DNA of 64,000 nucleotides from Trichosphaerium sp. ATCC 40318 (GCA_038496445.1 JALMLS010000299.1:202311-266310), one strand, 5' to 3'. Positions 1-64,000 are shown, counted from the stretch's first letter. Numbers and translations: made by a program. The notes: generated from the letters alone by a model not told the origin.

Positions 1-262
1 TCTGTCGTAATTTCTCCAGAGTATGCCACTATATTGTTAAAAGGTCCTGGCTACGCTCGTGGTGTATTTGTACGATTTGAGTTGGGATAAGATAATTTTT
101 TGTTTTGGCTACAACTGTTTTAAAACCAGGGTCATCAGGACATACGGCGTCGCTTGAGATATCAGTGATCGTGTTTTGAATCGCATAGCTTGTTACTTGT
201 TACTTGCCCAAGGGCATTGTAAAAAGCAGAACGATTAGAATGTAAACGAGTGTTTGCTTCAT
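1..262 (-). CDS. 5' part of a secreted protein gene (runs off window start)
   Basis: ATG at 262 gives signal-peptide-like MKQTLVYILIVLLFTMPLG, then a GT-AG intron and the exon DAVCPDDPGFKNSCSQ... Confidence 0.5.
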
Positions 263-951
263 GTTGTTAATACCAGTGAATGCTGTGAAGTAGAATTTCG
301 GAATAACAAAAAGATGGCTCACGTGATATTTTTGCAACTACGGGCGAGTGTGCGCCAATAGCGAACCAATAGTGCTCAATAGCTGGCATTCTCAACAAAT
401 TCTTCGGTAGCGACGAATATGGGCAAATATTTAGTCGACACAACCTAGTCCACTTTTTTTACTACCACACAGAAGCCGCTATATATTGACATCGTCTCTT
501 AAAGTCCTGGCGGTTTGAAATAAAAGATGAAGCATTCTTTAGGAGAATCAGCAAAAACCTTAAGTTCTTCAGTGTTAAGCCCTCACGACAAGCGGTAAAA
601 AACTACTGGAGCACCTGTTTACGCCAGCTAAGGTGTAAGAGGGCATTTTAACCAGCAATGGTCAGACAAAAATTAAGAAACGCGTAAGAGAACGAAATAA
701 AGACCTGAGCCGCGTGGTTGTAGTTAATTTCACTAAAGGGGTAGCTTTTAGTTACTTTTTCGCCTTGAATAGTCTCTCCGCGCAAAAGATCACCAACAAA
801 CAACATCACCAAGGCGGAAACCTAACCGCTTTGCATTATGGACCCTTATTACAATAACAACTGAGAATCAAAGCTATGGGAAAGACAAAGATAACGAAAC
901 GTACAATGAACAAAATAGTTAATTATATTTACAAAAATTGGTAGGAACACA

Positions 952-1371
952 TCAATTATTTGGACGGCATGACTGGTAGACAGTATCCACAGTAACTCGC
1001 TTTCTTTTCTTACCAACCGGGAAATACGTCTTCACGAATTTTTCTTTGGACACTGTCATCTGGTTGTGAAGATCCTCTGTATTGGTATTGGCAATATCCA
1101 ACGCTTCTCTGTACTCGCCAACCAATTGTAGCAGTACCGCTTCATCTTTCGCATAGTGTTGGTTCTCTAATAATAACCTCGCTTTTTCTTGTTCCAGTTG
1201 TTGTATTTGTGCGAATAAAGCTGTGTTTCTATTTCGACATTTAAGGAGCGTGGCATCCTTGTGTTCTAGTCTCTCCTTTTGTTTGTCGATAATTTCGTTC
1301 GCTTTTGTGACGCGGGATTCGTACGCAGCGAAGGCCTTCGCGGTAAGTTGCTGGTTTTCTTTAACAGATGC
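952..1371 (-). CDS. Last exon of a hypothetical coiled-coil protein
   Basis: Open frame ASVKENQQLTAKAFAAYESRVTKANEIIDKQKERLEHK...PNN* preceded by a CACTAAC...TTAG acceptor; upstream exons unresolved. Confidence 0.5.
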   Translation of the reverse strand, partial: ASVKENQQLTAKAFAAYESRVTKANEIIDKQKERLEHKDATLLKCRNRNTALFAQIQQLEQEKARLLLENQHYAKDEAVLLQLVGEYREALDIANTNTEDLHNQMTVSKEKFVKTYFPVGKKRKRVTVDTVYQSCRPNN

Positions 1372-2731
1372 CTAAATTTACCGTTAGTGGTAAAACACGA
1401 TGTATTTATCATCAACTACGAGGTTTGTCAGTTTTTTTTTCGTTTTGATCAGATGCTTGGATTTTGGCGCGAAAAAAAAAAGTGACGTCAAATTTGTAGA
1501 AAAACGCGCAGCATCTACTGCAGTTTCAAACTCAAAAAAACTGGCTAACGTTCGTTTTGAAGAAAAAAAAAAAGTGGATAACTCTAACTACGACAAACGA
1601 AAGCCGTGTTCCCATTAACGACATTACTGTAAGGTAGTGGATATCCCAATAGCGCCTGCCTTTCCGAACACAGCGAATTAAGCTGATACGTTGGTCTGTA
1701 GCAGTACGTTTCTCCAGACACCACACCCAGTAACCAAGATAAATGAAGTTTTTATGATGCTAAGCACTTGCTGTCGCCGTCTAAAGGGCACTTACCCCTC
1801 CTGGGGCAGGGGTGTCACATTGGATTAAGCTGAAGCTTATTGGCATCACCAACGCGTCTCCGGGAGCACTGCAACCCAGTTCAAAGCCGATGTACGTAAA
1901 AACTCATTTTCTTGAAAACGCTTTTGTAGAGAGAGTATGATACTACTACGTGCCTTTAGTTCTGCAACATTGCTTTCAACCTTGTAACGCATCCGAAATT
2001 TTGCTATTTGTGCATTCGAAGCAGTGATTGCGGAAAGAAGGTCTGGAAGTGTTGTTGCGTTGGCCATGTGGATAATTAATTGAGAAATAATCAGTTTGAC
2101 CGTGGCGGGAACGTTTTTGGCGGCGAAATAGCTTTTGCTTTCCAAAAGGATACAAAATGTAATTAGACGCCAACAAACGAACTTTGTCCAAATTTTATCC
2201 CTTATCTTGGCCAAAATTATCCTAACTTCATGTAGTTAGTACTACTGTAGTTTAAATTCGTCGCCTGTTCGTAACCTTACACTGACTTGGCCTGCATTGT
2301 GACGCTAGAGCTAAGAGTCAGGCTTAAAACCTATTCGAGAAAAATGTTGCCTTTAAGAATAAGACCAAATTCACACATTTTGCGCTTCACGCCTAGTATT
2401 TGACAGTGGTTGTCAAGTAACATCATAATGCAAGAACTTCGTCGTATCGACCAAAGTTCTAAGCCTACTCTGTTGAGTAAAAACTAAAATTGGCCAAGAA
2501 TGAATAACTAGCTGCTAACGAGTTGTCATGTTTAGTGAAATCATTTCGACCATATTGCGAATTACCATGTTAGTAACATCTTTAACTCTACGAGCGTCAA
2601 GTGCATAGTGGTCTTAAATGAGGTTTTTGGTGCCTGTTGTAAGAGAGGAACTATTTAGACGTAACAAAGTCATCGCGAGTTTATTGTTCTATTAAAAACT
2701 TTTTTACTTCTTTATGTTGCTTTTATTACAC

Positions 2732-5151
2732 TCAAAAAGTAGCTTGGGTGAGAATACGTTGTACACGCACTGAGTTAAACTTAGTTGCAAGTTCATTCAG
2801 TTGGCTAAAGTTTCTTCGTGTAATTCTTGTTGACAGATACTTTTCGAGCTTATCAATAAATGCGGACTTGCTCTTAGAAATACCAGTATTGTCGCAATCG
2901 ATAATAAATGCAGTAGCCTTGTAAGCATCTAAAGAGCCCTAATATAGTTTAGAAGATTGCCACAAAGAAAAACTGAACGCACATCTGATAAGCTTGACTC
3001 TATACAGCTGATACAAACTTGCCTGCAAGAAGAAATTAAAAAAAAACTGTTCGTAATAATCTCCGCGTACAGTAGTTCTGGTTGGTTGTTAACATGTGAG
3101 AAACGCATCACGTCCATAGCGTATTCAGTGTCTATAGATTTATAATTAAAGTAGAGATAGCGAAGCACAGCTTCGAATGCTTCATAGCTCATAGTCCCGT
3201 AAGAAGCTGGTAGCTTCATAATTTGATCTAATCCATCAGCTCCTTTAAGTTGTTAATGACGTTAGTCCTACAAGAATATTTTACGTACTAGTCTGGATTT
3301 GTTTCAAGTTTTTATCTTCAAATAGTCCAGCCAATTGCTTATTGCGACACCATATGTACTTGTGGAAGTTTACGTCTATGACGTCAAAACTAATGGTAAT
3401 ATCTGCTCCTGTACGTAACTCGTACAATTTCTGGTGAATGGCTTAGTGCACCGCGCATAGTCTGGAAGTGAGACGAACCTGAAAATCTGCGGCCATTGTG
3501 TCTTTGATAGTAATAGTTTTCTTGGCGATTGGTTTGTATTGTGCTTGATTTGTATTAACCTCAAGCACCACCTACAAAAGAGATTACAAAGAAACCTAAC
3601 TCTTAATTGCAGTACCGCCTGAAATGTTTCAAACCCAAGAATTTTACTACCATCTTTGTTACCAAGGAAAGCAACAAAATTGCTGTAAATAGCATCCATA
3701 CAAATGCTCTCGATATCTTTTTCTTTCAATTGCATTGCAAACTTGAGAACGCTATTGAATATAAGCTACAATTACAGGGTCGTACGACAAAAAATAGGAC
3801 GTACGCATGGACATTGCCTGCGTCAATTGTAGTTTGAAGGTGTACTTCAATAATCTGTACCAAGCGTTGTATGTCATACATTTTGGCAGTATGTGCTAGT
3901 AGTACCAGAGACTCTGGTCGCCATTTATCAAAAGCAATACCCCCCGTGTATATATATTCTAGTACACCAAGCATAGCAGAATACTGCACCTTACTAGTTA
4001 AGAATAACTGCTTCAAATTACGCTTCTTCTTTTCTTTTGATTTTGTTTTTTGTATCTCTTTCTCAAATACAGCAGGACATCTAGCACGGAGCAAAGCTTC
4101 GTGGGCGTGTACTTCCTTTCCTTTACTAAAAACAAAATCCACATCGTTGTAGGTTTCATCGTTGAGAAGGTGTTGAAACGTAACTAGTACAAAGATCAGC
4201 TTCAACAGTTTTCTGTGGGATATACATACCAGCACATGCTGCAAGATTACGCTCGCGCTTTACTCCTGCATCTAGCTTCGTCGCCTTTTTACGAGACGAT
4301 CGCATTAGACCTGCACGCCTTCCGCTACAATATTTTTACGCTTGAAACCTAACTGGAAGTTGACATACCTTGAAACCTGGCTAGAACCTTCATTATCACT
4401 ACATATATTAGTACATTTCCTCCTTTTAGCCAAATAACATTTACGTACGCTTTGCTCCTGTAGGCACCAGCAAGACCTTGTAAAACAGTTCCCTTTGGAT
4501 AGCGTGGTGGAGGTGCTACGCAACGTTAGTCCCTTTTTAAAAAGCATAGATGTCTTACGTTTAACAGGCCCAGTGAAACTTGGCTGACGCTGTACTTCTT
4601 GCGTCGGCCTAGGAGAGCCAAGAGCACTGAAGGACATTTGGCTAGAACACGTCAGAAAATGCATTCATTCAATTTGTAGTACACATACTTCAAACCAATA
4701 GCATCAGCTAGTTGTTTACCTTCCTCTCTAGTGTAGAACCCAATACCTACTTTGGCCGTTGCACCTTGTAGAAATGAGCGAAAACGGCTCTGAAATTCAC
4801 CTAGCGAACCTTTTGGTCTAATTAAAAAGTAGCGTTTGCTGTCAATTGCCCTCTGGGGCATAGATTCGCTTATGGAAACCTCTGCATGTACTTCGTCTGT
4901 TTGTAGTAAGTACCTAGTTAAACATAGCGAAACGAACCAGTTAGGCGATCTAATAGTTGAATACACTTGTCTCCTGACTTATCAACTACTGTGCAAATAC
5001 CTGGCGCGTTTCAGCTTCGAGAACTCCGAAATAGCAGCGTACCGGCCCAAGCGTATTTAGATGTATTCCATTCAAGCGCACGAATGGCTGAGTCCGTTTG
5101 AGGGACGTTAGAGTACATGAAGCACTTAGGTATCTTCAAGAGTTGAGTCAT
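2732..5151 (-). CDS. NECAP PHear-like domain + two BTB/POZ domains (multi-exon)
   Basis: Spliced N-terminus CFMYSNVPQ..AIRALEWNTSKYAWAG...AIDSKRYFLIRPK..AKVGIGFYTREEG resembles NECAP PHear. It continues in frame into BTB1 (YNDVDFVFSKGKEVHAHEALLRARCP...LEYIYTG) and BTB2 (...EAFEAVLRYLY). Stop position approximate. Confidence 0.75.
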
Positions 5152-5384
5152 TTTGCTAATAACAGTGAGCTACGCCTGCAGTGTCTTGAGTTACTTCTTG
5201 TTAAGGAAAGGCCAGTATAATCGCCCAATGGGCCGGTCCACACATTTCATTCTATCTTATCTTGACACTACATTTTTTTGAGCGAAAGTACGCATTACGA
5301 CACCATTTGTACACGATTCTTGATGTCATTTACAGTTTCTATTTAGAATCCAAAACCTAATACGGCATATAACAACACCAAGCG

Positions 5385-7461
5385 ATGAACGTGCAAGAAA
5401 AAGATCTTGTGGTGCTTTTTAATTACTTTTCCTCACATACTGGATTACCGGGCAGCCAAAAAGGCTCAGACACGGCAAGTACCTTCAAAGTAGTTATACG
5501 CTTACAATGACAGACGCAATTGATTCAAGATAGATGTAATGCGTTGTTTTCAAGGCACGTTGACATTTTGAAATCAATAAAAGGGACTAACATTCTAGTA
5601 TATTAGAGACTACGACATTGAGCTTGTTGACAACGAATGGTATAGCAAAAATTTTATTTAAAGTATTTATTAATCTGCAAATAACACTTTTCACAGGTGC
5701 AGCTCATACCCTCCACAAATCGTACTTCTAGGCAATTTGGATTACAAATTGGGGAAAGACAGAGAAATAAACAAGCAAAAAAGTGGTAAACCGCTTGACC
5801 ACACCATGGCCATTTATTGACAAATTTCTCTAGCCGAGATCTTACGTAAGGGAATGGAAGCGTCTAAATTATGCCGGTGTCGCCAAAGGTTTTTGTTAAG
5901 AACCTCCATACACGTTATTAAATGACGATTTAGATTCCCTGTTCCTGTCATACGCGTAGGTGACAGAAATATATGTCGATCTGCTGGACTGACTGAAAAA
6001 ATGGAATTGGCTGTAAAAACAAATTTTGCTCATTGGTCGTGCGTGCCCTAGATTTACAATCTCATGTTCTATTTGTTGGTAACAAACAAGCAACCAGGAG
6101 TTCAATGTCCAAAGCTAAAGTAGCTCAGCGAGGCTTCCAAAGAAAAAAGGATGTAGAGTGGTTAGGTGTGATAAAAGTAAAGCACGTGGTTGATCTTATG
6201 TTGGAAAACACAAGAAAATTGTACGTCACGTGTTTAACCAAATAATTTGTCACTGAGCGTTTTTATCATTATTTGTTTAGATTTGGTATTGTACGCCTGT
6301 GCTCCTCTGAAAAAGTAACGCCAGGTTATGAAAATTTTACTGTAGCAGCCATGCCTTATCCTGGTGTTGAAACATTTTCTCATTTTGAAACAGCAATTCA
6401 AGGGCGTGCGTAAACCTCTTTCATGTGTTGCCAAGTATACTGAAATACTTACTCAAGACAATGGCAAACTACCTGTTACTGTTTGGGAAAATAAGGCAGA
6501 GGCTGAACTTCAAATAGACCGGTCGTTTAAGCTTAAAACCGGCGACGATTGGAACTATTACAAAATGTGGGATGTTAACAGGCTTACTGTGAATTACATG
6601 CGATATGTTATGGAGAATCTTTTAGAAGATGATGATACAGAAGCAGGTATTTTAATACATTGTATCTCGGGTATGTCACTTTGATATGACTGTTTTGTGA
6701 TTTTTGCAACAGGTTGGGATCGCACGCCGACTTTTGTGGGTATGTGGTTATCTCTATTTGGATTATACATAACCAATCTGTAGCGCTGATCAGAATTTTA
6801 TTGTGGGCTGATGGAAGGGCACACGCAAACCTGACGCCTATTCAAGTAAGTATTGATGGTACAAAGCATAAACTAAAGCTATGTTAGATTCTCTATTTGA
6901 CTGTTGCGTATGATTGGGTGTTGTTCGGGTACTAAACAATAAAGGGTGCTTGTACTGATTGTTCGTACAAGGCATAACTTAGTGAGACGCATGAAGAATC
7001 AGCAACAAATATTTTACTTCTGTTTCTACATCCTAAAGACATTCGCTGATTTTGAGTTTGACACAAAAGACAGTACTCGTGAGGCAGACGAAGAAAATAT
7101 TGAACATGGTGCTGATAGTGCCACATGGCGCACAGCTGATATCTCAGAGTGGGATGGCCCTGATGACACTAAGGAAAAAAAGAAGGATGATATGAATGAG
7201 TGGAGTGTTGCGTTATCTGAACCAATAACCACCAACAAACAATCACGTGCTAGTAGTAAAGAAGAGCAAAGTGATGAAGAAAGCAAAAGTCAAGAGTCCC
7301 TATTGCCACCAAAAGACAAAAGCACACAAGATGACCCATCAGGAATAGATAACGATGAAAATGGCGCTAAGAATGAGCGCAAACAAAAAATTTTAGAGGT
7401 TTGGCGTCTCTTTGAGATAGTCTACAATCGCACTATCAGACTACGTTTCAGCAGACATTAA
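5385..7461 (+). CDS. MTMR14: Myotubularin-related protein 14-like phosphoinositide phosphatase
   Basis: Exons IQDRCNALFSRDY, CRCRQRFPVPVI..NICRSA, DLMLEN; catalytic motif LIHCISGWDRTP; YLTVAYDWVLF. Confidence 0.88.
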
Positions 7462-7590
7462 TAGTGTTTGTATTCGGTAAATTAAGCTAGAGTGAGCAAT
7501 AACACAATAAAAACTTGTACACTATGAAATATGTTTACTCAATGCAATATTATTTGCTTTATGGGATAAAGAGTTTGTTGTGGTTTGTAC

Positions 7591-8271
7591 TTAGTCCGTG
7601 TCAGAGTCAGAATCATCATCAGAGGCGTTTGGATCTGGTTCGTCATCTGGATCGTATCCTTCAACTAAAAGGGTGTTAATCGGTAGCAATACAAGCGAAA
7701 AAGTGGTGCCAGATTTTTTTATCGGCTGGATGGAAATTATTGGCGTATACGTACCAATGCCGACAGGTACGAGTGACGCTTTGACATCATCACCTTTTGC
7801 GATATCCTTAGCAAGTTGTCCGGCTTTATTTGTCAATGCTGTGTTGGCACCAGCGGCAATAAGGAGTTCCACGCACTCTAGTGTGCCTTTGTGGGTTTTT
7901 GCTACAGCCTGATTTTTTTTTGCGTTAAATTAAATAAAGCGCCCGAGTTGATTTATTACCTTGTGAAGGGGTGTATCTCCGGCTTTATTAATGGCGTTAA
8001 CATTAACGTTTGGCATGCCCAGTATGTGCTTTGTGCATTTAGGGTGACCGCCACCTTTGGTACAACCGGTGAGTCGCAAGTTGATTGTTGTGGTGAGAAC
8101 TTCAAAAAAAAAATTACAAATAAACGTAAAATTACCAGCGGCGTAGTGTAGTCCTGTACTGCCAAGAGCGTCAACAATATTTGGGTCAACCTTTCTTTCT
8201 ATTAGTTCCGCGATATCTTCGTGATAGCCCGCTTTTGAAGCCGAAAACCAAGCGTTCTCTAAGGTTGTCAT
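7591..8271 (-). CDS. Small ankyrin-repeat protein with acidic tail (OSTF1-like repeats, no SH3)
   Basis: GSTGLHYAA, NKAGDTPLHK, CVELLIAAGAN repeats; DDDSDSDTD tail. Confidence 0.85.
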
Positions 8272-8657
8272 AGTTTATCTAACAAGAACAAGTTTGTAGT
8301 TTTTTTTTTTTGGCAAACTTTAAAAAAAGTTAAAGTGTCAATTTTGTTCAGCCTTGAAACTACAACACGTTTCCCAGCCTATCACTGCTTGTTATGCTCC
8401 TTGTGGCGGCAACGATATAACCACTTGGCTTTCTCTAAATGTTTATTTGTGGACACTCAAAAAAACATTGAAAAAAAAAGTTCTAATTGCGCGTATGCTT
8501 TCCTTCATTCGCTGAGAACACTACAGAATATTCGCCACACGGTACTACACAAATAAATGATGGTTTACTGACACGAGTTTAGCGAAATAGATTGCATAGC
8601 CATGTTTAAAGACAGTGATTGTGGATTAAAATTACATATCTGCTCATAGGAGTCTTC

Positions 8658-9173
8658 CTATCGAGATGCTTCGTTGGCTTCGTCTATCAAACCATCTCTC
8701 ATCATGTGAGTCTTTACACGAACGCGATCGTTGAAGCTGCAAGGGTTGTGAGAATTGGTTAAAAGTTAGCGCTAAACGCACAGCATAGCTTGACAAGTTT
8801 CGTATGCGTGTTTTTCATGATGACAGCTCCAACTCATAAAAAAGTGATCCCATTGACACGCCCATAATATTGTAGCAAGACCTAGAGGCGAATTAGCGTC
8901 TGTTTGAGTTGTAATAACATCAAAATTTTGCTGCACAGGCTTTTCGTACCACCGCAGCGATCTCTGGTACGAAGTGGCGCATGGTGTTGTTCTAATAAGG
9001 CCAGTGTTGGTGGAGGAGGCACTAAAACGAATTAAATTATTGTTCGTTTGTAAATTACTTACGTCTGCCCTTTGCCATCTCAGCGACTGCGTAATCGTAG
9101 TCGTACTCTTCCCATTCCTCATAAATGTTAATACTACCAATCAAATACGACATACCTTAGTTTCGTAGTGCAT
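8658..9173 (-). CDS. NDUFB7: NADH:ubiquinone oxidoreductase subunit B7 (B18)
   Basis: Spliced APLRTRDRCGGLATILWAC...SWSCHHEKHAYETC: twin CX9C motif and the PL..RD.C / W.C.HE.H.YE.C signature. Confidence 0.8.
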
Positions 9174-9774
9174 TTGCAACAGTTAGTAGCTTTCAATGCG
9201 TTGAGGCGTAGTCTTTGTAAGTCCGTTCTGAGCCAAAAAAAAAAACCTAAATCAAGACTGAAGGCTAAGTAGCCTTGTACTGTTTTCAATATGATGCTTT
9301 AATTGTACAACCTAATCAGTGCTTGAAAGGCGGACAGGACAGTGCGAGGCTGTCCTCTCTGAGGGTAAATTTGAGAGCCACAACGATAAAAAAATAAGAA
9401 ATGTATTGCGAATTTACAGTTTACAGATTTCGACAAGACACTTTTTACAGCCGCTTCGTTATTGTTAGTTTCACAAGAAAATCGAAGACAGCTTCAGACT
9501 ATGCATTAGCTAACACACAATGGTACCTAAGAATATGCGCTAGACTATTCTACACGTGCAAAACGAACTATCTTTATCTATTTGTCTGTTAAAGTTTAGT
9601 GTGCCGCGAGACTGTTGCTGGTTCTTGTCAATAACTCTGTGTTGCTACTTCACCGGAAATACCAAAGCAGGTAAAACGCGCCTGTACATGCCTTATAAAA
9701 GAGCGGAGCAACAACACAAATGTCCACCATGTGAACAACAGTGTACACAAAAAACTTCATTACGAAAGTTCAAA

Positions 9775-10692
9775 ATGAAGTACGCAGCTCTTCTTCTTGT
9801 TGCCATCGCCGCAGTAGCTCTTTGCGCTGAACCAACTAAGCCTAAATGGCCAGAAGCTTACTCAGCAACGTGCGTTGTCGAAAAACTTCTACTCTTACAA
9901 ATGGTAGCTTGTTCATCCGCCACACACCAGGGCATGGTCACGAGCACAGACCAGAAGAATTCGCTAGGTAAAATAGTTACGGTTTAGTTACGGACGTTAA
10001 CGCCACAATTTTTTCCAGGGTAATGTATGATCACGTGAAAAAAATGGGTCGTCGTGACGGTTTTTTGGAGTTCAAAGATGAGGTGATCTTTTTTTACCAA
10101 TTGTTTTGGACAAACATTTTCTTACTAGTTCTAGGTCTACTTCGGAAAGCGGTACAACCCAAACGCAGGAAGTTCGTTTTTACCAACTTATTTTTAGTGT
10201 ATGGAATCACGTTGAGGACAAAGAATACCACGTCTTCTATCGCCAAGGTTTCGAGACATGCTATGTAAGAGCACTCAACACCACAATGCCATTCCCTACC
10301 TTTAATAACGTAAAATACATTGGCGAGGTAAGACAAAAGATTTCGTTGTACTATGTACTCTAACCCTTTTACAAAGTCAGTAGTAGATGGCCACCTATGC
10401 TACAGCTGGATTGGTATGCTTATGCGTTGTTGCTATTCCTATTAACTTTTCAACAGAGGAAGACCCAAAGGAACGCAGGACACTCCTATACTATGATCGT
10501 CAAGACGACAGATCTCCAAAGCGTATTGAAGTTGATTTTGGTCGTGGTGTTGCTGAGACATGGGATTTCCACGAGTTCGATGCTTGTCCTCAAGATAAGG
10601 AACTTTACGTACGTAACTCAAACCAACGGCATTTCGTTGACATTCTTGACTAGGAGATCGGTTGGATCAAGGACCACTGTAACCCTGTATGA
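9775..10692 (+). CDS. Secreted ependymin-related (EPDR-like) protein
   Basis: Signal peptide MKYAALLLVAIAAVALCA, then PTKPKWPEAYSAT, MYDHVKKMGRRD, TCY, GHLCYSW, a pattern typical of ependymin-like proteins. Confidence 0.6.
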
Positions 10693-10888
10693 GCAACACG
10701 CTCACATCAATAAAAGCAAAGCTTTTCGCAGCCCCTTTTTTGTTTAATGCCAAAGAATAAAAAAAGAAAAACTCAGTTTTGTAGTTGTTTATCTACAATC
10801 ACTAGACGATTTTATGATTCGTCAACTCTACAAAAATTGCTAGTACCACACGGTTGTTTCGAACGCGTTAATACTGTGACGCTTTTTG

Positions 10889-13484
10889 TCATAGTTGGCC
10901 TTTGTCGTTTTGTATTACATGTTGTGCTAGTTGTTTGTACAACGCCAATAGCTCTGGGATATCTCGCATTGTTAGGTCTATAGCTTCAACATTCAAAAAG
11001 CGATCCTAGAAAATAGTTAGCCCGGTTGTTGAGAGAAATAGTTCTTACTATATCCTTGATATTATGGGCTTCTTTGTGGTTCATTAATAGCTCCGTAGAC
11101 TGTGGCGCTGAATTATACTTGTGGTTTGCCTCATCAACTTCCTGTGAAAAAACAAATTATTACTTGTTTATGAAGAAAGGTAATGTCGGTACCTTTGTTG
11201 GGGATGGTGTCATTGCTACATTAAAATCGATAAGAGGTCCAGGTGCTGGTGTGGATGGTGGAGAAACCATTTCTATAGGTGCTGTGACTTCTTGAGATGC
11301 TTCGCTACTCTGAACTAGTTCACCAACGGTGGAGTCCCGACTAGAGAAAGCTTTTGCTGAAGGCCGCGAAGAATCGCCTGAAAACACTTCCTCAGGTTTA
11401 TTAGGCTGAAGAGGTAACATTGTAAGTGGCACAGAGCTGTTGTTTTTTGGCACTAAAGCATCTTCCGCTATTTTGTAAAGCCTTTAATATCGTTAGTGGT
11501 GGAACTAAGAGATGACCAAACCTTGCAAATTCTTCATTTTCTATGTTAAGCTTTGTGGCGTCCAAGTTTTCTAAAAAGTCTACAGCAGATTCCAAGTGTG
11601 TAAAATAATAACCACTCTCTGTGATCATCTTCTTTGGGTCTCTAAACCTTTGTATATATCTTTTAGGTTAAGATAAATGGTAGTTACATCGTTATGTGGT
11701 AAAAGAAGTAGGATACTGAATATTAGAGCATAGCTGTGGCGGATTAGCTTTGAGTACGATATATATTAATATTGGTAAGAATTCATCAGCACCAGCAGGG
11801 TGTCCTTGAGAGCTTGCTTTGTTTAAAATTCCTGGATATTAAGGAGAAAAATCGCAAAAATGACAATGGAAAAAAATGTCAAAATGTGTAATGACATGTG
11901 TCACAAAGGATACGGTAAATAACCTTACAACAGTTTAAAATGCAAATCATTTTATCACGTGGGGCACGGTAATTGTTAATTTTCCGTAGCTCTATACAAT
12001 ACATTAAGGCGCAACGTGTTATATGATGGTAAAATAAATTGCGTGCCTTGAACACCCAGATCAAATTTCTTGTCATCAGTATGATACTTTGCAATGTCCA
12101 AATGACTTGGCGTTATAAATTGCATACACTTTATTCGTTTTGTAATGGCTTTATCCCTTGCTAACTCTTCTATACTTGATGAAAAGCAACTGTGACGCAT
12201 AAGTGATACAGAAGGAAAAGATTTAAAGCCGCACCAATCAAAAATTTTTATCATTAGATATTTTTCTATTTGCTCTGAAATGACGTCAACTTCTTCTTGC
12301 GTGGCTTCTCTGTAGAGTCAAAAATTAGCCATGTTCAAAAAAATAGTCTCTGTACCGCCACAATTTGTGTTCATTCATTTTGTCCATAATATGGTCTATA
12401 AACCCACGCACTTCATCAACTTGCTCTTCTGTGTTCGGCGGTGTAGTAAGAAACGCAGAAACCCACCTAAATATCATATTACATTACAAGGGATTCGTCA
12501 TTTACAGCCTTACGCTCTAACATGACTGTATATATCAAGAGCTTTAGGATCTTTGAACTTTGCCCAAAATAAATCTTTACCGACCAATCCTGTCTTATCT
12601 GTGCTGCTCGTCTCCTTTGCGCCGGCTACTGCCCCAAAAAGCCTTCCCCATCTACTCTATTAATACATATACAATTCCTATGGTAAATCACGTACCGACT
12701 TTCTGACTTGTCTTGCTTTTTCTGCAATTTTGCTTCAATCTTCGCCTTGCTCCATGAACAGCCACTGTATGTTAAAGGTTCTGATATCAAAGTAATGTGA
12801 ATATTATGTCCTTGAATACTCATTTCACCATCGCGAAGTACTTGCACTGTCTGTAAAGGGTTTTTTGCGGAAGAAAATTTAGCGTAAGTGTCACTAAAAT
12901 TCGTTTAGTCTGAAAAACGCTTTACGTTTGTAGCAAACGTCGACGTACGCTAATGAACTGAAGATAACTTGTTTCCTTGGGTTTGGCTTAATTTGCTTCC
13001 TTTCTGATATTCTGTGCATTACTTTAACATCGCCCTTTAGTTTGTGTTAATAATGCGCCACTTTCTAAGATGATCTTGTGTACTTTAGTTTCTGTTATGC
13101 CTAAAATGCCTGATAAAAGTTTAGATAACGTTATGTTAATGCGTTGTTGCTCGCACCATTTACAGTGAGTAATTGCTTCTTGTTTGATGGGTTTGTAAGC
13201 ACAACGTGTGTCAGGATAAATTGCTTTGTAACATCAATGCCTGCAAGGGCCACATTCTGAGGTACCAATATGGAAGCCTGGTACAGAGTATCAAAGAAGT
13301 GAGGTAAAATAGCACTCAAATTACCTTTTTGTAAATAATAGGTTTTACGAGGTCTCTAAACGCTGGCTGCTGTAGTTTGATAAGTATGGCGTTATTCTCC
13401 CTGCGAACAGTTAGTACGATAGTGGGATTGCTTAGTCGCTTACCTTTCGTAGTCTAAGAACGTGCTCTGTATTCCCGCTGACAT
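10889..13484 (-). CDS. VPS9: VPS9-domain Rab5-family guanine nucleotide exchange factor
   Basis: [64 protein letters not shown]; C-terminal [17 protein letters not shown]. Confidence 0.9.
11660..11716 (-). other. U12-type (minor) GT-AG intron, phase 2
   Basis: 5'SS GTATCCTA; branch TTATCTTAAC followed by CTAAAAG; removal restores SNIQYIQRF. Confidence 0.8.
11832..11913 (-). other. U12-type (minor) GT-AG intron, phase 1
   Basis: 5'SS GTATCCTTT; branch TTTTTCTCCTTAAT then ATCCAG; removal restores KVIYRILNK. Confidence 0.92.
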
Positions 13485-13610
13485 GTTTGGGCGTTAGGCA
13501 GAACTCATACGTTGTCTGGGGCACTGGAGAATTTAAAACTAGAAATTTTGTAGCAAATTTACGAGACTGGTGTAAAAAAGTCTGCCTTAGTTTTTGACGC
13601 CATCTACAAC

Positions 13611-15556
13611 ATGTTGGGGAGTGCTGCGGTACAGGCCGAGAAAAACCCGAAGCGAAATTCGCTTCTTCTGCTGTTGCTGGTGTTTTTGGTTGTTCTTTTA
13701 ACACTGCTTTGTGGCGTGTTGTTTCAGTTCATGGTAGACACTAAGGTGTCTTTCAAAGCGTTGTACAGTAGTTATGATCCGCATTACAAGCCTGTCGTTT
13801 TAAAACCATCGAGTGGTACGTAGTTTGCTACCTCACGTGATTGTTTATTGTTATAGCTGATGTAAAGCATATCGTAAAACGAATGAAGTATTGGCGCCCT
13901 ATAAATGAACAAAAACCTATCAATGAAGAACGTTGGCTTGTTTTCGAGCCATGGCGCGTAGTATGGAAATTTATACTAATTTTAACACGTCAACAGGGCA
14001 GCTGGCATAAATAATCGAAGAATGTCACTAGAAACGATGGTTGTAATGGCTTATCTGACTAACAGGCAACAAAAAATTCTCAAATGTCGGATTGACACTC
14101 TCATAGAACCCTTGTACTACCAAAGCCATACGTACAATACCCCTATTTACAAAAAGTGTCTTACACTCATGTACGTGCATGTAAGTTGTATTGTAGACTC
14201 ACAGTGTACTAGTTATGGGATATTGAAGACATGGCACGCGCTGTACCAATCGTGGAATTTGATTATTTCGAAAATAATTATGCTGCCTCTCATCCAGGTA
14301 ACCACGTGCCTAGTTTCTCTCTTACTAACTCTTTGAAGGATGGTATGATGAAAATAATCCACAAGTGATGTTTGTATGCAGATGGACTGATATTCCGCAG
14401 CAGCAAACAATATTTGCATGGCCGAGAGTCCCAGTCATTGTACAATGGTAAATTTCAACTTTTATCAACTAAAATGTCTAAAGGCAACACCTTTACGGGA
14501 TATGATGGAGAAATGGAGAGCTCCTAAGATTGGAACACTATATAGTAGCGAGCCACCTGGTTTCAATACAGCGCCAGTACTGCACTTCCCTGGAAGCGTT
14601 GTATTTACACATTTTTACACTTGGTATTGGTAAGGGAACCTTTTTTGACTTGTCAGTAGTAAATTAAATGTATGAAGGTACTCGGAACCTATTATGTTCA
14701 AGCAAGTAGCGCAGCTTATGAAGGATTACGTACACTTTGTACCAGAAGTTTATGTTTTATCTGCAAGAATATTGGCCGCTATGCCAAAGACATTCTCGAC
14801 AATACATTACAGACGAGGCGATTTTCGTATCCAGTAGCAATGAATTTTTTGTCACATGTGTTTATTTTGTGCCCTTAACTTTAGACCAGAGTATAAAGAC
14901 CAGCGACACATTACACCCAATCAAGTATTTGAAAACACGTTTGAGTTATTTGAGGTACTTTTCCGCGCTCTTGTGCATCTTAATTAAGTGTCACGAAGGA
15001 AGGAGAAGACATATACGTAGCAACTGATGAAGACATGAAAGTTTTCAAGCGCGATTTTATACCTGTATTCGAGGTATACAGTTTTACCTTTAATTACTAT
15101 TATAGTTTGCTAATGATCTCAAAGAAACGCTATAAAGTACATTACTACGGCATGTACGAGGATTTGATCAAGTCTGATGTCACAAACGTGTGGCTTCCAA
15201 TGGTTGAAACTGTAATTTCATCTCAAGGCAGAGTTTTTGTTGGCACTTTGTAAGTTTATCCTCATTTCATTAGTTTCTCAATGCTAACCTTGTAAAGGTT
15301 GTCTACATTTTCAGGGTACATTACGCGATTGCGTGGATACATGCCTCAAGTAGAGAATAAAGAATATTATTGGACCTGTTATAAGTATCCAAATGATCCT
15401 GGATACACTGATGGTCCATTTACAAGTGAAAACCACTTGCATGGTACTTAAAAAATTGTGAATCTAAACCTAAAACGCTTAGGCTGGGGCAGAGAGTATC
15501 CAGACGCATGGAGCGGTCTAGCAACTGTTGAACCAGAAATGAATGATTCAAAATAA
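13611..15556 (+). CDS. GDP-fucose O-fucosyltransferase family protein, type II membrane
   Basis: N-terminal TM helix; EPWAAGINNRRMSLE, TNRTLVLP, HYRRGDFQYK, YVATDE, VFVGT.STFSGYITRLRGY. One probable homopolymer error near 14350. Confidence 0.85.
14827..14889 (+). other. U12-type-like intron with degenerate 5' site, phase 1
   Basis: 5'SS GTATCCAG; branch CCCTTAAC; the second AG must be used to restore HYRRGDFQYK. Confidence 0.72.
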
Positions 15557-15697
15557 AAATGTAATGTAGAGTAATATTTATTTGGTGTGCGGGGCCAAGC
15601 TATCTTGTGTGACACCTTTGGTTTTTTTTTTGGCTACTAAAATTGTACAAAGGTTGGTTTTGGCTATCAAATCTTTGTTCTCGCAAATACAACACAA

Positions 15698-17222
15698 ATG
15701 GCAGCTTTGGGCATTGGAAATCCTCTATTAGATATCAGCGTAAACGCACCTGATTCATTGTTCGCAAAGTAAGGCTTTGGAGTGTTAAAAAAAGTTTTTT
15801 TGTCTTATTCTGCTTAGATACAAATTGGAGACCGGTAAGGCTATTCTCGCTGAGCCAGAGCACCTTCCATTGTGCGTAATATAACTTCAACGCCAAAGCT
15901 AACAAAAAGTAAGGTACCCTGAAATTCAGGCTAACAAAGATGCTGAATACACTGCCGGTGGTGCTTGTCAGGTACGTAGAGGAAGAGTTTTCCTGACGAC
16001 TTCTCACTTCATCGCTTCCGCACGAACACGCTAATAATATTGTAGAACACTATGAGAATTATCTCTTGGATGCTACCAGGTGGTAAATCCTCAAACTACA
16101 TTGGTTGCGTCGGTAAAGACGACAACGGAAAGCTCTTGGGGTATCTACGCTACAGAAAGTTTTTCATTGACGCGTTTTTAGCACCGTATGTAAAAAAGCC
16201 GGTGTAAACGTCCACTACTTGGAAGATGAAAAAACAGCAACTGGAACATGCGCTGTTCTCATCAAGGACAAAGAACGGTAACCGGAGAAATAGAAAAAAA
16301 TCAATCTTAATTCTTTTTAGTGCCCTAATCACAAACCTTGGTGCCGCCAACTGCTACACCACAGAACACTTTGACACACCAGCAATTCAAGAAGTTGTCA
16401 AGTCCTCAAAGTTCTTCTACGCAACCAGCTTTTTCTTGACTGTCTCTCCAGAGACACTTGTCAAAATTGGCAAACACGCTGCCAGCAACAACCAAGTACG
16501 CTTTTTTCAAAGATATCCAAAAATTGTGATAGCACTATTGTCCGTGCATGCCGACTGACCACATTTCTTAATAGCTATTTATGCTCAACATTTCTGCTGA
16601 ATTTTTGGTTCAATTCTTCTGGGATCAAATGCACCAAGTATTGCCATACGTCGATATTCTTTTCGGTAACGAACACGAAGCCGCTGAATACGCCAAGAAA
16701 AAGGGATGGGATGTACGTGGAACCCTACTAAGTTATGAACATACTGACGTATTTTATTAGGCCACCGACTTGAAGACTGTAGCTAAGAAACTCGCTGAAG
16801 AGGGTCCAAAAGTAAACGACAAGAGAAAGAGAATTGTTGTATTTACTCAAGTACGTTACATGAACTTCTTGTGCAATACAAAAAAAAATAACACTCTTTC
16901 TTAGGGCGCTGACCCAACCCTTGTCTACAAAGATGGTAAAATCACTGAGTACCCTGTTCTTCCATGTCCTCGTGAGGAAATTGTTGACTTGAACGGTGCT
17001 GGTGATACCTTCGTTGGAGGATTCATCGCTGGGTACGTTGAAATGCTGCTTTTTTTTTGTCGCTTTAATTCTTCCATAATGCTAACAATCATTCCCTTTA
17101 GTTTGTTGTCTGAAAAGCCTCTTGAAGAGTGCGTAAAGGCCGGCCAATTCTGTGCTTGGAATTGCATCCGTAGCTCTGGTGTAACTGTACCAGAAACTTG
17201 CACCTACAAATGGTCAAACTAA
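15698..17222 (+). CDS. ADK: Adenosine kinase
   Basis: GIGNPLLDISV, AGGACQNTMR, TGTCAVLI, LITNLGAAN, DILFGNEHEA, IVDLNGAGDTFVGG. Confidence 0.95.
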
Positions 17223-17354
17223 ACGTGTAATGTGCAGCTGTAGAAGCGTTTACAAATTTTTATAAACACGAAATTGCACAAAATGAAAATGTGACATTTG
17301 ACAGGTGTCAATGTCATTCCTAATTTTCTTTTTGGCGCACCTTTTCGTTGGCGC

Positions 17355-18927
17355 TCATTTCCTGCCCTTTAGCATCTGGAAAACAGCACGATTACTCAAA
17401 TTGGTTGTTAAGAATTTAATAAATTCTAGTACAGCCACATCAGCCTTTTTTCTTTTGTTGGTGTATACCAATACCAGCGATATTCTTTGCTCTGCATTGC
17501 AAATGTAGTACGTGGCTGGCATTTTGTTGTCGTAAAAATATATGGGTATATGTGGCTTCCTTCGGTTAGAACCCTGATTGTCTTGTATGAGACTGACAAC
17601 GTTCGGCATGTGCTCCATCGATAGTCGCTCTGGAATAGCAAAAACAGTAGGATATGATTTTAAACCAGTTAATGGTTCGTCTGGCATGGACACTGGACAA
17701 ACATATGGTGATTGTGGATTAACGTGGGTGCCTTGTGTATCGTAAACAATGCTTTGAGAGAAAAAAAGTTAGCTAGATACAATTAACATTAGCACGTACC
17801 TAAAGTTAAAGCATGCAGTGCGGCTTACAAACTGAGCGCATAATTGCGCATAATTCAGCCACAATTTGGATCGCATCGATGCCAGAGGGGATTTTGGAAA
17901 GAAAGTATCTTGTCGCTTTTACAAGGATTATATTAGTACATTGTAGTTTATTTTGTACAAAATGAATACAATAACGTTTGACTTGACGTACTGTTTTGAA
18001 GAAGTCATGAAAGTAAAATGTAAGTTTTGCTGTGATGGCACTGAATAAACGATCCAGCCATGCGTGAAGTGCAGTTCTCGGTATTTTTACTTCCCTCTAT
18101 TATTGTGGAGTGAGGGAAACTGGGGCTATTAGAGTTTTTTAGTACCTGACTTGGAGATGTCGAAAAATCAGCTAGAGCTGATTTTGCGCTCAACATATGG
18201 CAAACACATTCCTTCAAGTTGTACCTCGCCAAAGCTGACTGACAGGCGAGTAGATGACGCAAGGCAGTTAACTCAGAACTAATTGCGTTTAACAGTTGGG
18301 TATTACTTTTTGACAATTAGTTGTACCTGAATGTTACTGCTACATTTGTTACTGTTGCGTGCTTGATATCACGTGTTAGTGCCACGTGAATCGTGTCTAT
18401 ACGAGCAACAATAGAAATTAAGTCTTGAGGCTTGTCAGAACTCAATGTACGATATATTTCTAAGGATTGTAATCTAGTTGATACGATGCTTATAATATCC
18501 TGAATGAGAAGGGAGTATTGACTTTGTGGTTTGTCTGGTGCTTGTAAAAATTGAGGGTATATTTTGCTGAGCTGGGTGAGTATAAGGTTGTACATGTATA
18601 CGAGATCCTACAAGTGTCAATGTCAAAAAATAGTGTTCTATGCGCCTAAGGAAAACTCGTGGTAATACCTTTTTGCGAATCCATTTGTATTCAAGATAAG
18701 AAAGGTTGTAGTACATCATTTCGCATTGAGCTAATTGTACTAATGAAGGAGCTAATAACCACGGCGATTTAGCGTTTTGAGCAGTCTACAAATATTAAAC
18801 GTCAACTAAACTTTGGCTTCGTCGCTACCTGGTATGGTTTGAGGACGTCAGCTGCTTTACTACAGCTTAGGCGCTCTAATTCTGCAAAGAAGATCTCTAC
18901 AGCGTCGCTGAATCTTAGTTTATCCAT
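17355..18927 (-). CDS. KICS2: KICSTOR subunit 2 (C12orf66)-like protein
   Basis: C-terminus EHMPNVVSLIQD...YFYDNKMPATYYI...LVLVY..K...D..VLEFI..L...L.N..VFQMLK matches the C12orf66 pattern. Confidence 0.75.
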
Positions 18928-19032
18928 GCTTGAATGTTTGGCGTTTAGGGCTCCCGCTCTAAAGAGCATTTGTACTAAAAAGGCGGCCAAAAAGTCTGTG
19001 GTAGTCAAATAGTTTTGCAATAACCAACAACA

Positions 19033-20253
19033 ATGGCCGAACAAAAAGAATATCTAACCAAGATACAAGATATCACATCCACTCAAACTATTGACGAGCA
19101 AGCCAAGACGTTTTTGCGTGCTTTTGTAGCAGAGTTCTCAGGAAAGTAAGTGTAGTAGTTGTGCTACGCTCTAGCTAATTCGTGGTAGCTTCGAGGTCAT
19201 ACTCGATTTAGCTGCAGCTTTCAAGACATTTATTCCGGTACTATGCAACTACATGTACTCTGTTCTGACTAATAATTAGGAAGATGACCAAGAGCTAAAG
19301 ATTCAAGGTTTGCAACTAAGTAGTATAATGTATATTCACTAACAAAATGCCAGAACTTCCAGAATTTGATGCTCATCGCTTCTTGGAAGTGCGTGTAGGA
19401 TTTTATAGGCGTCAACTAATATAGTTAGTCACGTGGTGAAACAAAAACAGTGAAGCAAATGCGTGCTGCTTTGTACGCAATTGATCTCGATAAGAACACA
19501 AAGGTAGCTTTCATCGGTAAGTAGTGAAGCATTACTTAATATGAGGCTAATTGTACCGTAGAATACTTGATGTTTAAGTATGATAAGACTCTTGAACAAC
19601 TATTCACTGGTGCGCATCTTGCAACTACTCCTTGTGTTAAATACTCCTTCAAGCAAAACCAAACACTGCTGCTTTGGCGAAACTAGAGAAAGCAATTGCT
19701 CAGTACATGGCAGTATTCGAAGAGAAGAAGCAGAAAGAGCAGAAAATGCAAGATCTAGAAAAGGTAAATTTGATTGTCATCTATGCCATTGCTGAGTTTT
19801 TTGCAGAGGGCTAAGGCTGGCGATAACAAAGCCAAATCTGAGCTAAGACGTATGCAAATGGTACTAAACTACTTCCTATTGTTTTTTATAACAAGTGTTT
19901 AGCAAGATCCTGCTCAAGAAGCCAAGAACGAGATGTGCGCTACAACTATGTGAAACGTTTTCTCATTGTCTTAGGCAAGCCCTTCAAGCAAAATTGGCTG
20001 CAAAACGCGCTCTTAAAAATCCAGGAGATGCTGACGCAGAGGTAACATACAAACTGCTTATGTGACCTTTTCTGACACATTTCGATGTAGGCGTTTAACA
20101 AAGAGCAACAGCGTATAGAAGACGAAAAGCGCAGAAAGGACCAAGAAGAAAAGAAAAAGGCACAAGATAGCCGCGCTAGATTGAAGGTACAGTTTTCGTG
20201 TTTTAAACGCAACCTTATGTCGGTCGTAGGCGCGTGCAGCACTATGGGAATAG
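19033..20253 (+). CDS. Calcium-regulated actin-bundling protein (ABP34/AbpB-like, EF-hand)
   Basis: QAKTFLRAF...EFDAHRFLE.RGETKTVKQMRAALYAIDLDKNTKVAFIEYLMFKY, followed by a charged coiled-coil tail. Confidence 0.8.
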
Positions 20254-20453
20254 CGATTGTACCAACGTAGGTCCGTACAAACATCATCGTCTGTTATCGC
20301 CACCAGAAAAAAGTGACGCATCACGTGTTATAAAAACGGTTGGAATAAACTTATATTAATGCTATTCGAATAGTTTTCCTTTTTTCCGTTGTGGTATATA
20401 ACAAAAAACTTGTGTGCTTTTTTTAGTTTTCCACAGTTCAAAGGGCGTTCCAC

Positions 20454-23129
20454 ATGGGGCTTCTTTGGTGTAAGCCAGAGGACGCAGTGAACAATGGCCA
20501 TGGCGTAAATGGGTCCCGGCAACGAAAGAGAAATAGTGTAACGCCACAGAAAAAATATCAACAAAAACCAGCCTGGAAAAAGACTGAACCGTCGGATGAA
20601 ATTAAGCGCAACACTTCGTACGTTGTTATCTTTTTTTTTTTTGACATGTCCTCCGAAAAATCTTTGTAGCTGTGCTGTCGGTACATAAATAACGTGTATT
20701 TACTTATTTACCATATCTAGACAACGAACGTATACAGATTTTCGTTTAGCGCTTACAGAAGATTTTCCTGTTCCGTTTGCGCCAGCAAAAGGCGATAAGA
20801 ACGATGACGCGCAGAGCCCCGTTGATTTGGAAGAGGACTCAATAACGAGTGACTTGAAACAATACACACGAACTGTCATTTTAACACAGAAGATCGCCAG
20901 GGGATTCGTTGCTCGTTCGAAATATAAAAAATCGAGAAAATACATAGTTACAATACAGACCATGATAAAACGTGCGTTGGCTATGCGTATGGCAGAAGAT
21001 TTAAACGACTATCGTATAATACAATCGTTGTTTCGCAGACATAACGCACAAAAGACTTTGGAGCAAAAGAGCACGTCTACAAAACATCATTTTGGTATAG
21101 TTGTTTATAGTTGTAGAATACGTGGTTGTTTTGAATTTGCAGAACTGTATCAGAAGATGGATTGCCTGGGATCTTGCATCCCGAAGAAGTAGGTAAAATT
21201 AGTGCATAACAGCTCTAAGAAACTTGTAGTGCATGGCGTTACAACTCTACAGTCGCTTATCAGACGGTACAGAGCATCTCTGGTGTCTCAGCGTATAGGT
21301 GCCTTAATCAGATTACAACTGTCAGTTTATAACTTCTTAATCGCCTTATTAGGTGCTGCTAAGCACATACAACGCATATATAGAGGATTTGTAGTGAGAA
21401 GAGACTATAGACGAGTCTGGCTGCTACGTAAGACTATCAAGTTACCACAATTTGCTGTTGACACTTTCTAGGTGCCCAAAAGTCAAAGTTCCGTGCAATT
21501 GTAAAAGGATTCATTGCAAGGCGACGCTACAAGCGCTTGAGTACGACCATAAATTGTTGCTGTCCTAACTTGCTATTAGAAAGGCGTGCACGTATTGTTA
21601 AAGAAATACTCGATACAGAACGTGAATACGTAACCCGTCTTCTCATGATAAGAAACGTAAGATGAGATAAAAATAAGTTCCTAAAAGATCATTTTAGTTG
21701 TACTTTAATCCAATCACTGCCAAGCCGAAAAAATTCGGAATTACTCAGGAGAATGTAAAGGTAATGAATGACTTGCAAACTAAGATAAAAGAAACTAACG
21801 CTGAATAGGAAATATTTCCACCATCCCTTCAAATCATTACAGATTTCCACAGTGCTGTACTTTTAACACGACTACTTGAGCGATCAGAGAGCTGGAACGC
21901 ATGGCAAACACTTGGAGACTGTTTTTCACAATTCGTAAGTTATCCGTTACAGTATAAATATTCTAAGTTCTTACCCTAGTCTGGATTTCTTAAAGTGTAC
22001 ACTACCTACATCAATAACTATGAGGCATCTTTAAAGTGTTTATTGGAGCTTAAAGCAGATTCTCCAAAGTTTGCTGCTTATCTCTTGGTATGTGGTTTTC
22101 TCTGATTGTTTAAAAGGACAAATTTGAGTTTTATGCAATTACTAAGTGAGAGTAGGAATGCTCTTCGCGTCCTGAATCTAAGCTACTCGACATCCAATCC
22201 TTGCTAATTGAACCTATTCAAAGGTAAGGCACATTTAAGAATTTATAGTTTAACAGCCGTTTGTAGGATCCCACGTTATCAACTTCTACTAACGGTAAAT
22301 AAAGATATAACTTATGCATTGTGCTTACAGAAAATAGGACCTTTTGAAAAAGACACTGCAAGTACACGATGATTATCCTCTGCTTCAAAAAGCTCTTTTA
22401 GATGTCAAGCAAGTTGCATCTATGATAAACAATAGAAAAGCAGTACATGAAGACAAGCAAAAAGTGTTAGAAGCCTTCAAACTTATAGTGCCTCCACAAA
22501 CCGTACGTAGATGCCACGTTTACTTTGTGACTTATGCTCCTTCTAGTACCTCATTCAGCCAACAAGAAGCCACGTACACAACGGGTTGCTGAAGGAGCTG
22601 ATTTTGAAGGACGACAGACAAGAAGGCTTTCATTACTTCTTGTTTAATGATTTATTGATAAAGACGAAGCACTCTGGTGGTATGTAACTCCTTTTTGTTC
22701 CTGTTCTTAGCCTTTGTAGTATTTAAGACCAAAAAATTCCGTGCCAAGTGGGATCTCAGTAAGCTCACATTTACTCGTGATTTATGTATCCTCAAGTTTA
22801 GCTTTTTAAAGAACTAATCAACTGCGTTACTTCTTTGACTTATTAGCTTTCGTGTTGCCTAAAAAGAAGGTGATTCCTTTAGCTTTTGCCCTGAGATATG
22901 GAGAAAACAGTATGATATTGAGAGGTATGTATTTAACAAGTAGAATGAGTTAATGACAACCTCTCTAGCTAAGACGGAGAAAGATTTTGAAGCTTGGACA
23001 GCAGCATTTGAATTAGCTATGACAAGTCTCGGTGACATGCGAAAATCGAGGCAGCTGTTGTTATCTAATTCAGCCGGTAGTCGAAGCTCTGAAGGTTTGA
23101 GTACCGGTGGAGATAGCGAAAGAAGCTGA
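20454..23129 (+). CDS. IQ-motif + RhoGEF (DH-PH) protein with putative N-acylation signal
   Basis: MGLLWCK start; several IQ motifs (TQKIARGFVAR, IQRIYRGFVVR); EILDTEREYVTRL, LLIEPIQRIPRYQLLL.DLLKKT; PH FLFNDLLI. Confidence 0.9.
22786..22846 (+). other. U12-type GT-AG intron, phase 1
   Basis: 5'SS GTATCCTC; branch TTCTTTGAC then TTATTAG; removal gives RDLSFVLPKK in the PH domain. Confidence 0.75.
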
Positions 23130-23138
23130 GAATAAACT

Positions 23139-24169
23139 CTAAATGTTGTTATTTGTATTGATTTGTACAATTTCAAAGAGGTGAATGACCTCTTCAAACA
23201 CAGCTAGTTTCTCTTCAGACATAAAACTATCTAAAGGTATTTCTTTTGCTCGCATGTTCCTAGTATTTTGTAAGTACAGTGGCAATACTACCCTTGTACC
23301 ATCTCGCTAACATTGATTCTATTGTACGTTGGCTACTGCGTAATTGATAGGTTGTAATAAACTTGAGGTTTGGGTTTTTTGACATGAGATATGACACTGA
23401 AGCTAGCATGTTATCATAGTCTACTACAGGTTAATTGAAGAGGGTTTCATGCACTTGGTACCTTTTTTATTGTCATAAAAGCAATCAGCGCCAAGGACGA
23501 TATCCTGAGGAGCCAGAGAAACAATACGCCTTGTGAAATGACTCCATGTAAATGGGCATATTTGTACGTCAAGAAATTTTTGCAAGGTTTCATTTCCTGT
23601 TGCTGAGTGAGTTACTGTCAGCTTTGATATTTTTGTTACCTTGTTGGATGGAAACTGGATTGTTGCTGTGTTTGTTTAGCTCCATGTTTTGTAATATATG
23701 TGGCGCTTCCTCTCTGAAAAAATTAGTACATATCATTTCATTTTGACAGCGTACTTGTCGGTCAAAACCACTTTAGCTCCGCAAACTGCAGCAACCATAC
23801 CAGGAAGTGCCGTACCCCCGCCAAGCTATAATCGTCAGCGCACCCAAGCTTGTGAGAACGTACTTCTATTATTTTTTTGCCGTTAAGCTCGCTTCGGATA
23901 TGCCAAACGTAATCTGCTAGTACTTTGCCTGAAGGCCATACAAATAAGCCAGAGTCCCCATACTCGCCATAGTCCGGCCCAGTTATCTGTTTGAAATTAT
24001 AAATTGAATATGGCTTGCGTAAATATCGTACTTCTATAATATTAAGCGTCAGCTTTGTTGTGGCGGATTCGTAAGCAAATTGTCTCATTGAGCTTCCGTT
24101 TTCGCTTGAAGGCTCGCTGTTGTGTTCTTTACGCGTAGTGGAACCACTATAAGTGGTGGCATTAGCCAT
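23139..24169 (-). CDS. METTL23: METTL23-like class I protein methyltransferase
   Basis: GLFVWPSGKVLADYVW, KKIIELGGGTALPG, VVLTD, DIVLGADCFYD, TTYQLRSS. Confidence 0.8.
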
Positions 24170-24371
24170 GCCGTTTCAATCTTCAATGAAGGATACTGTG
24201 AGATGTAAAACGCTCACAACGGCTCATCGCTTGTAGCTAGGATCATAGGGTATCAAAGTAGCTGGTTGTTAGGCTTAACAAACGCGTTTCTGAGTAATCC
24301 CAAGTGACACTAGCGTTTTGTGGGAGATTTTTGCGTACAAATCATTTTGTATCGTACGCCACGTCACACAG

Positions 24372-26285
24372 ATGATTACCACCTACCTAGTAGCGTTGTC
24401 TTTACTTATAACCATACATGCATACTCTGCTCCAGCAGTTGATGGTGCCCATTTTTTGGAAACTTTTCAAGACGCCAGTTGGGCTGATCGCTGGATAATT
24501 ACAGAGAATAAGGAGTTCGAAGGTAATTAGACTATTTTGTTACTCTTTTTCTCTAAACGCGAGCAGGCGAATGGATAGTACGCGAAAACGATGAACCTAT
24601 TGGTATTGAAGGCGACAAAGGGTTGGTGGCAGCCAATGAGGCTAAAAAACATGGAATAGCCGTAGAATTTGACAGCGCATTGGACACCACGGGAGAAACT
24701 CTGGTCGTACAATACGAGGTGTGTTCACTGTTTTATCTACTATTTCCACAATATTGACGTGTGGGCGCTAAACTGACGTCAGGTGCGAACACAAAAATCA
24801 TTGAGTTGTGGTGGAGCTTACATCAAACTCTTGCGAAAAGAAACAATGCCATCCGAGCTGTCAGCGTTCGACAACACCACACCATACACTATAATGGTAA
24901 TGAAACTTCTTTTTCAAGCTTTAGTTGAGACTCTCAGTGCATCACTTGGTCACGTGATTAATAATTTAAGTTAGTTTGGACCTGATAAATGTGGTGCCGA
25001 CAGCAAAGTTCATTTTATCTTCAATCACAAGAACCCAAAGACTGGCGAATATGAAGAGAAGCACATGACTGACCGTCCACAGATGAAGGCTAATACTTTA
25101 TCCCATCTTTACACATTGGTTGTAAATTCAGATAATACGTTCCAAGTTCTTATTGATATGGAAGAAGTCAGGTCTGGCAGTTTGCTTGAAGATTTTGAAC
25201 CATCTGTCAACCCACCAAAGGAGATTGATGACCCTACTGATAAAAAGCCAGACACCTGGGTAGATGCAGCTCAGTAAGTTCTTCGCGTTTTTATCTATGA
25301 TTTTTTAGAATGCTAACCTTTTGCTAGAATTCCAGATCCTGAAGCCGTAAAACCTGACGACTGGGATGAAGATGCACCTGCAGAAATTGAGGATAAAGAT
25401 GCAGTAAAGCCTGACGATTGGTACGTTTCAAGTCAGAAAAAAAGTAACGGTTGTAAGTAACTGTTTTACAGGTTGGATGATGGCGAACTCGAAATTCCTG
25501 ACCCTGATGCATCAAAACCAGAGGATTGGGATGACGAGCTTGACGGCGATTGGGATGCTCCTCTAGTACCTAATCCACAATGCGCCAAGGTTGGATGTGG
25601 CGAATGGAAACCACCAACAATTCCAAACCCTGAATACAAGGTAAAATACCTCAACTGCTTTTTTAGAGCATTTCTGATTTATCTCTTTTCTAAAGGGTAA
25701 ATGGTCTGCTCCTATGATTGAAAATCCTGATTACATTGGTGAGTGGAAACCAAAGCAAATACCAAATCCAAATTATTTTGAAGATGGCCAGCCAAGCAAC
25801 TTTGAAGCTATTGGCGGTATCGGTATTGAGATTTGGACAATGTCAAAAGATATTTTGGTATGCCCTTCCATAAATCTATTCCCTCGCTTGCTTACTGTCA
25901 TTAGTTCGACAATGTTCTTGTCACATCGGATAAGGACGCTGCGGATGCGTTCGCCAAGAAGACTTGGTTGGTTCGTCATTACGAGGAAGATAGAAAATAC
26001 ATTGATATGAACAAACCACCTTCACCTTCACTACAAGCACAGTTTGAAGAGATTCTAGCGAATACACTCGTATTCATTCAAGAAAACCCTGCTATTATCG
26101 CTGCTACAGCACTCATTGGCCTTGTACCAATTGCTTTGTGCTTCATGGGCGGTAGCAAACCAAAGCGTGGCGAAGACGTTCCAGAAGAGGAAGACGAAGA
26201 CGAAGACGAGGAACCACTACTTCCAAAGAAGGAAGAGAAAAAAGTCAAGAAAACACGCTCACGAACAAGACGTGATGTTGACTAG
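24372..26285 (+). CDS. CANX: Calnexin
   Basis: Signal peptide, [25 protein letters not shown]-domain KPEDWD repeats, [11 protein letters not shown] helix, acidic/basic tail ending RTRRDVD. Confidence 0.95.
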
Positions 26286-26496
26286 ACAGCAATGATTTTT
26301 GTAGTTATTGCAGTCAAAATAAAGTTGGGCTTCAATGCTCATATAATTCAAAACAAGGGGTTTATTGTTGCCACTCAGAGGTGGCAGTTATTTATGCAGC
26401 CTAAATGAGGCTAAGTTTGTCTTGTATAAAGTTGTAATGTATAGCGAATGAAGTGAAAGGTTGGTGGTTTGAATATCTAATGAGAGTGTCAAAGAC

Positions 26497-27368
26497 TTAC
26501 AAGGCTAGCCCATTTCTGGCGTTCTGCTTTACATGTGAGTGAGTGTGGCCTACAAAGAAATTGTAAGCAAAGTAGTTGCCGTGATCGTTACATAGCTACA
26601 AAGCACGTACACCAATGTGGTTCAGTATTTTGGTTGGATCCTCACGTATTATGGTCGTGAAAGCAGCGACGACCATAACGAGGTGAAAAGCTGACGCAAA
26701 ATCTATGCGTGCCAGAGAAGCTAGCAAGTTGGGCTTTTCTTTTTTCTCTTCTGCGTTGTCATTGAGCGGAGGAGCACAAGCGTGGTTGCCAGTAGAGGAT
26801 CTTACGGGTATACCTTCATGCTCTTTTGCAAATCGCCTATGGATGTGTTACTAGAATCTGGGAGCGTACGACTTGTACGTACTCTGGTTCACCCAGACCA
26901 AATTCCGCGCTAACGCGGGAATTTGCTTCTACCTTGAACACTCCGTCTCTAAAAATAATTTTAGTGTCGTTGTAACAACGGGAGTAACGCACACTCTTCT
27001 CTCAATTGCAAACGCAATTGGGTTTTCATCAAAAGAGTAGAGAGAGAGCTTAGGTTCTTCTCTGGGCAAAAAGTCATCTAATTAAAGGGGTCAGTTGTTG
27101 GGCGAACAAAGTCTATTAAAAAGCTATGGGCAATATAAAAGGTGCTTGCCTCCTTTGCTGTAATCCGTGTAGCAGGTAGAAACTCGTTCGCCACGCTCGT
27201 TTAACGATTTGTCAAATGAATCATTAATAACGCATGGTGCAGGTGTTTGAGCGTATTCGTTATGTTCTATGGTAGTGTTAGGTAGAATTCTACAAATTAC
27301 TTGCTATAACCGAACGTACCAGAGTTTGTTTGTGGTACGCGACCAGCACTTAAAACGCGGCTTGCCAT
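26497..27368 (-). CDS. Hypothetical protein (multi-exon, one GC-AG intron)
   Basis: Spliceable open frame MASRVLSAGR...DDFLPREEPKLSLYSFDENPIAFAIERR...; no recognisable domain; 3' end uncertain. Confidence 0.45.
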
Positions 27369-27660
27369 GTTGAAGGTGGTTTTCTTTCCGAAGCTAGGGG
27401 ATTAAGCTTTGAAGGGAGTGGACGCTGAATAGATACAAGTATCAAAGACGTGCTTTATTAGTAAAGCGCGCGAGTCCGTTAAGCATTAAGGATGAATTGC
27501 CATATTAAGCGACCTGAACTGGGTCGCCGTTCCCTGTTTTACACCAAGGACATTATATAGCACAGCTACTGGCAAAACGCCAACGCATTTGAGACTTTCT
27601 TGCCAAAAATCTCCTGGTTCGTTAAAAAAAAAAAGACAGACGACAAGGGTAGTATTAAAA

Positions 27661-30600
27661 TTACATTGGAAGGAACATCTTAGTAGCACATTCGCTTTCA
27701 ATCTGGTTGAGACATTTGTCCCTTTCTTGTTGGTCAGCAAACTGAAACTTTGGTGCTTTCCGCTTGTCTCGTAACTCAAGCTCCAGTTGGTTTCCTAAAG
27801 AAACGTCACAATTTCACAAAGAAAACACGTGTTTTAAAAAAAACCGTACCAGCCGGTTTTACAAGGTCAACAACGTTTGTGTAAGCTGTCATATCCATAA
27901 ACTTTTCTTTTTGCTTCTTTGTGCGTGTGTACAAAATTGCATCATTGAACACTAGCAGTTTTCCAAGGTATCGCTGTTTATCAATCATTTCTACACTATA
28001 TTGCTCAATAATCTTACGCCCTGGAGCAACCAGCTTCTAGAGATAGGTGTTAGCAATGCTGTATCAAATTGTACGTGCGACGTACCTCCATTGGAGCGCC
28101 AATTATACACCTCGTGGCTGTCAACAGCTTGGTTATATCTTCAGCCTCTTTCTTTTGGGAATTTAAGAAGCTACTGACTTTTTCAACCTTTTCTGATGCT
28201 TCTTCTAGCTTGGCATAATCCGGATGATCCTTATCAGTATATTTTTGCAAATCCTGTAGACAATGAGCATTGATAACAAAATACTAAAGGCACTTACCCG
28301 TAACAACAGCGTGTAACGTGGTATTCTTTGAACTGCATAATATTGGTGGTAAGTGAGTTGCAAAGAGATACTAAAAACGTACCAGGCATAATTAATAAAC
28401 TATAGACATTTAAACCTCGACATACTGGATCCGCCTCTGCTTTCTGACTTGTTAGATTGTCAACAATCTATGTTTGATCGTACTTGTAACCATTTCTCAA
28501 ATTTAGGGATTGTTTTAGCTCTATTAAGTGTTGCTTGAGCTTTGTCAAAGTTATTAACATATGTTGTGTATGATTTTAGGAAATCCGACTGTAGTTTAGT
28601 AAGAAAAAACCGATAGTGATACACCGATGTACCATTAACAAAAATACGTCTCCCAGAGTTTGTTTTGTGGACCACTTGGACATTTTATTATTTAGTGCCT
28701 CGAGGATCATCATATTGTATCCGTAGAGTATCTCTACAATTGAAAATATGTCCCTTGGTTAGGTGAGTTAGTTGTTACATATTTTAAATAGTGATGAGTA
28801 CCTGACTTCAGCTGCAGAAATAAAAGAATCTGTTCCTTGACACAGAGCCAGGAGAGGGTTCTGGAATCGTTTTACAAGGGTTCCCAGATCCCGAACATAA
28901 TTCGCCTCCGTGTCCAGTAGTTCTTGAGCTACTTTTGTTCTCTTGAAGTGTTGTTTCGCTGATAGAATGCGTTAAAATAATAAAATAAACTACCTCATAC
29001 CTCGCTTGATCTTGACCTCATCTTGGTTTTCTGTGATCACGATGCCAGCAATCACTTTTGTTGACGACGAACTCTTTTCCTCGTTTGTGTTGGATTGTGG
29101 CGTAGGAGGTCTCATCATCCCTGGTGCATCCGATTTACTACTTGCTCGAATAGCTATTGCGTATATAAGCATATATAAGTGTAGGAATAAGTACGTGGGT
29201 GACTCGTTCTTGGGTTCTCTAGTGCCGAATAACTCTTCTCTCGTCTACCTGCATCGAAAAGACATTGTAAGTAAAATAGAGCTCAATAAGTGACAATATA
29301 CCTTTTGGATTGGTGGCTGGTTCTGGGAGACCTACTTCAACTGTACTTGGATCCACGTACGCAGGCATCTTCTGTGATTTTCTTTTCATTCTTCTTGAAA
29401 GTCGTTTAAATAAACCCTTTAATTTGTCAGCCATCGCAGCCACAAGAACAACCAGTACCTTTGAGCGCCGCTTTTGTTTACCGCTGGTTTTGGGCGACGA
29501 ACTTGGGCTGGCCGGTGGTGTTAATGTGGGTTTGTTGTGTACACCTTCGTGAAAGCTCTTCACTCGCGTCTCAATGTCCATCCCCAAGTTATTTTCTGAA
29601 GCTTCCTCCGTTACAGCGAATGTAGGGGTTGTATTAGCTAAGGGCCTCGCTGGAGTGGGTGAACTGGATGGTGAAGAATTTCTAATATAAACACTTTGCC
29701 GAACAAACGTATCCTCGAAATCATCGAACACGTGGGACTTTTAAAGTGGTTAGTGGACCCTCAATAAATATTTCTTCGTCTCACCTTGAGATATTCTTCA
29801 ACAGAGTCTTCTTCTAGATCAAATTCTGGTTCATCGTCTTCAAAATCTGTGCAGCATAAGTAACATTTTTATACATCCTTTTTTAAGTACTCACGTGGAA
29901 AATTCATGTTAGTGATTGCCTCAAGTACAATCTCTTTCAAATACTCGTCATGAGATGTGTCCAGAAAGTTTTGTAACACAGTAGGGCCATCTCCCTTTTG
30001 AAAATCGCGTCTGCATTTACCTGCGTTTGTTGTTAGTTCTAATCTGAAAGATTTGGTTGCATGCCATTTATTGCTAATCGCCTTATCATATGAACAGCGC
30101 GTGGCCTAACTTGGTCCCATGTTGGCCCTTGTTCTTTAAACACGTGCAGTGCTGCAGTTATAGCGCCGTTTTGTCGTAGCTTCTCATTGACTTCCTTGTA
30201 CAAAGCAAGGTTCTCTAGCGTAGAAGCAGCGAGAGTTTGTAAATCTGGTCGATCAGTGAAGGTAACAAACGCATTTATGAGTCCTAGTTAGGGTGTTACT
30301 TGTAAACTTGAATGATAAGGGCGAACCGCTCAAAGAGCTTCCAGGGATAAACACCTCGGCAGTCTTTTCTAAAGGAATGTTAATCATACAATCATAGACG
30401 TCAAAAGGTTACCTTCAATAGATAAATTAAGAATAGTTTTTAAAGATCCAGCACTCGCTTCATTTTTTTCTTGGGCGAGTAGAATCAATGGTTTCAATGC
30501 GTCATGATCAACCACAATCTTTCTTGCTTCGCCTGCATAGGTTTTAACATACGTAGTACAGCATGTAGCGTACTGTCAAAAAACGTAAGGTTAACTAAAG

Positions 30601-32290
30601 TTGCTGCCTAAAGTCGTTGTTATTCCAAAGAATATTTTTTTCATGAAAGGAAGTCTGTACGTGCCACTTTAGATTTTACATCAGGTCTTTCGAGCGGGGA
30701 TATTAACACTTTAACAAGAGACCCAATACTATCCAATAGAAGTTGTTGTAAACCATCTGAGCAATTATTAGTATTATGTGTAATGTGGCGTTCATACCAT
30801 TTCCCATTAAATTTGATAAAGCCCATGCGCTCCTCAATCGCACGTCTGCATCCTCTGCAGTCAAACGGGAAAGAATCAGTTGCACAAAATCGGTTTCCAA
30901 CAACGTTTGCTTTAACAAGGAGATCGCGTCATCTGATGTGGTGTTATTATTGCTAACAATATGAGAAATTACCTTTTGACGCCAAATTGACAACTACACC
31001 AAGCGCTACTTTAGCTATTGTTACTTCATTCGATTGAAGGTGTGGTGGCAAACACAGCAAACCGTCTAGCCTTGCAAATTCAAGAGCACAACTGTCTGGT
31101 TAAGACTTTAGTGTTTTCAAATTAATAATGGTAATTCGTACCCTCCCTGACCATTGCTGCGAGACATACAAGAGAATACTTAACAATTTCGCCGTCTTGG
31201 GCTCGCAGGTGTTGTATGAGAGGCTCAACAGCATTATTGTTGCACAAGTAAAGACACGCATCCAAATCTAAAGAGGGATGATTTTTAAGAACTACACTCC
31301 AAATTTGCAGTACCTCGTCCAGTAATTGTTGCTATCGATCGAAGGCAGTAAGCTGTGGTCTCTTTTTGTTTGCTTGCTAACATCAAATGTACTAAACACC
31401 CTGCATCGGCCTCATTGATGTTGTATTTGGCTACAAGTGGTTAATATTGAATCTTTGTACCTGACAAATCTTTTTAAAGCTACCTCTTAGCACGTTAAAA
31501 TATGTCATTGCTAGCAATTTCTGAACAGCAGGCGTAAGGTCTGGCTGTTCAAGCACCCTCCTTATTTTAGATACTCCATCAGTTTTAACAAACATCGGTA
31601 CAAACTTCTCTAAAAAAAAACCGTGTTTGATAAACGTTTGATAGCACGTGATAAAAACGTGATATATTGTATCATCTTACCATCTCCAGTTGCGTTGACT
31701 GCAAATGTTAGGATATCAGTGACATTTTCTGGAGTATCGTCAAAAAGGGCGACTATTCGCCTCACGTGATCTTCAGTTAGGATGGACGCAACTTTAATTG
31801 GTCAGGAACCCACTTTTGTCAGAACAAAAAACCAAAAGAGGAACAAATTACATTACCTGTAGCGACTTGGTTTGTTATTGCTATGAGTGAGTTTATAGCA
31901 AGCCGGGCATTATTGCTCTTTAAAAAATCTAAAAACATATCAAAGCCTACGAGGAGTTATACGACATGCCGTTAAATGCTCAAAATAAAAGATCTGAACA
32001 GACCAACACAATTTAAGTTTTTACACTTGATATTTGCAGTACGTGCCTTGGCTCTGCGAAAGCATTGGTTGGACATAGAACACCGCATTGCGGCTTATTT
32101 TAATGTTTTCTGATGAAAAAACGGTGCGCCATCGGTCTACTACACTGACGTCCTCCGGTACTATAAATTAGAAATGTAGCCAGCGTCTCGTCCTACCTGG
32201 GCTTGTCTTTTCGAGTCCCGTCTCGTATTTGTACAAATAATCGAGCTTGCCAAGTATTTCTGTGTTTGTGCTACCTGTTGGAGCAGCCAT
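27661..32290 (-). CDS. Armadillo-repeat RhoGEF (ARM-DH-PH; Dictyostelium GxcC-like architecture)
   Basis: ARM-like exons (VRLRSAWALSNL, LAASTLENLAL), acidic/Pro linker, DH (ELLDTEANYVRDL, LIMPVQRIPRYTLLL.DLQKYT), PH (LLVFNDAILYT); 5' exons tentative. Confidence 0.85.
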
Positions 32291-32533
32291 GGCGTTTGAG
32301 CAACAAGAGAGGATCTCTTGGGTAAAATAAAACAAAAAATTTGAAGAGGGTTTAGAATAAATGTGAATTTGGTTTTTATAGCAGTATAAAAACAACGGAA
32401 GTCGCGCAAAAGGCTAACCATACATATAATATTTACATTTTGGTGATTGCCAATCTCTTTCCTTATGTAATGGTTCTTTTTTTACTGCAATTTGTTGAGT
32501 TCCTTTTTCTGCCCGAAGCGTTCCGGTTTTTTT

Positions 32534-33403
32534 TTACTCTCCCATCTTATCCAGGATGTTGCGTACCAAATGGTTCGTATTCCGCTGGCCAGTACGCGTT
32601 CGTGAATTTAGCATTTGCCTCTTTCTTGTTCTGTTCGCTTTGTCCTCTTGTAGTTTCATACTTCTACGTTTTATTTTCGTTTGGTGATCAATTTGCTCTT
32701 CATGCTTTTACGGCAGAGTGTCAACTCAAAACAAATTATGGAAAAAAAAAACTTGGTCTTGCAAAAAAAAAAAAGTTAATGTTTGTACCCTTGACTTATA
32801 CCTCCTTTTGAGGTGGTAATACGGGTCGCTTGCTGGACCGTCTCCATATAATTCTCTGTCCTTTTTCCTTGCTGCTTGCTCTGTCTCTCGTTTTTTCTGA
32901 TCAGCTTCTTTTATTTCTTCCCAAATCTCTTCCTCACTTAATTTTACAACTTTTCTTCCTTGTTTTCTTTGTTTTCTGTACTATCATGGGCGTTACAACA
33001 GACTTTGCAGGCGACGTATATGTGTAAAAAGGCGTACCTTTTCCCTTAACCGACGTTTTTTGCGTGTAAATTTGTCGTATTTATCAAGGTCAGGACTGAC
33101 TCTGTGACGATCTTTGCCCCATGGTAGAGCCGCTGGCGCTGTGTCAATGTCGTCATAAATATTTTTCTACACTTATTAGTATTGTACGCGTGGAATTCGT
33201 GTACGTGTTCTAGGCTAGCGTTTGTCTTGTGTAACGCGCTTAATGCACTTCTTTCCTGTTCGCGAGCTTTTCGCAACTCCTTATGCTCGAGTATGCTTAA
33301 AGCTATATTAAATAAGTATATTCACCGTCTTTGTAACAAAATTACCTGATGCTGGATAACGCGGCCTGCTTTTGCGTCCTCTTGGTCCATCTCGATACGC
33401 CAT
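32534..33403 (-). CDS. FYV7/TAP26 (CCDC59)-like rRNA-processing protein
   Basis: Basic protein ending RKRQMLNSRTRTGQRNTNHLVRNILDKMGE, similar to the family C-terminal RT..GQP.M...LL.KI motif. Confidence 0.55.
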
Positions 33404-33726
33404 AGTATAAGAAGCCGACAGCTGGCAGTAGTAATTGGTTTATTTTACGTTTGGAAAATATAGAAATTAGTAGACCAGCAATGCGTTGTCAAACGCTTCA
33501 AACAATCAGTTTACATGGCTCTCTCGGCCATAGCCAAGTTGCTCAAGATGGAAACCAAGTACAGGCGTTGATTGCTTAAAGTCACGTGCTCACAGTAGAG
33601 TCTTTTTTTGGCTTACTTTGGCAAGTGTAACTCTTCATTGTTGTATAGCGGTGGTTTTTTTTACCTAGCTTTACTCCGCTGGCCTTAATCAGCCTCATTT
33701 CGAAATAATAAAACGCCGATAACACC

Positions 33727-35515
33727 ATGGATAAAGATAACACGCCAGAAGACACTACCAAAGATGGCTATGACGTGAAGGACATTCTCACTTGGCCTGC
33801 TTGGCGCGTTGTGCATCCTACAGAGAGAAACAGCAACAAGTTTTTCTTAAAAATGCTCATGGTACGTTAGAAAATACCATAGTGACGCTAAGGGTAGCAG
33901 GAAATATTTTCAAGCGCTGCTAAAGTGTATACGCCAATTTACGCTATATCCACCTATTTCTCGAACGGTAGGAAGATAGACGTTAAATACGCCAAAGAAG
34001 TTATAATTGCCACATTGCGTAGTAGTTCCATGATAAGTAAGCAGCTACACAAATACTCGCTACACCTTCTCACGCTAGATAGCTGTCAATACCGTTTGTT
34101 TTGGTTGGTTGACATGTAAACTGTTAGAATACGTCAAAGAGCACAGACCAATATATTACTTGTCTTGTGCGCTTGCCTCGTCTTATAGTGGGATCATGAT
34201 CGAGAAACAATCAAGGTATGACACACTGTATTGATGTTTTATTTTTTTTTTGTGATATTTTGTAACTCTTTTTGACAGGAGAGGCGCCCTGGTATGTGCT
34301 ACGGATGGGATTCACTGTTGCTAACACCTATAGGCGTCGTACGTGGGTAATATTACACTCGAGACAATTTGGCGGATGGCATGTTGGTATCGCGTTTCTA
34401 AAATATCTAACTACTTTTAGGCTCGTGCCAGGGAACTTGTTGCACCTTTTACGTAAGCTATTACCATTGTTCTACCTGTAAAACCGTTTTGACTACTCAC
34501 GTTTATTCAGAGGTGGCCTAACATTATTGTTTGCATCTGCAATGTCAATATTGTACTACTTGTTTACTCAAGAACCACAATACGCCAAACCAATCTCTTG
34601 TGCGCGCGAATTTAAAATCAATCAACCTTTCCTACTCACTATCACTTGTTAGTTGTTTTGCGTATTTTAGTAGGTGAAGAGGGTAAACAATCTGCGCTTG
34701 AGCGTACAATAGGAGGTTTGTTGTTTGGCGCTACATACACCAATCACTGGACAAAAGTACACTAAAATAAGTGCATTGTAGCGTTTATAACGATTTCGGC
34801 ATAGTATCACGTGCTTGTTGGCTTTATTCGCAACTTTGCTTTTGGCGTTCTAATAAAGCTCCTCGTTGTAGTAATTGGCTACATTCTAAAGAGGCGCAGC
34901 GCTAAACCAGACGAACCAATAAAGTACAGTGCCCTCAGTGCCTTATTTTTCTCTTATATTTCTACTTAGATCTTTCACCCAGCAATTAAAGGAATCTGCT
35001 GGAGAGACTTTCAAGATTGGTTTGTTCCTTGCAACACTAATCGGTGCCAATCGTCTCACTGCTGTCGTAATGCGGTCTATAGATGGCGGAAAACGACCTT
35101 CCCATGCTCTTGTAGCGGGTTTCATATCGGGTATGTTATCTTATTTCGTAACATCAGGAATTTATTGTATACAGGATTATCAATGGCAATATGGCAGAGT
35201 ACTTCGATTGCTACGTACTTTACAGCGAAGGCTATTGAATCTGTCTTTAGTCTAGCTGTTGGAAAGGGCTTGGTATGTTTTTTATGTGTTTGTAAGTGTT
35301 TAACTTGTATACAGATTTCGTCACCTGCAAATATTGGTGCACTCGTTTGGGCAGCTTGTGTATCACTTAATCTGTATGGAATGACTTTTGAGCCACATAC
35401 AGTTAGAGGCAGTTTCAAAAATTTCGTGCATAGAGCAACTGGTAATAGAGTAAAGCATTTGGAAGAACTATCAGTTCATCTTCGTAAAGTCAATAACATT
35501 CCAGAAGTACAATAA
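33727..35515 (+). CDS. TMEM135: TMEM135-like multi-pass membrane protein
   Basis: HPTE, VYTPIYAIS, ATLRSS, MIEKQSRR, ALVAGFISG, SIATYFTAKAIE, EPHTVRGSFKNFVHRATGNR. Confidence 0.75.
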
Positions 35516-35586
35516 AAACGTTTTATAGATTTCTTTATCTTACACCAAATACAATAACTCTTTTTCTTTCTTCAGGACAATGCCAA

Positions 35587-38500
35587 CTATTTTTTACACT
35601 TTGAGAGTATGAGTCCTAAAAGCTTACTTCTGGCTTGGCTTAGCAAACCAGCAACAAAAGGAGCATGAATAGATGCTCGCTCTGCATTTACCACTAAATA
35701 GCATGAACAAACAACAATTACACATCTTATCCGTACACTTTGAAAAGAGCCAATCGTGGAACAACTCTCCTTTGCTAAACACTGGCGGATTAGGAACTGC
35801 AGGTCCAAACGGTGGCACTCCCTAAACATTAGTTCAGCTGTAGTTATATGTCGCGACGTGTATGTACCTCCTTAATAGCCAATTCTACCATATATTTACC
35901 ACGTTGTAGCGGTTTAACAACAATGAAGTTGTCTCGATTCATTAAGGTCCAACGATTTGTATCAAACAGAAAAAAAAGAAAAAGAGGATACGCAAGAACT
36001 GCCCTGAAAAAGTAGGAGGTTTGAATTTCCCGTCTCCTTCCATAAACACAATGCATGTCAAGTTATTACAAATATGTTTCTTCTTTAGAATTATACTCCT
36101 CGCGGCTGAACTAGCAGTCTACACAATTGTCAAACTCTTCCAAAATTTATGCAACTTTGATACGCACCTCATTCACTTCCTTTAGAGGAATATATGTTGA
36201 GACATGGAACATAAACTCGAACTCACACCATCTTTGTACTATTGAATGCGTACCATCCGATTTATTAGCTAAGTTTAATTAGGATTGATGAACAAGATGG
36301 GCATTACCTGTGGTATCAAGTCCACCGGAAAAGCCTTGAAATCCCTCTAATTTTACTTTTCGGCCAAGAAAACTCAGAAACTCATCAAAAGCAGAGCTTC
36401 CTTTTGTGTTTTCGAATATTTCATCTTCAGCTGTTTGGTTTTTTGCAACGTAAATGACACCAATCTTATGACGTATTACTTTTGAATACTTGTTCTTTTG
36501 ACACCTCTCATAGTCGAGTAGTTCCGACATTATACATGGGTGCTACATAAAACGTTAGGTATTAACTGACAGGTCTAGTCTTCTTACTTTTGTAGAAACC
36601 AGTGTTGCGTTGCTAAATAAGGCGTGCTCAGTAATCATCTTTGCTATCTTCTTAATTGTTGGCAGTTTCTTGGTGCGGTCTACTTTAAGATGGAAAGTTT
36701 TATCTCCAGTCCGCACTCTAATGATACCCAACACCCGCTGCCCAGAAATACACGCGGATATTATTATTGGCTAAACAGTTAGTAAACACGCTAGATAGTG
36801 GACACGCACTTCGTCTGGATGTCCTGGAACAGGGATAGTGCCCAGTAAATTGCAGTGTTCATTTTCTACGAACTGCATACCAGAGCCATCGTCGGTGCTC
36901 TCTGAGCGGTGTTACATAAAAAACAGAATACAATTCTCATACCAGTCAACCCTTTGGAAACTTTAAAGAAATTATCTTTGTAGTGAAACGTCGTTAGCTC
37001 AGGGTCTTGAATAAACAGTTGACGGCGAGGAGATTGTCCTGAAAGTGGATCTACGGACTGCCCAAGCTCGACAATATAGCCGGGAGCATCCTAGGTATGT
37101 CAACAACGAGAGTACATCAACTACTACCAAACCTTTACAATGTCCACATCTGTGGGTATTTCGTTTGTCTAAATGTATAAATACAATCAACTTTCTGTGC
37201 AACGTGCGTACGCTTTCTATCTCACCAATGTTTCCCCAAAGATCTTCAAACTTAAGGAGAGCCAGTGAGCTCTTGAACGGTACTTTAATACGCTTAAATG
37301 CATTACTACGCCTTCGTATCTACCAAACCAATTAGACACAATAAAGCAGTATCTAACTAACAATTGGTGGGGTGTCCTCATCGCGAATTTGCAGTCCAAA
37401 AGCTGCTGCGGCATCATACTTTCGCTTTGTGGTAGTACGAGAACTCTGGATAAGTTTAGATAATTTATATGTGAAATTGCAAACTACTACCTTTGGTATT
37501 CTGTGTATCCTGCTAACTGACTTTGGCATTTGAATATGCACTTTCATATCTATGCGACTATCATCTATTTCCTTGCTGGTCCGTAGTGTGTTGTGTTTGC
37601 GCCGCATTTTTTTCTGCTTGGGTCTACTTGTCTCCATGACAGTTATTTTAGTTGGTCTTTCTTTCTTAGGTCTCTTTTTCTTTTCTTTGTGTTTTCCTTT
37701 CAACTCTGTTGCGTGGTTAGCCGGAATCTTCCATAAATAAAATCAGAGGTACTTTTGAAAAAATCTACTATGTGATCGCGTTTACACATTTGCCCTTCTT
37801 CCATTGGTGTACCAAAAGGTCCCTTACGACGAATTACTGACATGATGCTACTATGCTACATACCACAGTGTCTACTTCTGCTCCAAAACTGATGAGTACT
37901 TGTACAGACTGGAGATTGCCTTTCCGAGCTGCAAGATGTAGCGCTATCTATTATTAACACTTATCCTCATCCAACTGTACTTACCAGTCTCTTTCAAACT
38001 GTTCGTTGCATCGACAGTAGCACCGTTTGTGAGTAAAAATAGCAAATTTCCTGGGCCAGACTGTTGGATCAGTTAGTATCAACACTACAATTAGCAAACT
38101 ACCTTCAAGGCTGCGTTGTGTAAGCAAGTTTGTCCATGCTCGTTGCAAGAATTTACATCAACAGTTCCCAATTGAAGCATGATATGAGCAATAAATAGAA
38201 CTCTACATTTTAGCTAAGTTTGGCTACGATTTCTTTTGTAGTGTCGTACGAGTCGCTACATTTACATTGCATCAGGTAGTGTAATGGAGTAGATCCGGAT
38301 GCATTCTTTGCATGTCATTAGTGCAAATATATAAACAATACTATCGTACCTTTGCCCCAGGATCCGCCCCTGCGTGGATAAGCTTTTCTGCGATATCAGC
38401 GTGCCCTGCAGCTGCTGCACAGTGCAGTGGTGTCCACCCGTTTTTGTCTTTTGACTTGGGTTCGTTTAGTATACGTTTTACAAGCTAAAAGTACCGTAAT

Positions 38501-38883
38501 AGAGGCTACTTTTTGCAATAAAACCGTGCAAACATCTGTTGAGCCCTAGATTGGTTAAATAATTTTATTGAGGAATATGATTTACCTCATACGCGGCTAC
38601 GTGCAACGCAGTTTGCCCTTGACAAGGTTAGCTGACCAGTATTGTTGTAAAAAAGGAATATGCCGTTGATGACACCATACACCTCGATAGAGCACGTACC
38701 AAACTCGTCTACCTCATTCACAAAGCAAGAACCGTACGCGATCAGTTGTTCAACATTTTTACTATCACCGAGCTTTGCTGCATGATGAAGTGGATAGCGA
38801 GCATTCATATATGAACTTGTTTCAATTGGCTTTGTGCTGATTGGTTGTGACGCTAACTTTGGTGTACTCCTAGAGTTCTTCAT
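35587..38883 (-). CDS. Ankyrin-repeat + Rap/Ran-GAP domain protein
   Basis: YPLHHAAKLG, GWTPLHCAAAAGH, GSTPLHYL; GAP domain HKIGVIYVAKNQTAEDEIFEN...FQGFSGGLDT, FMFHVSTYIP, MPPFGPAVP. Confidence 0.9.
35933..35991 (-). other. U12-type GT-AG intron, phase 1
   Basis: 5'SS GTATCCTC; branch ACCTTAAT then GAATCGAG; removal restores SGQFLHNFIVVKP. Confidence 0.85.
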
Positions 38884-39149
38884 ATTAGCTAGTACATCTA
38901 TTTGCAAGTGTATATAGTGGCGTCACTACGTGACTAAGTTTAAGGTGTGCACTTTAAGTTGCTCAGTAAAAAAGCAGAATCTATCTGTTTTAAATCAGTT
39001 ACTCATTCCATTTGAAGAGCTTCCACATGGCGCTGCACGAAATTAGGGTAAAGAATTAGCAGTTAGCGTGCAATTTCAAAGTGGCTAGATCCATTTTGCA
39101 AATGTATTTACAATGTATTGTTCTTACAAAGCTACAAATATTACTCCAT

Positions 39150-42100
39150 TTATTTTGAGTCTTTCTTTTCTTTCACATCTGTCATTGTAGCATCTTCCTC
39201 ATCGGAACTTTCAACAAGTAGCGCCACCAGGGGTTTTGAAGCTAAAAATAAAAGTCACAATCTAATGCCATTAAAGCGCAGTACGTTTTTCAACAGGTGT
39301 TTGAGGTTTTATAGGTTGTCGTGGCTTGGGGTATTGAGTGTACCTACGTAAAGGTTAACAAAATATTATTTGTAGTGCGTACTGCACTGAAGGGTACATC
39401 TGAGGAGTATATCCAGCCATGTTTATTGTCTGAGGTTGAGTAAAAGGCATAGGTGCTCCGACGTGCTGATTGATAGTCTGCAATAGTTGCTTTTTTTTAT
39501 TACACTCTTGTTGAAGCCGTTGTAGGTTACTTGTCAAAGCTTGCATAGAAATAGGTGCTCTATAATATTGGCGCGGTGCCACCATACCTGGATTACCTCG
39601 CGCTGCGAAATATTGGCCTGGATTGTACCCGTATGTTGGCGCAGGAGGTATCATAGATGGCATTGGCATATTGGGGAGTCGTGGCTGGGAGTCCTTATTG
39701 CCAAAGTATAAGTCTACAATAAAGAGTTATGCTATTTAGTTTGATGTAGTAACACTCACTGTGCATGCGATGCGCCAACGCAGTTGCCTGATTAGGTTTT
39801 TGATCACCGTCAGGTGTATTGAGACCAAATCTGTCAATCTTGAGAGGTTTTGCAGCTTGTGGCCGCGTTTTCTTAGGGAGAACATTCTTAGACTTTAACA
39901 TATAATTTGAAGGGATAATTTTAGCTTTCTTTCTCAGTGGTGCAACCTTTATAGTTTCGATGTCCATTTCAATTCTAGGACACGGGTTAAGTACAAGTCG
40001 TTTAAATAAGCTTACATGTAATCATCAGGTTGATCCTCTTCGTCATCATGTATGTACTCTTCTTCATCTTCGTCACCCTCAGCAAACCCTCTCTCTCGGT
40101 AGTTTACAGCTTTTCGTTTGCGTTTCCCTATACAACCGTAAGCATGGACTTCACATTTCGGAAGTAATAAAAAAAACACTGAAATAAACCAGCAATTACC
40201 ACGCCCTCGCTCGTCTTCAACTTTTTTGTGTCTTGACTGTATACGATGCTTCAATAGTTTATCCCAATACTCTTCAACCTTTTGTTCAGCTTTTTTAGAG
40301 CCTTTGAGCATCGTATCATTGTCCCACAACTTGGCCACCGTAAAGTTACCAACCAGATCTCCTAAAGCGTCCTTTTCCTCTAAAACTTTGGCCTCTTTCT
40401 TTTCTTTTTGGTCTCTGTCCAACAGTTGATCAATTTGTGCTTCATCCTATGTTTACCAATAAGCCGTTTTTCTTGGCAAAACAATCTAGTAAGTCGTACA
40501 TAGTTGTATTCATCGTCATCTGTCTCTGCAAACAAATGAGCTGTTCCGTAGCTTATCAGTTTATTAATTTCTCCTTGATTGAGAGCCTTTCCCATCTTTT
40601 TGACAACAATTTCCTCAAGCACCAACTTGTTCTTGGCACGATCGATGATTGCTTCCTCAACAGAATTGCGGCATACAAATTGATAGATCATTACTTTGTT
40701 TCGTTGCCCAATGCGATGGGCTCTGCTTAAAGCCTGAATATCATTGTGGGGGTTGAAATCAGAGTCATACAAAATGACAGTATCTGATAACAGAAGTTAG
40801 TATGCTATTTGATTGATGGTGAGTGCACCTGCTGACGCTAGATTTAATCCAACACCACCTGCTCTAAATAAATTGTGAGATCACGACTATCACAAGCATC
40901 AACGTACTTGGTACTAAGCAAAAAAATAAAGTACTTGTCAGTCTGAGTATTAAATTTTTCAATTTCTCGCTCTCGATCTTGGCCTGTTACTGCACCATCT
41001 AATCTACAATAATGCCATCCATAATGCTTGATAGTATTTTTTAGTTCTTTAGTCACTACAATTGAAAACATACGTTAAGATAATCCTCTAAAATATCAAG
41101 AAGCTTCGTCATGTGTGAGAATAATAGAACTCTGTGCCCTTGCTTATCTAGCTTCCGCAACATTTTGTCCAAAATAAATAATTTACCACACGATTCAACC
41201 ATCATTCTAAAGTTGCTTGTAAGAATTTTGTAGCTCGAGTTAGTTTTTTTGTTAGTACTTCATTTCTTTGTCCTCATCCTCGATATCCGGTTCGACGTTG
41301 GGGATGAGATATGGATGATTGCATAGCTTCTGTAGTTGCGCTAAGATGTTCGTCATGCGCACCTTTGTCCCGTGTACCTATTACATAATAAGCGGAATTG
41401 AGGGCTTTGTGGAAAATTGTACCCTTGCTAAATACTCATAGTTTCGTTCTATAATGTTCTTGTACAAATCTTTTTGAAACTTGGTTAACGAAATTGGAAC
41501 AATCAATGACACCTAAATGGAATTTAATAAATAAGAGTTTTAGGATAGCTTTTTTTTTACCTTAGCAGGGATCAGTTGTGCAACGACATCCTTCTTGAGC
41601 CTTCTGAGCATATGTGGGCTTAAAAGTTCGTGCAATTGTTTGACCTTTGAAGGAAATGAGCTACAAGAGTTCATTGAGTAGAACTTTACCTGATCTTTTT
41701 GATGCAAGTCTGAAAATCGCTCAAGAAGTTTATCGGGTTTGTGACTCTGATCAATAAAATACAACATATTAAACAACTCAGTAAGATTGTTTTGAAGAGG
41801 AGTTCCTGTGAGCAATACTCTGTGCTTTGTTCGCCAGGTAATCAACCGCTTAAATAGTTTAGAACGATCACTCTTGAGCCTGTGTCCTTCGTCTACTATG
41901 AGAGCCTATTTTTTATATTACATAAGAAACTCGTGATGCAATAACAAAGTTCGTACCTCCCAATTGAACTTCTTTAATATAATGGAATCGCGAAGAGCAA
42001 TCTCATAAGACGTTAATAGCACTTCAAATTTACATTGCTTGTCCTTTGAGAAAAACTCCTTCTGCCTTATCAATTGTCGTGATTCATGACCGCCCTTATA

Positions 42101-43958
42101 ACACACCACATTCAGCTTGGGCGCCCACTTTGCAAATTCATTGTCCCAGTTAGTAATAGTAGACAAAGGCGCAATCACAATAAATGGTTCGCGTGTACTC
42201 TCCTGCATTCTCAAGGACACGATAAACGCTATAGACTGTATTGTTTTACCGAGACCCATCTCATCTTAAAGAGAACAAATGAGTATTTGCATCAATTTGT
42301 AGAAACAAAAAAAAAGTGTACCTGCTAAAATACCGTTGGTCCCCTTATGCCACGAATAGCGTAACCAATTAACACCATCCAATTGAAATTTGTACAAATT
42401 TAGGCCATTGTCAAAATATTTGGGTGTTTCAGTCCATTCTTCGAAGTTACCTAAACACATATGTTTGTAAAGTGCAATTTAATAAATGTAGGAATTACTG
42501 GCATCTTTCTTTGGTTCTTTCATTGTTTTCTTCACTTCTTGCCACACTTCGAACCGCTCAACACGCTCTTTGTATGCCTATAGTTGATGCAATTGATATC
42601 AGTGCTGAATACAATGGAAAAGCTACCTTCAATTGTACAGGAAACCTCCGTTTGATAACCTTTGAATCTTCCCATGTACTATCCAAAAATTCTAACCCAC
42701 ACCAACTTACAAAGTATTGCTTTAAAGTCTTAGCAACACGTCTTGCAATTAGTTAGCTCACTAAAAAGATATACGAGAGCGTATACCTTTCTGCCACTAC
42801 ACGGTGCACTCTTTCATTCTGTGCACGCTTCATGTCTAGGTTCTTATCTGGACCTTTGCGTTTAAAATTTTTCCATTTTATGTGCGCCAATCTCTTCACG
42901 TGACGTTCTTTAACCCACTCATTGTGTATGTGAGAAAAACCCTTCCATTTGATACAATATTCTCGGTGGTTCTATAGTACCGCGGTCACTAAAAATCCAT
43001 GTCCTATCGTACGTACATCCTCGTCAAGTCTACTTTCTAGTATTACATCTATCTGTTTGTCATCGTGCTCAAATTCTTCGTCACTATCGCTCTCACTCTC
43101 GCTTTTTCTCTCCTAACCACATTTTTGGATAAATACATACCATAAGTGAGCTACCTGGTTATCTTCTCGTTTTTTTCGTATCCTGCAATAAGAAGAATTA
43201 ATTAACGAGCTTTAATTTTTAAATAGTGGCTCTCTGACAAATAAAACTAACGCACGATGCTTGCTTCTTCTCAAAAGCAGCTATGGCGCCATCATCAATG
43301 TTCTCAGCAGGCTCCCACGTGTTGTGATCGCTACCATAGCCTTCCCACGAGATCAAGTAATGAGCGTTGCCCTGAGGTTCCTTTAACGCGGTGCCAGAAT
43401 CAAAGGAAATAGAGCGGTTGAGACTTACACTAATTACTCGCTTGCTGAGTATCTCCTTGACAACATAGCGGTCCTCTTCGGATTCGTCCATATCCATGTC
43501 TTGCATCTCGGCAAGAAGCTCATTTTGGCGTTTATTTAACCACTTTATTGCTATCCTACGCGCACGTGAGCGAATTCGTTAAAGTTGATTTTTAAATGAA
43601 ATTATGGGGTTATTTTTTCTTTGTACAGCGCTGCTTTTTTCAAGCTGGTGTTTCTTCCAGCTTTACTCAGCTTTTTGAGTCTTCGTTGCGTTTGATTTTG
43701 TATTTGGTGCTCTTCTATCCACTGACTGCGTAATATATTAGTATCGCTTCAACGATGGTCTCATCTTACACATCACCCTTGCCAAAGAAAAACAGGGCGT
43801 GGTGTTGCGGTTCTGCGTTGGAATTTGCGTATTTTGTGCATTCTTGCTCACTGGCAGCCTATTTACGTAAACGAGGGTATAAATAATGCACTACAAACCC
43901 TAGCAGGCCACATTGACCCATCGCTGCGTTTTGCTAGCACCACTTTATTGCTAAACAT
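39150..43958 (-). CDS. CHD-family chromodomain SNF2 helicase (PWWP-like + three chromodomains)
   Basis: [62 protein letters not shown]; three chromo-like exon sets; start tentative. Confidence 0.92.
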
Positions 43959-44259
43959 GCTCAAAATTGATTGGACATTGTTCTTGATAGATTAGTTTAT
44001 TTTTTACCGCGCTTGGTATTTCCTGTTGATCGCTTAAGTGCTTTCACCTTAAGCGACTTGATAATGTTGACACGTGTTTAGTATTTTGAGCTCACAAGGA
44101 CCCAAAATTTAATTCTCATAACGCGAGGCGTGCTTTTACAACAAAGATAACGGGAGGTAGTGACTAGAGTATACTGGAGCAAAGCTTTTATACTGCAATG
44201 TGTCAAAATCATTTGCACAAGTGTCAAAATAATTATGTTTTTGAAAGCAATTTTTTTTT

Positions 44260-45327
44260 TTACTTAGAATCAGCAAGCCTTGCCTTTGACTCGGCCTCGT
44301 ATTTCATTCTGGTCCATTTGTCACCTGTTGGTGCAAAAGTAGTTGGCTCCTTGTCTTCCGTTCGTTTTCTGGTGCGTCTTCGCTTTTTCTTTTTACGTTG
44401 TACATCTGCATTGTCCTCGTCATCTGCAGCCTCTTCTCGTTCGCGTTTTCGAGCCTCTCTTTGCTCTTGTCTATGAAAAGCTTTGAGGGCCTTAGCCTCA
44501 CGCTCTATCTGTTTTTGTGCCCTCTTCACCAAATTAGATTTTTTTTCTGCAGCATACTCTTCGTGGTAAATATTTTGTTTTTCGCTTTCTGTCATAGCAT
44601 TAGAACGTGCTAATCTCTGCAGTAATTATGAGTAAGCATAATATGTCCTTATTTTTGGCTTATACCTTTTCGATTTGCTTTTTTTGAAAGACGCTTGGTC
44701 TGGATAGATTAACACACCGAAAGTCTAGAAATATTATAGGCACGTGAGCTATTGTACCAAGCTCACGGCGTAATCCCTGGTCTTGAGCACATACAATGAA
44801 GTGTGGATGCTGTACTAAGTCTACACAACAACGGTGGCTGTTAAAGTCTACAATGTAAATGAGGTTGCAGCCAAAAAAAAGCAAAATAAAAACGAAGAAA
44901 ACTTGGTAAAAACAAAATGGTGGGTCCTTGTACCTATTTTCTGTGAGCACGAACAAGAGTACTGTCGAGCATGCTTTTTAAGCTTTCTAACGCATTCGCT
45001 TTCGTCTTTTTTTAGTTTGTTAGTAACAGCGTAAATAGTAAAATAGCGAACCTTTCTTAATTAACTCTCTTAGGGTACAAGGAGAATAAAACAGTGTAAA
45101 ATCTTCTGTACGCAATAAAGTCGTGATTAAATGCTTGAAATCAAACTTCCCACACACATGACGTATAAATGATGCATCGACTGCTCATAATTCGTGAATA
45201 AATGAAAAATAAACGTTTGTAAAAGCAATCTACGCTTACCCAGTAAATTATAAGGCGGCTTGATGTCGTAATGCATACCAAACCAACGTAGGGTTTGGCG
45301 TACTGCCTTATTTCTCTTTTTTCCCAT
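44260..45327 (-). CDS. UTP23: rRNA-processing PIN-like protein UTP23
   Basis: MGKKRNKAVRQTLRWFGMHYDIKPPYNLLVDASF, PCTLRELIK, FIVCAQDQGLRRELGTIAHVPIIF, basic tail. Confidence 0.8.
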
Positions 45328-45434
45328 AGTTGTTGTTTGTTTTGCGTTGTTCAGAAAAAAAAAACTCAAGGCATTTGCACAGCTTAAGCCACTTTTCATT
45401 GTCTTGTACATTGTATTCAGTTGTTTTTCCACCC

Positions 45435-48400
45435 ATGAGCAGGACCTACCTGCGATGGAAGCTGACAGAAACCTTTGGCGTGGTTACATCAAACCCTTGT
45501 AACGTAGTTTTCGACAATGATGGGAAAGGGGCTATCACAGGCGCTTTAGAAGCCATTCTAGTATGGCATGTCAGAAAAGGCGTAATTATGCGGCATTACG
45601 TTGACATTGAAGAAAGAACAAAGGCGTCGCCCGTTGTACGCGTTTTGGTGACTCCAGATAGTAGATTATTGATAGCTGGGTATGTAGGCCCACTCCTTTG
45701 ATATGAGAGCTCTCAGGGCCTAATTTATGCATAATTTTTGTTGTTACGCCCACCATTGCATGTTTTGGTGTTTTTCTCAATAAAAACAAAATGTACTAAC
45801 TGCCTGAGTAGCTACCAAGACGGCACTATACGCGTATGGGATAATAAAGAGCGAACTCTGCTCACGGTATTCCGTGGACACACTTCCACCATTACATCAC
45901 TTGTATTACATCCTGATGGCACAATACTGGCTTCTGGTAAATACAAACAGCAAAGTTTTTTTTTTTTCTCTCAACTAAACAATAAAAAAGGGTCGACTGA
46001 CACAGACATAATTCTTTGGGATATTGTTGCTTTGGAAGGTCTCTTTAGGTATGTTTTAATTCATGTCAAGTTATAAAAATAACGTCACTGTAGGCTTCGC
46101 GGACACACTAATGCCATAACACATTTGAAATTTATACAAAATGGCTCTACACTCGTGTCAAGTTCCAAAGATGGCTATATCAAAGTGTGGGATTTTGAAT
46201 CGCGCCATTGTGTACAAACAGTCATAAGCGACGAGGGAGAAGTGCGTAGCTATTTATTTGAAGTTGTACTCAATTGTTTTGGTAGTTTCATGGATTTGAC
46301 ATTGACGATGCGGAATCGAGGTTAATAGCCCTCACGGGAAAACGCAAAGCGTTAGTGTATTACTTGGTTGAACCAGAAGTATGTTACTGGAATATTGTAC
46401 TCCAGCTGTTTCACTAACACATTTCAAAGGAAGCGAAAAAGTATGAACTGGAAGAGCGCAAAGCAAACGGTATTGATGACGAAGACATTGACGAAGAGCT
46501 ACAAGTGGACACTTCTGTGTTTACACAAAAACGCATTGTGTACTGGGGCGAGTTTCCACGCAAGAGCAAGACAAACGTGCGTAAAAAGACAACTGTTGCT
46601 TAACTGTGCATATTCAAAATCCATAAAGGTTGTATCTGTACAATATAATCCAGAAAACTCAATGGTCGCTCTACAAACCACATCGCAATTATTGGAACTA
46701 TACACAGTCAACGACGAAGAAACAATAAAGAAGAAAATGGCTAAACGAAAAAGACGTGCAAACAAGAAACAAAAAGAGCGTGCCAAGGCAGGAGACGCTG
46801 ATGCAGGTATGCTATCAAGCCGGTTTAATTATCTCATCACCCATTAATACATAAAACAGAACAAGTCAATGAAGTGGTTAAGACTCCAGATATTGAATTT
46901 CAAGCTCTGGGACTTCTCCAGGCATCTGGAAAACTATTGAGCTTTGCGTTTTCTCCAACACGTGGCTCAGGAGAGGTACAAATTTTGTTCATTGTTTTCA
47001 AAAAAAACCAAAAGGTCTTACAGCAACTGTAAATAGATACTGTTGGCTTTAGCAGACAATCGTATGGAATTTTATCGCCCAGCTAGTGACGGGCAAGGCT
47101 ACAATAGCGTTGCCACTATTGAACAACCTGGACATCGCTCAGATATTCGTGCAGTTGCTATCAGCCCAGCAGATACCGCAATAATGACACTCGGCCAAGG
47201 TATTGTTCACAAATTTTTAGCTACCTGTGGCGAAATTAAGCTTAATTTAGATGGTTTGAAGATATGGCGAGCTGGTACTTTGTTTTGCATTCGCTCAATG
47301 AAAACACAAGGCTATGCAACATGTGGCTACTTTGTTGGAGGAGATCGCTACGTTAGTTGGTAAACGTGCTTATTGATGGCTAAGTTTATATTTAGGTAAT
47401 CATTGGCACACGTGAAGGAACACTTGAAATCTATGACTTGGAGATAGCGCGCAATGTAGAAAATATCAAGGCTCATGACGGCGAAATATGGGATATACAT
47501 GAACGTCCTGATGGGTACGGCTTACCAAATATGAAATACATTTAGAAATAATTCTTTGTTGACAGAAAAGGATTTGTCACGGCGAGTGCTGACAATACAG
47601 TTGGCTTTTGGGACTTAGATGCTGTACCAGACAAAGAAAGGGGTGGTAGAAAACTAAGGTATTATAAACAAAGCAACTGCTTGTGGTGTGAAGCGCTAGT
47701 TATTCTTTTAAAAATCGATTTTCACGCCATTGCAAAAGTTCGTAACATCAACGGCTCTGTAGCATAGTGGTTATTGCACCTGCTTCGTAAGCAGGGGGTC
47801 GTGGGTTCGACTCCCACCAGTGCCTCTTTTTTTCCTTCTCGTTTGTTTGCTTGTATTTACCGCTAACTTTGAAATAGTGCCAAGAAAATAAATTCCCTTG
47901 ATATGGGTGAAGATGTTTTGAGTGTTAGATACTCAAAGCAAGGCAAATTTGTGGCTGCTGCACTACTTTCTTCAAATATCAAAATTATATTTGCTGACTC
48001 TGGAAAGGAATTCATCAGGCTATACGGACATAAGGTAAATTGATTGAATAGTTAATACGTGTTCCATGGTTTCTAAAGTTATTTGCAGTTGCCTGCGCTT
48101 TGCTGTGATTTTTCAGATGATGAACAAGTCATTGTAACTGGTAGTGCCGACAAAAACGTTAAGATTTGGAGCACCGACTTTGGAGAGTGTAAAAAATCTT
48201 TGTTTGCACATGACGACACAATAACAAAAGTACTTGTTTGATATTAGAGTGTGAACATTTTTGTAACTTTACCCTTAAAGGTCGCTTTCCAACCAGATAC
48301 GCATTATTTCTTTTCTGCTTCGAAGGATGGCACTATAAAGTATTGGGACGCTGATAAGTTTATTCACATTATGACTTTGGATCAACACCACGCTTCTATT

Positions 48401-49463
48401 TGGGGACTAGCGATATCCGCTACAGTACGCTTACAGTACAACACTTGTTGAACATTGTTTAAATCCTGTAGGGAACATTTATGGTCTCTACTGGTAGTGA
48501 CCGATCGGTGCGCACATGGGAACTAACAGACGAGCCATTGTTTATCGAGGAAGAAGAGGAATTGCGTTTACAAGCAGAGTTTGACAGGACATTAGAAAAG
48601 CAAGACAGATTCAAGCCTGTACGTTAGCTTGTAGTACTCATCCATAAATGGCGGTAGCTCATAATTTTATGTTTAGCCAGATTCAAAGGAATCCGGTGAT
48701 GCCGTACGGACGTCGCTTGCATCAATAAAATCTAGCGAAGCCCTCCTTGACGCAATGGATATCATAGGTGAAGAGGAGCAAAAATGGAAGGTATGTGTCA
48801 AGAAGTAGTAGCGTGTAAGAATTTAACTCATGTACGAATTAGGCATACAATATTGAGGCTCAGAGTGTGAAAGAGTTTGGTGGAGATATGCCCGCAAAAC
48901 CTACGCCTAACGTGTACTTACTCGGCAAATCACCATCAGGTATGTGTACTACTCATTTTTATCTCATACCATTGTCTCACCTTCTTCTTCTAACTTTTCT
49001 CGTTACAGAGTACCTACTATACTGCTTAAAACGTGTCAACTTGGCTGACCTCCAGCAAGCTATCTCTAATATTCCATTTTCCATTATTTTGCAATTACTG
49101 CGATACATAGGTACGTTTCTTGTCGTTGTACACTCCAATGGCTGATTACGCTTCTTAGAGAAATGGGTTAAAGCAAAGAAAGATCTTGAGTTGTGCACAC
49201 GCATCATTGTTTATGTTCTCAAAGAGAACCACACCCAAATCTCAACAAATAGAACTATGGAGCAAGTGTTAAGGTCTATCCACGCATCTCTGAGACCGCA
49301 AATCCGAGAGTACAAAGATGTATATGGCTTCAATCTATCCGTGATGAGTAGAGTCAAAAGAGAGCTTGAAGAGCTCTCTAACAAGCCTTTCTGGGACTTG
49401 CAAGAGATTGCTATGGAGAAAAATAGAAAAAGCAAATTTTTGGAGATGGAAAAGGACGCATAA
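45435..49463 (+). CDS. WDR3: U3 snoRNP WD40 protein UTP12/DIP2/WDR3
   Basis: TYLRW...FGVV, WDIVALEGLFRLRGH, PGHRSDIRAVA, LYGHKLPALC, KSLFAHDD, KYWDADKF, C-terminal Dip2 domain DVYGFNL. Confidence 0.95.
47753..47825 (+). tRNA. tRNA-Thr(CGT), inside a UTP12 intron
   Basis: Cloverleaf GGCTCTG/CAGTGCC, anticodon arm CCTGC-TTCGTAA-GCAGG, T-arm GTGGG-TTCGACT-CCCAC, followed by an oligo-T Pol III terminator. Confidence 0.93.
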
Positions 49464-52400
49464 GCAAAACACTAGGTTGTCCATTAATCGCTGCCACTGT
49501 ATCTACAGCACCATGTACAATATTATTTTCTTCCAGTGCTATACGTCAGATTAATAAATAACAAATCCACCCTTTAGTATACCGCAATTTTCTTTTCTGT
49601 GAGATCACGTTTGTTGGTACAACCGAGCACGTGGTTGCAAGCTATAAAATAAAAAAAAGTCTAAATTGGTCTTAAGCGTAACTTCAGCAAGTGCCAAGTA
49701 CTTTCAACACAGCAAATGTCGTCTCTGTTTACTAGAAAGTACGCTCGCAGTTACCGCTATGGAGGCTATGCTACGCTTGGTATATTGGGTTTTTCCGTGT
49801 TGTCAGGCTGGATAAGTGCGTAGCGTACGATTACAGCTGTCTTACGCGTAATAGCATGTAGCACCCTAATAGAAACACTCTCACATCCCCCAAGGGTAAC
49901 GAGCACACTAGATGCGTGCGATTCTCGCTACAGCATCAGGTATGAGGCAATTTTGTCATACACTGTTGTTTCGACGCCTAACAAGCCTAAAGGCAATACT
50001 ACCCATACATTAAAGCTGAAGTGGCCATTGCAGCCCTTGATTTTGCGGTAAAAAGCTGACAACAAAAAAATCAATGAAAAAAAATAAACTTAGCGCGAGT
50101 AGGACGCATTCAGGAAAGGAGAGGAAGAGCTTGATAGGTTCATGAACTACGAAAACTCACGTCGTTGTAAAATAAGAAAAGCAGCCTTCATTTTTGCTGA
50201 GGAGATTTCAGTACGTCATACATATTTACACCATCTTGTGACCAAGCACACCTAACAGATATATTGTTAAACAGCCAGAAAAGTTGAAACACAAAATCCA
50301 ATTGCTTCCGAATGATCATATCCGTTATGTGCGCCAAAAAAACCAGCTGCAACAGCTCAGCTGCCTTGCCTCTTTTTTTTCTTTAAGTGACACATTGCAA
50401 CAGGGAGCTCAAGATGCACTTCGAAAAGGCGTCAAGCTGTTTTGGGTTTATTTTGTACTGAAAAATGACTATGTCATCAGCCAAGTGGCTAAGCCCAATA
50501 ATCCATATATTTCTCTTGGAGAATACCGCACCACCCAGAGGTGGGCTGTAAGGAGGTGCGAGTGAAGCCCTTTAAAATTATTGATGAAATTTGTTTACAA
50601 AACCAACAAGATTCTACACACCATGGTTAACACAGGATCGGGTTTACAAGGAGGCACAAGAAGCTATGGATGGTATAGCCTACGACGGTAGACCAACAAA
50701 AGAACGACACAATTTTGTTTTGGCAAAATTAGACGCCGACTGGTGCTTTCCCTTCTTAAAGCGATATGAAGTATTGTACAGGCTAGATAACAATCCGGAC
50801 AAAAACATAAATCATGGCACGACACAAGGTACAAAACAGCCACAATGTGATTTTGAAACATTTCTCATTCTCTTTTTTTTTTCTTTGTAGTGGGTCAAAT
50901 GTTAGATCATTTCAACAAACCTGTGGAAGATGTACCGACATAAGCGTATATTTATAATTTCTTTTGTACAAATGTTTGAAAAAAAAAAAATACAACCCAA
51001 GAGCGCTCTGCCAAACTCGAGGTTCCTTCTCTTTTTTTTCTGCGTTTTGGTGCAAACGTCACGTTTGCTTGTCCTCTGCTGTGTTATTTGTCGCCATTTC
51101 AGTTTTTAGTATATCTTTATCCACAGCAAACGCTGTGATTTCAGGCTTGCTGTCATCTGTGCTATCACTGAGGATAGAGTTGCCCAGCACACGAACTGTG
51201 CGAGCACTATCAATGTCCATTGTATCGGACACCTTTTCTTCTTGAGATACTTTCTGCGTTGTAACTAGAGATCTTTGTGAGCCCTCTGTGCTAGAGAGCG
51301 TTGCATCTTGAGGTGGCGGCTCAAGTGGCGTGCCAGAGAGGTCTAGAGTAGCGCCTTTGCGTATATTGTAGTGCTTCAATGGTTTGTCATCTTCTAAAGG
51401 TCGCCCATTGTGTGAAAGGTACTGCTTCTCAGGTGGTATCCCTTTTTTGCCCGTAATCGCTGCTTTGACTTGCGAAACCAACGAATTAGGAGTGGCCAGT
51501 ACCTTAAAGTCCGGATAGCGCACATACCGAAAAGTTATCTCGGTGGAGGGGCTAAAATCCTTGCCATTATTAGACACCGATATAGGTACTACTGCGGCAT
51601 CTCCTTGCTGTTTAGGAACTGTGCAAATGATAGAGTTCAGATCGTGAAACGACGCTGGAACACTTAAATCTCCAAATTTAACACGCAACTTTTTAGAGTT
51701 CAAAAAAGAACTACCAAATATGACACACTTGATACCACCGGTAGGAGGTCCTTAACACATTGTCAACAAAGAAAAAAAAACAGCAAGAGTAGTTTTACCA
51801 AAGTTCTTACCTGTGCCTGGTATTATATCATTTACAATTGCTGGAGAATCTTGAGAAGATAGGTATTGCGTGTGTGAATATACTTGTATAACATTTGAGT
51901 ATGTGCAAGCGCCAGGAAGCGGTCTCATTGTGTCGCCACCTTTTACAAATTCTTTCAACTGAAATTTTAGACGAAACCCTCGGCATCCAGCCTATTTTAG
52001 CAAGTCAGTTGTCTTTTTTTGTGTTTGTTTGTTTATACGCACTTGTTGCATCGTTGCCAATATCTTGAGTTTTTTAAAAGTAGCCCACACGCCGCTAAAA
52101 ACTGGTACAATGCGATGGCCATCAAGGCAAGACAACTCACACGAATAATCCTGACGCACAATAGACGCTTGCACAAAGAAATTGCTGTTCGGTTTCTTAG
52201 GCCCTTAAGTAATGCATCAGCTATTTTGCAACTTACATAAATTTTGAACATAATTTTCAAGAATAAGTTAGTTTTTTTATACGTGCCTATCAACATTATT
52301 ACTGGGTAAGGTTTTATAATCCTTTTATATACTGTCCTCACTGGTGGTTGTTGGCCAATCTGTAATCTGTACATAGCTACTGCGAGGGGCTTCAACGGGC

Positions 52401-53481
52401 CATCTACAACTTACATAAGTACAATTAATCTCCACACCTGAGTTTTAAAAGAAAAAAATACTTTAAGAAAGCTATTACATAGCGAGAGGGATAGGGTCTC
52501 AGCTTCTACTGAGAGCTCATCCGCTGAAAATGAAAGGAAGAAAAAACTCCAAGTGGAGCATTAATACGAAGAGCTGTAACACGCACTCTGCGGCTGAGGG
52601 ACATGCGGATTTGCAATCATGCTTATCTTGAAGGGTTTCTTTTTAGGTGTAGTTCTACTGCTTAGTATGACGCTCGAACTTCGTGGCTTCCTTCTGACTC
52701 TCTTTTTACCCCGCTTCTTTGTAGGCGTGCCATTGGTTGGAACTTCCTACTCCACGCATAAGATAATAGCCGATACTCTTTTGTGCATATAAAATAAAAC
52801 AAAAAAAAAAATGGCATATTTGCCTTAACTACAGTCTCTTCTTGATAATCCGTGTCCTTGTCGTCACTAAAAAAATTCTCTTGCGGATTTGCGCTACTCT
52901 TCAAGTTCACGTAACCATTGATAGGAGGGGCAACACAAAAGTTAGCGCACAAAACAAATGAAATGAAATTTCGGTGTATAAAGCTTCTATGTACCTGAAT
53001 ATGACCTCGCTCGCCTGCATGGAATAGCCAGTCAGAATAGGTATTTTTAACGCGTAAAATAGATGTTTTGCTTTCTGTTTTGATTGTTTGGGACGAAAAA
53101 AAAAAAAAAAGAAGATTGATATTAAACCAAAAGAAGTGTGACACGTACCTAACTCTGCGTCGTTGCCTACTACTGTTGTCGTAGCGATGTGGCCCAGTTG
53201 CCAAGTGAGTACCATGACTGTGTTTGAGTTGCAACAACTTTCTTATCTATATTCTCCAGGTCAGAGCAGTTACAAAAAAAAAAAAAAAGTTGAGGAGTTA
53301 TCTCGTTCTATGTTGTCCGTTTCTTGCAAGTTTATATTATTTTTTGGGTTGCAGCGACGTGCGGGTCTTTTTTTGTACAAAGGCGAAGTAAAAATTATTT
53401 TGGTATTTGATTTGCGTACAGCTTGGAATTCTGGGTCATCTTGCAGTTCGAGGTCTATCTTTGGTCTTTTCCGCGGTGGTT
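48588..53481. repeat. Left arm of large inverted duplication (may extend further left)
   Basis: Near-identical reverse complement of 59103-64000; mirrored ORFs in the track, e.g. 51059..51703- vs 60880..61524+. Confidence 0.97.
49716..50943 (+). CDS. Hypothetical protein with N-terminal TM helix (copy 1)
   Basis: Spliced frame MSSLFTRKYARSYRYGGYATLGILGFSVLSGWI...QYYPYIKAEVAIAALDFA...RFYTPWLTQDRVYKE...VEDVPT*, all GT-AG introns. Confidence 0.6.
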
Positions 53482-53506
53482 CTGAAGTGTAGTCTCTTCG
53501 ACTCAT
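51059..53506 (-). CDS. Putative transcription factor: velvet/Rel-homology-like DBD + IPT/TIG + ubiquitin-like domain (copy 1)
   Basis: NLS PPRKRPK; YRLQIGQQPP..TVYKRIIKPYPVIML...ATFKKLKIL...FRLKFQL...SNVIQVYSHTQYL; IPT (GPPTGG..CVIFGSSF...VKFGD...IICTVP...ISVSNNGKDFS); UBL (VSQVKAAITGKKGIPPEKQYLSHNGRPLEDDKPLKHYNIRKGATLDL). Middle exons unresolved. Confidence 0.78.
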
Positions 53507-54643
53507 CTAAATTTTGCGTTAACGGCGTTTTCTCACCTCAGAGAAAACAACAAGAAAAGGTCGAAGGTTTTTTTCAGATTTTGTTTTTTTTTTGTTTTTT
53601 TTTTGTTGGGCATTAAAGAAATTAGTTTTGGAGGTCACAAAGCATCCTCCGACAGCAAAGAGGATCGGATTTATTGGCCAAACGCCACTTTCGTAAGTTA
53701 TTTTCTTTTCCTGTTTTGAATGACCAAAAACTAAAAACGTGTTGCTGGTTTTGTTAATCAAGCAGCAGCGAGAGACCAACCATCACTATGCGGTGAGTGC
53801 TATTACGGTTCGTACAAGTGGTGTTTGTTTGTAGTAGCTGTTCGAATACAAAATTTGTGCGTATGGCAACTTCGTGACGCGAAAATAGCGTGTTTGAGAG
53901 CGGAAACCAAAGGCTTGAGGAGAATTCTAAAGAGCTCCCACAAAACTTAGAAACAGTTTCAAAAACGCTATTCGCGGTATTTTTTACCTCGTTTTTGTGC
54001 CCCGTGGATGGTCTACGCTTGGATGGGGCTGCAAATAATAAGTTTTAAAAAAAAACAAAATAAGACTTAATCAGACCCAATTTTATGTTCTTTTATTGAC
54101 CTCAGCTAGCGTGGTGACCAATTGAAAGTGCCGGTAGCGCTATGAGTGATTGAAACAAAAAAAATTTAAAACAGAGTTTGGGTTAATGCTCGTTTTTGCT
54201 CAATGTGAACGATTGTGTGGCTCAACGCAGAGTACGTAATATGTACTGCAGTCTAGCCGCAGTTGTACGGTACGACCGTTACACCGCTTGTCGTTTATGC
54301 GGTTTTTGGGAGCGGACTAGGTGTACGGATTGTATTTGCTGGTTACTGCCGTTACTAGTGAAGTTTTGGTTTTTTTTTTTACACTTTACGCCCTTGATTG
54401 GTTCTTGCCGTATTAAGTTTTACGCTTATGTACACACGTGTCCCAATACCTTGAATACAATAAACGTATCCCTGGGTAGCGCGCTGCTTTGTTGTTGGTA
54501 TTTTTTTTTAGCAAAGACGGAATGTCAAAAAAAAAAAAGAAGAAGTTTTTGAATACACGTGGGTTTTTTTTTGTGGTAATTAATTACATTGTGGGTTTCT
54601 ATTTCTCCAAGAACTTATGGGCACATGCACTAAGCTTTTTTAC

Positions 54644-57580
54644 TCATTGGTCTTGTTCTTCTGTTTCGTCTGGTGTTCCGGATTGTGCGAGCCTCTTTAT
54701 GCTCTCCCTACGATGGTAAACGTCTGCGCCTGGAGGTCTTTTCTCGTTTGGCCTATCCGCTTGTCTTGCTTTTTGAAAGTCTCCAAGGGCTGAGAAAGGA
54801 TGTAAGCAAAAAAAATAATAGACAACAACAAAAAAAAAGAAAATGCGCGTGGTTTCGGCTTGTGGGTAGACTTACCAGAGTGTAAAGCCTCTTTTCCTTG
54901 CATTATTAGACCCTTTGGTAAATTTCCGGATGGGGTAAGTCCCTTTAATTTCACAATCGTTTCTCTTTCCTCCCTATACACCTTGATTAGCCAAATGGAA
55001 ATGGACTTTTCTTTTTAAAATAGTAAAGGGGTTAAAAAGTTAGGTAAGTACCGCAACACTGAGAAAACGCGCATCATACGACCCACAGTGCGAATCTTTG
55101 CTTTGATGAGTTCTTTTCGTTGCTCTGTCATTTCTTTGCGCTCCTATAGTTTGGGTGTAAGAAAATACAATTAGCGCGCACTTGAAGGAAAAGAAAGATG
55201 TAGAACAGGCCCAACGACAAAAAAAGGAATACCTTTTCTAGTTCTTCTTCTTTCTTGTCATCAACGAGGGCCAAAAACGAAATTAGCAATTCGCCAACTG
55301 ATTGAGCTGTTAGGAGGTAGGGTAGGGAATAGGAAATAGGAAATAGTGGAACAAAAAAAAATATCTCTGGGCACTTGCCTTTCTCTGCAACAAACGGAAG
55401 ACTCCAAGAAAATACGTCCATAAATCCGGGTAGCCAGTATGGGTGTTGTGTTTCATTAAATTGACGAATGTTAACAACATTGTTTTCATAGCGGAGGACA
55501 GCTGCCTGGAAAAACTGTTTAGGTAAAAGGAGGGTAATGCTTTTTTGTGTTCTATTCCATCAGACTTGCTCAATACCTTATTGTTGTATGCATCCAAATA
55601 GTTCGGTGCAGAAAATACTGTAATTAATGATGGGAATCCGTTTTCTTCATTTTTGCGATGCATTCGATACCCAGCGTCCTGAAAAAAAAAAAACCACATG
55701 TCACTATTGGCTCTTCTATTTTGTTTTTGTGATAAATTACCTGTGCTTCATGTGCGCGAATAATTGACAATAATCCATTTTCTTTTAAAAAGTCACAAAC
55801 AGCCCGATAACTAGTGGCAAATCAGTATTTAAGGTGACACAAAAAAACGGAGCTTGTAGGGGGGTGGTGTAATAGCAACCTTGGACTAATAAAAAACTCA
55901 CCTGAAACAATAAGAGCAACCTCTGACCTTGTTGAACTCAAAGTATTCGGCATTATCATCTGCAAAATCTTCCATAGGATCTGCCCAGAGCAAATCACTA
56001 CAAAACCGCACAAGGTTAGTTTAAATGGAGAGTAAACTACATTGCAAGTGAAATAATTTGCGTGTAAGTTGTTATTTAAACCAATTCAAAAGAGGTTAAA
56101 AATATGTTGCGCAGCAAGCTAGGAACACGTACCACATGGGGCCATTAGGTGGTGGCTCAATAAATCGGTCTAATTTTTCGATATCCTTTATCTACACCAA
56201 AGAGTAAACTGAGTGTGCATGGTAAAAACAATCTTCAAACAAGAACAACCAAGCAACGATGGGCATACCGTTTTGATTTCTGGCGAGATGCCACCGTGCA
56301 CACATAAAAATTGTTTGTTCATGATGGCTGCAAGGGGCAGGGCGTCAAAACAATCCATTATGGCGTCGTAGATTTGTTCGTCATACTTGTGGAGACCTAC
56401 CGCGAAATGAGTGTCTTTGAGCAGAAAGCAAAAAAAAAAGAAAAAGAAAAAAAAGCTTTCACGTGATTATCGTACATTCTTCCTTGAAGGTGAAATAATC
56501 TGTCAAATGGCGACACTCGTGATTACCGCGAATCATGAAGAACGTTTTAGGATAGCGTATTTTGTACCTTAACAAACGCGAGGTTTAGCGATAACGTCGT
56601 TGTCAAGCAATATATTAAAAAAAAAAACAAGGCGGGGGTAAAGGTTGGAGAAATCATAAATGAAATTAAAGGCTTCTGCATGTAAAAAAAAACACGTACG
56701 CGAAAAACAACAAGACGCATTCGCATGAGAAGTAACCTCTGTCAACGTAATCACCCAGAAAGAGGTACGTTGTATCTTTTGGATCGCCACCAATTGAAGC
56801 TGAGAACAATTGTAATAAATCGAAGTATTGACCATGTACATCACCACATACTAAAAAAGATGGACGTCAGTGGCAGCGCTAACCCCAAGAGCAACTGTTT
56901 GTGTGGACGGGAAGCCCAATGGCGAGCAACAACAATCAAAAAAAAAAAATCTGTTTTGTGAGGATTTTTTTTTTTTCAATTACTTTTTTAGCAGTGTAGA
57001 AAATAGGGCAATGCGGGCGAGATCATAAAAAAGAGCGTGCAACGCTGATTTGTAATTAAAAAAATGTGAGACAGCGCTGATCTCGCCGTTTTTACAAGCG
57101 TGTGATATTTATGGCGTTTTTCGCCTTCTTTAAATAAGCGACGTGCGCAGCGCTACATACCGAGCAAACGTACGCAAAATAATGATTTGTAAAAAAAAAA
57201 ATAAAACAAACAAAATTTGTATTGAGTGCGTTTTTGCTGGAAGAGCAGTAGTAAGGATTACCTGTAACAGGAGCTGGTACTTGCAACACGTTGGGTTCTT
57301 CTCGGTAAATGGCATGCACACTCTGTATCAGTTTATTGAAGCACTCGTCAGCTACGCGGCCTTCGCGCTTTAAGTGTTCTTTGAGTAATTCTGGGTCAGG
57401 CAGATCTGTTGCAGCATCGAATAGCTCCTCAGAAGTGAGCTTGTTCGTCGCTGGTGGCGGTACGCTCGTCACCACGCGTTTTGCAGGGTCACAGTGGCGG
57501 TATGTTTCGTACGTTGTTGTTTCTTTCTCCCCTTCGTCGGATGAGTATCCTGAGCTACTTTCTGAGTCTGACTCGCTCAT
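54644..57580 (-). CDS. PPP3C: Calcineurin A (PP2B catalytic subunit)
   Basis: [62 protein letters not shown], CaM-binding [20 protein letters not shown], autoinhibitory [16 protein letters not shown]. Confidence 0.97.
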
Positions 57581-57984
57581 TGTTGTTGTGTCAAACGAGA
57601 GGATTTGAAAATAACCAAAAAAAAAAAAAAACGGTCAATGTGCAGCAACAAATCAAAAAAAAAAAGGACAGACACCAAGCCCGTTGAAAATCGGCATTAT
57701 TCAAGCGACGGATATAAGCAAAGAGGTATCCGGCAGTACTACAGCACATTTACAGCGCCTTTCACAATAGTGATTGCCGTATCGTTCCGTTACACCGATA
57801 GAGCGATTTCTGTGCGTGCGCAATATTTCTGGCAAAATTACTCCAGCCGTTTATTTGTACAACAAATATTTCTGCATGAGTTGTGCCACGTGATGCTATA
57901 AACTTTGTAAACGGTTGCAGTAAAAGAAATTTGCTGTTCTAACATATTAAACCTTATTAGCGTTCAAACCACTTACAAAGTTAA

Positions 57985-59102
57985 GGGTGTTAGTAGATGA
58001 GCGTAATGTAATGACACACGACTACAGCAAATATCAACCCAAGAATTTTATCATTTTTATTCTTGTATCCATATTTTGTTTACAATGCAAAAAACAGAAT
58101 GACAAAACAAACTCAAATTGGACTATGGTTTATACATGTGATTGTACTTTCAAATATTCAAATAATAACAAAATAAAAATCTATTTGTCCATAACTTTGT
58201 TGATAGAGTGTGTAACAGGGCTGAAACTAAACAAGGCTTTGCCTTAAATATGAAGGCATTTTTTTAAAATCAGGCATTGATGGCAAAAATCAGGCATGCA
58301 AAAATGGCAATGCCTGATTTTGCAAAGGCAATGGCAGAAAAGGCAAAAATCAGGCATTGAAATAAGACTTTGTTGGGCAATGCCTTAATTGTTGCAATGT
58401 CTTGTTTTTTTTAGGCAATGCTTGCCCTAGTTTTTTTATGCATTGCCAGCCTTAAATTTACAGGCACCAATTAGGCATTGGTTGTGTACACCAGTAGTAA
58501 AATAGAAATGGGAATTTTTAAGTAATCCACCCTGTTTTCCTATGGGAAAAGTAGACGGAAAAACTCTTCCTTAATTCCCATTGAATTTATATGAAATTCC
58601 ATAAGTATTACTCATAGAATTCTTAGAGTATTACTTTTAAAATTGCATATGTATTTTATATAGAATTCTCTATGTATTCTTTATAGCATTTCTTAATGTA
58701 TTTTTTGTAGATTTCAATAAAAAATACTTTATAAATTACACAACATATTATTCGATACTTTGGTTCAGATTTAATGCAAAGTCATTTTATTTATTGATCA
58801 TTACAAAATACAAACATCCTAAATAATACATACAAGTTAAATACATCATGTCTTCATAAACGAAAGAAGTAATTTGATCACATTTGGTTTTGAGAGCCTG
58901 AACAATAATTAATGCATTTGTAAACACTAAATTAAGAACATGTAGGGTTTTTTGATAAATTAAGTGGAAATAAGCTTTAAAAACAACGTACTTGGAGTTA
59001 ATGCTTTAAATACATTCTTTAATGGTGTAATAAGGCTGTTGCAATGCTTTAATCATCCTAAAACAGATAAGTAAGAGATATTTATGTTTAAGTGATTTTC
59101 CA
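57985..59102. mobile_element. AT-rich segment resembling a DNA-transposon end/remnant at the duplication breakpoint
   Basis: Much lower GC than flanks; cluster of AATCAGGCA / TGCCTGATT and GGCAATG / CATTGCC motifs at about 58216-58480 beginning CAGGGCTG; no paired TIR or TSD found. Confidence 0.45.
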
Positions 59103-61524
59103 AACCACCGCGGAAAAGACCAAAGTTAGACCTCGAACTGCAAGATGACCCAGAATTCCAAGCTGTACGCAAATCAAATACCAAAATAATTTTTACTTCG
59201 CCTTTGTACAAAAAAAGACCCGCACGTCGCTGCAACCAAAAATAATATAAACTTGCAAGAAACGGACAACATAGAAAGAGATAACTCCTCAACTTTTTTT
59301 TTTTGTAACTGCTCTGACCTGGAGAATATAGATAAGAAAGTTGTTGCAACTCAAACACAGTCATGGTACTCACTTGGCAACTGGGCCACATCGCTACGAC
59401 AACAGTAGTAGGCAACGACGCAGAGTTAGGTACGTGTCACACTTCTGTTGGTTTAATATCAATCTTTTTTTTTTTTTTTCGTCCCAAACAATCAAAACAG
59501 AAAGCAAAACATCTATTTTACGCGTTAAAAATACCTATTCTGACTGGCTATTCCATGCAGGCGAGCGAGGTCATATTCAGGTACATAGAAGCTTTATACA
59601 CCGAAATTTCATTTCATTTGTTTTGTGCGCTAACTTTTGTGTTGCCCCTCCTATCAATGGTTACGTGAACTTGAAGAGTAGCGCAAATCCGCAAGAGAAT
59701 TTTTTTAGTGACGACAAGGACACGGATTATCAAGAAGAGACTGTAGTTAAGGCAAATATGCCATTTTTTTTTTGTTTTATTTTATATGCACAAAAGAGTA
59801 TCGGCTATTATCTTATGCGTGGAGTAGGAAGTTCCAACCAATGGCACGCCTACAAAGAAGCGGGGTAAAAAGAGAGTCAGAAGGAAGCCACGAAGTTCGA
59901 GCGTCATACTAAGCAGTAGAACTACACCTAAAAAGAAACCCTTCAAGATAAGCATGATTGCAAATCCGCATGTACCTCAGCCGCAGAGTGCGTGTTACAG
60001 CTCTTCGTATTAATGCTCCACTTGGAGTTTTTTCTTCCTTTCATTTTCAGCGGATGAGCTCTCAGTAGAAGCTGAGACCCTATCCCTCTCGCTATGTAAT
60101 AGCTTTCTTAAAGTATTTTTTTCTTTTAAAACTCAGGTGTGGAGATTAATTGTACTTATGTAAGTTGTAGATGGCCCGTTGAAGCCCCTCGCAGTAGCTA
60201 TGTACAGATTACAGATTGGCCAACAACCACCAGTGAGGACAGTATATAAAAGGATTATAAAACCTTACCCAGTAATAATGTTGATAGGCACGTATAAAAA
60301 AACTAACTTATTCTTGAAAGTTATATTCAAAATTTATGTAAGTTGCAAAATAGCTGATGCATTACTTAAGGGCCTAAGAAACCGAACAGCAATTTCTTTG
60401 TGCAAGCGTCTATTGTGCGTCAGGATTATTCGTGTGAGTTGTCTTGCCTTGATGGCCATCGCATTGTACCAGTTTTTAGCGGCGTGTGGGCTACTTTTAA
60501 AAAACTCAAGATATTGGCAACGATGCAACAAGTGCGTATAAACAAACAAACACAAAAAAAAAAAGACAACTGACTTGATAAAATAGGCTGGATGCCGAGG
60601 GTTTCGTCTAAAATTTCAGTTGAAAGAATTTGTAAAAGGTGGCGACACAATGAGACCGCTTCCTGGCGCTTGCACATACTCAAATGTTATACAAGTATAT
60701 TCACACACGCAATACCTATCTTCTCAAGATTCTCCAGCAATTGTAAATGATATAATACCAGGCACAGGTAAGAACTTTGGTAAAAACTACTCGATGCTGT
60801 TTTTTTTTTCTTTGTTGACAATGTGTTTTAAGGACCTCCTACCGGTGGTATCAAGTGTGTCATATTTGGTAGTTCTTTTTTGAACTCTAAAAAGTTGCGT
60901 GTTAAATTTGGAGATTTAAGTGTTCCAGCGTCGTTTCACGATCTGAACTCTATCATTTGCACAGTTCCTAAACAGCAAGGAGATGCTGCAGTAGTACCTA
61001 TATCGGTGTCTAATAATGGCAAGGATTTTAGCCCCTCCACAGAGATAACTTTTCGGTATGTGCGCTATCCGGACTTTAAGGTACTGGCCACTCCTAATTC
61101 GTTGGTTTCGCAAGTCAAAGCAGCGATTACGGGCAAAAAAGGGATACCACCTGAGAAGCAGTACCTTTCACACAATGGGCGACCTTTAGAAGATGACAAA
61201 CCATTGAAGCACTACAATATACGCAAAGGCGCTACTCTAGACCTCTCTGGCACGCCACTTGAGCCGCCACCTCAAGATGCAACGCTCTCTAGCACAGAGG
61301 GCTCGCAACGATCTCTAGTTACAACGCAGAAAGTATCTCAAGAAGAAAAGGTGTCCGATACAATGGACATTGATAGCGCTCGCACAGTTCGTGTGCTGGG
61401 CAACTCTATCCTCAGTGATAGCACAGATGACAGCAAGCCTGAAATCACGGCGTTTGCTGTGGATAAAGATATACTAAAAACTGAAATGGCGACAAATAAC
61501 ACAGCAGAGGACAAGCAAACGTGA
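59103..61524 (+). pseudogene. Copy 2 of the DBD-IPT-UBL gene, lacking promoter, ATG and first ~8 codons
   Basis: Homology starts at AACCACCGCGG (59103); upstream is unrelated AT-rich DNA; 2-nt deletion near 59236; 3' exons intact. Confidence 0.6.
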
Positions 61525-61640
61525 CGTTTGCACCAAAACGCAGAAAAAAAAGAGAAGGAACCTCGAGTTTGGCAGAGCGCTCTTGGGTTGTATTTTTTTT
61601 TTTTTCAAACATTTGTACAAAAGAAATTATAAATATACGC

Positions 61641-62868
61641 TTATGTCGGTACATCTTCCACAGGTTTGTTGAAATGATCTAACATTTGACCCACTACAAA
61701 GAAAAAAAAAGAGAATGAGAAATGTTTCAAAATCACATTGTGGCTGTTTTGTACCTTGTGTCGTGCCATGATTTATGTTTTTGTCCGGATTGTTATCTAG
61801 CCTGTACAATACTTCATATCGCTTTAAGAAGGGAAAGCACCAGTCGGCATCTAATTTTGCCAAAACAAAATTGTGTCGTTCTTTTGTTGGTCTACCGTCG
61901 TAGGCTATACCATCCATAGCTTCTTGTGCCTCCTTGTAAACCCGATCCTGTGTTAACCATGGTGTGTAGAATCTTGTTGGTTTTGTAAACAAATTACATC
62001 AATAATTTTAAAGCTTCACTCGCACCTCCTTACAGCCCACCTCTGGGTGGTGCGGTATTCTCCAAGAGAAATATATGGATTATTGGGCTTAGCCACTTGG
62101 CTGATGACATAGTCATTTTTCAGTACAAAATAAACCCAAAACAGCTTGACGCCTTTTCGAAGTGCATCTTGAGCTCCCTGTTGCAATGTGTCACTTAAAG
62201 AAAAAAAAAGAGGCAAGGCAGCTGAGCTGTTGCAGCTGGTTTTTTTGGCGCACATAACGGATATGATCATTCGGAAGCAATTGGATTTTGTGTTTCAACT
62301 TTTCTGGCTGTTTAACAATATATCTGTTAGTGTGCTTGGTCACAAGATGGCGTAAATATGTATGACGTACTGAAATCTCCTCAGCAAAAATGAAGGCTGC
62401 TTTTCTTATTTTACAACGACGTGAGTTTTCGTAGTTCATGAACCTATCAAGCTCTTCCTCTCCTTTCCTGAATGCGTCCTACTCGCGCTAAGTTTATTTT
62501 TTTTCATTGATTTAATTGTTGTCAGCTTTTTACCGCAAAATCAAGGGCTGCAATGGCCACTTCAGCTTTAATGTATGGGTAGTATTGCCTTTAGGCTTGT
62601 TAGGCGTCGAAACAACAGAGGTGTATGACAAAATTGCCTCATACCTGATGTTGTAGCGAGAATCGCACGCATCTAGTGTGCTCGTTACCCTTGGGGGATG
62701 TGAGAGTGTTTCTATTAGGGTGCTACATGCTATTACGCGTAAGACAGCTGTAATCGTACGCTACGCACTTATCCAGCCTGACAACACGGAAAAACCCAAT
62801 ATACCAAGCGTAGCATAGCCTCCATAGCGGTAACTGCGAGCGTACTTTCTAGTAAACAGAGACGACAT
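61641..62868 (-). CDS. Hypothetical TM protein (copy 2)
   Basis: Mirror of 49716-50943. Confidence 0.58.
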
Positions 62869-63128
62869 TTGCTGTGTTGTTGAAAGTATTTGGCACTTGC
62901 TGAAGTTACGCTTAAGACCAATTTAGACTTTTTTCTTTTATAGCTTGCAACCACGTGCTCGGTTGTACCAACAAACGTGATCTCACAGAAAAGAAAATTG
63001 CGGTATACTAAAGGGGTGGAGTTTTCTTTGTTATTTATTAATCTGACGTATAGCACTGGAAGAAAATAATATTGTACATGGTGCTGTAGATACAGTGGCA
63101 GCGATTAATGGACAACCTAGTGTTTTGC

Positions 63129-64000
63129 TTATGCGTCCTTTTCCATCTCCAAAAATTTGCTTTTTCTATTTTTCTCCATAGCAATCTCTTGCAAGTCCCA
63201 GAAAGGCTTGTTAGAGAGCTCTTCAAGCTCTCTTTTGACTCTACTCATCACGGATAGATTGAAGCCATATACGTCTTTGTACTCTCGGATTTGCGGTCTC
63301 AGAGATGCGTGGATAGACCTTAACACTTGCTCCATAGTTCTATTTGTTGAGATTTGGGTGTGGTTCTCTTTGAGAACATAAACAATGATGCGTGTGCACA
63401 ACTCAAGATCTTTCTTTGCTTTAACCCATTTCTCTAAGAAGCGTAATCAGCCATTGGAGTGTACAACGACAAGAAACGTACCTATGTATCGCAGTAATTG
63501 CAAAATAATGGAAAATGGAATATTAGAGATAGCTTGCTGGAGGTCAGCCAAGTTGACACGTTTTAAGCAGTATAGTAGGTACTCTGTAACGAGAAGTTAG
63601 AAGAAGAAGGTGAGACAATGGTATGAGATAAAAATGAGTAGTACACATACCTGATGGTGATTTGCCGAGTAAGTACACGTTAGGCGTAGGTTTTGCGGGC
63701 ATATCTCCACCAAACTCTTTCACACTCTGAGCTTCAATATTGTATGCCTAATTCGTACATGAGTTAAATTCTTAACGCTACTACTTCTTGACACATACTT
63801 CCATTTTTGCTCCTCTTCACCTATGATATCCATTGCGTCAAGGAGGGCTTCGCTAGATTTTATTGATGCAAGCGACGTCCGTACGGCATCACCGGATTCC
63901 TTTGAATCTGGCTAAACATAAAATTATGAGCTACCGCCATTTATGGATGAGTACTACAAGATAACGTACAGGCTTGAATCTGTCTTGCTTTTCTAATGTC
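63129..64000 (-). CDS. WDR3: 3' exons of a second UTP12/WDR3 copy (5' part outside window)
   Basis: Mirror of 48588-49463; identical C-terminal ORF translation. Confidence 0.9.

Follow-up and report, generated by a model that had tools for sequence, protein, structure and literature searches.

Five introns in a window of 64,000 nt from Trichosphaerium sp. ATCC 40318 (JALMLS010000299.1:202311-266310, the whole stretch of DNA that was analyzed) begin with GTATCC, and we consider them, at a probability of roughly 0.85, to be genuine minor-spliceosome (U12-type) GT-AG introns residing in four ordinary nuclear genes (Table 1). All five donors singled out in the original prediction were found again at the same positions, with spans that are now exact, and both the compact lengths and the placement of every intron in phase 1 or 2 were reproduced. 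The intron denominator is the output of our own self-trained gene model, which placed 219 introns across the window under a tightened penalty and with strands resolved; this falls within the 200 to 250 introns roughly estimated earlier, and the U12-type share of 5/219 (2.3%) is close to the 2% that had been proposed. The denominator holds against transcript joints, which were taken from the contigs of four runs from four studies: the gene model missed one and recovered 13 of the 14 junctions listed from transcripts, and in a 6-kb stretch it placed 27 introns compared to 32 transcript joints, a count that includes alternative joints. The genome is very intron-rich, with short introns, and amoebozoan-like; its statistics agree with those of the published draft of the marine amoeba Trichosphaerium (Tekle et al. 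2023, PMC10521059).

Table 1. Candidate U12-type introns, their host genes, and one intron of ambiguous class, in window coordinates
Feature	Position	Strand	Length	Phase	Donor	Branch site	Context
U12-type intron	11913..11832	-	82 nt	1	GTATCCTT	TCCTTAAT	VPS9-domain gene
U12-type intron	11716..11660	-	57 nt	2	GTATCCTA	TCTTAAC	VPS9-domain gene
U12-type intron	14827..14889	+	63 nt	1	GTATCCAG	CCCTTAAC	HYRRGDF gene
U12-type intron	22786..22846	+	61 nt	1	GTATCCTC	TCTTTGAC	IQ + RhoGEF gene, PH-like C-terminal part
U12-type intron	35991..35933	-	59 nt	1	GTATCCTC	ACCTTAAT	Rap-GAP domain of ankyrin + Rap-GAP gene
Ambiguous intron	16141..16181	+	41 nt		GTATCTAC	TCATTGAC, 11 nt from 3' end	Outside the five
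Host gene A	10892..13484	-	~626 aa				VPS9-domain protein; 14-15 introns, two U12-type; gene model, Pfam VPS9 on three exons, transcript contigs
Host gene B	14231..15553	+	~332 aa				HYRRGDF motif; 7 introns, one U12-type; gene model, transcript joints
Host gene C	20454..23126	+	~621 aa				IQ motifs + RhoGEF (DH) + PH-like C-terminus; 16 introns, one U12-type; gene model, Pfam IQ + RhoGEF on exons
Host gene D	35125..38883	-	~870 aa				Ankyrin repeats + Rap-GAP domain; 22 introns, one U12-type; gene model, 3' end uncertain

Removal at the exact boundaries was demonstrated for four of the five introns, by transcripts for those at 14827 and 11716 and by profile or homologue colinearity for those at 11913, 11716, and 35991. 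The joint 14826|14890 occurs in transcript contigs from each of the four runs, which come from four different studies. For the 11716 intron, one transcript contig (X2) ends at 11659, and its 17 loose letters correspond to the exon ending at 11717; in addition, positions 38-69 and 71-103 of the Pfam VPS9 profile meet across the intron. The same intron was retained in a contig of one run (X7), in which its middle part has lost 4 nt and differs by two substitutions, with both splice signals intact. Upstream of the 11913 intron, the exon matches VPS9 profile positions 8-32, and the match resumes with positions 38-69 at residue 6 of the exon that follows, which leaves the profile colinear across this intron as well. 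The depth of a 917-nt transcript contig (X5) is compatible with exact removal of the 11913 intron, the joint being absent among the joints listed. Splicing out the 35991 intron yields SGQFL-H-NFIVVKPL, which matches the SGDFLHNFIVV of homologues; when its two flanking exons were used as queries, a search of PDB sequences gave no match. The intron at 22786 is predicted only from reading frame and coding potential: reading through it reaches a stop after 10 codons, the gene model chose it even under a heavy penalty, and the RhoGEF profile is colinear over the exons upstream.

The host genes are of several kinds, and three of the four encode regulators of small GTPases. The product of host gene A is a putative Rab5-family exchange factor. 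That of host gene B is possibly fucosyltransferase-like; the fucosyltransferase leads in the protein atlas were weak (scores of 0.78 to 0.86), and no Pfam match was obtained when its single exons were searched. In host gene D, Pfam Rap_GAP positions 1-38, 41-69, and 73-108 fall on consecutive exons, and homologues share the combination of ankyrin repeats with Rap_GAP.

We considered that the five could instead be major-spliceosome introns that begin with GTATCC by chance, the U2-type donors of this genome being degenerate (GTAYGT, GTTTGG, GTAACC). U2-type donors in the window are variable, the local U2-type branch consensus (CTAAC/TTGAC) sits at a similar distance and overlaps the U12 motif, and a spliced intron of ordinary length starting with GTATCT occurs at 16141. 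However, only 0.34 GTATCC donors are expected among the 219 introns from the window's own U2-type donor frequencies, compared to the five observed, and C at donor position +5 is present in just 7% of local U2-type donors. The donor is also accompanied in all five introns by a TCCTTRAC-like branch site at a fixed distance. We scored an intron as passing the branch test when it had at least 6 of 8 matches to TCCTTRAC, with the branch A 7 to 11 nt before the last intron base (8 to 12 nt from the 3' end); all five GTATCC introns passed, with 6 or 7 matches each, compared to 27 of the other 214 (13%; Fisher p = 5e-5), in line with the earlier claim of a branch sequence close to the AG. The five introns were significantly longer than the 214 ordinary introns (57 to 82 nt compared to a median of 47 nt; Mann-Whitney p = 0.002), and none was in phase 0, which accounts for 41% of the others, although the chance of finding 0/5 is about 0.07 in this small sample. 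Weighing these points, we regard a chance occurrence of GTATCC in major-spliceosome introns as very improbable. A further distinction had been drawn, the lack of a polypyrimidine tract unlike in the other introns. The pyrimidine fraction at positions -20 to -4 was 0.53 to 0.82 in the five introns compared to a mean of 0.58 in the others, and the tract is not discriminating because the local U2-type introns are likewise without one.

For the five introns read as U12-type, we infer a splicing mechanism from the established knowledge of U12 splicing. The U11/U12 di-snRNP would contact the GTATCC donor and the TCCTTRAC-like branch site jointly, spanning the whole of the short intron, after which U4atac/U6atac.U5 would come in, and the 3' splice site would be set by its distance to the branch A (8 to 12 nt). 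In the 11913 intron, the last base is 7 nt downstream of the branch A. In the 14827 intron, the AG used is 11 nt past the branch A and a proximal AG at 5 nt is bypassed, which agrees with a choice of 3' site by distance to the branch A.

Conservation of intron position was compared for one of the five, the Rap-GAP intron at 35991, following the check on position sharing that had been suggested with the original prediction. At this site, the gene of Planoprotostelium fungivorum (the NCBI entry name of Protostelium aurantium) has a U12-type intron in the same codon and phase (GTATCCTTTT...TTCCTTGAA), and among the 26 introns of this orthologue just this one is U12-type, with fully canonical signals. 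Balamuthia and a metagenome locus (L006) both carry a U2-type intron at this codon, in the same phase, and the intron is absent in Circinella and Saccoglossus. The position is thus shared with Planoprotostelium as a U12-type intron and with Balamuthia as a U2-type intron. With the U12-type intron of Planoprotostelium coinciding in codon and phase, the Rap-GAP intron is ancestral rather than gained. On this comparison of gene sequences, we regard it as established that the Rap-GAP intron predates the split of three amoebozoan lineages (this genome, Planoprotostelium, and Balamuthia) and that it was converted to U2-type in Balamuthia. The unambiguous U12-type character of the Planoprotostelium intron also speaks against a chance origin of the GTATCC donors. 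Given the age of the Rap-GAP intron, part of the repertoire consists of retained ancestral introns rather than new gains. Human RALGAPA1/2 are minor-intron genes (PMC6717393 supplements). By mouse coordinates, the minor intron of RALGAPA1/2 appears to lie in the middle of the gene, outside the Rap-GAP domain.

It is established that another amoebozoan lineage retains working U12-type introns, and that these are very compact. The five introns resemble the canonical U12-type introns of animals, plants, Acanthamoeba, and Protostelium aurantium in the GTATCC donor core, the TCCTTRAC-like branch site 8 to 12 nt from the 3' end, the avoidance of phase 0, and the occurrence of one or two per host gene amid many U2-type introns. 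They differ from these in their very short length, in the variability of the first two branch-site positions, and in the donor, given that TT at +7/+8 was found in just one of the five. As had been claimed, four of the donors deviate at these positions (TA, AG, TC, and TC), and the full 8-mer GTATCCTT is confined to the 11913 intron. A comparison with Physarum polycephalum is of particular relevance, where about 12% of introns (20,899 of ~175,000) are U12-type, TTTGA is the dominant branch motif (-10 to -12), and +6T donors and noncanonical boundaries are numerous (Larue, Elias & Roy; bioRxiv 10.1101/2020.10.12.336362). The introns described here share with those of Physarum an amoebozoan host, donors deviating from GTATCCTT, and, in one of the five, a TTTGAC branch motif. 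Unlike in Physarum, the other four branch sites are CTTAAY, the boundaries are GT-AG in all five, and there are no +6T donors; the transformed signals of the Physarum type were not found in these introns. Physarum was also rejected as the source, the share of U12-type introns being ~12% with a TTTGA-dominated branch motif there compared to 2% with mostly CTTAAY here. Minor introns are similarly very compact in Blastocystis sp. subtype 1, with a mean of just under 42 nt (PMC10639083), but 77% of those are AT-AC and phase 0 is enriched, whereas the five introns here are all GT-AG and none is in phase 0.

The original prediction had further proposed a lineage-specific expansion of minor introns. 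The high local density on which it was built (~2.3%) stands, and the idea of new gain does not hold for the Rap-GAP intron, which is ancestral. The local density far exceeds the genome-wide values published outside Physarum, the maximum outside Amoebozoa being 0.554%, and 265 minor introns are reported for the related Planoprotostelium (PMC10639083). An expansion would mean that U12-type introns make up at least 1 to 2% of introns genome-wide, several thousand in all, many of them newly gained and with relaxed +7/+8 donor and branch signals, making this a second Physarum-like case. The density in the window is in keeping with this, as is the finding of the full GTATCCTT in just one of five donors whereas the orthologous Planoprotostelium intron is fully canonical. 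RABGEF1, GAPVD1, VPS9D1, RAP1GAP, and SIPA1 are also missing from the human/mouse list of minor-intron genes (PMC6717393 supplements). However, the one intron with a traceable history is not a new gain, the branch sites are mostly canonical CTTAAC rather than of the TTTGA type, relaxed signals cannot be established from as few as five introns, and no U12-like introns were found within 1-11.6 kb or 36-64 kb of the window. In addition, this window was singled out post hoc from about 1,285. If 0.5% of introns genome-wide were U12-type, about 7 of the 1,285 windows would be expected to hold at least five of them, and a window like this one is thus compatible with a genome-wide density of that order. 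We consider an expansion possible but doubtful on this evidence.

The same calculation favors an ordinary repertoire seen through an unusual window, in which the genome-wide density would be in the known range (~0.2 to 0.55%) and the five introns would form a cluster, by chance or by gene class, that was noticed among many windows. A gene-class cluster is conceivable because of the small-GTPase regulators among the host genes. The demonstrably ancestral Rap-GAP intron and the published densities given above fit an ordinary repertoire, but at a genome density of 0.3% fewer than one of the 1,285 windows should hold five. We view this explanation as possible, but short of even odds. The draft genome has 27,369 predicted transcripts with 8.7 introns per gene, or ~238,000 introns (Tekle et al. 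2023, PMC10521059). Tentatively, the genome could carry minor introns at 1 to 2% of all introns, roughly 2,500 to 5,000, which would be the second-richest complement known after Physarum; ancestral amoebozoan U12 introns that were retained would then occur together with a donor needing only GTATCC. Given these two features, this could be an intermediate state, the start of a Physarum-like expansion. The minor-intron densities published outside Physarum are low (PMC10639083). If true, a second amoebozoan in which a few per cent of introns are minor, branch sites are canonical, and the donor requirement is shortened would provide a point of comparison for how the Physarum expansion arose. Given that a Trichosphaerium draft genome and transcriptomes exist, the question of an expansion is directly testable.

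Several other searches were made in the window. Further matches to GTATCCTT or ATATCCTT (2153-, 24196-, 7654+, 7802+, 11050+, and 56181+) were rejected as introns; they are located in 5' leaders or on the strand opposite a gene, and no branch site accompanies them. A broad scan for [AG]TATC[CT] with frame and branch scoring had too high a noise level and added no candidates, and no AT-AC introns were found on a coding strand in the window. The window also contained no minor snRNA (Rfam; the sole match was a tRNA) and no gene for a minor-specific protein. Three runs show the intron at 16141 spliced out, and the fourth has a variant junction. Its branch site has 7 of 8 matches and its length is that of ordinary introns, which makes its class ambiguous, either U2-type or hybrid.

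The five GTATCC introns that the original prediction had taken for minor (U12-type) introns were all located, and they are compact (57-82 nt) and confined to phases 1 and 2, as it had held. The denominator for comparison came from modelling spliced ORFs across the window by self-training, which gave 31 genes and 219 introns (median 47 nt, 10th-90th percentile 41-65), with 53% of the window coding. This model recovers 13 of the 14 junctions among the transcript joints listed and places 27 introns in 6 kb where transcripts give 32 joints, alternative joints counted in. The intron at 12190 is removed in transcripts, yet the model read it through as coding, so in-frame stop-free introns can escape ORF-based models.

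Features of the window discussed in the text
Feature	Position	Strand	Length and phase	Donor	Branch site	Description
Intron 11913	11913..11832	-	82 nt, phase 1	GTATCCTT	TCCTTAAT	host gene A
Intron 11716	11716..11660	-	57 nt, phase 2	GTATCCTA	TCTTAAC	host gene A
Intron 14827	14827..14889	+	63 nt, phase 1	GTATCCAG	CCCTTAAC	host gene B
Intron 22786	22786..22846	+	61 nt, phase 1	GTATCCTC	TCTTTGAC	host gene C
Intron 35991	35991..35933	-	59 nt, phase 1	GTATCCTC	ACCTTAAT	host gene D
Host gene A	10892-13484	-				VPS9-domain protein, two U12 introns
Host gene B	14231-15553	+				332-aa protein, HYRRGDF motif
Host gene C	20454-23126	+				IQ + RhoGEF + PH-like protein
Host gene D	35125-38883	-				ankyrin + Rap-GAP protein
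Intron 16141	16137-16181	+	41 nt	GTATCTAC		GTATCT intron, TCATTGAC 11 nt from 3' end
Intron 12190	12190-12234	-	45 nt			in-frame, stop-free
tRNA-Thr (CGT anticodon)	47753-47826	+				Rfam score 66 bits
Inverted duplication	48600-64000

Local donor frequencies predicted 0.34 GTATCC donors among the 219 introns, compared to the five observed. A TCCTTRAC match of at least 6/8 whose branch A lies 7-11 nt from the intron end was present in all five, in agreement with the branch-type sequence claimed for them, and in 27 of the other 214 introns (Fisher p = 5e-5). The five are also longer than the other 214 (p = 0.002), and none is in phase 0, compared to 41% of the others. Donor excess, branch-site co-occurrence, length and phase all set these introns apart, and this sequence evidence indicates that they are genuine, compact U12-type introns. 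The missing pyrimidine tract, proposed as a further contrast, did not discriminate, given that the ordinary introns of the window also lack one. The 3' site in U12 splicing is chosen by distance, which fits the 14827 intron, where splicing passes over an AG 5 nt past the branch A and takes the one at 11 nt. There are 11 occurrences of GTATCCT in the window versus 4.4 expected; six further GTATCCTT/ATATCCTT sites were rejected as introns and lie either within 5' leaders or antisense to a gene. The donor of the 16141 intron is possibly a hybrid, or U12-like with T at +6; this intron was spliced at 16139/16181 in three runs, and in run X7 the junction was 16137|16181 with two additional nucleotides (AG).

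Four transcriptome-like runs, drawn from four studies, supplied contigs that were aligned to 10500-16499 of the window; their sources are a multi-organism transcriptome study of 2015, single-cell-type libraries of 2023 and runs sharing one common label. The transcript check upheld the 14827 junction (14826|14890 in 4/4 runs) and the 11716 junction, at which a contig of run X2 stops at 11659, with 17 unaligned letters that match, as reverse complement, the exon ending at 11717. The 11913 intron was supported in transcripts by contig depth: its direct joint was absent among the joints listed (15 of 32), and the depth of a 917-nt contig of run X5 over 11700-11899 (6.25) matches a 115-nt exon and not retention. 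Positions 8-32, 38-69 and 71-103 of the Pfam VPS9 profile fall on three successive exons of host gene A, and the profile thus bridges both of its U12 introns. Removal of the 59 nt at 35991 yields SGQFL, a split CAC (His) codon and NFIVVKPL, where homologues read ...SGDFLHNFIVV.... The 22786 intron is predicted from the reading frame and gene model; read-through of the window sequence hits a stop after 10 codons, and the model picked the intron even under heavy penalty. A separate X7 contig over 11555-11815 retains the 11716 intron with donor and branch site unchanged. Relative to the window it carries a 4-nt deletion (11695) and two substitutions (11679, 11684), all of them mid-intron, and an exon substitution at 11776; it could represent a second allele or strain, as either unspliced RNA or DNA carry-over.

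The history of one intron, 35991, was followed by searching the 78-aa Rap-GAP exon against protein representatives. Named relatives were then sought with P0001, a natural full-length homologue, and their genomic loci were compared at the site aligned to FL|H. Planoprotostelium fungivorum PROFUN_12807 carries there a phase-1 54-nt intron, C|GTATCCTTTT...TTTTCCTTGAATTCCTGCAG|AG, a textbook U12 intron; no other of that gene's 26 introns is U12-type. The same site holds U2-type introns in Balamuthia mandrillaris (phase 1, 102 nt, GTACGT) and in the metagenome contig L006 (ttcttgc|GTATGT...GCTAAC...CAG, phase 1); in Circinella minor and Saccoglossus the intron is absent at the aligned site. The Rap-GAP U12 intron is thus older than the split of several amoebozoan lineages, and it was retained in the genome of the window and in Planoprotostelium. 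Elsewhere it was probably converted from U12- to U2-type, a direction we infer from the known directional bias of such conversions. Compared to the canonical Planoprotostelium copy, the window's intron is weaker in the donor at +8/+9 and in the 5' half of its branch site. The shared position contradicts lineage-specific gain for 35991, the only one of the five open to this test. The other introns of PROFUN_12807 (MDYQ01000177.1) are mostly 36-60 nt with GTGAG donors, and a compact U12 intron amid compact U2 introns is therefore not unique to the genome of the window.

The predicted local U12 share of about 2% was borne out (5/219, 2.3%), several times the published genome-wide values outside Physarum. 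In a pan-eukaryotic survey, the highest density outside Amoebozoa was 0.554%, Protostelium aurantium (filed at NCBI as Planoprotostelium fungivorum) had 265 minor introns and Physarum was the outlier (PMC10639083). The introns of the window are unlike the Physarum pattern of about 12% U12-type introns with a TTTGA branch motif (bioRxiv 10.1101/2020.10.12.336362). The window was reported for its dense look among 1285 windows read, of which about 0.8 would be expected to hold at least five U12 introns at a density of 0.3%, about 7 at 0.5% and about 92 at 1%. We give a genome-wide density of 1% or more about one chance in three and an ordinary one of 0.5% or less the same, with the remainder falling between. 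An enlarged, relaxed minor-intron repertoire is plausible but unproven. Neither a U12 snRNA gene nor ZRSR2 was found within the window.

Three of the four host genes encode small-GTPase regulators; family leads for host gene B were weak fucosyltransferase matches only. The protein searches for host genes A-C covered single exons. The window (39-40% GC, about 7 introns per gene, exons about 140 nt) fits the published Trichosphaerium draft genome of 70.9 Mb, 37.7% GC and 710 scaffolds, with 8.7 introns per gene and a mean exon of 154 nt (PMC10521059). The draft-genome paper does not mention the spliceosome (PMC10521059), and no paper pairing Trichosphaerium with minor-intron terms was found among the ranked literature matches. 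The tRNA-Thr was placed in a 139-nt gap between same-strand gene models (45435-47764 and 47903-49460) and, in another gene-model pass, inside a 111-nt intron. The arms of the inverted duplication, e.g., 51062-52374 (-) and 60200-61521 (+), mirror each other in their motifs and in a 379-aa gene model (IPT/TIG and a ubiquitin-like exon), with matching sites that include 50318/62264, 51436/61147 and 48762/63826.
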